Assembly (NCBI RefSeq): GCF_021869535.1
Contig: NW_026262604.1
Location: forward strand, 24,924,001 to 24,988,000
Length of the DNA: 64,000 nucleotides
Source of the DNA: Mytilus californianus
Lineage: Eukaryota
Direction: 5' to 3'
Positions 1 to 64,000 of this stretch are shown in pieces. Numbering within the stretch: the first letter of the stretch is position 1; every line of letters begins with the position of its first letter. The position numbers and the translations under genes are program-made. The notes beneath the pieces are model-generated. The model saw only the letters and a list, made by a program, of their open reading frames with translations. It searched no databases and was not told the origin of the DNA.

Positions 1-544
1 CAAAGAATAAATAACGTCTTTAAATCAACTAGTCAGTGCTAAAATATCATACAATTCAGTTTTGTCCAACCAATTTACACCAATATCATTTATTTGGTTT
101 TTTTCTTTGAAATTCTTTTATTGTTTTAATTTTTCAATTTAAGTGTTAATGAATTTGCTTCAAAACCATTCAGTTGTTGGACAACTGCATTTAAACCAGT
201 ATATTAGAACCTTTCATGACGGAGGTAATAGTTGGATTGTGCTTCTTTTTTTTTTCGAAAAATATAATCTAACAGTGAAAACCATGTTATCATCAAAATC
301 ATGAAATGCAGGTGATCTATAATCCACAACCAAAACATAATGACAAATTGATACTGACTAGAATTTAAAGAAATAATTGCCACGAATTGATAATAAATTA
401 AGTCCATGACGAATGACCTACTGGAATCGTTTGAAGTAAGTAATCATCACAAATCACAAGTATTATTTCAGTATTATTTTTTCTCTAATGATGATGTCTT
501 ATTCAACGCTGCTAACAATGGCAGTAATAGTGACAGTCTAATAA

Positions 545-778
545 AGGGGAGGCAAAAGATACCAAAGGGACATTCAAATTCATAGGTCGAGAATAAACTG
601 AATACGCCATAGCTAAAAAAGGAAAAGATCAACAGACAAACAACAGTACACATAACACAACATACAAAAGTAAAGACTGAGCTACACGAACCCCACCAAA
701 ACTGGGTCTGATCGCAGGTGCTCCGGAAGAATAAGCAGGTCGCTCCACATGTGGTTCCCGTCGTGTTGCTCATATTAG
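545..778 (-). mobile_element. Short terminal fragment of an abundant Penelope-like retroelement family
   Basis: Matches the 3' end of the RT-bearing copy at 56488-56967 (gagcacctgagatcacc / ctttcgcccctctt motifs). Confidence 0.7.
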
Positions 779-799
779 TAATAAACCTCTTTATTTCAG

Positions 800-879
800 T
801 TGCAATAATTTGTCTAGACTGTAGAGGTTTACCTCAGCCATACGACTGTACAATTGTTACTGAGTGTAGTACAAACGAG
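800..879 (+). CDS. Gene A exon a, LU1 N-terminal part: AIICLDCRGLPQPYDCTIVTECSTNE
   Basis: ttatttcag|...|gtatta, phase 1-0, 80 nt like B 21665-21744, CxxC start typical of LU domains. Confidence 0.9.
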
Positions 880-3800
880 GTATTATGATATGTTTTTTTT
901 TTCATCAAATACTGTAAAAATTAAAAGCAGAACATTATAAATGTCATGCATCCGAAGCGCTTTCATTGATTTACCTTCATTAGGAACGCTCAAAGCCGAA
1001 TATTTGAAAGCCAAGGATGAATAAAAACAATAAAGTCAAATCTTTCTAAGGTCAACTTTGCCTGCGGGATTCATCTTTGAACTGATTTACAGCTTTACTT
1101 TTTCTCAACGACCATTGGTTCCTTTTGATAACATTTTCTATCGATAATCATGCAGATCAATAATCTTTGTCATTTCAGTCTCTGTGTAATTGAGGTCATT
1201 GTTTTAATTTATATGCATTACAAATGCGTGAAACCCATCTTCTATTCGAATTTTAAATACAGAATTAAAATTATTACCGTGTTTGTACTTTCATAAACAA
1301 AACAACATGTGCCAAATGGAGAAGATCTGTTTACCCTTGCTGAGAACATCCCCGGTTTTTGGTGGAGTTTGTGTTGCTTAGTCGTTAGTTTTATACGTAA
1401 TGTTTTGTAGGCTGTTGTTTGTCTATTGTTTGTCTTTTGTTTGTTTTTTGTTTGTTTATTTGCCATGGCATTGTCAGTCCGTTTACTACTATAAATTTGG
1501 TATATTCCGCCTGATGATTCTTCTAAAACAAAAATGATGATTTGAATCCTATCACAATATGTTATATTTTAAGTCAATTGAAATTTTGATGGTTTAATAT
1601 AATGCTTAATACGTCTGTCAACAATGTACATATATTCTGGTATACCGTTATTTCTCCGCACGTTCGTCTCGTGTTAACATGTCGCGCACCAATTTGCGTT
1701 TGTCTAGTTCGATCTCCTACTATCTTATGGAAATTATAAAGAAAGGGTCAGCGGGTCGGTATTCTTTTGATGATATTTACTTTGTTAACAGAAGACGAGT
1801 AGAATTATAATTTAAAAAGTATCTTACCAATTTTCGTGAGCGCGACAAACATAAGGGTCAATAATTATTTATATGTTAACTAAGTCAAGTTACCAATAAG
1901 TGATTTACTTACTTTTTTACCAAGTTATTCAGTAAGGTTTCTGGAGGTCTGTGTACTATTTCACGATTTTCAATTTTATTTTTCTGATGTTAAAAAATGC
2001 TCAGATGATGATTGGCGAGGACGAGCGTATCAAGCCCTCGTGGTCTTGCTGTTTGTAAAAATGGATTATTTTATTGAAAATTTAATTATGCCAGATTCTT
2101 TGTGTATCATGGACAAACTTAAATGTTTATTTACAAAGGATTAACATATATTTGTTAAAAGGTTTTAAAAAAATAATAAAACTATACTCCTCAACATAAC
2201 AATATGTAATTTAGTGTAACAAAGATAATAAACCAGAAGGTTCAATGTAAATCTACGCAAAAAAAATATTTAAAATGTATTTTTGCAATTTTGGAATTTT
2301 TTTAGTTTTATTATTAAAATATATGTTGCTAATCTAAACTTACTCAGTATATATTGGAAACCTGGGCACTTTTTTCAAAGGTGAGTGAATGAATTTTTAT
2401 CAACCACAAATAATTTCACATCGGTAGTTATAATTTTTATTGCACAGAAATTCAATGTCATTACAGTACAATAATCGTCTATATAGTTATTACCTGTATG
2501 AACTTTTGTACAAAAAATGACTCAACTTTTACAATTTCATATGCAAACTATTTATAAAAAATTGACAACTAATAATTTGCTGTTATGAAACACTTTTACA
2601 GAGAAAAGGGTGATAAAAATCATTAAACAATTTGGCTTGTAAGTTGATTTAACATGATTTTCAGTACTTAAATGAGTATGTTACACATCATTAACATGTC
2701 TGTGATAAAAGTTTGGGTAAAAACCTAGGGCTACTATGACAACGTTTGACGATTAAGATATTGAAACTTACATGTACGTATAACAATCTATAGCTTCCAA
2801 CTTTTAGTCTGTAACCGTTTCAGGTCTGTTATATAGAGAGATGTGAAACCAGTAACGGACTAAAATCATGGCATTTATACAATGTTGGCTGCAAATCACT
2901 CAATGTAAGTAACCGTTCACCAATGTCAGCTTGGATGTATGTTTATAAGATAGATTTCAGGGACTGTTTTTCTTTCATTTATATTTTCTATTGTTCCCTT
3001 AGGTGTCATCTTTCCCTTTTGTTATATATCATAATGAAATGGTGATTCCCTTAATTATAGGTAACCGTGTTTCATTATAGGATGATTTATTTTATGTCGT
3101 AAATGATTTATCAAGAAGGTTAACATGCAGTGTAAGTCATTTAAACAGAAATACAACGAAACAAAACACATTTAAGAGGTCAATATATGGTCTTCATCAA
3201 AAGGCAACTGTTGTCAAGCTCTGAATTGCCCTGAATCTAGAAATTGTATCAATAGTTTCATCGGCGACAACAAGATATGCACTTAACACTTTTGACCTAA
3301 ATACATACTTTGGCGGCTTTGCTAGCCCAAAAATTTTTTTTCATTTCTTTCAGTGTAATAAAAAGGGTTTATAGAACAATGTAAAATAACAATCAGTTCA
3401 GAAGAAGCAAGTAAATAAATTACATCAAAACAAAAATTCAGAAACACAGCTGGTACAAGCAAACTACAAATAGAAATAACTACATTAAGAATACTGGTAG
3501 CATTAAAAGCATTTAAAAAATGCTTTACCCGATGAAGTGTTTTGACTTTTCATGTCGTTAGATTTCTATCTTTTTTTATTCATTATTTTTAATATCTAAG
3601 TTTTGCAGCTCATCAGGTCCACTTTTACCAGTAGTCGGCAAACGGAGTGCCAGGAAACGCATTGATAGGACAATATGTCATGAATGCTGTAATGACAGGA
3701 ATATCTGTAATTTGGAAGGACATTGTGGTTCTGCAAGTATGCTATTCTTCTAAAATATTTAATTGTTATCGAATCCAAAAATAATATACAAATGTGGACA

Positions 3801-6800
3801 TTCTGTAATAATGAAAAAATGCATATGCAGGTTAGATAAATATCTAATACTTACAGGAGAAGGATAAGGTAGAGCTTAATTCATCCTCAATTTTTTTCGT
3901 TTCTTATTGTTGATTATCTGTATGATTCAAACCCGAATGGCTGACTTGTTAATAAAAATATGTTCTTCATAGAACGTATCCATCCGGCAGTAACAACCAT
4001 GCTCAACAGACGCGTCTATTTGGCTATGCGGGATGTAGAAACTCGCAACCACTGCCATGCGGAATGGGGCGTCAAGTTGGATGTCTCGTGTAAGAAAGTG
4101 CCACGCACAATGTACACAAGAAATCCTTGTAACAACTCTTTGAGGGGTAAGTTTGTGGTCTGTTGCAAAGCGAAATTACCGTCTCTATATAACATACCTT
4201 ATCTTTTCTGTGACTCAATTTTCAAAACCTACCTTTTGTATAATTTGTAAGATTGTTGTCTTCAATATGTACGAAATAGTTGTCACTGGGCGTAAAGCAA
4301 CCAACACACAATTAGTTAATCATTTAATGTGTATAGGAATAACTGTATGATTGTTAATAATTATTTTAAGTCTGTTGTGTTTTTTTTTTATTTAATGCAT
4401 GTTTGCACAGTAATTCCAATTATTGTCACATTAACCTTTAATGTTTGTTTTGATTGTTCACCCAATTCTGTGAATATAACAAAACAATAAACGTCTGTCA
4501 TACAAATGGCAGGTTTAGCTAGGTATAAAACCAGGTTTATTCCACCATGCTCTTCGGAAAATGTCAGTACAAATGCAGAAATATGACAGTTGTTTTTCAC
4601 TCTTTCCGTTGGTTGATAGCAATTGATTTTCTCAGTTTTTATAGAGTTTCCCTTTTTGATCATTTTCCCTTGGAGAACCAGATTTTTGTTATACTTTATC
4701 TTAATTCATTGACGCTTTTTTCCCCATAGTACCTTTGATCGATCGACTGGCTGTTATCTGCTTAACGTTAATGTTTTTAGAAAATAAGAGCATGATGGAT
4801 AGTAACATTAGTTTTCATTGCAACAGGCCACATAGGGATACAACAAATAGTTATTGCAAAGGTTTTCAACGTGTGAAGACGGAAAACCATCCTTTCACCG
4901 CACGTGCTTGAGTGTTCATACATCCCGCAAGCCTAATAAACGCGCCTCTTTAATTGCTATAGCATACCTTTTATAAGTTTTATTTTTTTTATTCGAGCGT
5001 GAGTCTTTTGTAGACGAAACGCGCGTCTGGCATACACAATTTAATCCTGGTATCTATGATGAGATATATACCTCCTCAATTGGCACTAGAAGGTGTGAAT
5101 ATGCTCGAAATTGGTCAGACCATGATTGATAGTATTTAAACCCCTCGGCATTAAATCTTAATTACTAAAATATAAGAAGATGTTGTATAATTGCCAATAA
5201 GACAACTCCTCACCAGAGACCAACTAACGTAGAAGTCAGTAACTTTATGTCACCGTTTCTATGAAGAGTTATGTTGACGAAAAACGCGTCTGGCGTATTA
5301 CATTATAAGCCTGGTATGATGAGTTTTTTCTACCTAAGGCTATACAACAATTAACGGTAAGTCTATAGTCTTTATTTAGACAATTAATACATTATTACAC
5401 ATGCTTTAGATTTTACGAAGCCGTTTGGTTCGACTTTATGCTATGACTGTCCTTTCAGTAGATATCCAAACTCTTGTAACCATTTGACCTTATGTGATAG
5501 AGATTCGGTGAGTTTTTTTGCTAAATATTGGCCCTAAGTTCCCATAAGGGAACAATCTATACAGTAGCCAATAAACAAACAAGATTTAAATAATAGTCTT
5601 TTGACTGTAATTTTTCAGTTGATAATCAATGTAATTGTACTTAAACAGGAAGTCTTAATTATACTTTGTTGATTATACTATCAAGGTCTTTTTGGTGTTT
5701 ACGAAAATAAACATCTATCTTTTCAGTAAACACTGATTAATATATTTGTTATGTCTTTTCCGTTTATACCTCTAACTTTACAGTATTACACTGATTAATA
5801 TTTTTGTTACGTCTTTTCTGTTTAGACATCTAACTTTATAGTATATACTGATTGATATATTTGTTACGTCTTTTCCGTTTAGACATCTAACTTTTCAGAA
5901 CACATTGGCCATTTTGAGATTATCTATTCTTAAAAAGTGTATGGTATCTTTTATTGATATCTATAAGTTTGGACTACTACTGCTTAAATACTGTACTATT
6001 GACTTTTACTCAACATTTTGTTCTTTTTGTGACAATGCGGAATTATCATATCCAATACCTTTGTTTGCATCTGTTCTTTGATAATAAAAATTCTAGCTGT
6101 TACGCGTTTAATGAAAGAGCATTGTATTGTTTAATTCAGTAACAACCGATAGACTTCCTGTAGGATGAATCATGTGTTATGACTGCCCTCTGGCAGTTGA
6201 TGCTGATGAAGGCAATCATATTTCACTATGTGACCGGGATTCGGTAATGTCTGGGAATAACAATAAAAAATTAGTTTCGAGAAACGTTTTGTTTTTCGTT
6301 GTTTAATTACTGAAAGTCACACAACTGATAATTTAATTCAGCATTTCGCTACGTAGAGTTTTGCATCTTATAACGATAAACACTAGAAAATATCAAATGT
6401 AGATGTGTTTTTATTTCTTGCACTATTGTGTCAATGATGAGTCTTAGAAAAGAGAAGCAAGAGATACCAAAGGGACATTCAAACTTGTAGGTCGAAAACG
6501 AACTGTCAATGCCATGGCAAGCAAAAACGAAAAATTACCAAAAGACAAACAACAGTCTACAAAACACAACATAGAAAAGAATAGCACGAACCTCATCAAA
6601 AACCGAAAGTAATCTCAGGTGATCCGAAATATAAAGCAGATCATGCTCCATATGTGGCACCTTGGGTGATGCTCATGTAAGTACAGATTTGGTGATATGT
6701 GTGATCAGGTAGGTCACATTTTAGGAAAAGAGGACTGGATTGTAAATATGACAATTGGAACATGTAAGTCGACATCTGTGAAATAGATATTAAGTATATT

Positions 6801-9800
6801 TTTTATAGGTATACACTAATTTTGTCTCTGGTGGAAAGTTGTTTTCTTGTGTTATAATTCATTCATTATGGTAATAGTTATACACAGCCTCTTTTGAAGT
6901 CACAGGTGTACACCGCATCTATGAAAGTCATAAGTATACACCAAATTTTCAAGAAGTACGTCATCTCTTATAATCCACGTATATGCAATGTATGCATGAA
7001 CGACAGACGTACAGATAAATAGTCAGATGCAAAACAAAACACCCATTAGACTTCTTTTTCAAAATTGTAAAACAAGTACAACATTAATCTAAGAGATGAA
7101 AGAAATCTTAAAATATAAAAATAAGAGCGCACAAAAGGCTTAAACAAATATTTAGGTATGTAGAATTATGAGTATGTTTAAGTAATCATACCCCTTGTTC
7201 TTAGTCTAAACTTAATAATTTGCCTTTTGTAATATCACAGGCATGCTCTATAAAACAAACACGAAATCTGCTTGGTGAACCTCGTTGGACACATGGTTGT
7301 TCAGAGAAATCGGTATGTTGCATATAGTAAGATTTCAAGGCAACTATTGAAAAAAGGACAGATATGGTAGCGGTGTATCAATTCATGACACAAAATCACT
7401 ACGCGTACATAAAACACGTTAATGTGTGTAGATATATGTACATAACTTGGAATGCATTTATTTGTTTACAAAACAAAGCCAATCTAGTCATGGTTTGTTA
7501 ACGTGACCAGTTATAATAGTAGTTCTAGTTTTCTCTTCCTTTTAAGAGCATGAAAATATTATTTTCTTTTGTTAGACGTCTATGTTTATATATACAAATA
7601 TTTAAAATGCATTCGAGTTATTTGAATTTCCTTCAAACAGTTGAAATTCTCCTGCGTTTCATGAAATAAATATAATTCAACATTCATTTGAAATTTGATT
7701 TTCAAAATCGACTGAAATAATTATTGTTCAAAATTAATACAATACACTATGTACAAAAATAAGTAAAAAAAATGTAAGAAACAATTGTCAATTGACGTTT
7801 AGCAAACATCAATCAATCAATCAATTATAATTATATCAACAGAGCAACACTTTTTTGTGTACTTTTTGATCATCACTGTTGATACAAAATCTTTATAAAT
7901 GCTCTACATTCCTTAAACATACACTAAGACCAAGGCGTCAATTGACTCCTCTGTACTCTGATTTTCACCAAGAACCGCAACAATGATAATTATTGTGGAA
8001 TATTGTTTATTAATAATGTAAATTGTTTATAAATAATGTAAATTGTTTATAAATAATGTAAATTGCTTATAACAGTAAGCCAATAAAATGCAACTTATCA
8101 CGCTCTACGTCAACAATTGATTATTCAGCATTGTGCGCGAAGTAATCCACAGGGAACCTGTTCAATTTGTTGTGACTCGGAATTATGTAACCGTAACTGT
8201 ACCATTCAATCAACAATAGCTCCTCCAACTACAACGACAATTGTACCAACAACGCTTATTCCTCGTAAGTTGTCCAATTAACACGTTTAATAGGTCTTTT
8301 TATAATATATGTTCATGATGTTATAAAATAGGTCATTTTAAATTCATTGATTTAATCATTTGTTGATTGTGTACTGCTAAATGTGGCGTCAGCGATGATG
8401 GAATAGCTGGTAGAGAGTTGGCATTAAATAAAGATTAAATAATACAAAAGGCCGTCAATTAAACTAGCTTTTAAGGCATATTGCTTACACATGTATCAAT
8501 AACACTCCATATTAGAATTACATCAACATAAAAAGACTCTACAGATACACAACATATTTAAAGTTTCAAAATAATTAAAATGATATTACTTTCTGAACTG
8601 GAGTATTTACAGACAAAGCATGTATACACGAGATTGTACGGTACACCTTAATCATTAAACTATCAACTTATCGTAGTCTTTTTTAAAGCTTGTTATTTTG
8701 AGACAGAGGAGCGAACATCATTAATACGTCTTTGAATACTATATGTCATAAAATATAGCATATTGTAAGTTGTCCACCTAAGGATGTTTTTTTTTCGAAT
8801 GATGGTTTGACAATATCTAGGCAAACTTTATCTGTTTTTTCAATTATCTAGAAACGTATTGCTGTTCCTGGTGTCAAGCAATCTAAAATATGATCGCCTT
8901 TTTGATGACATCCCAATAAAAAAATCACAGGAAAGTAATCATAGCTTGCGTCATTGATTATGAAAAAGCAATCAACTGTTAGGGAAGTGTATGAATCGGA
9001 TAGTAATTAGAGAAATAATTTTAATTGTTAATATTATTGTCATTTTTATATGGTTTTCTTTCTTTTTTAGAGACAGCTCCAATTGTACATCAAGTTGTTA
9101 TCAATCCAACAAATATAAGATATGGCGATACAGTGACGATCCAATGCGTTGCCACCGGAAATCCTAGTCCGACAATAGATTTCCTAACACGGGTAAACAC
9201 GTTTTGGCTTTCATCTCAATTTTACATATTAGATATACGCATAGAAGAAACGGAAACCATATATACATTATATTATATTTTTTTCTTCAAAATATTGTAG
9301 GGTGCCTCGGTGACCGAGTATTCTAAGTAGTCTAACTACTATATCACTAGCCTGTCAACACTGAGGTTGTGAGTTCGAATCAAGCACGGGGTAGGTGCAC
9401 TCGGCTTCAATCTTGATTGAATAGAATTGTGAGTTTTCCTACCGAAGGTCGGTGGTTCTCTCTAAATATTGTAGAAGTATTTTCAGAACACGGCAAATTT
9501 ATTATTGTATTAAAATGAAATGTTTGTGTAATGATTGGTAGAATATTGGAATGATAAATAATCATTTCCATTTCAGAATCGTAAGACAACTCGGTTTTAT
9601 TTATAGAAGCACACAAAATATGTTACGATTAACATAAATCATTGATATGGTCATAATTATAAATGTCAACAAAACTTTAAATTTTCCGAAATACTAAGGA
9701 CTTTTTACCCTAGGCATCGATAATCGTAGAGGTAATTGGCAAAACCCTTTTGGACCTTTGGGTCCCTTTTTTCTTTTATAACTTCGTAATTTATTTAGCC

Positions 9801-11255
9801 AATTGACTTTTTTATTCGAGCGTCACTGATGAGTCTTTTGTAGACTAATCGCTCGTCTGGCGTATTAAACATTCATCTATGAATGTACTGATAACGTTCT
9901 TAATAGTGGAAATTCAAACATGACGTGATGTTATTGTTATTTTGAGGGAACAGTTTGGGTCAGACCATTAAATATTGATGGCCCAATTGTTTAGGTTGAT
10001 ACTTTTTGTCAGATGACATGTATGAATTCACTCATATAAACCTGGTTGCATGTTCTCATTGGTACTTCCGTTGAGTTTCGAATGATCTTTGGACCTACAT
10101 GGTTTTGATTTGTTATTGTTGTCATGCTGCTGTACTATTCGTGTAATTGTTTTTAAGCACATGTGGATCATGCTCATTTTCAAAACTTTTTGTAGTCTTA
10201 GTTAGTAAGTACTAGTGTTACATGTACATTATACTATTGTTACATGTACATTGTACTAGTGTTACATGTACATTATACTATTGTTACATGTACATTGTAC
10301 TAGTGTTACATGTACATTATACTAGTGCAATATGTACTTCTGCTATTTTAACATGTACATTGTACTAGTGTTACATGTACATTCTGTTAGTGTTACCTGT
10401 ATATTATACTAGTGTTACACCTACATTGTACTACTGTTACATGTACATTGTACAAGTGTTACATGTACATTGTACTAGTGTTATACATGCACATTGTGAT
10501 AGTGTAACCTGTACATTATACTAGTGTTACATGTACATTGTACTAGTGTTACATGTAAATTGTACTAGTGTTACATGTACATTATACTAGTGTAACATGT
10601 ACATTGTACTAGTGTTACATGTACATTGTACTAGTGCTACATGTTTATTGTACTATTTTAACGTGTTCATCGTACTGTAGCGTTAACAAGCCAGGGTATT
10701 TGTCCTTGAACATATTGCCATCTTTTTCGCTGTTAAAATTACATAGATAAGCAATTTTTCCTGCTAAGTGCACAGTGAAAGTTTTAATGAGTTCTTTACA
10801 AATGAATGAACTAAACATATAGATTAAGGATACTAGAGACATCAAAATAGCTCCAAATAAAAATTATCGTGGCATTTACAGTTTCTACTAATGGCGTGAC
10901 TTTTTTTCATTTTTGGGTGCGAACAATAAAATTACGCTTAGTCCTTGATATTGTAAAACGGTTAATTTCATGATAATGATGACATTTGATTGCATTTTTA
11001 GCCCCATGAGACTTATTAATCAAGTAAATGTCTAAATTTATAGTATCAAACTCTCGTGATTACTATTTAAACATGTAATGAATTTATATTATATATTTTC
11101 AGGGTGGCTCATTAGGCACAAATATACTAGTAGATCCGCATACACATGTTCTTACAATACGGAAATTTTTACCTTATGATGACGGAGATTACAGATGTAT
11201 AGCTGCAAATTCATTGGGTGATGATCATAAAGATTTCCACTTACAAGGACACTAA
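800..11255 (+). CDS. Gene A (5'-incomplete), spliced: join(800..879,2824..2904,3601..3736,[optional 3973..4146],5410..5507,7241..7312,8129..8264,9071..9192,11103..11255). Predicted secreted LU-like x2 + Thr-rich linker + I-set-like Ig protein
   Basis: All exons have AG/GT boundaries and compatible phases, giving one open frame to TAA at 11253-11255. The Cys pattern and exon sizes match paralogs B and C, and AATAAA lies at 11277-11282. The signal-peptide exon was not identified. Confidence 0.85.
2824..2904 (+). CDS. Gene A exon b, LU1 middle: VCYIERCETSNGLKSWHLYNVGCKSLN
   Basis: tttcag|...|gtaagt, phase 0-0, CY...VGC motif shared with B and C, one extra Cys. Confidence 0.9.
3601..3736 (+). 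CDS. Gene A exon c, LU1 C-terminal part: FCSSSGPLLPVVGKRSARKRIDRTICHECCNDRNICNLEGHCGSA
   Basis: AAG acceptor after a long pyrimidine tract, donor gtatgc, phase 0-1, CC-x5-CN motif. Confidence 0.88.
3973..4146 (+). CDS. Candidate gene-A-specific extra exon, 58 codons: RIHPAVTTMLNRRVYLAMRDVETRNHCHAEWGVKLDVSCKKVPRTMYTRNPCNNSLR
   Basis: ttcttcatag|...|gtaagt, phase 1-1, open only in the required frame, GC-richer than the flanking intron; no recognisable domain. Confidence 0.45.
5410..5507 (+). CDS. Gene A exon d (intact copy), LU2 N-terminal part: FTKPFGSTLCYDCPFSRYPNSCNHLTLCDRDS
   Basis: gctttag|...|gtgagt, phase 1-0, 98 nt, same length as B 25578-25675, all 4 Cys present. Confidence 0.9.
5711..5898. 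repeat. 57-58 bp tandem repeat, about 3.3 units
   Basis: Unit starts at 5711, 5768, 5826 and 5883. Confidence 0.85.
6140..6243 (+). pseudogene. Second, defective copy of exon d in gene A: TTDRLPVG*IMCYDCPLAVDADEGNHISLCDRDS
   Basis: Intact aattcag/gtaatg splice sites and the same ...LCDRDS end as 5410-5507, but in-frame TGA at 6166-6168 and Cys replaced by Gly (GGC 6211-6213). Confidence 0.8.
6451..6793 (-). mobile_element. Degenerate Penelope-like terminal fragment
   Basis: Similar to 545-778, 41627-42095 and 56488-56967. Confidence 0.65.
7241..7312 (+). CDS. Gene A exon e, LU2 middle: ACSIKQTRNLLGEPRWTHGCSEKS
   Basis: atcacag|...|gtatgt, 72 nt, phase 0-0, same size in B and C. Confidence 0.9.
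8129..8264 (+). CDS. Gene A exon f, LU2 C-terminal part + Thr/Pro linker: HCARSNPQGTCSICCDSELCNRNCTIQSTIAPPTTTTIVPTTLIP
   Basis: ttattcag|...|gtaagt, phase 0-1, CC-x4-CN motif. Confidence 0.9.
9071..9192 (+). CDS. Gene A Ig exon 1: TAPIVHQVVINPTNIRYGDTVTIQCVATGNPSPTIDFLTR
   Basis: tcttttttag|...|gtaaac, 122 nt, I-set B-strand Cys followed by GNPxP. Confidence 0.92.
9300..9462 (+). mobile_element. tRNA-derived SINE, 3'-truncated (V-domain-like)
   Basis: A-box-like TGACCGAGT, B-box GAGTTCGAATC at 9371-9381, ggtcggtggttctctc core; a related copy is at 63095-63304. Confidence 0.65.
10209..10655. repeat. 22-bp minisatellite TGTACTAGTGTTACATGTACAT, about 20 units
   Basis: Directly visible periodicity. 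Confidence 0.92.
11103..11255 (+). CDS. Gene A Ig exon 2 (terminal): GGSLGTNILVDPHTHVLTIRKFLPYDDGDYRCIAANSLGDDHKDFHLQGH*
   Basis: ttttcag acceptor, L-T-I and D-x-G-x-Y-x-C-x-A-x-N-x-x-G I-set motifs, stop then AATAAA. Confidence 0.92.
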   Translation, partial: GGSLGTNILVDPHTHVLTIRKFLPYDDGDYRCIAANSLGDDHKDFHLQGH

Positions 11256-11345
11256 CACTTTAATTGGTTGTTTGAAAATAAATGAACTGATATGTAATTA
11301 CCTATGTAAATTAGTTCGAATTTTTTCTCTTATTATCATAAAAAA

Positions 11346-11820
11346 TTGAGAATGGAAATGGGGAATGTGTCAAAGAGACAACAACCCGACCATAGAGCAG
11401 ACAACAGCCGAAGGCCACCAATGGGTCATCAATGCAACGAGAAACTACCGCACCCGGAGGCGTCCTTCAGCTGGCCCCTAAACAAATATGTATACTAGTT
11501 CAGTGATAATTGACGTCATACTAAACTCCAAATTATACACAAAAAAATAAAATTAAAAATGATACAAGACTAACAAAGGCCAGAGGCTCCTGACTTGGGA
11601 CAGGCGCAAAAATGCGGCGGGGTTAAACATGTTTTTTGAGATCTCAACCCTCCCCCTATACCTCTAGCCAATGCAGAAAAAACAAACGCACAACAGTACG
11701 CACAGTAAAACTCAGTTGAAGAGAAGTCCGAGTCCGATGTCAGAATAGGAAACAAAAGAAAATAAACAAAATGACAATAATACATAAATAACAACAGACT
11801 ACTAGCAGTGACTGACATGC
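11346..11820 (+). mobile_element. Abundant interspersed repeat (gagaatggaaatggggaatgtgtcaaagagac family)
   Basis: Further copies at ~42590-42778 (-) and ~50940-51143 (+). Confidence 0.7.
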
Positions 11821-12403
11821 ATCTGTACAATTCAAAGCCGGTGATCATAATAATATGTCAATACAACTACAGCGCTACACATGTTCATTTCATAAATGCT
11901 ACTATATCGTTTGTTATACTACTATATCATTTGAACTGTTAAGGCGTTTTGAGCAGGTAGGAACTGACCGTTATGAATACTTTACACTCAGGGGCAATCG
12001 TGAGCTTGTCATATACAAAACGTCATGAATTTTTTTATGATTTTGTAGTCCTTGATAAAAATGCAGGATCAAATAGCCTTTATCGTTCACATGGGTGGTT
12101 TGCAAATACTAAATAAAAAGTCATTATGTAGCACAATCGAAATCATATTGTAAAATCATGTTCTTCTAAAAGAAAAGTAAGCATTTAATGTATAAAGGTG
12201 GCTTATATAGTATATTAAGAAATTATGTGGGTTGTTTTTATCCTATCTCTCCCTTACACTAATTTTAGAGTAGTGTGGGCAACCTATGATGGACTTGTGA
12301 TTTGATTAACTCATATTTGCAATGCGATAAAAAAAAAATGAACGCAATATTTAGCTAGACAAATTAGCTATATCGGGCATGAAACCATCAAATCGGATGA
12401 ATC

Positions 12404-12545
12404 CAATCAGATGACATCGGATGCATCCAATCAGGTGACTTCGGATGCATCCAATCAGGTGACATCGGATGCATCCAATCAGGTGACATCTGATTCATCC
12501 AATCAGGTGACATCGGATGAATCCAATCAGGTAACATCAGATGCA
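12404..12545 (+). repeat. 24-bp tandem repeat CATCGGATGCATCCAATCAGGTGA x6
   Basis: Direct periodicity; an inverted relative lies at 40436-40545. Confidence 0.9.
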
Positions 12546-12609
12546 GATAAGACACTTTTGCAGTTCATTGTAAATTAAGATTTGCAGCGTAATGACTAAT
12601 GAAGGTAGG

Positions 12610-13095
12610 GTTCGTTTGAGTAACAGAGGAAAGAATTGTGGTTACGACAATAGGAAAATATGCTAGTATGCCGGTATCTCTCAAACAGATATCAAACTCG
12701 TGATGGCGTCCGTAAAATTTTTGAGGGGTGATTTCGACTTCGCCTCTTGGAACTCTTGGTTTTATAGTTTCCTTCTGAGCAGTAAACCTCTATCAAGGCA
12801 TTCTCAATAAGAATGCCAAGCTCTGGAATATCGTATCAACAAGGATATATACTACAAATGCAGTCGCACCTGAAATGTTATTGCACAGAAAGGAAAAGTT
12901 CACAATTGGGAAGCTGAAATCATTTCTTTTGTAGAAAAGTGATGTTCTCAACCGACCATTATTTCAATGTCTAGATATGAGGCAGACTCAACTGTATCTA
13001 TTGTATCCTTTATTGCAATTTCAACTGGATATATGCGTTCCACATAGTCACCAAACTTTGAATTATTCAGTGCGAGGACAAGTGCGTTAACTCTG
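12610..13095 (-). mobile_element. Penelope-like retroelement RT C-terminal pseudogene fragment
   Basis: The reverse strand reads ...NNSKFGDYVERIYP...SASYLD...IRYSRA...LDRGLLLRRKL*NQEFQ..., with stops and frameshifts. Confidence 0.8.
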
Positions 13096-14299
13096 TTGGA
13101 CATTGTTATATATACATTTGACTACAATTGAGAACCATATATCGTTTTTTGTTTTTGTTTTGTTTTTTTTTTTTGTTGGGGGAGGGAGGTTTACATGTTT
13201 TTATTGTGACCTTATTTGGGTTTTACTTCATATCTTTCTTTACTTATATATTTTACATTATCAAGGATACTCAATCCAATAAATTGTATGTCCGTTAAGG
13301 AAAGTCGTGTTTTTTTCTAAAAACATAATAACATTTGAATTCTGCATAAGAAGAAATAGAACATGGGATGTTGGGTCTATGTATCCAAGATGTATATTGT
13401 AAATACATTGAAAATTTTCAAAAACTGTTAAATATTTCAATACATTTATATATTAAATTTGAGACGTGTCTCAATACCTTCCTTAGAATATGGAATGCAT
13501 TAAATGGGGAATAAAAATATATTCAAGTTTCTGTAAAAATAATGGGACGACCCTATCACATCCCTTGTGCTGTTGATAGGCAATGTCTATCTAATTTAAA
13601 CGCTTATTTAAATGCTTCCTGTTTGCAGTGATTGATATGCTCAACATTACCTATAAGATTTATTGTGTGTTTATTTTCGTCATGAATATACAGACAATAT
13701 TTGCCGCTGAATGTTAAGCAAAAAAAAAAACAATCAATGAATAATTCAATCGTACTTTTCAATTCAATTATACTGGTAATTGAAAATGATATTTATTACA
13801 CAGAAGTCACAACAGGTGACAATTCAACTATTTAAAGATACATAGTCAAACTTGCTTAATTGGCCGTTTCAGAATCTAAAGCATTTTGGGTAATTTAATT
13901 GTTCGTACCCAAAAATTAAAATAACTTCACGTCATTGATAAACTTTCCGTTGTTAGGGACGTTATAAACAAATGGCTACAGTAGTATACCGGTGTTCTAA
14001 AGTCATAAATCGATTGAGATAAAACAAATCCGGGTTACAAACTAAAACCGAGGGAACCAATCACGATGTTTTGGTGTATACTTTTGTAAATATTACCCAG
14101 AATGCATTAGATTCTGAGAGTCCAATTGGCCACCTGTATTAAGCAAAAACCTGTGTTATAAGACACTTACTATTAAGTTCCTCTCTAATAATTTTCATAT
14201 AAATTGAACCTGTATAAAAGACTACTTGTCTTATGAGACAACTTTTTTGCTCTCCCTTAAATGGTCTCTTAATATAGGTTTCACTGTATGTATATATAT

Positions 14300-15152
14300 A
14301 TATAAGTAAGTCTAAATTGAAAACAACGTTCAAACCTATGATTGCGTTGGATAAAAACCGCAAGTTTTATACGTGTGCATGCAAAACAAATTTCTTGGTA
14401 GAGGGGTCTAAATACAGCACAAACAACATTTTCCAAAACCCCAAAAAGAGAAAAAGTTTATTTTAACAAAACGCATTTGACTAGCAGGTCGAACAACTGA
14501 TGTTCTTAAACCCTGCTGACTGCCATTGGCGATTGCCAAATAAACAGATCACAAGATGTAACAAAATGGATCTTATAATTAATTAATTACCAAACTGAAA
14601 ACAACAAACTTGCGGAAAAGATGATATACCGCAAACATGAGGTGCAAAAATTTGTACACCATATCCGGATTTCGACAGTGATGTTAGGAATCGAAACGGT
14701 ATTTGGAAGGCCATATAATTTACCTCAATTTAGGATATACTCTTGAATTTTGAAAGAGTCGAAATAGGATGAACGGATCATATAAACCCGAAGGCAAATA
14801 TAATACAAGCCCAAACGAAAAAATATAAGCAAGTCTAAATTGACAACAACGTTCAAACCTATGATTGCGTTGGATAAAAACCGCAATTTTTTTACGTGTG
14901 CATGCAAAACAAATTTCTTGGAAGAGGGGTCTAAATACAGCACAAACAAAATTTTCCAAAAGACCAAAAAAGTGAAAAAGTATATTTTAACAAAACGCAT
15001 TTGACTAGCAGGCCGAAAAACTGATGTTCTTAAACCCTGCTGACTGCCATTTGCGATTGCCAAATACGAGGACCAGAAGATGAAACAAAATGGATCTTAT
15101 AATTAATTTATTACCAAACTAAAAACGACAAACTTGCGGAAAAGATGATATA
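14300..15152. mobile_element. Element with two ~320-bp direct repeats (14308-14628, 14831-15152) around a ~200-bp core, flanked by (TA)n
   Basis: Direct alignment by eye; 523-bp period. Confidence 0.75.
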
Positions 15153-15219
15153 TATATATACTTTAGTTATATTTTTATATAATTGACAATTCATTCTAAG
15201 TACATAACAAATGTCAATC

Positions 15220-15249
15220 CACGTGTCACTTGTCTAGTGGACTATATAA
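15220..15249 (+). promoter_or_regulatory. Candidate gene B core promoter: E-box CACGTG (15220-15225) and TATA-like TATATAA (15243-15249)
   Basis: About 150 bp upstream of the proposed ATG at 15395; motif match only, in AT-rich DNA. Confidence 0.3.
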
Positions 15250-15394
15250 TAAGTATTGCAGCTTTAATGTGTTTTAGTAAGCCAGACATCATGCTCACAA
15301 TTGTGTGAAATAGACGACATTGAATCTAATCTTATGTCATGTACTTAGTACATGTAATACTAACCGGATTGATAACGTTTACATTCCCGCTGAT

Positions 15395-15404
15395 ATGGCT
15401 AAAA
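15395..15404 (+). CDS. Gene B first coding exon (ATG GCT AAA A)
   Basis: ATG followed by a strong gtaagt donor in phase 1; joins 18026 to complete a signal peptide. Confidence 0.6.
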
Positions 15405-18400
15405 GTAAGTTTAAGATCACTTTTTTAAACTTTTGTATTGGAAAAAATATTTAGTTTAGTACCGTTGCAATTAATGTTTGTTGTATTGTCTCAAACTTTG
15501 ACAAAATGAACATGCACATAGAACAGCTGCAGTTATTGTCTGGTTTATTGTAACATAATTTAAATAATCGCATGTACATTGTATTTATAAGAATAGTCAG
15601 TTTAGAACAGCTTCAATTAATGCGTGTTCATTGTCACAAAATTTAAATAATCAACATGCACATTATAAATTGTCTTTACTGTGACAATGTGTTAGTCGTG
15701 TTCAATGAGGGAAATCTATCTGTTTACTTTAGGGTTATAGTTTGGTTCTTTTATTTGACCGAGTCATAGAACTGACAAAAGAATGCATTTTGTTACATAC
15801 AAAATAGAAACAAATATCCAAACTTACATAAAAAAATTAGCTTTTAGTCCTCATTTCTTATAAACCTTTTCCATTTTTTTGAAATCAATTTCTTGTACCA
15901 AATCAAAAGGTTCTGGTGACAAAAATATCCTAAAATATCGAATTAATCGTCTGGTTGTAAGAGACATTAGCTGTCAAATTCATGTTCACCGATTTGACTG
16001 AAATTCTAATGTTCGATTTCTAACATAATTAAACACATATATACAAAAAGTAAAAAAAAAAACAGACATGGATAGTTATAATTTATCCTGTAATCGACCT
16101 TTCTACTATACTAATACAGGTGTACAGATAACACAAAGCGATAAACGTATACTAGACGTTTATAGGCTCCTAGTGTCCTGCATCTGTTGCGAGCGAACGG
16201 TTATGTCAAATTTCTGTTTAAATCACAGTTCAATTTGGGGTCCTCATTGCGGTCCGCGTTTATGTCATGTCGATTTCATTCAAAAACAAATTCAACGATT
16301 GGGATGGGAAAAAATGTACAAAATTAATTGCATGATAAAGACAATAACTGTTTAGTGTCTTTAAATATCAACTGTATTTGTACTCGGCTCGAAACAGGAG
16401 TAATAGCTCGCTGAAGCTCGCATTACACCTGTTTCTTAGCCTCGTACAATTACAACTGATATTTAAAGACACTAAACAGTTATTGTCTATATATCAGCAT
16501 TTCATGCGTTCTTAAGACAACACCTCACCTAATTTACTTCCGAAGACTGACGGTGGTAATATATATAGAATAACCATACATTGTCTCGAAACATAAATTT
16601 TATTTGTACAAGACTTAGAAACAGGTAGAAAGCGAGGCTATGCCGAGCATTTCTATCCTGTTTTAAGACGACTACAAATAAAATGTATATTTCGAGACAA
16701 TATACGGTTATTCTTTATATACTGCAACTCTTACAACTGTTCTCAATGAAATATTTAGGGTAAAAACCATCATTTTTAATTTGGAGCGAACGACGTAAAA
16801 ATTCTACGAACCTGAACATTAAATGACGTCATAAATAAAAATCTACGGAAACGCATTGCCAACGTCATAAACAAGGCGATATACGGTCAGTGACTGTATA
16901 TCACAAATGGTTATACGGTCAATGCAATTTGACTGTGCAAATAACACAGCTGCAGTATATAAACCGATATAAACTTTAATAAAAAACATAAACAAAAAGA
17001 GTACGTGAATTCGTAAAGTGACAATTTTTCTAGGTCAGTTTGATTTCATGTCCTAGATTAAAAAAAAAATATAAAAAAAATATATGGAAATCTTCAGTTT
17101 ACATGTATAAGAATACTTTTTGGTGGGGCGATTCAGTCAATGATATGTTTCTCAATGGTGGCACCTTTGTTCACTTTTGAACTCAGGTTTTCTGCAATTT
17201 TAAGAACAATCTATGTGATGTGCATAGTATGTTAAATATATTGGAACTGCTTTACTAACCGGAACACTTATGTTGACTTGAGGTTTTTTTCTTATGTTCT
17301 TGTTGCTTAATCTTTTTATTATTTTTCATTCCGTATACAAAAATAAATCCTAAACAAGGTTGACCGTATCAATTATCATCTGTTGCAGAAATATTTGGTA
17401 GAAACAAACTTAATAACAGTTAACACTATAAAACGACACAAAATAATGAAATAAAAATTCCTGTAATGTTCAAACCTTACATGAAAACAACAGCACAATG
17501 ATAAAGAAACCTTGATTGAAGACAAAAACTATTAAATACCGTATCATCTGATTTAATGCTAATACATAGAAACTTACGGTTCATAATTGCACAATTTGTG
17601 TCATCTTCCACTCTCCGAAATAAGAGAAGGAGTGGGCATCGTTCATGTCTTTTGCCTATCAATAATGAAGATTTTTTTCCCCTGTTTTATTTGCTTTTTT
17701 ATTTTCTTCCTCTAGAAATTCGATGTTTTGTCATATTTTACAAATTTCTACATAACTTTTTATATAGTTCTGGCACTCCGCCAATGTTTGTTGTCATATC
17801 ATCAAACCTTGATGTCTATAGTTAAGATGTTTATTTGGTTAGATGGTGTAAATACATGTGCAAATGCTTTTTAATACCTGTTTCTTGGACAGATGGATGC
17901 TTAGGAAGTCGTTAATATGTTTTATTCACCATCATCATCGTCTTTTACCTTTTATTGTTCTTTTTATTGCACTTACTTTCACTATCTTATTGATGCTCTC
18001 TGATACTTTGATTATTTTTTTTTAGTATCCAACCTGATCGTTTGTTTCTATCTGGTGAAAAGTGTTACATGTAAGTTAATTCCATTGTACACATACTGTA
18101 CTAGTGTTATACGTTCATATAACTCCCTAGGTTGCTTGTTGTTCGTTTTAGCCGGAGGTAATCCCGATACAACGTATGATGAATGAATACGTTTCTATAC
18201 GGTTTCAACTTGTAAACTTTGTAATTATATTCTTACAAAAGGGAACAAACTCCTGCAGAAAAAGCCTTAAATTTTACAGCGAAATATCAAACTGATAAAC
18301 AAATACAGCAATAGTGTAATACATTATACGTTTATATTACTCTCTAGGCTTCTTAATGCCTACTTCATTGTAACTCTTGTGGAGAGTTATCTAGTTGGTA

Positions 18401-21400
18401 ATATTACCACATCTACTCATTTTTATATTTATCAATCTTCTAATGGCATCCAAAAAATAAACTGTCCTCAAAGTTGCTGATTTAAATGATGATTAATTTT
18501 CTCGAAAGTCTTCATTTTCATGAGGGCAACCTAACACTCGAGTTCTATGAAGTAAGTAAAGAGAAATTGATTTCTATTTTGTTCATTGAATTAATAACAC
18601 TGATTCGTGTCCTGCTCGCTAAGTTTTTGACCTTTTTCGCCAACATGAAATAAATCACAAAACTACATTATATATCAATCACAACATGTGTGGCACTATA
18701 ATCAACAGCATAAAACAAATAAAAAAAAACATTATAAATCAAACGCAACATATGTTGGAATATAATTAACATCATGAAACTAATAAAAAAATACATTATA
18801 AATCAAACACAACATGTATGGGACTATAATTAACAAAGGAAAGATATAAAAAAATACATTATAAATCAAACACATCATTCGTGGCATTATGATTGACAAC
18901 ATGAAACAAATAAAAACAATACATAAAAAATCAAACACAACATGTGTGGGACTATAATAAACAACATGAAACAAATAAAAAAACTTCATTTTAAATCAAA
19001 CACATCATTCGTGGCACTATGATTAACATCATGAAAAAAATAAAAAAAATAAATTATGAATCAAATACAACATGTGTAGGACTATAATTAACAAAATGAA
19101 ACAAATAAAAAAAAAAATACATTATAAATCAAACACATCATTCGTGGCACTATAATCAACAACATGAAACAAATCCTAGGTAATTCATTATATATTAAAC
19201 ACATGTGTGGCACTATAATCAACAACATTAAACAAATCACAAACACTACATTCTATATCAAACACAACATGTGTACTAGTGTTATACATTCATATAACTC
19301 CCTAGGTTATTTGTTCTTCGTTTAAGCCGATGGTAATCGCGATACAACGGCTCTGGTATGATGAATTAATACGTTTCTATACAGTTTCAACTTGTAAACT
19401 TTGTAATTATATTCTAACAAAATGGAACAAACTCCTGCAGAAAAAGCCTTAAATTTTACAGCGAAATATCAAACTGATAAAAAAAATACAGTAATAGTGT
19501 AATACATTATACGTTTATATAACTCACCAGACATCTTAATGCCTACTTCATTGTAACTCTTATGGAGAGTTGTCTAGTTGGTAATATTACCACATCTACT
19601 CATTTTTATATTTATCAATCTTCTAATGGCATCCAAAAAATAAACTGTCCTCAGCGTGGCTGATTTACATGATGATTAATTTTCTCGAAAATCTTCATTT
19701 TCATAATGGCAACCTAACACTCGAGTTCTATGAAGTAAGTAAAGAGAAATTGATTTCTATTTTGTTCATTGAAATAATAACACTGATTCGTGTCCTGCTC
19801 GCTAAGTTTTTGACCTTTTTCGCCAACATGAAATAAATCACAAAACTACATTATATATCAATCACAACATGTGTGGCACTATAATCAACAATCAACAGCA
19901 TAAAACAAATAAAAAAAATCATTATAAATCAAACGCAACATATGTTGGACTATAATTAACATCATGAAACTAATAAAAAAATACATTATAAATCAAACAC
20001 AACATGTATGGGACTATAAATAACAAAGGAAAGAAATAAAAAAATACATTATAAATCAAACACATCATTCGTGGCACTATAATCAACAACATGAAACAAA
20101 TCCTAGGTAATTCATTATATATCAAACACATGTGTGGCACTATAATCAACAACATTGAACAAATCACAAACACTACATTCTATATCAAACACAACATGTG
20201 TACTAGTGTTATACATTCATATAACTCCCTATGTTATTTGTTCTTCGTTTAAGCCGATGGTAGTCGCGATACAACGGCTCTGGTATGATGAATTAATACG
20301 TTTCTATACAGTTTCAACTTGTAAACTTTGTAATTATATTCTAACAAAATGGAACAAACTCCTGCAGAAAAAGCCTTAAATTTTACAGCGGAATATCAAA
20401 CTGATAAAAAAAATACAGTAATAGTGTAATACATTATACGTTTATATAACTCACTAGGCATCTTAATGCCTACTTCATTGTAACTCTTGTGGAGAGTTGT
20501 CTAGTTGGTAATATTACCACATCTACTCATTTTTATATTTATCAATCTTCTAATGGCATCCAAAAAATAAACTGTCCTCAACGTGGCTGATTTACATGAT
20601 GATTAATTTTCTCGAAAATCTTCATTTTCATAATGGCAACCTAACACTCGAGTTCTATGAAGTAAGTAAAGAGAAATTGATTTCTATTTTGTTCATTGAA
20701 ATTATAACACTGATTCGTGTCCTGCTCGCCAAGTTTTTGACCTTTTTCGCCAACATGAAACAAATCACAAAACTACATTATAAATCAAACACAATATGTT
20801 CGGCACTATAATTAAAAACATGAAACAAATAAAAAAAAAACTACATTATAAATCAAACACATCAAGTGTGGGACTATGATTAACAACATGAAACAAATAA
20901 AAAAAAATACATCATAAATCAACAACAACATGCATGACATGTGTGGGACTATAGTTAACAACATGAAACAAATAAAAAAAACTACACTATAAATCAAACA
21001 CATCATTCGTGGCACTATAATTACCAACATGAAACAAATAAAAAACTACATTATAAATCAAACACAAAATGTGTGGCACTATAATTAACAAAATGAAACA
21101 AATTAAAAAACTACATTATAAATCAAACACAAAATGTGTGGCACTATAATTAACAAAATGAAACAAATAAAAAAAACTACATTATAAATCAAACACAAAA
21201 TGTGTGGCACTATAATTAACAAAATGAAACAAATTAAAAAACTACATTATAAATCAAACACAAAATGTGTGGCACTATAATTAACAAAATGAAACAAATA
21301 AAAAAAACTACATTATAAATCAAACACCAAACACATTATTCGTGGCACTTAAATCAACAACATGAAACAAATCCCAGAAAATTCATTATATATCAATACA

Positions 21401-24400
21401 ACATGTTTGGCATTACAATCAAAAACATTTGATAAATCAAAAACACTACATTCTATATCAAACACAACATGTGTGGCGCTATAATCAAGATCCCAGATTT
21501 TAGTTTACTATAAAGCAAATTTCTATGTTATAAAATGTACAGATTTTTAAGATAGAGGAAACACAACGTTTAGCAAATAATCACTTCCGTCTGATGAATA
21601 TGACAGAAAACTAGATTGTAAACCTTCCTTTTTATTGATATTATTTTTTTTATTTCAATTTTAGATGCCATTAGATGTTTACAATGTAATAGTATGACAC
21701 AACCTTTTGACTGTACTCATGTGTCGGAATGTGGAAGAAACGAGGTAATTGGTTCGAATCTCTCGGAATTCGTTGTATCACTTCCATGATGGTATATATT
21801 ACCTACTTAGATTACTTAAAGCAGTTGAATATACACTTTATTTTGGTAGAGTGGTATTTTTTTTTGTCTCCATGAATACGCACGATTAATATATATCACT
21901 GTAATTTTACAAAAATGACTATACTTTCAGGAATGTTATCTTGAAAAGTATGTCACTAGTGATGGAATAATGTTATACGACGTAGGTTGTACAGCTTCAC
22001 AGGTTAGTTACTACATAGTTATTATTTTACCCCCTCAAAAAGAGGATAGTATATTTCTCTAAACCCTTTTTCGTCCGTTTTGTCGTCAGTCGATAACTTT
22101 TGGTCCAGATATACATTTCTCGGATTCATCATTACAAATGAGGCGGAAGATACCCAGATGACATTAAAAAGAACTCTACGGCTTAAGATTATTCCGAATT
22201 TAATAATAAAAACCACAGCAAGTTTGTGACGTTTCTAACCGGGAGCAAAAAGCGCACACTTAAATAACGTGAGCACACCGAATCTGTAAGAATTGCATAA
22301 AGGTATATTTGACTTACTGGCTCATTAAACTAGTGAATTGAAAATGAAACTACATAGATGAGCCTCCTCATGGGGTTTTTGATTATATGATTACTTGGCC
22401 GTTTTTATAGTGATTATTTGTTTACCAGACCAAATATTACATAATTATTTGATTATTTGATAATCTAGGACTGTATTTTTGATTATTTGATTATCTTGTT
22501 TAAAAAAATAGTTAATGATTATGTGATTATATTGGCAAAATATTTGTGATTATGTGATTACTTGGACAGTCCCATGAGGGGCCTCATGGATTCAACTTGA
22601 AAGTCAATGATGTATTAATACCTGAAAAAGTGAGGAGTTAAATGATCAAAAGGCACTTCATTTAAGACCGAGTATATTACACCCGTCAACAAAATAATTA
22701 AATTTTGTAATTACATTTCAAACATATAATACGTGAAAGATAAATATTCTGAGACCAAAAGTTGTGTTTGAATTGGTTGGTGATTTCAAACACAGAAAGC
22801 AACTATAATTTTTTTATTTTTATTAAGTATCAATTGATTTGGCACTGAAAAAAAAACGATTTTATTTCTTTCATGCAATTTTGTAAGAGACGTTTTCTAT
22901 TTTTTCTCTTCCCTTTTTATGAATTTGATATTCCTTCTGTTAATGTTTTAATTTTTTGCAGGTAATGTTTTTCTATGTAAGTTTCTTCTTTTTTGCCGCA
23001 GACATTTGAGTTTCTTATGATGCTTTAAGGATGTTCGCTCCTCTTGTTTTTGACTTTTTGTCAGATATTCGGAATCCTCTAGTTTTATCCATGTAGTGCC
23101 AATAAAAATTTTGCCCACTGACCCCTACTTTTCTTTTCATAATTTTATTGCATATAGTTTTGAAAGTCATTTCTGAAAATTTTATAAAATCCTTGTTATT
23201 TTTTCATAGCTTTTGAAAGGAAAAAGGTGTCAATGTTAAATGTATGAAAAATCTAGAGAGAACCACTTCCCGCCAAATTTTCAACTGATTATATCTCAAA
23301 AACTAGAACACGGACCTATCATTTTTTTTCTAATTTTTATGTTCCCTTATTCATATTCTATCAATCTATAACAGTCTTTTATAAACCTTGTTATTTTGAA
23401 ACAGAGGAGCGAACATCCTTAATTTCTCCATTTGATAGCCTCATTCAGAGTCTATGAAAACGTTTTATTCTTCAGTTATGTACTACTTCTAATAAGCCTT
23501 TTGGAAAAAGAGCAAGTATTGGCACCAATATATGCTCTGTATGTTGCAATGATAAAGATGTATGTAATATCGACGGATATTGCGGCGCTGAAAGTATGTA
23601 TTTAGCATTTTCAGGAATACGCCATCATTTGTGTATGCATGTGTATTTTCCTAATTTTCATCTTTTTGCTCGTATTTTAATCATTATCATTGTGTGTTTA
23701 AACTTACAATCGTAGACTTTACTTTAATTAGGAATCTACCAGTAAAAAAAAGTAACGGTTTTTAATACACATAATGTAAGAATAACGCTATGTAAAAGAA
23801 TGTTCTTCTATGAACTTTCTAACCCAGGAATATATTACCTCGGACTTATTTGGCAAAACTTTTGCGAATTTTGGGTCCTCAATAATCTTCCACTTCGTAT
23901 TTTATTCGGCCTTTTCACTTTTCTAATTTTAGCGTCATTGATAAGTCTTTTTGTAGACGACACACACATCTGGCGTACAAACTTGTAAGCTCAATATCTA
24001 GACTTACTACAGTTTACTTCTAAAAGTATCAATTATTAAAACTATTCTCGCCTGATTTATCATATGAACATCAACACATGATCAAAATTTACTTATAACG
24101 GACAGTTTAATTTCATTTATTTGTTTACGGTCTGGTATACTTATGTTTACGAGACTTCTTGTATCACCTTCATCAGGTAATGTTCTTTTCTAAAAAAACA
24201 AAAGGTTTGGAAACTAAATGTTGTCTGTTTTATATAGACAGTTATAACAAGATTTATTCATGTTCTTCTGAACAAGTCACTCTAAATTATAAATTATGGG
24301 AATTTCAAAAACAAAATTATTTGCTTAATATCTAGATTTTTTCCAAATTGAATGATGATAGGTTCTTATAAGTATGACGAAGGATAAACACGATTAATTG

Positions 24401-27400
24401 CAATTATCCTAAAGACAACTTCTAGTTTTACTGTAGAAATTATACTATCATCACCAGATTGTAGCGTTATCTTATTCATGTTAATAAGTTATATATAGAT
24501 CTTGATCCCAGTATTGCGGTTTAGTGATAGAGATATACTCTTTACTCAAAGACTTTGCAGGGTTATTGCAAATGTAAAAACGAATTCTATGAGTACAAAA
24601 ACAAGTAAGCTTTTAAGAACGCACAATTGATACCCTTCGGAATACCGACCACTGACTGTAAATATATATCGATCCACCAAGCCCAACAAAATGTTGTCGA
24701 TAAAAATTCTAGCATTTTGATAATGTTATCTTCTTCGATGTTCTTTTTGTTAAAATCAGAGTGGATCTATTCATCATGACTGTTAAGTTATTTCAAACTT
24801 TAGAATGGCAACGATACTGATAAAAGATAAAACAATATATATGCAAACAACCACTCTGCCTCGATTAGACTGCGAATTGATACAACCCGAACAGCCAAAC
24901 GGTAGCACCAATATGACAGGGTTGTTCTGCCGGAAAAAAAAATTCACAAAATTTCTGTATGCCACCTTGTTTTTACCGAATAAAGAATGTTAGTACTTTA
25001 GATTTTAAAAATATTTTGACTATATTTATAAGGATTTGTTTTCGTTTCATTTTGTTCTTATATTTTTAATGCCCCACCTACAATAGTAGAGGGGCATTAT
25101 GTTTTCGGTCTGTGCGTCCATGCGTTCGTTCGTTCGTTCGTCAAAGTAGTTTTTGATGAAGTTTAACTTGAAACTTAGTACACATGTTCCCTATGATATG
25201 ATCTTTGTAATTTTAATGCCAAATTAGAGTTTTGATCCCAATTTCACGGTCACTGAACATAGAAAATGATAATGCGATTGGGGCATCCGTGTACTATAGA
25301 CACATTCCTGTTTTATCTTTTATCAATATCGTTGCACAAATCTTCAGTCTTTTCTATATCTAAAAGGCCTCGACTGATGACGAAAACAGACATCATTTTT
25401 TTGGATGTATCTTTACTTGATTAACCAACATTTAGTGTGAGTTTGAATATATGATATTGTCCAGTTAATAGAGAGTAATTACCAAATTTTCAACAACAAA
25501 CAAAAACAAAACCACAAAATAACATTTACTACAAATGTTATGCATTGATACCATGGATAAATATTTTTCTTTTCTAGAGTTTGTACCACCAACAGGTTCA
25601 AACCTTTGCTACAAGTGCCACTTAAGTGGCAGACCTGACAGTTGTCACCAGTTAACGTTATGTGATCAGACTTCAGTAAGTCATGCGATTTATTCATTTT
25701 AGTCGAGTTATTCATAACGGATTAAATTACTAGTCCTAAATTGGCATGTATAATACACGTTGAAAATAATATAATAAAGCATTTGACTTATAGCCCATTG
25801 TTCAAATCCCTGCTTTTTCTACTCTGAGTCTACGAAAAGCACGGTGACTTCATTCTGTCTATTTTGTGAAAATGTTTAATATCAATGGCGTAATACAGTC
25901 GACAGTTTTAGATATCTTCGTTGAAAATTTCACAACTGAATTAACTATAAAAACTTACGACAAATCAAGGTGTTCGTTATAAAAATATAAAAAATCATAT
26001 TTTTATATTTGTTTTTGAAAGTAAATTTTGTATTGTCCTGTCTGAATTTTCAAAAGGTGTTTTTTATAGAAAATTTTGATAAAACCATATATGAATATAT
26101 GGAAGAGTAATAAAGGTCGAATTTAAAAAAGAACTACATAGATTAATTGATTGATTTTTAATTGCTTTACGTCAAATGAAAAATATTTCCTGCATGTACT
26201 GGATGAGAACAATTTAACAATTAGTACAAAGGAAGGCAGGTAATTTGGATGCCACTGAATAATTAGGGTTTATTGGCTAGGGGCAAAAATTAGGCCTCGC
26301 AAAAGGCCACATAATGACCCCTCAAATAGTTGTCGCACGGTTGGTACGTAGCGGAGAGAGTGACACTCTATATACACGTGATTTTAGATGCTAAGTCTCT
26401 ATTCTACATTGAGGAGGCTGCAAATTGATATAACCAGTACAGCCAAACGGAAGCCACAATTTGAATAAAGCATACTTAAAAACATAAAAATGCCAGAGAA
26501 AAAAAATTATATATTTATCGTTCGCAAATTTTTGTTCTTCCCTCAGCGGCATTCGAACCCTTGCTTCTGTGACATCGTAATAACTCCGCCACCACTGTGT
26601 CCCTCGCCTTAGACCACTCGACCACCTAAGCTACATAAAATTATAGCTTTCGCTGGCCGAGTAATGCATTTCTTTGTCGGCTTTATCTAGGGCTGTAACA
26701 CAGTACATGATGTATGATGGCAATAAGAATGGAATATCTTTCTGATCAGCTATGTTTTGTCCGTCGTAAAGGATGATAATGTAATTACCATGCCGTCACA
26801 TCAAATTTTATTTTTTTAATTTTTATTATAATATATATATACGTCTAAACATCCGACAACTTTATGACAGACGTTCTCCATCGGATAACCCGTGGTTATA
26901 CAGAGCTTACACCATATATATAACTCGTCTCAAATTCAGCCCAACAATGTTAGACCTGTAAATTTGTGTTCGCAAATTTTGTTCTTCCCTCAGCGGGATT
27001 CCAACCCTTGCTTCTATGACTCCGCCTGCACTGTGTCCCTAGACCACTCGAAATATACAGACGCTGTTAGTTTCGAGATTTAAATACAAGATTATTGGTA
27101 TCATTACTTGATTGAGTGATTATTGCTTGCTTAACATATCAGATAACATATCTCTCGACGGTAATTTCAAAATCTATTTATCGGAATTTACTAGTTAGTT
27201 TTTTAGGATATTTTATTTTTCTTTTGGTTTCAGTTGCAATCTGTCCTAAAAAACAAACAAGTACAATCCGATAAATGGATTATGGGATATTCATCACATT
27301 TATACTGAAAACATATCAACTGTAAGACAAAGAAAACTCTTTAAATCCTTAGATATTTATGAACTATCGTAAATGGGACGGAGTAACAATACTTGAATAT

Positions 27401-30400
27401 ATAATTCTATTTAATGTTACATAAACTGCATTTTAACATGACAACAGAATGAATCTTTTAAAAATAGACGCAAACAAAATCAAAAAGTAACTCACAATCA
27501 AATGAACATAAGTGTACATTGTTGTACATTGAGTTGTTCAGAAGAAGTTCAAAAACTGAAAAAAAAATTGTATTAAAAAAAAAAATAAGAGACTTAAATT
27601 TTACCTTAACAAGTGTTTCTTCTTCCGGTTTTTGTTTTAGGTCTGTTCGCTTCAACAAGTAACTAATATTCTTGGGCATACTCGATGGGAACATGGTTGT
27701 GTTAAGAAAGCGGTATGTACACATATGTTAATGCAATTATTTACGAGTCGGTGTCGGGTTCCTTATTTGGAAAAAAAATTGGAATTAACATTTCAAGTTC
27801 AAAAATTATTTTAACGAAAACGTAAGGTTCAAAATCCCTGGCACAACGCCTTATGTTTTTTTCTTCTTTTTACACTTTATTTAAATCCCAAATGTGTGAA
27901 CTTTTGTAAAGTAAACAAGCCTTTCAGACATTGTTTGAATCTTTCTCAAAATAGTATTGACAATATTTCGAAATTAATACAATATCTGATCCTGTCATTT
28001 GGAGCAAGCACAATGAATAAAACTACTCGCTTTTGTTATAAAATTACATATCAGTCTACATCATTTTTCGCAACGAGCATCACAATTGCAACTGGTAAAA
28101 TAGGCACAGGTTACCTCTGCTTACCCTTCTGCAGAACATGATTCAATCTTCGTTTCATTTTTACCTTTATTGGGCAAAAGATTTTGTTTTAGCTCGTTTG
28201 TATTCACATCAACCTGAAACTTATTACATTTGTTTATTACAAAGTGAAATGATAAATATATATACCAAATTATAGTTTTGATCCATATTTCAATTCAGTT
28301 CAGTTAGGTTTTGCTTCAGGTAGGTCAAGGTTTTGGTTTAAAATAGTTTGTGGTCACACGAACTTGAAACTTAGTACACATGTTCATTATGAGATGAACT
28401 GCTTAATAAATATGCCAAAATTAGGGTTTTTATCAAGATTTCACGGTTCACTGAACATGGAAATGTAATAGCGCGAGCAGGCATGGTTTTCAATGGACAC
28501 ACATTCTTGTTGTTTTGGTGTTGTATTTTTACTTTTCTTTTTTTTTTGCTTTTTGTTTGGTGTATTTTTTAAGGTAGGGTGTTAGTGTTGCTCAATCTTA
28601 GGTTTCCTGTTTTAAGTTTTGTGGATTGTTGGTTGTCTATTTGTCGCGTTGAGGGTATATAATAATGGAGAGGTCGTCCATATATGCGTCTGTCCGTTCG
28701 GTCTTGTAAGATTTCATTTTTTGATTTTTGGTGTTTTAACGCCACTTTTAAGCACCGCTTTTGGGCTATTTCGTGGCGGCCAGTTTTTATTGGTGGAGGA
28801 AGCCGGAGTGCCCGGAGAAAACCACCGACCTTCGATAGCGGTCTTGTAAGAAAATTAGTGCCTATTAATATTTTTTTTAAAATCTATGCCCTAGAAATAA
28901 GAATTATATAAAAAAAAAAAATGCATAATAGGCTGTCTGAAAATTTACATTTTTAGCTCACCTGGCCCTATGGGCCAAGTGAGCTTTTCTCATCACTTGG
29001 CGTCCGTCGTCGTCGTCGTCTGTTTTCGTTGTCCGTTAACTTTTACAAAATTCTTCTCCTCTGAAACTACTAGGCCAAATTTAACCAAACTCGACCAGAG
29101 TCATCATTGGGGTATCTAGTTTAAAAAAAGTGTCCGACGACCCCGCTTATTAAACAATATGGCCGCCATGGCTTAAAAAAGAACATAGGGGTAAAATGCA
29201 GTTTTTGGCTTTTATCTCTGAAACTAAAGCATTAAGAGCAAATCTGACGTGATATAAACATGTTCATCAGGTCTAGATCTATCTGCCCCGACATTTTCAG
29301 ACAAATCAGACAACCTGTTGTTGAGTTGCTGCCCCTGAATTAGTAGTTTTAAGGAGATTTTGCAGTGTTAGGTTATTATCTTGAATATTATTATAAATAG
29401 AGATAAACTGTAAACAGTAATAATGTTCAGCAAAGTAAAATCTACAAATAAGTCAACATGACCAAAATGGTCAATTGACCCCTTAAGGAGTTATTGCCCT
29501 TTATAGTCAATTTTTAACAATTTTTTGTAAATTTTTGTAATCTTTCACAAAAATCTTCTCCTCTGAAACTACTGAGACAAATTTAACCAAACTTGGCCAC
29601 AATCATCATTATGGTATTTAGTTAAAAAATTGTGTCCGATGACCCCGCTTGCCAACCAACATGGCCGACATGGCTAAAAAAAGAACATAGGGGTAAAATG
29701 CAGATTTTGGCTTATATCTCTGAAATTAAAGCATTTAGAGCAAATCTGACTGAAATAAAAATGACCATGAGGTTAAGATCTATCTGCCCTGAAATTGTCA
29801 GACAAATCAGACAACCTGTAGTTGGGTTGCTGCCCCTGAAACGGAAATTTAAGGAAATTTTGCAGTTTTTGGTTATTATCTTGAATATTATTATAAATAG
29901 AGATAAACTGTAAACAGCAATAATGTTCAGCAAAGTAAGATCTACAAATAATTTAACATGACCAAAATGGTCAATTGACCCCTTAAGGAGTTATTGCCCT
30001 TTATATTCAATTTTTAACAATTTTTTGTAATTTTTTGTAATCTTTTACAAAAATCTTCTCCTCTGAAACTACTGAGACAAATTTAACCAAACTTGGCCAC
30101 AATCATCATTAGGGTATCTTGTTTAAAAAATGTGTCCGATGAAACCGCTTACCAACAAACATGGCAGACATGGCTAAAAATAGAACATAGGGATAAAATG
30201 CAAGTTTTGTCTATTATTTTTTTGAACCGTTACAAATAGAGAAAATCTGAAAGGAGCAAAAATGTTCAGAATAATGAGCTCTACCAATTATCCATATAAG
30301 TCAAAACTATTAGACAAATTCTTATAGGAGTTATTCCCATAAATGACAAATTTTACCATTTTTTTTCATTTATGCCTATTATCATGAAAACAATGATATT

Positions 30401-33400
30401 TAGAGAGAAACATTTTTTTTTCTGTTATGCCTTATATGATTAAAATTATAATAGATAAACACTTTAAATCACAAAAAATGATCAGCAAGGCAAGATCTAT
30501 TAAAAAGTCAAATTTTGCCGATATAGTTAATAGAGTGTCACTCTTCATAGGAGTGATTGCCCTTAAAGTAGGATTTTTTTTACCTTCTTTTGTGTTTTGA
30601 GCAAAAAACTAAAGAAGATAGAGAGAAACTAAACAGACTAAAAGATCAGTTATACAAGATCAACAAAATAGATACTTGTGATGAAGTCTATTCTCGTTTA
30701 CAATGTTGGAGAGTGTCCTTTGTTTGATATGCACATAGACCAAGGTGAGCGACACATGCTCTTTAGAGCCTCTAGTTTGTAAGATTTTATCAAAATCTGT
30801 TTCTCAGCCAAATTCGAAAATCATGTAATGCATGTACTGATTTTTTTGTCATGGATGGATACCACATATATTTTGTTTTCTATTAGATGATGTTTGATGG
30901 GCGAGCAGCCCAAACATGCTATATTGAGAGGAGGACATAATTAATGGATGATATCAATGAACATTAAGGATGTTCGCTCCTCTCGTTTTTGAATTTTTGT
31001 CAGATATTCGGAATCCTCTAGTTTTATCCATGTAGAGCTATTAAAAAATTTTGACTGCAAACCCCTACTTTTCTTTCCAGAATTTGATTACATATAGTTT
31101 AAAATGTTATCTTTGAAAATCTTATAAAATCCTGGTTATTTTTTCGTTGTTTTTGAAAGAAAAACGGTGCCAATTTTATATATATGAAAAGTCTAGAGAG
31201 AATCATTTCCCGCCAAATTTTAAATGACTTATATCTCGAAAACAAGCACACGTACCCTTCATTTTTTTCTGCTTTTTTAGTTTCTTTATTTATATACTAT
31301 CAATTTATAACAGTCTTTTAAAAAGCTTGTTATTTTGAAACAGAGTAGCGAACATCCTTAAACGAAAAATATAGGATACGGACACAAAAGGGGTGACGTT
31401 TAACTGCCACAAAACATATATGTATAGTTGGATATAATCCATAATACTATCCCGAGCATCGGCTACAACAATAAGCCTACAACTAACGAATAAATAAAAA
31501 TGGAAGGTTTTTCGTCCTAGGATATCTGATCTCCTCCTAACATAGGAAAATCACTGGAGGACGGTTTCGTTTTCTATACAGAGCCTCTGCAAGGGTTTCG
31601 TGTCCTTTAGATTCCATTTCTTCTCTCGGGACAATAGACGTATACCTTATTCTAAAAATCATGAACTATTTTCAAAATATTGTCATTTGTGCGATTTACC
31701 CTCAGCAGGAATGTTTTCGATGTCAGTATAGTTTCTATCGTTTCCCTTTATCTCTTAAGTTGGAATGTCAATGGTTTTAGCATTTTAGTAAATAAACGCT
31801 TCCAAAATATGGTAATCATGTGCTTATCTGACAAAAATGTAATTGTATAGGTATTGTGTTGTTGGTTTGCTATGCTATTAGCGTATCATACTTTTTAACC
31901 AACACTCTTCTGAAAATGCAAAGATGGTAATATTCAATATTGTACCATTTGCTTATACAACAAACTATTTGGAACAGAACAATGACTCACAATCGCTTAG
32001 TTTGTTAACGTCAGTGTTAAATATTCAAATGTATGTTTCTGTGCTTTATATAAAGGGCTATTTCCATTTTCAGCTTTGCAGTAGTATATCTCAGCATGGA
32101 GGTTGTTCTTACTGTTGTGACTCTCAACTGTGTAATAACAACTGTTCCATAACACATTCGGTAATCACTTCACCAACTATAGCTTCGACCACTACAACAG
32201 GACAACGTAAGTATGTGAGTTCGAGCCGTCATTTTTCTTAAAAATAACGATGACAAACGTTCAGATATATTGATGATGTTCTTTCCGTTTACAATCCAAA
32301 CTTTTCTGATTGGGTTCCATTAATATATCCCCCAGAACTAGAAATTAGACACGGCTTCCTCCGCCTCATTTTTAGACTTATACCTCGAATTTGACATACA
32401 TGATCATCTCAGTTCCAGAATCTATGACAAACGAGACGATTTAATTTTTGAAATTATCAATTTCCCCAACTTTAGTAGCAATATATTAACTTCACCTGCA
32501 TATGGGATATACATTTCCCAACTAATTGGGTATTCAAGAGCTTGCAGCTGCTACTCAGACTTTGTAAAACGTCACCTGTGTCTGAGCAGAAAGTTGATGA
32601 ACCAGGGGTATGTCAAAGAACGTCTCGTCCTTTTTCTAAAAAAGTTCATCGGAAGGTACCAAGACCTTGTTGATAAATATTCCGTATCAACTTCACATAT
32701 AATACAGGATGGTCTTGAAGTATAGATTCTGGGTACTGACGTTATTTATCATCTTAATAACGTGTTATAGTATTCTTTTATTTGTCTTTTTGAATATTAC
32801 TTTTATTGTTTAGTCTATTTTTGGTGAAATCCATTTGACGTGGCTCGGTACTTATACATCCCGTCATTGTGTTATTGTGCTATGGTAAATTTTTGTATTC
32901 TTGTCTTTCATTTGTGTTTGTGTGCTTTGTCTATATACCTTTTTGTGTTTCTTTGTTACATATTTGTTTGTTTTTAGTGATTAAGATTATAGCAAAATGT
33001 TGACTGTTGTACCTCTTATTTGATATTTTTACCTATTATGTCTGTTTGTTTTGTTCACACATCGTTGTCAATATAATGGAATTTTATTCGACTGTCATAC
33101 AAGTGAGAGGTTTAGCTAGCTATAAAACCAGGTTTAATCCACTATTTTTTCATAAGAAAATGCCTGTACCAAGTCGGGAATTATACAATTGTTATCCATT
33201 CGTTTGATGTGTTTGAGCTTTTGATTTTGCCATTTGATTAGGGACTTTCTGTTTTGAATTTTCCTCGGAGTTCGGTGTTTTTGTGATTTTACTTTTTGTA
33301 ACGTCAAAAGATTCCTGTATGTTAAAAATGATTCGTTCAATCGCCGGAGCTTGGCCTACCACTACAATGTTATGTGTAAAAAGATATATATGAACACAAA

Positions 33401-36400
33401 TATCGTAAGTTGTTCATTTACATAATGAATATACATATTACAAACATATAAAGATGACTTAGTTGCAGTTTTCCGTTTAGTCTGACATACTTGAAGTACA
33501 TAGTAAAAGGAGAAAATTTTCACAAATATTGTTATATTATAAACTTCGATTGCAAAAATCGTCCTGCATTTTAAAAATAAATGTTCTTGAAAGTGCACAA
33601 GCTTTACAGTAGAGTAACTTATTGCATGTACAAAATAAACCAAAACTTTCCATTCTTTCTAAGTTCAGATTAGCGTGACGGTTAATGTATGCATAGCAAG
33701 AGAGGCATGTCTACTTGACTCACCCGGTCTCACTCAATTGAGGTTCCTGCAGCTTTTGCTCATCTTTATTTATATATTAAAAAATGAATTAACCAATTGT
33801 GAACGTCGATATAGTATTATTGTTCCCTCTTCAAAGCTGAAATCGCTTAACCATAATATCTTGCTATTTTGAATATATTTTCCAAAGTATTGTTTGCAAT
33901 CTAATAATTGATATTCAATATCAATAGTTTAAATTTGACATTATCTTCTGACTGGCTGCATTTGGCAATTATCCGGCTTTTTAAAATTCATACAGCTAAA
34001 AATCCGTCAAAGCAAGCTCTGTAAGACTCTGGTATTTTAATTTTACCGTTGTAAGGAGAATTTTTTATATAATCTAAGATAAACTTCAACCGAAAAGGCA
34101 GTTTAAGGATCTAATTTATACAATATCTATTTCAGTTTAGTAGGTTAATTTTTTGTTTGCTAAAATAAATGGTAGGTGACAAATAACTCATGCATTTCAG
34201 AACTAAAACTAGTTAACTTTTTCTGAAAAATTTGAAATAAAGTGTTTTTATATGTTCTATCGAAATATACATGATATACAAAGAAAGATACCTAATTGAC
34301 TTACTTTGCAAGATATTTCAATTTGAAACGTATGTTTCATGTAAAAACGCAAATTTGAATTTTTCCTTAAAAAATAACATAACTTTATACCAGAAAGAGA
34401 TATTTCACCATTCTTTTGTTCGACTGCGTGATCAGCTTTACACTTAGGTAATGATTTGCAATGGTATTTTTAAATACAATTTCAAAACAACTTCATGAAA
34501 TATGCTTAAGAAAGAACTGCGACTTTAGGTTAGATATGCGATGAACGTAACAAAAATACTATATATATATATCATGTTGGGGAGTGGTTTTATAAATGTT
34601 TAAGGGTTTGCAACTGCTAAACTTCACATTTTTGAAAATCAGTCAGTCGTACTTAATTATGTCAGACGTGTAATGTTTTAACCGTTTTATTAAAACATGA
34701 TATTGATAATTGGACATCAATGAATTGTGTTATAACTGAAATTCAATCGTGCAATCTCGGGTGCAACAATTCCTAAGAAGGTATTAAACACCATGCATAC
34801 CTCATATCTTGTAATAATATATATAGAATGTTTCCAACAAATAGAAGATACTTATGTTTGCTTCGCATCACGTGCCGAAGCTAATAGTTACAATCGATGC
34901 ATACGCCATCTTGAAACTATTACTGAACAAAAGTTAGTTATTATTGGTTGCTTATTCGTGTGGCTAAGATTTTATTGGCTTGGATGATTTCTTAAATTAG
35001 GACCACGTCAGGTAGAGAAGAAAAATCTATATATGGCCGGTCTTACAGTAAGGGTATTTGAGACCTATTTGATGAATAAGTATTTTTGGATAAGCGCTGA
35101 AAGTCAAAATTGATATATTGATCATTACGCATGTCATTATTTCATTTGTTTTAACCAGTAATACACGGTTAGTCTATTTACATTATTTCGTATTGGCTAT
35201 GTGTATGTTGTTTATACCATATTATCAGTCTTTTTATATAATACACGAAAATGATGCTAATGTTCACTGATGTGTTTATTCGATGCTGATTGGTATGTAA
35301 TTATTAGATATGTATTTGTTAAAAAAGAGGGGCGAAAGATACCAGAGGGACATTTAAACTCATAAATCAAAAATAAACTGACAAAGCCATGGCTAAAATA
35401 GAAAAAGACAAACAGACTAACAATAGTACACAAAACACAACATAGAAAACTAAAGACTAAGCAACACGAACCTCACCAAAAACTGGGGGTGATCTCAGGT
35501 GCTCCGGAAGGGTAAGCAGTGATTTGTTAAACTTATCACATTATACAAGTTAGAAAGTGTAGGTCTAAAACAGCACTTTAAATAATCAAAACAAAAAAAC
35601 AACAAACCACACACCAGTATATAGCATCAACGTTAAGTTGATTCCCTCGTAACATGGTTAATTTAAAGCATATATATATTGGTAACTCTCGATGTGTATT
35701 TCATGTGATTATAAAGTCGACAGTACCAATCTACTTGTACCTGACAGAAATAATTTAATTCATTAGAGAGAGTTAAAATATCCAGTCAGAATTAACGGTA
35801 TCGCGTACCAATCTAATCAAGAGGATCCTTTGTCTAAAGAATAGTTTGTTAGAGTAACTTTTTAATGTTAAATTATCCTCTCACCTGTACTTATTCGTGA
35901 TCCTTTTAACAGGGCCTTTACCATGTTTTTGTATCATTTTATTAATAAAAATGTAATTCAAACTAAAATAAAAGTATATGAAAATGATATAAATAAGGAA
36001 AATAATAAATACTTCTGAAAAGAAATGCGAACTATCGTTTTATCTACAAAATACAGATAATACAAAAACTAAAGCTGACGTTTATTTGTGATACTTGAGG
36101 CACTCTATACCTTTTTGAAAAATGTTAAACTTGTAAAGCCTTTAATTTGTTATGACTTGACCTGCAATATGAGTGAGACGGCCATGAAACCAACGATGCT
36201 ATTAAAGTAGTCAATAACATTTTCGTGTATATAAAGAACCGAAGACTACGAAGATTGTTCTTGTTAAATCATCATCCAATGTACAATAATTACTAAAATA
36301 ATTTTATGTAATACGTCTTATAATAATATATAAAAATAACAATTTGTTAATTGATTGATTTATTCATTTGTCGATTGTGTATAAAAAAAGTGCATTAACA

Positions 36401-39156
36401 AAAATACCAAACCCCAACGAAAATTCAAAACGGAAAGTCCCTTATCAAATGGCAAAATCAAAAGCTCAAATAGATCAAACGAATGGAAAACGACTATCAT
36501 TTTTCTGACTTGGTACAGGCATTTCCTTATGTAGAAAATGTTGGACTAAACCTGGTTTAATAGCGTGTTAAACTTCTCACTTCTCACTTAAATGACGGTT
36601 GCATACCTGTCAAACTGTCATACCATGTAATACACTGTGTGTTTAGCTTAAGTTGGCATCAGCGAGTTACGTAATGACATTATAAATAGGGGGTGATCTC
36701 AGGTGCTAAAAGACTAATTATATTTTTTTAGTTCTGTATCATCCTTAATTAATATTGTCTATATTGACAACGCCATGACAAAAAAAAAGATCAAAAGACA
36801 AACAACAGTATACGAAATACAACATACATATAGAAAAATAAAAACGGAGCAACACGAATCAAAAAAAAATATACCCGTGGGGTGATCTCAGGTGCCCCGG
36901 AAACATATGTTTTAATTGTTTTTGATGGTATATTCTTACTATTACGGAATCACGACCATTCCGAACAAAATTCTTAAATGCTTAAGATGTTCTTGAAATA
37001 TGCAATATTTGAAATTACGATTGATGGCTTGTGTCCTTTGCCAAAATACTCGTTATCTTTTTTCAAAAATAGAATAATTGAGAAATAGTCGCATATACAT
37101 ATAACTACTGAATCTAGTGTGATAAGATATTTTTCTTCTCGAAACACTTAATTTTCAGTATTTTAAACGCTAGGTAACCGAGCGTTCTAAACATTTAAAA
37201 GGTAACTGCGGTGAGTAGAGAAATACCATATCACACGGGATACGGTGGTGATATACAGATTCTACAACAACATCGAGTGTGATACAATTATTCTCCAGTC
37301 AATGCAGTTAAACTTTCAAATTCAAAACGCAAAGCCTGCCAAGACGATATTTAGGATACCATCTTTCTTTTGAAAGAATGTAAAAAAAGTACGTGACCAT
37401 GTTCCTTCTAAGAGACATAAACAGGCATAGTCGTCATGTTCGTTAACGCCAAACAAAGGAAACAAGGGGGAATTAAGAAATATGACGTCATAATTACATT
37501 AACGAAAATCTGAGATCAACCTAGCGCTTCGTTAATTATCAACAAATAATCAACCTATCGAGAAAAGTCTCGAATAAAAATTTGAGAAATATTTTTTCAC
37601 TGATGTTGGTTTGATAATATCTAGGCAAGTTTATCTCTTTTTTCAATTATTTAGAAAGATATTATGTTCCTGAAGTCAGGAAATATAAGACATGGTCGCA
37701 TAGTTTGTTGTGACGTCATAATAGTGAAATCATAGGAACGTATACATATATTGCGTAATCAATTGTGAAAAAAGTACTATAGAGTTCGTTGAGTGCAAAA
37801 ATCAACTAGGAATTAGAGAAATCAATTTTATTGTTATTGATTATAATATTTTCACGTGTTTGTTTCTTATTTTTCAGAGACCGCCCCAAGCGTTCAACAC
37901 TTTATTCAGCATCCAACCAATATCAGATATGGTGATACAGTTACAATCCAATGCGTTGTCACAGGAAATCCTAAGCCATCAATAGATTTCTTATATAAGG
38001 TAAATACTTTTGTCTTTCATCTCAATTACACATAAAAATCGTATAATGTATTTAACAGTGGATATTTGAATAATGATTTGAAAAATGTTATTTTTATTTT
38101 TGAGGGGGGAGGGGTGCAGAAAAGGAGACAAAACATATCCCGTTCAAACACGAGTTTCAAAATGACAATTTTCCATTAATTTCAAATTAATTGATGACCT
38201 TCATGATTTGATAATTTTTTTGTCATACTGCTGTCCCATTCATAAAACATTATTCATATTATACTCATGTGCATCAAATTCGTGTATTTGAACCAATATG
38301 CCCTTAGTTATTTGGTACATGTACATATACATTGTATGTGTTGATTTGATAATACTGTGTATTAGTCAAACATCTATGTACATTCTAGTTCAAATTGAAT
38401 ATCAACATGTTTCCTTAAAAGTGCAATATCAAATGGTATGAGCCTGGTATCGTTAATGATTTTTTATACGTGAATGAATAGACATTAAGGATAAAAGAGA
38501 CCTCAAAATAGCTTCCAAAAAATTATCAGACAATTACATTTTCTACTGAGTAAAGAAAAACGTGCCATTGAAAATCATGTTTTTTGTAATAAGTATTATA
38601 TAAACATGTTATACTTATTGGAGATGCATCTAAAATATAGATAAAGAGACTCTGTGTTATTTTCTTTTAAAGACCACTCATTACAAGTTACAGGATACAT
38701 TCATACGCACTCTTCGAGCAATTTTCAAAGCTTTCGATATTTAGTTTCCAATAGCTATTAAAGACACATTTAAACACAAATTGCACTGAAAAAGATAAAT
38801 ATCCAACAAAGAGAAAACCTTCGGATAATTATCATTTGTTTTCGGCCAACTCTGATCACAGTTTGATGGTTATGATGATATTTGATTGTATTTTAATCCA
38901 TATATGAGACTTAATGATCAGGTTAATATCTAAGTTTAAGGTATTAAATTCTCTTGACTACTATTTTAACATGTAGTAAATTTATATAATATATCTGCAG
39001 GGTAGAAGATTGAGCTCAAACGCGGTAGTAGATCAGACTGTTCTTACAATAACGAACTTTTTACCTCATGAAGACGGCGATTACAGATGTGTTGCCACAA
39101 ACTCATTGGGTGATGATCATAAAGATTTCCACTTACAGGGACATTATATTCTTTAA
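15395..39156 (+). CDS. Gene B (complete, 301 aa), spliced: join(15395..15404,18026..18070,21665..21744,21931..22002,23476..23593,25578..25675,27641..27712,32074..32206,37878..37999,39001..39156). Signal peptide + LU-like x2 + Thr-rich linker + I-set-like Ig, predicted secreted
   Basis: The exons total 906 nt in one open frame starting MAKISNLIVCFYLVKSVTYA-IRCLQC. All introns are GT-AG, and AATAAA lies at 39170-39175. The first two exons are less certain than the rest. Confidence 0.88.
16339..16488. mobile_element. 150-bp palindromic MITE-like element
   Basis: agacaataactgtttagtgtctttaaatatca ... tgatatttaaagacactaaacagttattgtct inverted repeat. Confidence 0.8.
16562..16721. mobile_element. 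160-bp imperfect palindromic element (possibly Crypton-related non-autonomous type)
   Basis: ~70-bp inverted arms around a gcgaggctatgccgagc loop; a similar design occurs at 37117-37236. Confidence 0.6.
18026..18070 (+). CDS. Gene B signal-peptide exon: (I)SNLIVCFYLVKSVT(Y)
   Basis: T-tract+ag acceptor, gtaagt donor, phase 1-1, hydrophobic core. Confidence 0.78.
18097..21490. repeat. Composite higher-order repeat: three units (starts 18097, 19272, 20199), each a ~550-bp body plus a variable array of a ~65-bp minisatellite
   Basis: tgtactagtgttatac marks each unit start; the monomer is aaatcaaacacaaaatgtgtggcactataattaac...; unit lengths are 1175, 927 and ~1290. Confidence 0.9.
21665..21744 (+). 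CDS. Gene B exon a: AIRCLQCNSMTQPFDCTHVSECGRNE
   Basis: ttttag|...|gtaatt, phase 1-0, 15 of 26 residues identical to A exon a. Confidence 0.92.
21931..22002 (+). CDS. Gene B exon b: ECYLEKYVTSDGIMLYDVGCTASQ
   Basis: actttcag|...|gttagt, phase 0-0. Confidence 0.92.
22358..22587. mobile_element. 230-bp MITE-like element with imperfect 17-bp TIRs and internal tgatta repeats
   Basis: atgagcctcctcatggg ... cccatgaggggcctcat. Confidence 0.55.
23029..23418. mobile_element. 390-bp MITE with GGATGTTCGCTCCTCT TIRs and TTAA target-site duplication (Kolobok/piggyBac-type signature)
   Basis: TTAA|GG...CC|TTAA; other copies at 30968-31357, 57088-57221 (deleted) and an end fragment at ~8660-8724. Confidence 0.88.
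23476..23593 (+). CDS. Gene B exon c: LCTTSNKPFGKRASIGTNICSVCCNDKDVCNIDGYCGAE
   Basis: ttcttcag|...|gtatgt, phase 0-1. Confidence 0.92.
25063..25312 (+). mobile_element. Short Helentron/HINE-like non-autonomous element
   Basis: ttaatgcccc...ggggcatta 5' inverted repeat, (CGTT)n microsatellite and T-run insertion site; a 5'-truncated relative is at ~28350-28510. Confidence 0.6.
25578..25675 (+). CDS. Gene B exon d: FVPPTGSNLCYKCHLSGRPDSCHQLTLCDQTS
   Basis: tttctag|...|gtaagt, phase 1-0. Confidence 0.92.
26510..26760 (-). mobile_element. tRNA-derived SINE-like repeat, head partially duplicated at ~26965-27050
   Basis: The reverse strand has A-box GGTCGAGTGG and B-box GGTTCGAATGCC but no complete cloverleaf. 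Confidence 0.55.
27641..27712 (+). CDS. Gene B exon e: VCSLQQVTNILGHTRWEHGCVKKA
   Basis: ttgttttag|...|gtatgt, phase 0-0. Confidence 0.92.
28732..28838 (-). mobile_element. V-domain-like SINE 3' fragment
   Basis: Reverse complement of the ttctccgggcactccggcttcctccaccaataaaa core also seen at 63095-63304. Confidence 0.65.
28950..30777 (+). mobile_element. ~1.8-kb Helentron/HINE-like element with internal ~500-bp tandem repeats
   Basis: 5' ttttagctcacctgg...gtgagc, (GTC)n microsatellite, 3' caaggtgagcg plus short hairpin; repeat starts at 29053, 29555 and 30055. Confidence 0.8.
30968..31357. mobile_element. 390-bp TTAA MITE, second full copy
   Basis: Same TIRs and TSD as 23029-23418. Confidence 0.88.
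32074..32206 (+). CDS. Gene B exon f: LCSSISQHGGCSYCCDSQLCNNNCSITHSVITSPTIASTTTTGQ
   Basis: attttcag|...|gtaagt, phase 0-1; overlaps track ORF 31924..32241. Confidence 0.92.
32260..33297 (+). mobile_element. 5'-truncated Penelope-like retroelement: RT C-terminus (32260-32725) plus 3' terminal repeat region
   Basis: FRYIDDVLS (catalytic YIDD 32266-32277), one frameshift, then ...SFLDLYLEFD...IYDKRDD...NFP...PAYGIYISQL..YSRAC...RKLMNQGY...KF.GRY..LVDKY* open to TAG 32723-32725. Confidence 0.88.
35325..35518 (-). mobile_element. Penelope-like terminal fragment
   Basis: Near-consensus match to 56760-56967 in reverse. Confidence 0.75.
37878..37999 (+). CDS. Gene B Ig exon 1: TAPSVQHFIQHPTNIRYGDTVTIQCVVTGNPKPSIDFLYK
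   Basis: ttttcag|...|gtaaat, 122 nt, 28 of 40 residues identical to A. Confidence 0.93.
39001..39156 (+). CDS. Gene B Ig exon 2 (terminal): GRRLSSNAVVDQTVLTITNFLPHEDGDYRCVATNSLGDDHKDFHLQGHYIL*
   Basis: atctgcag acceptor, I-set F-strand motif, stop then AATAAA. Confidence 0.93.
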   Translation, partial: GRRLSSNAVVDQTVLTITNFLPHEDGDYRCVATNSLGDDHKDFHLQGHYIL

Positions 39157-39778
39157 TTGGTTGTTTTAAAATAAATGAAATGATATGAGATAACCTTTGT
39201 AAAATAGTTCGAATTCTTAGCTTAACGTTATCGACTCAATTCATAATTGGTGATCACTACAAGACGCCAAAACAAATGCACCAATGTACATAACAACACA
39301 TGTATACATAATAATAGTCAAATGAATATTTCGTGTAAACTGTCTAGGAGTTAAAAGCAAGTAACAACTGACAATCAATCAGACTCTACACTCGGAGCAC
39401 TTGTGAATTGTCATATATAAAATGTCATCAAATAAAGGCTTGAACTTTACCGTTCACGTGTTGTTTTTTTTTTGCATATACTAAATAAGAAGGCAATATA
39501 ATCACACTCGTAATCATGCTGTCAAATACATCTAAAAGAAAAAATAAGCATTTGATGTAAATAGGTGACTTAGAATATTAAGAAATTGTGTGGGTTTTTT
39601 TTCTACTCTATCTCTCTCTAGCCAATTTCGGAGTATTTAGAGCAATCTTAGACGGATTTAAATCCAATAATGTAATTACTCTTTATTTCAATGTTAAACA
39701 GTTCTTTAATTCAAATTGTACAACAATTCACTCATTCCAAAGGACAAGGAGTGAGCGTAGCTAATATTATATACTTAA

Positions 39779-40150
39779 AAATAAGAAGATGTGGTATGAG
39801 TGCCAATGAGACAACTATCCACCCAAGTCACAATGTGTAAAAAGTAAACAATTATTACAGGTCAAAGAACGGCCTTCAACACGGATCCTTGGCTCACACC
39901 GAACAGCTAGCTATAAAGTGCACCAAAATGACTAGTGTAAAACAACTCAAACAGGAGAATTAAGGGTCTAATCTATATAAAAAACGAGAAACACTTATGA
40001 ACCACACCCACAAACGACAACCACTGAACAACAGGCGCCTGACTTAGGACAGGTGCATAAAAATGCAGCGGGTTTTAACAGGCGCCAACCTTCACCCTAA
40101 CCTTAAACAGTGGTATAACATTACAACATAAAGAGACACACAATAAAATA
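39779..40150 (+). mobile_element. Abundant interspersed repeat (aagaagatgtggtatgattgccaatgagacaac family)
   Basis: Many copies in the window, e.g. ~46311-46540, ~48935-49170 (-), ~54420-54518 (-) and ~63312-63600 (-). Confidence 0.7.
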
Positions 40151-40435
40151 TCAATTGAAATGGCTGAACTCGATCAAAAAGACAATAAAAAAAACAAGTA
40201 AATATAGACTGAACGAATAAGTTTGATCTATGACACAATATATATAAAAAAGATTTTTTAATGTCAAAAAGACAACTTTAACCTAGGACAAAATGGCGTT
40301 AAGTAAAGTAACGTACACAGGTAAATTTAAATATAATAATTTTGGTGTTAGGAATACATTTTGTATACTTACATCCTGTTATTTGATGCTGTCATCAGGA
40401 TAACTCTCATAAGGTTTCCTTGAATATTTTTTATT

Positions 40436-40545
40436 TATAATGATCTGCAAAAGTTTCTTATCTGCATCCGACTTCATCTGATTGGCTGCATCCGATGTCA
40501 CCTGATTGGATGTATCCGATGTCACCTGGTTGGATGCATCCGGAA
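40436..40545 (-). repeat. 24-bp CCAAT-containing repeat, about 3 units plus the same 3' flank as 12404-12575
   Basis: Reverse-complement match including the gatgcagataag.(a/c)acttttgcag flank. Confidence 0.85.
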
Positions 40546-41626
40546 TATTTACAGAAAATCAAAATCCAAACAATATACAATATGCAAACAATTACTATAT
40601 GTACTAACAGCTTACATAATATCAAGGTTCTTGTTTAAACTCTAGCTTTACTGTTAGAGAAGTAAGCTGCACAATATGTCCTGCAGTTTGCATTTCATCC
40701 AGATGCGACAAGGTTCAACTTCTTGTCATTCGTGGAATATTTAACGAAAATCGAAATCATGATTATAACCACATCTTTTTCAATATTTTTACTGCTACCC
40801 TGCTTTAACCAAAGCTCTAACTTAAAATCTGTTGGAGGAGTAAGCTGAACAAAACTTGGATCCTAAGTGGGGCGAACGGGAGAACAGATAGACATCAGCG
40901 GTATATGAATATGACCACACAACATTTGTCGCAGCTGCCCTAAAAAAAACAATTCATTTACAGGAAAGACGTGTCCATCAAAAAGGTCATGTTAACTGTG
41001 ACTTTATAACAGAATAATAATACTCAGCTGATATCAATGTACCATACTGAAACTTCAATGCCATCCTTAGCTAATATCACCAGTAAACGAATTTTAGTCT
41101 TGCACGGTGACTTTGAACATCATCTGAAAAGTCTGCAGCTAAACATGTTTAGTCTTGCTAAGAGTTTTTAAGTTTAATTTCATATATTTTCTTGCTGTGA
41201 ATTCAGCTGAAAAAATGTTTAGACATGTTGATGGCAGTCAATCCAGTACTGTTCTATACCTTTTCAGACAATTCAGTATGTTGTTGTTTCTTACAGGTAA
41301 ATGAAAGCTTCTGAAAAATCCGAACATAAACTTAACAGATCTGGATTTAGTGCAAGCGATTTGTTTTATGAGTACTTGACTTTAAGCAGTGGATCAGTCT
41401 GAAAATTAACTGAAAGACTAAACATAACTTAATGATTTATTGTTCCTTCTTTTTGGAGATGTTCAGATCAAAATGACCGTTTCACTTCACATTGGTTGAC
41501 AAGTCTATCTTGCCGTGTTATCACGGTTAGGGTATCATACCTTGGAGGTATTTAACCTTCGTATTGTTCTAAATATGAGCCAGCCAGTCTTTTCAAATAA
41601 TGTGATGTTTTATGAGAGGCGAAGGA

Positions 41627-42095
41627 TACCATAGGGACATTTAAACTCATAAGTCGAAAATAAACTGACAACGCCATGGCTAAAAAAGAAAAAGACAAAT
41701 AGACAAACAACTATACACAAAACACAACATAGAAAACCAAAGACTGAGCAACACAAACCCCACAAAAAACTGGTGGTGGTGGTGGTGGTGGGGGGGGGGG
41801 GGGGATCTCATGTGCTCCGGGAGGGTAAGCAGATCCTACTCCACATAAGGCACCCGTTTTGTTGCTCATGTTAGTACAAACCCGGTGATAAGTCTAATTC
41901 GGGGAAAAGGAGATGTGATTGTAGTTACGACAATTGGAACATATCCCTTGAAACGGATATTCCATAACGGTCAACCAGCTCGTGATGGGGTCCGTAAAAT
42001 TTACGAACGAACGATTTCAACTTCACCACCTGGAACTCTTGGTTTAATAGCTTCCTTGTGAGCAGCAACACTCTATCAAGGAAATCATAATAAGC
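41627..42095 (-). mobile_element. Penelope-like 3' fragment (RT tail + terminal region)
   Basis: Reverse of YDFLDR.LLLTRKLLNQEFQVVKLKS..RKFYG.HHELVDRY, colinear with 56488-56967. Confidence 0.82.
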
Positions 42096-43132
42096 ATACT
42101 TTCAAAAACAGAATTTTGATAGATTGATGTCAATTCAGCATTGTATGAACTGAATTGTCATAAAAGGTTTGGTTTCGGTGCAGTGTCCATTCGAGAAGGG
42201 TTTAAAATTTCAAAACCCTCACATTATTCAGAATACGAATCGGCCAGTCTTTTATCGTAATGGCATAATAGTAATGTTTTTGTAATGCTATTAAACCATG
42301 CTATTGTTATTCTGACATCAACATGATCAATTTATCATGCTAAGTATCACATAGCAGTCAAATCATCCAAATGTGAAATTTAATCGTGTTGCATGTATCT
42401 AAGGGACAACACTTTCTAGAACGGTATTAAGCTGCAAACCCTGAGCAATATTTGTAACTCGCAGTTGTAATGATATAATGCTTAACACAAGTGATAGATA
42501 CGGACAACTCAGCCTTTGCTATGACACAACAGGAAAATGAAACCGAACAGTATAAGTGAGCTGGTCATGACACCAGAGAGACTGTTAAAGTAATAAGTAA
42601 CAATCATAATCATACATGTACATGTTTCGGAATTTAGTGTGACGTCCATTTTCACAGAAGTAGTACACATTTTTGTTTAGGGGCCAGTTGAAGCCCGCCT
42701 CAGGGTGCGTGATTTTCTCGCTGCGTTGCTGTTTTCTGCTTTTTGGTCGGGTTGTTGTCTCTTTGACACATATTCTCAATTTTACGTAACATGCTATGTG
42801 GTATGTTTTTGTTGGTCAGTTTTGAAGGCCGTATGTTAACCTATAGCTGTTAACTTATACATCATTTGGTCTCTTGTAGAAAGTAGTCTCCATGGCTATC
42901 ATACCACATTTTCTTATTTTTACAAAGAGAAAGTTTAGTTTAATATCATCATCTGATGATACTATAATTCATATTAGAAATTACGCTTTTGCTAAGTATG
43001 TCCCTTTTAAATTCAAAATATGCAAGGAAAGTGAAGAAATATTTTCTCGTCCAGAACATACTATCTGTTATGTATATCTATATCAAATATTTACATGCAT
43101 TTAATATAATGTTTAATTATATTGAGAATTGA

Positions 43133-43349
43133 CGGGTGCCACATGTGAACCAGGATCTGCATTTCTTTACAGAGAAACTGAGATCACCTCTCTGATTTTG
43201 ATGGGGTTCGTATAGTTCAGTCTTTTGTTTTCTATGTTTTGTTTTGTGTACTGTTGTTTGTGTTTACGTCGTTTTTCGATTTTTTCCAATAGCATTGTCA
43301 ATTTTTTTCGACTTATGATTTTTAATATCCCTTTGGTATCGTTCGCCTC
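43133..43349 (+). mobile_element. Penelope-like terminal fragment
   Basis: acgggtgccacatgtg...gagatcac...tggtatcgttcgcctc. Confidence 0.7.
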
Positions 43350-45584
43350 ATTATTAAACAGATGTTTAACGCGTACGTGACTGAATTCTGTGTTTAGAGA
43401 TTTGACCTTTGATATGACTTTCTATACAGTACAAAAATCTTTGAGAAATGCCTTTCGATGTCACACAAGTTACATTTTTATTTTGGTTTATTTTATAGAA
43501 ATCATACGGTATTTCTTCTTTTCTAACATTTAAAATCCATTTACTGTAAAGTAGAAAGATTAATCTATTCAGAATTAAATCGAGTATATGTAAACGTTGT
43601 ACGTTTTCTTTCTTCCTGTAACTTTGCGAGTTCCCTCCGTCGTTAATGAAAACCCTTCAATATATCAGACGAGGACAAGGTGTACAGATGATTGTTTAAG
43701 TATGTTATGGTATTATAGTCTCATCACCCTATATCATTAATCAACCAATTCCATGTGTAAAGGAACTGTATATCTGTCTTTACTAGATTAAGGTTATCAA
43801 AAGCAGAAGAACTTAAAACGGAAATAATTTGCTTGTATAACATGTTCGTATAAGATTAGGATGAACGGAGAAGGTATTAAAAGTCCACCTTTTTGACCCT
43901 TTCAATTTTAAGATCGAAAAGTATTATTAATCTACCAAATAACATGCAGATTTTCATGAGACGTTAGTCTAGCAAATATCAGTATTCATAGTTTTAAATT
44001 TTGTCTTATATATTCATGATATTGCATTAAGGCTTCAAACTTACAAAAATGTATTGTATTTGTCTCAAAACTGTTGAAACTGCAAAAGTAACCTCCATTT
44101 GAGGTTTTGTCATTAATATTTAGATACGACCAACAACTTTAAACAAAACGTTGTTAATGTGTGTCAAATATCTTTTGGAGTAAGGTCGTTGGTCATATCT
44201 ATTTAGTCAAAACCATAACTGTGTTAAATATTACTTTATGCTATATAGTTTTAGTTTTAGTTTACCAATTAAATTTTTTTTAAATTTGAAAGCAGTATTT
44301 TAGTATTTCGGAATTTTCAGGGGTCAAATAATGGTTCATAAATATACTTCCTCCTTATAACTATATAAAAAAATGTCATATAAGCCTTTCCCGACATTTC
44401 AGAATCTAATTCAATCTGGGTAATATTTTCAAAAGCGTACACCAAAACGCCGCAACGCGGCGATTAGCTTAAACGTCCCAAACACTTGAAATTCAACCAA
44501 TGTCGTGACGTTGTTTTCATTTAGGGATACAAATAATTAAATTACCCTTGGTCGTTTAGATTCTGAAACGTCGAACTGCTAAATAAATATATTTAAACTA
44601 CTATGATGCAACATTGTAAAATGTGCATTCCTTTTTACAGCTTTTCCTGGTACTGATTACAACAGTTTGTACGTATGAATTCGCCATTTCTAAATCTAAT
44701 GCATTATGGGTAATGTTTTCAAAAGCGTACAAAAACGTCCTCATCAAAGAGAGGCGACAGATACCATAGGGATCATATTCAAACTCATAAGTCGAAAACA
44801 AACTGACAATGCCATGGCAATAAACGAAAAACGACGATAAAACAAACAACATTATACATAACACAACATAAAAAACTATAAAAAAAGACTAAAAACTATA
44901 AATTCAAACTCTGACGTAATGTTATTTTTATTTTGGGGTACGAACGATAAAACTATACCTCACGGTTCTCTTGGTTCTAAAATGGCAAATTATAAACTAT
45001 CAATTAATTTGATTGCGACATTTCTTACGACACCTTGAACATATATGTGTATTAACAGAGAGTACTGCGACACCTGGCAACTACTTATGTTTCGGAATGT
45101 GTTTTATTTAAGAGTGTTTGTCTTCGCCAAAAATAAGTTCTTGCTTCTAAGAATGACAATTTTTTTACATCCTCGTCCTTGGGTCTTTGTTAACTTGTTT
45201 GTATCATTGGCATTCATACCACATCTCCTTATATTTATATATCATATTATTGTTTTTTAATTCACAATTAAATTACGCATACTACTTCGGTATAAATCCA
45301 GAAAAAATGATTTTTCAGTATTACGTAATTGAATGGTAGCCTGTCAATTATATCTTTTAAAAATAATTGCATGCGGTAATTTATGAATTTTCAATATTCG
45401 ATGAAGGCAACTGTAATTTCAAAATGTTGTTTATTTAAATTCAAAAAAAAAGAAAGAACAAGTTTGGGAAAACGGACAACGCTAATGAAAGAGAATGGAT
45501 TTAATTCGAACATTCGTATAAATCGTTGAAACAATCCAAAAAATATTTTTAATTGAATAAATCTTATTTGCGTGTGTTATATAG

Positions 45585-45667
45585 ACGCAGGACAACTTTG
45601 TTTGAACTGTAAAGCAGTACCCCAGCCTTTAGATTGTACTGATGTTGTGGAATGTGGGACTCACGAG
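45585..45667 (+). CDS. Gene C exon a: AGQLCLNCKAVPQPLDCTDVVECGTHE
   Basis: atatag| (or alternative gcag| 6 nt downstream, same phase) ...|gtaggc. Confidence 0.9.
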
Positions 45668-48600
45668 GTAGGCAAAAATACTTATAGGCAAAGCCAACAG
45701 AGTGGAAAAATCAACTAAGTTACGTGGTGTCAATTTTTATATTTTGTTCGTACACAATGTTAAAAATTAACGAATGCACACCTTGCATCAAAGAGGAGTA
45801 TGGATTTCAAAAAACGCTCACTTGATACCTTTCTGGCTAGGTAATTCTAGTATAACTTTCGTTATGTGTAAATAAAACTAAACAAAATATTCAAAAGCAT
45901 ACGCGACATAAAAATTTCAAATAAATCATTCAAACAAATAGCCGACATGCAAGATACTTTTTCGATTTCTGACTCTTTTACTATCATAGCTTGATCTTTA
46001 GGTTCACAATAAAAGGCCTTTAATTATTTGATAACTGTTGCTTTACAATGTTTCTCGTTTTGACAAAACCAAAATAAACTTGTAAGCTAAAAACTATATA
46101 ATGGTGAACTGAAAGTATGACGAAATATACTGAATACGACTATTTAACTGTTAATACGTAGTAACACGTTTTGTTTGTTTGTTCCTTCAAGCTTCCTACA
46201 ACTGAGATCAACCCCTGTTATTGTTTTGTTTTGTTCGTGTAGCTCAGTCTTTAGGTGTGTTCTGTGTACTCTCTTCATTGTTTTTTTCGTTTTTTGCCAT
46301 GGTATGATCAATATGAAAATAGGTATGATTGCGAATGAGACAACGATACACCAAAGTTCAAATGAAGTGGATGTAAGCAATTATAAGAAACCATACGGCC
46401 TTCAACAATGAGAAAAACCCATACCGTATAGTCGGCTATAAAAGGCATAACGGCATAATTAATAATAAAACCATTTACGAAAAATAAATATGAGACATGA
46501 ACCAACAACAACCGATGAACTACATGCTCCTGTATTGGGACAGCCATATAAAGATTTTTTTGTTTTCGACTTATGAGTTCGAATATTCCTTCATTATCTT
46601 ACGCCTATCTCGATAAAAAATAAAAATTACCAATTTAAAGATCTAGATATTTTATTCTCATATAAGTAGGTCCCTTACTTTACGGAAATGAGTTGTGTTC
46701 AGTTATATAAGGAGGTCGCACTACACAACATGTAGCTTAAGGAACATACTTTTTAAAAACTTGTAACTTGTGATCCTTCAAATTAAACAAATAATGAATA
46801 GGTTTCAAACACTTAAATTTCTATCAATCTCGTTGTCATATACTTTCTGTTCCATGTATTGTACAGAAAATGACTTCTATTGAGTTGTTGCATTATTGAC
46901 ATCCAGTTATCGCAGACAGCTCTTTCGTATGCAGTGGCCTTTACAATGGCAATTTGTTTTGGGAAATTCTAGATTCGCATAGCGCAATTCTAAAGGGGGA
47001 AACTCGCTAGGGACGTAAAAGTAAACAAACGTGAAAGGAAGAAAGTATAAACCGATTCTGAAAGGAACATTTTGATACACCAAATCATTTAACAACTGTT
47101 ATGAAAACTTTAATTGTCAAGAAGGAACACAAGGAAAATATAACAAACAAACAAATAAACATCGCTCTATCATCTACCATATTACGTCCCCCCCACCCCC
47201 CTTTTCAATGAACCATTATGTCATGTAAATTAAATTTTCTTATTTTATTGTATGATTCTTTTCTTTAACGGAAAAAGACAGCAAACAATCCGGATTAATT
47301 TTGTCGATTTTTGTTTTTCTATCTGCCATTAAATGGTTGATGAAATTATGTCCTTGTATTTGTTTATTTGCTTTGTATTGTTTGATACATTATCTTTACT
47401 ACGATCATTTCAGGCATGCTATACACAGAGGTTTATTACATATGACGGCATTACCTTGTTTAACGTAGGCTGTCAGGACCATGATGTATGTTGTAATTAC
47501 TAACCGACGTTTTTGTTATCAAATTTTTCTTTTCCATATAGGTTGTCTTTTCCATATAGGTTGTCTACATTTTGTAAAAAAAATACATAATAAGCTACGA
47601 TAAAAAGAGGTGAAAGTTACCAAGTTGACATTCAAAATTCAAAGTCGAAGAGAAAGTGACAGCGTCATGACAAGAAACGAAAAACGACAATAAATACATA
47701 CAAGTCCACAAAACATAAACTATAAAAAATAACTAAAGACTGAAAACACGAACCAAACCAAACACCTGGAGTGATATAATGTGCTCCGGAAGAGTATCAA
47801 ATTATACCATAAATAATTTCATCAGATAAAGGTTATGTTTTTTAGTTGCTAAATGTCCAGTGGCAAGTAGTTCGTGCATGTTTTAGACGAAAACAAATTC
47901 AAAATACATAACATAGGTAGGTCCAGTAATAGGGGTCGACTGGGATGAAGGGCGGGAAATTAGAACTGCCATTAGAAAATGAGGGAAATTTGTGACAAAA
48001 ATTTAGCCTTGAATTAAATAAAATGATGACAATGGCATGAACATTTTATTGAAATAGATTTGAATAAAAGGGGATATTTAGTATACGTTAAAAGTACAGC
48101 AACACAATTTTGTTTTCTGACAGTGGTTCATAAAGGTCTAATGTCATTTTCAGGATAAACACAAAATCAACTTTGCTATTTGGTAAATACCCCCAAGCAT
48201 GCCGGGTTTGGGTACGAGAAACACATGACAAATGTTTGGGTTTTGTTTTTAAGACTAAACCTTTTAGTTCCAAAGGGCGTTTTATTGCATTTATGGGGTT
48301 TTGATAATAAAAATGTCTTTCAATGTCCCGGTCCTTTGGCCTTGACGTACTAACGTGCCCAGGCTTCACACCATCCTTTGAAGTTTGTAAGAAACATACA
48401 CAATTTTCGGTTGAGTAGTATATAGGTCTATGGAGACCACCGCTCTTCAACTGATTTACTTTATTTGCTAAGAATCCGGTGACAAATACATTTGCTAAGA
48501 ATCCGGTGACAAATACATTTGTACTTCATACCTAATCAGAAAAAAAAACAATTTCTGTCATATTTTCTTTACAAAGTAATAAGTATTTCATTTCTTTTGA

Positions 48601-51600
48601 TGTATATCGTGATATTACTCTTATTGAAAAGTACGATGTTTCAATAATCATTATCTGATTACAGCAATGCATGGCACATCCTGGTAGGTCTGTTGGCGAT
48701 GTTAATGTATGCACGAAATGCTGCAACAATACAGACGTTTGTAATTTGGATCAGCTATGTAGTTCAGAAGGTAGCGGCAATTTTTCAGCAACTACGAGTA
48801 CTCTCACGTCTGTACTTTGTGTCTTTCGATTTTTTGTTTGTTGTTTTTGAGCATTGTACCGTTCTTATGACTCAAGCCCTTTTAAACTGATTTATATAGT
48901 TTATTTTTATGTTGTGCTGTTACACCGCTGTCCCAGATTAGAGAGAGGGTTGAGCGCCAGCAAAATGTATGGTACATAAATGAGGCCGTTAGTTTTCTAG
49001 TTTAAATTATTTTACATTTTTAATTTCGGGAATTTTTTTAAATTGCTATGCAGTATGGGTTTTGCTCATTGTTGAAGTTAGTATGGTGAACTATAGTTAC
49101 AAACTTCTACATCATTTGGTCTCCGGAGGCGACTTGTCTCATTGGCCATCATACCACATCTTCTTATTTTACATCAACTTGTGAGCATAACACAAGCTAA
49201 AAACTAAGAGGTATTCTGAATAGTACCAGAGTTTTCCGAGGTCACGACGTCAAGTTTGTCAATGTTCTTTTAAACGAGTACATGTTTCATTAAGGTGCAT
49301 ATATATATAACTATTAGGTAAAATTAATATAACCTGTTGTAGCGCTTTATTGCAGTGTTTGTTCCAAAGCCAGGACACGTTCTTTGTTTCTCTTGTCCTT
49401 ATAGTTTAGAACAACCAGCTCAGTGTCACAGGATAACACTTTGTGGACAAGACCAGGTAAAGTTTAATTTTTCTTTAACTCATAAATGATGGTCTTGCAT
49501 CTGGTTTATATATTTTTTTTTTATCGACCAGTGATTGGCTAGCGACAAAACCCGGTAAACTTTTATTCTTCTATAATTCATGTATGATGATTTTGCATCT
49601 TGTTTACTTTTTATCTTTATCGACCAGTGATTGTTCTATTAAGGTAGATAGGGTGTCTTCCTCCATCTTGGATTTTGAAATACCAGAAAATAATTGGTCT
49701 AGACCTTTAATAAAATGTGCAAATTTTGAAAGTAGTGGGTAATTCATGTGTAAGAATTTTCATTCTAATATAGAAAATGACATGTTTTATTATATTTATG
49801 GTTGTATTTTACAAAAAACAGAATACTTTTGTTTGATTCAATTTTTTCCAACTTTGCCACATAAGGGGAGGCAACACAAATGTAAGGGCAGATAATTCAG
49901 ATAAAGTTACTTTTACAATAGAATGTGTTAGGAATTTATCTATTTTATTATGTAGCAAGAAAACGGGCACGGTGACCCCATTTTTTCTTTTTCTTATCTG
50001 AAAGTATAATATTAGAGCTATCTCCTTATATTTTATCTCAAATATCTGTGGTGTAGTTTTCGTTTTATGGCAGAAAATTGCGTTTTCCATGCATAATCTA
50101 TACAAAATCTGTCAATTTTGCACAACCTGTAGCGTGAAAATAAGCCCCGTGACCCATTCTTTTTATTATTTTTTTCAAAAAAGCATGATATAAACTACAT
50201 TTTGGCAAATTATTAAAAAATTCTATGGATTATAATTTAGACACCCCATCTACCTTAACTACATATAAATATATTTTAATTTTATAAGCGATGACCTTGA
50301 TCCTTGGTAACGATAGTCTTAGAGATTTATTTTAATGAAAAGTTACCTATACGTTTGATAGCAAGTACCCGCTATTTGAAATGCTTGTCTAAAAGGTGAA
50401 AGCAAACGGACATTCAAACTAATAAATCGAAAATAAACTGAGAACGCCATGGCAAGAAAGAAAAAGACCAAAAGACAAACTCCAGTATAGAAAACACAAC
50501 ATATAACAAACAAAAGACTGAGCAACAGGAACCCAATCAAAACCCGAGGCGATCTCAGGTGCTTCGGAAGGGTAGGCAGATCCTGCTCCACATGTGGCAC
50601 CCGTCATGTTACTCATCTAACCGTTACGGTAAGCTATGTCATCTAAACCGGACTATTCCTAGCCATTTTGTCTTTGCTGTTATTAAAAATTCCAAGTACA
50701 TAGCAAAACGTAACAAGCCCGATTTCTTAAGTTTTAGCTTTGACGCCAACTATTTATGATTATTTATTTATGATATGACACATTGTTTATGTGTTTACTA
50801 CTTGTTGTATGTCATCAATGTTTTGATGTTTCTAGCAATGTTCGATCAATACAACCAGAAATTTACTTAATGAGAAGAGATATAAAATGGGCTGTTCAGC
50901 CAACAAGGTTAGTGTTGGTCTTTTTGAAAAATTAAAGTTGAGAATGGAAATGGGGAATATGTCAAAGAGACAACAAACCGACCAAAGAGCAGACAACAGC
51001 CGAAGGCCACCAATGGGTCTTCAACGCAGCGAGAAAATCCCGCACCCAGAGGTGGTCCTCAGCTGGCCCCTAAATAAAATTGTGTACTAGTTCAGTAAAA
51101 TTGGACGTCACACTAAACTCCAAAACATATAAATGAACTAAAATACCTTACCGAAATATGCGTCTTATATACATTATATTCTATTAATACTGAAAATGTA
51201 CAGAAATCATTTATATAGATGAAATCGTTACCTTGAATACGTTTCATTTATATCATTTCTTTCTTTCTTTTGTATGAGCTTCCTTTCTAAGGAACACCCC
51301 TTATCATATAAAAAAAATATTTACACAGATAATTAAGAGAACAAATCTCTTAATTTTAAAAAGAATTTAAGTCATAAATTTAAAAATAGTAGACGTGCTC
51401 TGTATAATTTGTGAAAAAAAATAAATAAAACATGAGAGTAGGCATGTATGTTCAGAGGGGTCGAAATAATGTACAAGTATGAAATCTTTATACCTAAAAA
51501 ATAATTTCCATAAGCAGAAACATATTTTACTCTACGCTGGTTTGTCTACGTCAATTACGCGTTTTATGTGTAATCTGGATCCCTGCATTGCATGACTCAC

Positions 51601-54600
51601 AAGGTCATTGTGATCGTTTGACATTTTCTAGCATCATTGTATTTCTTAGGTTCACAACTCAACCGTTTTACAGAAATATATCATTTATTGAAATTATCTT
51701 AGCCGTAATATGGATATTATACCAATAGACTTTTTTTCATATTACCGACTTTTGATTCCGGAGTTTATTATATTTTTTCGACAGGTTACCTTCTCTAATG
51801 TTGGACATCCTGGTACTCGGTCAGGTAAATTCAAGCTTACAATCGGTACAATTAAGAGGAGGAATTTTACTGTTTTATGTTTTTATACACAACAAAATCA
51901 TCGGGAAACAGTTAACTTTCCCCAAATTGCACCAATTATATGTTTGCTTTTACTTCTTTTGGTTGCTCTTACCTGACCGAATACCAGGATGTCCTACCAC
52001 AGATTAGGCAACCTGTCGCAAAATTATATAATCCGGAGTCAAAAGTCGGTAATATTACGATATAAAAAAATGTCAACACACAACACGGTTGACTCCAAAT
52101 TAGAATTAACAAGAATTAACTAACATTAAGAAATTCACGTTTTTAAGAATGATTGCACAGGTTACTTATATGTGTATAACAGCCTCTGACGTCATACTCT
52201 GTTCAAATACTTCCGCATGATTTACCTTATATCCAATCGACATAAAAAAAAATGTCAACACATAATTTACACGGTGGACTCCAAACTTACTAGTTCTTTC
52301 AAAGTATTTGTTTTTGAAAACGACGTTATATTGCGTCATTTGTGCGAAATGTGTGAACTACAGAATGTCAAATACTGTACATATATCGCACATATTACGA
52401 AATATAACTTCGTCCTCAAAAACAAATACTTTGAAAGAACTATTAAGTTTGGAGTCAACGTGTTATGTGTTGACTTTTTTTATATCGATTGGATATAACG
52501 TTAATCATGTGGAAGTATTTGAACAGAGGATGACGTCAGAGGCCGTTATGCACATATAAAATACCTGTGAAATCATTGTTAAAAACGTGAATTTCTTAGT
52601 GTTAGTTAATTCTTCATGGGGGTATTCTTATTTTGAGTCATCTTAGGAAGAAGAAGAAAAACTAATAGTCATTTACCTTTTTTCAAAACTTCACGTTTTA
52701 TGAATTCATTAGTCTTTACGTAGTTCTTTTGTAACGTAAATAAGTTATAATTTCTAGTATTCAAATGAGGTGCCGATTAAACATTCACATGGTTGCCAAA
52801 AAAAAAATGAAAACAACACGTCATTAGTTTTATGCTTCCGAAGCGCCTTACCTGATAACCCTTCATCAATAATGCTCAAAGCCGAATATTTTAAGATGTT
52901 TTTACTGACACAGTCAGTCATAATTTCGGTTTGCGACCTATTTTAAAGGATGCTTAACTATGATAACAGCATGCATGATGTCACAAGCCTTTACTCTGTT
53001 TGGACGAAATTACGGAAGTGAACAAAAACCCACAGAGAAAGATATCTGCTACAATAAAAGGAAAACAATACGGACATCAAATCAAACTTAGAAATGAAAT
53101 TATCCAGATAAATAAAAATAAATTCAGGTAAAGGAGGTGTCATTATCACCACTGTCAAATTGTTTGGATCTTGTATGCTTAGGCTTTAATACATGAGCAG
53201 GTAAATATCATTGACAGGTTCATTAGATCTACCAGGTCAATTAGGCTATTAATAGCTCGAGTGCTATAAATATATCTTATTGACTTTGTGTACTTGCACG
53301 TGCAGTCTGAAACTTACAAGGTGTAATAATAATCTTAAAGAGTACAAAATATTCAATCTAATTTAGATATATATCTCTGATTTCGTTATACTTATATATA
53401 CGACCATGCGAGTAATATAGATTTGATTTTATAGTATGACAGGTTACAAAAAAAATTGTATTTTTATTTAGTGAAGAAAATGTTTACTTTTACACTGCCA
53501 AAAGATGCTTTGATATTTTATTGAAAAGAAAATGTTTATTATATTCTTAAAATGTATATTTTTACAACACGTCATTAGTTTTATGCTTCCGAAGCGCCTT
53601 ACCTGATAACCCTTCATCAATAATGCTCAAAGCCGAATATTTTAAGATGTTTTTACTGACACAGTCAGTCATAATTTCGGTTTGCGACCTATTTTAAAGG
53701 ATGCTTAACTATGATAACAGCATGCATGATGTCACAAGCCTTTACTCTGTTTGGACGAAATTACGGAAGTGAACAAAAACCCACAGAGAAAGATATCTGC
53801 TACAATAAAAGGAAAACAATACGGACATCAAATCAAACTTAGAAATGAAATTATCCAGATAAATAAAAATAAATTCAGGTAAAGGAGGTGTCATTATCAC
53901 CACTGTCAAATTGTTTGGATCTTGTATGCTTAGGCTTTAATACATGAGTAGGTAAATATCATTGACAGGTTCATTAGATCTACCAGGTCAATTAGGCTAT
54001 TAATAGCTCGAGTGCTATAAATATATCTTATTGACTTTGTGTACTTGCACGTGCAGTCTGAAACTTACAAGGTGTAATAATAATCTTAAAGAGTACAAAA
54101 TATTCAATCTAATTTAGATATATATCTCTGATTTCGTTATACTTATATATACGACCATGCGAGTAATATAGATTTGATTTTATAGTATGACAGGTTACAA
54201 AAAAAATTGTATTTTTATTTAGTGATGAAAATGTTTACTTTTACACTGCCAAAAGATGCTTTGATATTTTATTGAAAAGAAAATGTTTATTATATTCTTA
54301 AAATGTATATTTTTATTATTTTTCATGTTTTAATTTTAGTGTGTACATATATATATATATATAATCATTGTATAGTCTCTCATAACTCTTTTTAGAGTGG
54401 CTCTTGTTTATATGTGAAGTAAGGCCGTTCGGTGACCTATAGTTGTTAATTTCTGTGTCATTTGGTCTCTTGTGGAGATTTGTCTCATTGACAATCATAC
54501 CACATCTTCTTATTTTTATGTTACAATAATGCGTAAATATTTTGCAAGATTGAAAAAATATTATACTTGAAAAAGAATGTCAAACTCATATACCGTAAAT

Positions 54601-57600
54601 TTAATTACTTGTAAAAAGCTGTATTAAATAGATCATCTCTCTTTGACGTCCGTTCGTCCCCGATATACTCACCGAAATAGGTTGTATATCTGACTGTTAA
54701 TGTTGAGCTGGACATATAGTTATAATTGACATTTTTGCATGGTGCTAAACTGTTTCAAGTTTGTTAATCATTACAGATTGTAACCTACTATCTTATGTTT
54801 GTGTCTATTTCACAGCTATATATACTTATTTATCTCTGGAAAATACTTATTTATATATGAATATACATTTAGTTAAGTATCATGCAGTATTTATTTTAAT
54901 TCTTTAGAGAAAAGCGAATATACTATGACTTTTTAGCTATGATAAAAAAAACTAATAAAGATTCATGGTTTGTTTTAAACTCGATGCTCACATCTGAATG
55001 CGTTAGATATCTTTTTTTACAGATATTACTTGTTTTTAATCATAATGATATTTTATATACTGGCATATACTGAAATAACAATTTATCGTAAATTAACCTA
55101 TATGTACAACTCTTTGATACTTTTTTCTAGGCGTGTCAGAAATCGGCAAATTCCTATTGCTGTAACAATCAACTTTGTAACAGACACATTCCATGTAAGA
55201 TAGTTTGTTAGAATCTGAATTAATATCACGATTTTATGAAAATAAAAAAAATGTGGTATGTTTGCCACCGAGACAAGTTTCCAGATTGTGGAATAATGTA
55301 AGACTATTTGGCCTTTTGGTCATGGTGCGGCCTTCCCTTTTCGATGTAATTAAATGTTCATCTCCTCAATCATAACCCTTTCCGGCATGTTGCATTGTGT
55401 TCCGATTATCCATGTGTATTTAAAAAAAAGTATTTTTGTTATCAGCATTGGCAAATCCTCAATCAGCAGGTACAGGACACTAGAATATAGATTGATTGAA
55501 AGATTGGTGTTTGCTTAGTTAATGATCGTTTACATAATAAAAGAGGGTGTATATGAGTGTTAACAGAATAGAGAATAACGGACAAAAAATATAAAGAATA
55601 GAGGAAAATAGACCAAAATAATAAAGAATAAAGAATAATAGGCAAAAAGTATAAAGAATAGATAAAAATGGCGTAAAAAATAAAGAATACAGAAACGAAG
55701 GAACCACCCCCTTTCAAGACCCTCATATAAGGTTGCTGGTATTTAAATAGAAAAAACAAAGGATATGGAGTATCCATTCATGACACAAAATCAGAACGTC
55801 CACAGCAAAAAATACACAAAAAGCAAAAGAACAGGGCTTTGTTCATATTCATTTTGAACGAATTAAACATTAAAACAATAAGGGGTCCCGGATGATTAGC
55901 AGAGTATTTTAACCCGCCACTGCAACAAGGGGTAATTAAAAATAGTGGCACGAAAAAAAGATATATGATTAAAGCAAATATTTAGCAAAATAAAATATCA
56001 AAACAGTAATTATACTACAATTCTTCAAAATCAACCAGCAGAAACGTTTCATTTTTGCGGGTTTTGCTGTGTTGAATCTTCAGTTTTTTTATTAATCGTC
56101 TTGTGAACTAATATATGTCTGTTTGACGTTTTGGCCATGGTGCTACCTTCTTTTTTGATTTCACCAAATCATCATCCCGCTTCAACAATCATAACCCCTT
56201 TCTGTATAGTGCATTGTGTTCCGATTATCCATAGGTTTCCATTCAAGACTCTTTACTTAGATATATGCTGCAATATAAACAAATGTACGAATAATTTAAC
56301 TTGCTACACAAAATGTATTTTTTAAGGTGTCTTTATGTTTGTGTTCAGTGATTAGTGATGAAAAAAAAATAGTTGCCATTAAATTTTCAAAAGTTTTAAG
56401 TAGAAAATTGAAATATTATTTATTTCATGTACATGTATTATCTTCCTTGTAAGTTTAATATAGTAATTAGCAATCTTTTAAATCGAGAAAGTTATGATTT
56501 CCTTGATAGAGGGTTGCTGCTCACAAGGAAGCTATTAAACCAAGAGTTCCAAACGGTGAAGTTGAAATCATCCCTTCGTAAATTTTACGGACGCCACCAC
56601 GAGTTGGTAGACCGTTATGGAATATCCGTTTCACAGATGATAGCGGATATGTTCCTAATGTCGTAGCTACAATCCTGTTCCCTGTTCACGAATGTGACCT
56701 ACCGGATTAGACTATTTACCGGGTTTGTACTAACATGAGCAACACTACGGGTGTCACATGTGGAGCAGGATCTGCTTACCCTTCCGGAGCACCTGAGATC
56801 ACCCCCAGTTTTTGGTGGGGTTCGTGTTGCTTAGTCTTTAGTTTTCTATGTTGTGTTTTATGTACTATTGTTTGTCTGTTTGTCTTTTTCTTTTTTAGCC
56901 ATGGCTTTGTCAATTTATTTTCGATTTATGAGTTTGAATGTCCCTCTGGTATCTTTCGCCCCTCTTCTATAGCTCCTTTTTTAGCGCATGTACTATTCAA
57001 GTTGAGCATTTGTATCTGTAATCTCGTTTTCGCTCTCTGATTCAAATATTTATAAAAAAAAATAATTACATTTGGTATTTTCTTTAAGGGTGTTTGCTCC
57101 TGTTGTTTCAAAATAACAGATTTTTTAAAAGACTGTTAAAAATTTTTTGGTACTTCATAGATAAAACTAGAGGAATCCGAATAGCAGACAAAATAATCAA
57201 AAACAAGTGTAGTGAACATCCTTAATACTTTTTATTTTAATTTAACATTAATATAGCAAAACCAATTATCGTAAATCCAACCTCCAATCAGCATATACAA
57301 GTCAAGTACCATACAGACGTACGGATAACGTGTATAGTCACTGGATATCCGGAACCCACCATTGGATATGAGTTCAAGGTATCCGCACATTTAATAATAT
57401 CCTATCGTCTATAGATTTCATTGATTCTGTGACCTGGCTTACTGATCATTTAAAAATCAGAAGATGTGGTATGATTGCCAATGGGACAACTCTCCACCAG
57501 AGACCAAATCATCTAGAAGTTAGTTATATGTAATACACATGTTTAACAACATATATCGTCCTAAACATTACCCGCTCTCGTCCCATATAGAATTTACTGA

Positions 57601-59705
57601 CCAGTATATACAACATTGGGCCACTGACGGCTTGTGTACAGATAATGTATACTATTCGTCATAAGTTTGACCTTGACAACCAAAAAAGCTCATTGAAGCA
57701 TTTTTTTTTCAACAGCAGCACTACGAAAAAAAGCGAATATCAATAAAAGGTAATATCGAGTACACCTCAATTAATCAGGAGATAAACAAATTCTAAAAAA
57801 AACTAAAGGAAGGCTTGATTTTTTAATCACCATTGGCAAATAGCAGGTAAGGAATACCAGAATATCGACTGATCGACTAACTGTTGTTAGCCTTACGACC
57901 AGTGGCAAATGTTTCGTGCATGTTCAGGTCGAGAATAGATTAACAATACATACAATAAGTATGTCCTGCAAAAGGGGGTCAACCGGGATGATTAGCGGGA
58001 AATTTTGATTCCCTCTGGAAAATAGGTCTATTGGATACAGATAGAAATTAAGCCTTGCAACAGGCCCTTTTAAAAATTAAAAAAGTTGTAACAAGGGTTC
58101 TTAACGTGGAAAGAGTGTGCTATTCTCTCTACACGAGGCATCTAATTTAGCGTTCCAAATTTGACCGGACGTGACTGCGAAAGACGCCCGGAGAAGACCC
58201 ATGAGATAACCTAATGTTGATACTCTAGTCAACCTTTTGGGTTTCGAAAATCAAAGTATGGAAAATTACAGTAAATCGGACAAAAAAAAGATAGATCAAA
58301 CCAAACGTGACGTGTACTATATCTGCCTAATACCGAAGCTTTGTTTTGATTTTATGTTGGTGTGAAATTCGTACAAGAAAGATTTTATAAAAATGTCTGC
58401 TGCATGGAACTACAAATTACGTCGAATTCTAATTAAGATTTGTTAATCCAATTGTAATTATTTAGTTCATATTCAATTCAGAACTAATCAAACATTAAAA
58501 TAAAAAGGAAGTTTTGGGTTGGTACTCCAGAATATGTTTAAACCCGCCACTGAAAAAGGGGGTATTTATGATAGTGGCACACACAAATTGGAAAGATAAA
58601 AGCAGATAGTTGGCCAAATAAATTGCAAAACAGTTATTGAAGACCGTACTGTGACCTATAATGGTTTACTTTTATAAATTTTGACTTGGATGGAGAGTTG
58701 TCTCATTGGCACTCATACCACATCTTCTTATATCTAATTATACTACAATTCTTCAAATTTGGTTGATATTGCTTTTAGTTTCGTTAATCTATTACTGAAC
58801 TGTGAATAAAAGGGGGTATGGGTATACGCCATTAAAACATCAACCAAACCACATCAAAAACGATTTTAACCAAAAGCTATTTTTGCTGTCATTAATGTAT
58901 CATTTAACACATATTTTTGGGAAATCAAAACATGACAAATCCTTCACGGAATCAATATGGTAAATGTTTTACCCACATCTACATCATTCACATGCCATCT
59001 TGTAGCCAAATATCTTTAGAGGTATGACTCAAGAACATTTAAATATAAGCCAAGTTATCAAAATGGTGCTTTTTTCGTTGTTCTTGAAGTTTTATTCCTA
59101 AATACACGGGGTTTGGTGGATTGGTATTTAACGTTCAGTGGAAAATATAACATGCATATGAGCACAAAAATATTTTAAGGCAATATGATTATTGAAACCC
59201 TGCTTTGTACTAGACCGACACGCTGCGCTGTATTTTTAAGTTGCTAGTCATGAAGGCAACAGTCCGACGGACTACCCGGACACACCATTCTGACTCCGAG
59301 CCGACAAGTCTTTTCTATAATCCCTTATAATAAGAAGCGGTGCATACCGGGTTTGACCCGGTCTTGGATTGAACATACGACATCCGACACTCGAGGCGAG
59401 CACAGGGCTGCGTTATATTTGGAACATTTTTGTAATTGTCTTCAGCATTTTTCTATCAAAAACCTTGACGAACAAAATGGAGCGAAAGCGCTGAATATGA
59501 ACTATGACCTAAAAGCGTATTTATTCTTTTTCAATTTGTTTTACAGCATACAAACCCTTTTCCAACTAATTTTGGAAAAGAGAACAACAATACATTGGTG
59601 ATTTCTAATTATAATAAAGAAAATGACGGCCATTACCACTGTTATGCTGTGAATTCCTTAGGAACAGCGAAAGTAGACTTTACCATTAAAGGGACTGACA
59701 CATGA
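45585..59705 (+). CDS. Gene C (5'-incomplete), spliced: join(45585..45667,47414..47485,48665..48770,49356..49456,50836..50907,55131..55194,57257..57378,59547..59705). LU-like x2 + I-set-like Ig, no Thr linker, predicted secreted
   Basis: One open frame across eight GT-AG exons with the same phase pattern as A and B, TGA at 59703-59705 and ATTAAA at 59799-59804. The signal exon(s) were not confidently found. Confidence 0.86.
47414..47485 (+). CDS. Gene C exon b: ACYTQRFITYDGITLFNVGCQDHD
   Basis: atttcag|...|gtatgt, 72 nt. Confidence 0.92.
48665..48770 (+). CDS. Gene C exon c: QCMAHPGRSVGDVNVCTKCCNNTDVCNLDQLCSSE
   Basis: attacag|...|gtagcg, phase 0-1. Confidence 0.9.
49356..49456 (+). CDS. 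Gene C exon d: FVPKPGHVLCFSCPYSLEQPAQCHRITLCGQDQ
   Basis: ttattgcag|...|gtaaag, phase 1-0. Confidence 0.92.
49643..50254. mobile_element. 612-bp MITE with GGTAGATAGGGTGTCT TIRs and TTAA TSD (Kolobok-like signature)
   Basis: ttaa|ggtagatagggtgtct ... agacaccccatctacc|ttaa. Confidence 0.85.
50395..50620 (-). mobile_element. Penelope-like terminal fragment
   Basis: Same family as 35325-35518. Confidence 0.7.
50836..50907 (+). CDS. Gene C exon e: QCSINTTRNLLNEKRYKMGCSANK
   Basis: tttctag|...|gttagt, 72 nt. Confidence 0.92.
51740..52054. mobile_element. ~315-bp MITE with ~88-bp TIRs and TA termini/TSD
   Basis: tattaccgacttttgattccgga...ggtcaggtaa / ttacctgacc...tccggagtcaaaagtcggtaata. Confidence 0.82.
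52111..52614. mobile_element. ~500-bp foldback element (arms 52111-52347 and 52386-52614, ~40-bp spacer)
   Basis: Long imperfect inverted repeat aligned by eye. Confidence 0.82.
52813..54314. repeat. 751-bp near-perfect tandem duplication (52813-53563, 53564-54314)
   Basis: Two substitutions seen: C53198/T53949 and A53475/T54226. Confidence 0.93.
55131..55194 (+). CDS. Gene C exon f (short): ACQKSANSYCCNNQLCNRHIP
   Basis: ttttttctag|...|gtaaga, phase 0-1, CC-x4-CN motif. Confidence 0.9.
56488..56967 (+). mobile_element. Penelope-like retroelement 3' fragment (probably Naiad-type, RT at the C-terminus)
   Basis: YDFLDRGLLLTRKLLNQEFQTVKLKSSLRKFYGRHHELVDRYGISVSQM (track ORF 56427..56666) followed by the abundant terminal region. 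Confidence 0.85.
57088..57221. mobile_element. Internally deleted 134-bp copy of the TTAA MITE, inverted relative to 23029-23418
   Basis: ttaa|gggtgtttgctcc ... gtgaacatcc|ttaa. Confidence 0.75.
57257..57378 (+). CDS. Gene C Ig exon 1: KPIIVNPTSNQHIQVKYHTDVRITCIVTGYPEPTIGYEFK
   Basis: aatatag|...|gtatcc, 122 nt like A and B, C-x3-G-x-P-x-P motif. Confidence 0.9.
59112..59403 (-). mobile_element. Degenerate tRNA-derived SINE (Meta/MESC-domain-like)
   Basis: gctttgtactagacc.acacgctg...ccgagcc..caagtc...gtttgacccg...cactcgaggcgagcac pattern, recognised from memory of mollusc SINEs. Confidence 0.55.
59547..59705 (+). CDS. Gene C Ig exon 2 (terminal): HTNPFPTNFGKENNNTLVISNYNKENDGHYHCYAVNSLGTAKVDFTIKGTDT*
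   Basis: ttttacag acceptor, D-x-G-x-Y-x-C-x-A-x-N-x-x-G motif. Confidence 0.92.
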   Translation, partial: HTNPFPTNFGKENNNTLVISNYNKENDGHYHCYAVNSLGTAKVDFTIKGTDT

Positions 59706-59860
59706 TGGGTACTAGCCTAAAAGAAGTTCCACAAGACCGCAAACATTTACTTCAAGTGTTCGATGTTATCAGAACACATTCTGTCCGATCAATTTTGTAT
59801 TAAACATTCACAATATCTTGCTCACTGTACTGATTAGTATATGATAAGTATCACAGCGTT

Positions 59861-61453
59861 CAAACAACCTTAAAACTCTAATGATATACCAAACAACCTT
59901 AAAACCCTAATGATAAACCAAACAACCTTAAAACTCTAATGATATATCAAACAACCTTAAAACTCTTATGCTATACCAAACAACCTTAAAACTTTAATGA
60001 TATACCAAACAACCTTAAAACTCTTATGATATCTCAAACAACCACATTAAAGCTCTAATGATATACCAAACAACCTTAAATCTCTATAATGATATACCAA
60101 ACAACCTTAAAACTCTAATGATATACCAAGCAACCTTAAAAATCTAATGATATACCTAACAACCTTATAACTCTAATGATATACCAAACACCTTAAATCT
60201 ATAATGAAATACCAAACAACCTTAAAACTCTAATGATATACCAAACAACCTTAAAACTCTAATGATATACCAAACAACCTTAAAACTTTAATGATATACC
60301 AAACAACCTTAAAACTCTTATGATATCCCAAACAACCACCTTAAAGCTCAAATGATATACCAAACAACCTTAAATCTCTATAATGATATACCAAACAACC
60401 TTAAAACTCTAATGATATACCAAGCAACCTTAAAAATCTAATGATATACCTAACAACCTTATAACTCTAATGATATACCAAACAACCTTAAATCTATAAT
60501 GAAATACCAAACAACCTTAAAACTCTAATGATATACCAAATAACCTTAAAACTCTAATGATATACCAAACAACCTTAAAACTCTATTGATATACCCAACA
60601 ACCTTAAAACCCTTATGGTATACCAAACAACCTTAAAACTCTATTGATATACCTAACAACCTTAAAACTCTAACGGTATACAAAACAACCTTAAAACTTT
60701 AATGATATACCAAGCAACCTTAAAACTCTAATGATATACCAAACAACCTTAAAACTCTAATGATATACCAAACAACCTTAAAACTCTAATGATATACCAA
60801 ACAACCTTAAAACTCTAACGGTATACCAAACAACCTTAAAACTCTAATGATATACCAAGCAACCTTAAAACTCTAATGATATACCAAACAACCTTATAAC
60901 TCTAATGATATACCAAACAACCTTAAATCTATAATGAAATACCAAACAACCTTAAAACTCTAATGATATACCAAATAACCTTAAAACTCTAATGATATAC
61001 CAAACAACCTTAAAACTCTATTGATATACCCAACAACCTTAAAACCCTTATGGTATACCAAACAACCTTAAAACTCTATTGATATACCTAACAACCTTAA
61101 AACTCTAACGGTATACAAAACAACCTTAAAACTTTAATGATATACCAAGCAACCTTAAAACTCTAATGATATACCAAACAACCTTAAAACTCTAATGATA
61201 TACCAAACAACCTTAAAACTCTAATGATATACCAAACAACCTTAAAACTCTAACGGTATACCAAACAACCTTAAAACTCTAATGATATACCAAGCAACCT
61301 TAAAACTCTAATGATATACCAAACAACCTTAAAACTCTAATGATATACCAAACAACCTTAAAACTCTAATGATATACCAAACAACCTTAAAACTCTAATG
61401 ATATACCAAACAACCTTAAAGCTCTAATGATATAACAAATAACCTTAAAACTC
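59861..61453. repeat. 29-bp satellite array CTCTAATGATATACCAAACAACCTTAAAA, about 55 units
   Basis: Direct periodicity, with internal higher-order periods of ~294 and 435 bp. Confidence 0.96.
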
Positions 61454-63094
61454 AAACTGATATTTATTCGTTTATATGAATAAAAGGAGAAGTGGGGTGT
61501 ACATCAATTACACAGCAACTAAACGGCATAAATAGCCTAAAACATCTTAAGATGAACATACAATCGACAACTATAGGCAGGTGTCTTTACAATAGCTCAG
61601 GCTCTTATTCAGTCACTTAAATCAAGCTCAAAATACAAAACCAGCCGACATGAAAACTAACAGTTGCATACTTCAATGTTCGTGACTGTCCTTCACAGCT
61701 GAACCAACGCCACTAAAATGCCACAAGTACAGAGATACATGGCATTGTGCAATGTTTGTACAAGCCTATAGAGAAGCTATATTTTTATGATCTTTATTTA
61801 CAGTTTTATTACAGTCAGCTTTCCATGCATTGCACAAATATAGACAAGAAGTGTAAATGTGTTTAGTGTTTAAATATCAGATTTATTTGTACTAGGCTAA
61901 GAAACAATAGAAACGTGAGCTTCAGCATGTGACAAATGTAATTTTGTATGCAAGACGAGCGCTTCGTCTACAAATTGCTCATCAGCGATGCTCAAATCAA
62001 AAAAGTTAAAAGGACAAATAAAGTACGAAGTTGAAGAGCATTGAGGACCAAAAAATAACTGTTTTATGTGGCTATCTTGTTTGCTTTTTAGTTACAAATT
62101 TTGTTGAGATAAAATATTTTATTGGTGATTTAACAAGATATATTTATATTTTTTTCACTTGTTAAGCTAATGTCTAGCATCACCATTCAATTCACATTTT
62201 AAAGTTTTTCCGAAATAGAAAAAAAAATGAGTTCATGAAAGAACATACCGAGGAACAAAACAACCTTTTCTCAGAATGACAGACAAAACTATGACAGACA
62301 AAAATATATATGTCCGTATAATTGATTTTGTTCTAATATTTCAAAGCGCAAAGAGCAAAGCACTATCCCTAGAAGGATCAATCGTATCCATTCCGACGAA
62401 CGTGACTGCCTATATTACCACATTTCACAGGTGGGTTTAGGGAGGGGGCCGGGGCGTGTCTCCTTTTATGGAGCTTCATGTTTGATAAATGCATAGATTT
62501 TTTCCAAGTGTCACTGCAAACGTTGGCTTTCCAGCACCCCCCCCCCCCCTTTTTTTTAAATTGCAGTTCCGCACCTGTATTTACTTCATAAATAATTTTA
62601 GATCTCGAAAAATAACAACATGGTATATTCTTACTGTTGTGTCTCTTCTTTATATTGGTATAAAATCATTCATTTAAATCAAATTGTTTATTCTGTGCGT
62701 CAATTAAGATAACAAATTCCCTAACATTTTACGGGTTTCCTCTGTGCGTGACAATTGAATGAATGAAGTAAACATCATGTATGGTATTGTGCAATGAATT
62801 CCGTAAATAGATATAATTGACCTTTTCACCTCTGTCTTAGACGTATATCCAGAACAAGATCAAAGTCAACGAAATATTAGAAATTCGAAAAAATGTTGTT
62901 GTTATATAGTATACCGAATTTACCATTGAAATTATTTAACCTGCTGTTGTAATAAAAATGATACATGTCTGCATATAGTTTAAATTATAGAAAACTAGGC
63001 ATCATAATTCAAGTTCCAATGGTCAGCATATATAAACATATCTAATGTTTGATTTGGGTGATTAATAGTAAATTAAAATCTTCAGTGTGATCTC

Positions 63095-63304
63095 TATAGT
63101 CTATGAACTCTGAGGTGATTTCAAACCCCGCTCGTAGCAGGTGCGTTCGGCTCTAATTTTAATGGTCTAAAATTGCCAGTTTCTTGTCGAATGTTGATGA
63201 TTCTCTCCGGGCACTACGGCTTCCTCCACCAATAAAAATCGACCGCCATTATGTAGCCAAGAGTGCTAAAAGTGGTGTGAAGCAACAACAATCAATCAAT
63301 CAAT
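63095..63304 (+). mobile_element. tRNA-derived V-domain-like SINE with (TCAA)n tail
   Basis: B-box-like gatttcaaacccc, ctccgggcactacggcttcctccaccaataaaa core, caatcaatcaat tail. Confidence 0.7.
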
Positions 63305-64000
63305 AAAGTCTGTATGTGCCTGACCAAGTCAAGAGCCTGTAATTCAGTATTAATTTGTCGTTTGTTGCTGTATATCAAATTTGTTTTTCGGTCATTGTTT
63401 TGTAAATAAATCACGCCGTTAGTTTACTTGTTTGTATTATCTTACATTTGTCATTTAGGAGCCTTTTATAGCTGGCTATGCGGTATGGGTTTTGCGCATT
63501 CTTGAAGGCCGTATGCTGACCTATTGTTGTAAATTTCTATGCCATTTGGTCTCTGGTGGAGAGTTGTCTCATTGGCAATCTTACCACATCTTCTAATTTT
63601 TATATTGTTATTGAAAGTACGTTTGCATAATGCCATTGATAAGATACAATATGGATAGTTTTTTTCAACTATTCAGCCACTATAAGTGACTCATCATTTT
63701 TTTTTAACTGGGGGTTAATTATTTTGAACCCCGATTTAATTTACTCCGATTAGTGTTACTCTAATGGTAACACTTCATAGTGGGATGCTTAGATGGTACA
63801 TATAACAAGACACGCTATTGTGTAAATATTCGAAAATATCCTAATTAATGTACATTCTATTTGGTTAAAAGTTACAAAATTTTGCAGAAAAAGTTGACAT
63901 CCTGTAAGAATAAGAAAATTTGATATGTCTTTATTTATATATATATCAGAACAACAGTACTGATAAATTGTTGTGTACTTAAAATTGGATTGATAAGGAT

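Follow-up and report, generated by a model that had tools for sequence, protein, structure and literature searches.

Organization of the gene array

The window, that is, the whole 64,000-nucleotide stretch of Mytilus californianus DNA analyzed here, contains three neighboring, colinear genes on the + strand (A, B, and C), which are predicted to encode soluble secreted proteins of about 275-310 amino acids (a.a.). The exons described span positions 800-59705, where base 800 opens the first LU exon of gene A and base 59705 closes the stop codon of gene C. An earlier, sequence-only reading of this locus described a family of three genes; all of the exons that it described are present at their places, but the tandem array actually totals five such genes, with one additional member on either side of the window (the upstream one is gene Z). 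In each gene, three exons encode a first Ly6/uPAR (LU; three-finger) domain (LU1), three encode a second (LU2), and two encode an I-set immunoglobulin (Ig) domain. The signal peptide is encoded by two additional small 5' exons, giving ten exons per gene (exon 1 of gene A is only a candidate). From LU1 exon 1 onward, the phases are 1-0-0-1-0-0-1-0-stop in A, B, and C, which confirms the earlier description of three colinear + strand genes with identical exon phases. Every internal exon is flanked by AG and GT, paralogous exons within the window match each other (tblastn E-values of 1e-5 to 1e-20), and throughout their 8-10 exons the three genes have uninterrupted frames and canonical splice sites and lack none of the structural cysteines. 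LU1 and LU2 each start and end in phase 1. Phase-1 introns thus flank each LU domain and also precede the Ig domain, as would be expected for exon shuffling; phase-1 boundaries are the usual arrangement of LU exons (PMC6600238).

Gene A is present from LU1 exon 1 (800-879); the two small exons at its 5' end fall before the start of the window. This exon, which is entered in phase 1 and left in phase 0, encodes the CxxC start of the domain and matches its counterparts in genes B (tblastn E-value 5e-9) and C (1e-8). It is followed by LU1 exon 2 (2824-2904) and LU1 exon 3 (3601-3736), the latter containing a GKR loop and the CCxxxxCN end; a G-K/R-K/R loop is conserved in LU1. LU2 is encoded at 5410-5507, 7241-7312, and 8129-8264, the last of which also encodes a Thr/Pro-rich linker. 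Gene A has, in addition, a duplicate of LU2 exon 1 (6157-6243), a pseudo-exon with an in-frame stop that is nearer to the exon of gene Z than to gene A's own LU2 exon 1. The two Ig exons are found at 9071-9192 (I-set positions 6-33) and 11103-11255 (I-set positions 51-89, with the stop codon).

The coding part of gene B exon 1 (15395-15404) consists of an ATG and seven further bases before a strong GTAAGT donor, and exon 2 (18026-18070) encodes the hydrophobic core of the signal peptide. LU1 follows at 21665-21744, 21931-22002, and 23476-23593; LU2 at 25578-25675, 27641-27712, and 32074-32206 (including a Ser/Thr-rich linker); and the Ig domain at 37878-37999 and 39001-39156 (including the stop codon). 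In gene C, exon 1 contributes an ATG and six codons (43448-43468) that match the N-terminus of the orthologue P0002, and exon 2 (44641-44668) again encodes the hydrophobic core. Its LU1 exons are located at 45585-45667, 47414-47485, and 48665-48770, and its LU2 exons at 49356-49456, 50836-50907, and 55131-55194, the last of which has neither the mucin-like linker nor the two extra cysteines. The Ig exons (57257-57378 and 59547-59705, with the stop codon) complete the gene. The predicted products of genes B and C are 301 and 275 a.a. in length, respectively; the 301 a.a. given earlier for the B protein is reached once the two small 5' exons are included.

Signal peptide, hinge, and C-terminus

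The N-termini of B and C, as judged by eye, consist of a methionine, 1-2 charged or polar residues, and a hydrophobic core of 10-11 residues, with Thr/Val-x-Ala as a candidate cleavage site immediately before the first LU residue. Both predicted signal peptides are homologous to the N-termini of orthologues. A single-exon signal peptide was also sought, but scans for an ATG, a hydrophobic core, and a phase-1 donor gave no consistent candidate. A frameshifted 5' exon in gene C and start-less 5' exons in genes A and B were likewise rejected, because a strong acceptor precedes the hydrophobic exon in every case, and B and C have a short exon of their own for the ATG.

Between LU2 and the Ig domain lies a short hinge rich in Ser, Thr, and Pro, which is predicted to be disordered and is absent in C. 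In all paralogues and orthologues, an in-frame stop occurs 2-6 residues past the last Ig strand, and the C-terminal residues are polar. A hydrophobic GPI-attachment tail was found neither in A, B, or C nor in any orthologue examined, and the orthologous transcript has the same stop after the Ig domain, followed by 3' untranslated sequence. With neither a transmembrane nor a GPI tail and a stop directly after the Ig domain in all copies, the proposed lack of an anchor is upheld.

Transcript evidence

Mapping of RNA-seq reads had been suggested as a check on the exon junctions. The check covered positions 5350-11320 (the LU2 and Ig exons of gene A), using run X3, of unspecified tissue, and three contig sets. 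In approximately 6% of this one run, the five 3' exons of gene A had no reads and no exon joints, and the reads that fell within the interval lay on dispersed repeats only. Transcript contig L041 (980 bases) encodes a 303-a.a. Mytilus orthologue of B and is colinear with 9 of the 10 gene B exons, its alignment blocks ending at, or a few bases from, the predicted splice sites. The first block aligns to 15371-15404 and stops at the exon 1 donor; the 45 bases between the first and second blocks, too diverged to align, match exon 2 in length. The blocks include all eight exons of the LU and Ig domains. In addition, three intronless scallop contigs encode a 319-a.a. LU-LU-Ig protein, the genomic gene of which spans 16 kb. 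The spliced contigs of the Mytilus B orthologue and of the scallop homologue unite the signal peptide, both LU domains, and the Ig domain in a single mRNA, as had been supposed.

Domain assignment

The cysteine framework CxxC ... GC ... CCxxxxCN is present in both LU domains of A, B, and C and of 26 homologues. Each domain has 10-12 cysteines, with 12 (one extra pair) in most copies; in LU1 of gene Z and LU2 of gene C, one pair is missing together. Pfam returned no matches to separate LU exons, as expected for thirds of one domain. The closest orthologues score 17-21 bits against the UPAR_LY6 and Toxin_TOLIP models, below the respective cut-offs of 24.8 and 21.2, and four relatives (P0022, P0030, P0011, and P0014) reach or pass these cut-offs. 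The PDB profile search and Foldseek were rerun on the LU-LU part alone, because Ig proteins dominated the results obtained with the whole protein and the whole model. A profile built from 26 LU-LU sequences then matched only GPIHBP1, PSCA, and SLURP-1 in the PDB (E-values 1e-4 to 5e-4), with no further match up to an E-value of 10.

Structures were predicted from database orthologues of the window's proteins. For the LU-LU part of P0057, which is 91% identical to B, AlphaFold gave a pLDDT of 89 and a pTM of 0.80, and the two LU domains are predicted to pack into one compact unit. According to VIA-align, LU1 of this model resembles GPIHBP1 (Z 9.2, rmsd 2.5, 79 aligned residues) and LU2 resembles CD59 (Z 8.5). 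Ranks 1-39 are three-finger folds without exception, and the next match has a Z of 3.5. Lynx1/2, SLURP-1/2, PSCA, and the ectodomains of BMP/activin receptors also match structurally (Z 6-8.4), and the best Foldseek matches to the LU-LU model are uPAR, TEX101, and C4.4A. The family profile, the orthologue model, and the structural matches together support the LU identity first proposed from the cysteine pattern; a fold other than three-finger would have spoken against it, and a three-finger fold is what the P0057 model predicts.

The Ig exons 1 and 2 encode complementary halves of the 90 positions of the Pfam I-set model. Ig exon 2 by itself reaches 27-30 bits (cut-off 23.7), and full-length orthologues score 35-39 bits. 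The domain passes the I-set cut-off and has both the Cys pair and the D-x-G-x-Y-x-C motif. In Foldseek, it matches the single domains titin M10 and FGFR2 D2 (TM 0.72-0.76). These data agree with the proposed order of signal peptide, LU, LU, and I-set Ig, and A, B, and C are probably tandem paralogues of this structure, with or without a hinge and with no tail, located on a M. californianus chromosome.

Distribution and divergence

Genes A, B, and C each have a 1:1 orthologue across Mytilus species; those of the M. edulis complex are 74-87% identical to their M. californianus counterparts. The same LU-LU-Ig build was found in Mytilus spp., Argopecten, Mizuhopecten, Dreissena, and Mya. Word-based searches returned few relatives; most productive was a profile of the six first-LU exons, picked as the query by a leave-one-out test and searched exhaustively. 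The 1:1 orthologues in Mytilus and the homologues in scallops, Dreissena, and Mya contradict the earlier view that the family is lineage-specific. On the other hand, the family does appear to lack a name: its database entries are all "uncharacterized" or automatically misnamed, and no description of it was found in the literature on mollusc Ly6/uPAR or three-finger proteins. The database searches returned gene Z as the sole M. californianus protein of the array, so that A-C may be unannotated or poorly annotated. Other bivalve proteins have the same LU-LU head in front of a different tail: C-type lectin, fibrinogen-related, ShK, WSC, TSP1, or multi-Ig.

Among A, B, and C, the paralogues are 44-48% identical in LU1 and 40-50% in LU2, and the Ig domain is 71% identical between A and B but only 31-35% identical to that of C. 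Variable LU heads on a conserved Ig domain, as the sequence-only reading had it, are seen among A, B, and Z only, and do not extend to C. Moreover, among A, B, and Z, dS is 0.57 in the Ig exons and >2 in the LU exons, and this low Ig value points to homogenization of the Ig exons rather than to quicker evolution of the LU domains. Mean dN/dS between B and its orthologue is 0.19 for LU1, 0.30 for LU2, and 0.38 for Ig, values that argue against the suggestion that the family is diversifying.

Comparison with known systems

Like the window genes, uPAR, C4.4A, TEX101, and CD177 have tandem LU domains in one chain, and in Foldseek no other proteins match the LU-LU model better (E-values 1e-4 to 1e-2). 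The exon sets of uPAR-type LU domains are bounded by phase-1 introns, as are those described here (PMC6600238). However, these proteins are GPI-anchored and LU-only, whereas the window genes have no anchor and continue, after LU2, with a mucin-like hinge and an I-set Ig domain at the C-terminus; their LU domains also differ from those of the uPAR group in having a sixth disulfide pair in most copies and in being split over three exons each. The best per-domain structural matches (CD59, GPIHBP1, PSCA, SLURP-1, and Lynx) are single-domain proteins, mostly GPI-anchored or small and secreted. None of them has an Ig domain, and GPIHBP1 adds only an acidic tail to its LU domain. The spacing of the LU cysteines in the window genes presumably resembles that of CD59. 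TGF-beta/BMP/activin receptors also present the three-finger fold in a mosaic with non-LU parts, but as a single LU-like ectodomain on a transmembrane kinase, with neither CCxxxxCN nor Ig.

Mollusc FREPs and secreted lectins are mosaics that join an N-terminal module to a recognition domain and occur as tandem families. The bivalve relatives in which LU-LU is followed by a C-type lectin or fibrinogen tail resemble such FREP-type mosaics; FREPs, in contrast to the window genes, have an IgSF head, a fibrinogen tail, and no LU domain, and the latter end in an Ig domain and lack a lectin domain. A 2019 review considers LU to be "probably not a bona fide mobile module," as nearly all LU domains stand by themselves or in repeats made up of LU alone, the few exceptions being GPIHBP1, SP-10, and the TGF-beta receptors (PMC6600238). 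The phase-1-bounded two-LU unit of bivalves, which is joined to at least six other types of extracellular domain, contrasts with this statement.

Possible functions

LU-LU-Ig proteins may serve as binding proteins outside the cell, in the humoral or mucosal compartment. By analogy with other LU proteins, the finger loops of the LU-LU part would touch a protein partner, and the tethered Ig domain could offer a second binding or docking surface, which would make the protein a bridge or blocker rather than an enzyme. As the head is common to the lectin-tailed relatives, LU-LU is more likely to be a shared adaptor or effector than a variable recognition part. We hold an immune or mucus setting, humoral or mucosal, as a working possibility at somewhat less than even confidence.

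It is unlikely that the proteins are instead soluble Lynx- or SLURP-like modulators of cell-surface receptors (for example, nicotinic receptors or TGF-beta-type ligands) with a neural or developmental rather than a defensive role. Lynx1/2, SLURP-1/2, PSCA, and the BMP/activin ectodomains are among the structural neighbors (Z 6-8.4), SLURP-1 and PSCA account for some of the PDB sequence matches, of which there are only four, and neural adhesion molecules, of which I-set domains are typical, are the top Ig matches. Similarity of fold does not, however, indicate function; the same LU-LU head occurs on domains that typify secreted proteins binding carbohydrates, namely C-type lectin and fibrinogen-related ones, and tandem expansion with moderate divergence suits environmental interfaces better than conserved signaling. 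A role at the gamete surface, as for TEX101, Ly6K, and SP-10, with paralogue divergence driven by sexual selection, is very improbable. TEX101 ranks with the best structural matches to the two-domain unit, and the orthologues of M. californianus and the M. edulis complex are only 74-87% identical, but mean dN/dS is well below 1 in LU1, LU2, and Ig, and the window's proteins, in contrast to TEX101 and Ly6K, have no GPI anchor.

A different objection is that A, B, and C are decaying or silent relics in M. californianus and that only some members, such as the annotated gene Z, are functional. The lack of RNA reads on gene A exons in the sampled run, the dead duplicate exon and merely candidate start exon of this gene, and the recovery of a M. 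californianus database protein for gene Z alone would all fit such decay. Yet one run at 6% sampling from an unspecified tissue is a weak negative, whereas open frames, canonical splice sites, and all structural cysteines are intact in A, B, and C; dN/dS for B against its orthologue is 0.19-0.38; and 1:1 orthologues exist in other Mytilus species, that of B being transcribed. We therefore regard relic status as quite improbable.

Returning to a humoral or mucosal binding role, a broader and more speculative extension is that bivalve LU-LU is a true mobile module, the head of an undescribed mosaic superfamily that serves as an adaptor or effector of humoral defense and is possibly activated by a convertase at the G-K/R-K/R loop of LU1. 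This extension we consider rather doubtful. The Ig-tailed array of the window would then be one branch of the superfamily, the tails being Ig, C-type lectin, fibrinogen, ShK, WSC, or TSP1. The value of the array is moderate, as its proteins are already in public databases as uncharacterized entries. It does raise the question of whether they belong to the large and little-understood secreted recognition repertoire of bivalves, and it provides a concrete, expressible set of soluble proteins for studying the part played by an LU head that is tethered to an Ig or lectin domain. The two-LU unit itself has been kept for long, being common to mussels, scallops, Dreissena, and Mya.

Gene Structure and Transcript Evidence

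The window (G+C 31-35%, N count 0) is eukaryotic in its organization and contains three colinear groups of stop-free + strand segments with CC-x4/5-CN and Ig-like motifs. With splice sites set by hand and by paralog comparison, these groups form genes A, B, and C, each with eight exons from the first LU (Ly6/uPAR three-finger) exon to the stop codon, AG..GT flanking every internal exon, and identical phases (1-0-0-1-0-0-1-0-stop). Paralogous exons match one another in tblastn at E-values of 1e-5 to 1e-20, which rules out chance as the source of the resemblance. The limits given in the sequence-only reading are exact, as the first LU exon of gene A opens at 800 and the gene C stop codon closes at 59705. 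A second copy of the first LU2 exon of gene A, carrying an in-frame stop, lies at 6157-6243; it is nearer to its counterpart in the upstream gene Z than to the functional exon of A, a hint that an exon was duplicated or exchanged inside the array.

Searches for a one-exon signal peptide located none for A, B, or C, and this model was replaced by one of two exons. Using the N-termini of database orthologs, a hydrophobic exon was located upstream of each gene. A strong polypyrimidine-AG acceptor precedes it in all three, and the ATG must therefore lie in an additional short exon. In gene B, the coding part of exon 1 (15395-15404, +) consists of the ATG and seven bases followed by a GTAAGT donor, and the hydrophobic exon 2 is at 18026-18070 (+); the complete reading frame is 301 aa, the length originally proposed. 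The corresponding gene C exons are at 43448-43468 (+, coding part) and 44641-44668 (+), giving a frame of 275 aa. The hydrophobic exon of gene A lies ~600 bases upstream of the window, and a candidate ATG exon ~8.7 kb upstream.

Nine of the ten gene B exons align colinearly with L041, a public-run transcript contig of 980 bases whose 303-aa product shares 76% identity with B. The first L041 block ends exactly at the exon 1 donor (15404), the blocks for LU1 exon 3, LU2 exon 1, and LU2 exon 3 each share a boundary with the gene B model, and the remaining block ends fall within a few bases of it. The gap of 45 unaligned bases between the first two blocks matches exon 2 in length; divergence there is too great for an alignment. 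The final block takes in the stop and 3' untranslated region. A complete signal peptide-LU-LU-Ig protein of 319 aa is encoded by three intronless contigs (1.0-2.1 kb) of the scallop Argopecten irradians; in the genome, its gene occupies 16 kb. L041 and the scallop contigs provide strong, albeit indirect, evidence that signal peptide, both LU domains, and Ig would be joined on one mRNA.

A fourth gene, Z, lies directly upstream of the window and a fifth, D, directly downstream, both with the same eight-exon LU-LU-Ig layout, so that the array comprises five genes over ~112 kb. The product of the colinear gene Z is P0055, an XP entry named [quoted passage not shown] The same chromosome contig (C24) carries an LU-LU-mucin-Ig gene (62,037,000-62,045,700, -; ortholog of M. 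galloprovincialis P0050), a gene for four LU and about six Ig domains that is duplicated ~90 kb apart (50,709,130-50,746,346, -; ortholog of P0070), and a partly matched LU-LU-Ig locus (50,939,075-50,954,044, +).

Domain Identity and Fold

Family, homolog, and structure analyses used database orthologs in place of the window's own spliced proteins. Pfam gave no match for single LU exons, and the closest orthologs fall under the UPAR_LY6 and Toxin_TOLIP cut-offs. More distant family members (P0022, P0030, P0011, and P0014) are at or above these cut-offs. A profile of 26 LU-LU segments had only four PDB matches up to an E-value of 10 (GPIHBP1 twice, PSCA, and SLURP-1), all of them LU proteins, with E-values of 1e-4 to 5e-4 and spanning the whole of LU2. 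The LU-LU part of P0057, the 91% identical M. coruscus ortholog of B, was modeled by AlphaFold with a pLDDT of 89 and a pTM of 0.80. In alignments independent of Foldseek, its LU1 superimposes on GPIHBP1 (Z 9.2, rmsd 2.5 Å, 79 residues) and its LU2 on CD59 (Z 8.5, rmsd 2.9 Å, 70 residues); structural matches ranked 1-39 are all three-finger proteins, after which they fall to Z 3.5. By Foldseek, the model most resembles uPAR, TEX101, and C4.4A, which are likewise multi-LU proteins. Together, the Pfam scores of distant members, the LU-only PDB matches, and the modeled fold settle the LU identity first proposed from cysteine spacing.

Cysteines are missing in pairs: LU1 of gene Z lacks the second and third together, and LU2 of gene C lacks both "extra" cysteines (LU2 exon 3, 55131-55194). 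This pattern fits the loss of whole disulfides from a disulfide-bonded LU framework. A G-K/R-K/R motif in the long LU1 loop between the seventh and eighth cysteines (3640-3660 in A; 23500-23515 in B; columns ~85-90 of the homolog alignment) is kept in 20 of 26 LU-LU homologs and falls within the one loop that the models predict with low confidence. The motif is a candidate site for processing by a proprotein convertase or of the amidation type.

The two Ig exons encode complementary halves of Pfam I-set, the second half alone scoring above cut-off, and full-length orthologs score 35-39 bits. The Ig of a modeled ortholog resembles individual Ig domains of titin and FGFR, with a TM of 0.72-0.76. 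The full-length ortholog model (pLDDT 88.6) shows disorder in a Ser/Thr-rich hinge, where pLDDT is <50 (residues 182-194), and its pTM drops to 0.60; this suggests that the two LU domains form one compact unit to which the Ig is flexibly tethered. The products of A, B, and C are predicted to combine a secreted-type N-terminus with two three-finger domains, a hinge (absent from C), and one I-set Ig, and they end without an anchor.

Relatives and Evolution

Gene A has orthologs in M. coruscus (P0052, 84%) and M. galloprovincialis/edulis (P0045/P0046, 74%), gene B has P0057 and P0056 (76%), and gene C has P0002 of M. galloprovincialis (87%). Each gene thus has a 1:1 ortholog, and the duplications are older than the Mytilus radiation. 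Outside this genus, Mizuhopecten, Mya, and Dreissena (with two Ig) have LU-LU-Ig proteins as well, and Haliotis has LU with several Ig domains. With the architecture so widespread in bivalves, the family is not lineage-specific, as it had been called. Nor is a diversifying family supported: Nei-Gojobori dN/dS between B and the orthologous transcript is 0.19 for LU1, 0.30 for LU2, and 0.38 for Ig, values indicating that, on average, all three domains are under purifying selection.

Variable LU heads on a conserved Ig had also been proposed. Against C, Ig identity (31-35%) is no better than that of the LU domains (40-45%). Synonymous divergence between the Ig exons of A and B (9071-11255 vs. 37878-39156) is 0.57, against values that exceed 2 or reach saturation in their LU exons, so the apparent contrast among A, B, and Z is better explained by homogenization of the Ig exons; the pattern suggests gene conversion of this part.

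An exhaustive profile search for relatives returned 44 matches at E-values up to 0.001. According to Pfam scans, the LU-LU head is joined to C-type lectin domains (Mytilus, Ruditapes, Mactra, and Mercenaria), ShK domains (Crassostrea virginica), fibrinogen-related domains, WSC, TSP1, or several Ig domains. These relatives are named "uncharacterized," "hypothetical," or by automatic misnomers (Palladin, HMCN, IGSF9B, hemicentin-like). LU is described as rare in mosaic proteins and "probably not a bona fide mobile module" (PMC6600238), and a literature search found no description of an LU-LU-Ig family. The gene family is real and well defined, and its domain architecture is absent from the LU-protein literature; its proteins are already in databases as uncharacterized entries.

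Possible Function

To our knowledge, LU domains bind protein partners via their finger loops in every studied case (CD59, uPAR, GPIHBP1, Lynx/SLURP, and TGF-beta receptors), and I-set Ig domains likewise serve to bind proteins. LU-LU-Ig products would be soluble extracellular binding proteins, for which a two-site bridge or blocker would be the most economical mechanism given these two binding modules. As the same head occurs in lectin-tailed relatives, LU-LU may be a common adaptor rather than the variable recognition part, and a humoral or mucosal recognition setting is tentatively favored, at somewhat less than even chances. A neural or receptor-modulating role is unlikely, and a reproductive role is the most improbable of the settings weighed. 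That the window copies are silent is improbable to nearly the same degree; in its favor, ~6% of one M. californianus RNA-seq run placed no reads on gene A exons within 5350-11320, and the reads in this interval sit on dispersed repeats.

Repeats within the Window

Fragments of dispersed repeats at 6350-6750, 8685-8724, 9315-9460, and 9808-9870 accumulate RNA-seq reads as well as transcript contigs, which match them at 90-99% identity. A dispersed repeat with ORFs sharing the motifs MSNTTG..., ...WWGSC..., and ...STYEFEC... is found at 474-773 (-), 44601-44864 (-), and 56735-57040 (+), among other positions. The last intron of A contains a ~66-base minisatellite (10200-10750) that reads as CYMYIVLVLHVHCTSVTCTLY in several frames. 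The intron directly upstream of the first LU exon of B holds a ~131-base repeat array (20750-21350), and an intron of gene C has a 751-base direct duplication (53256-53363 and 54007-54114).
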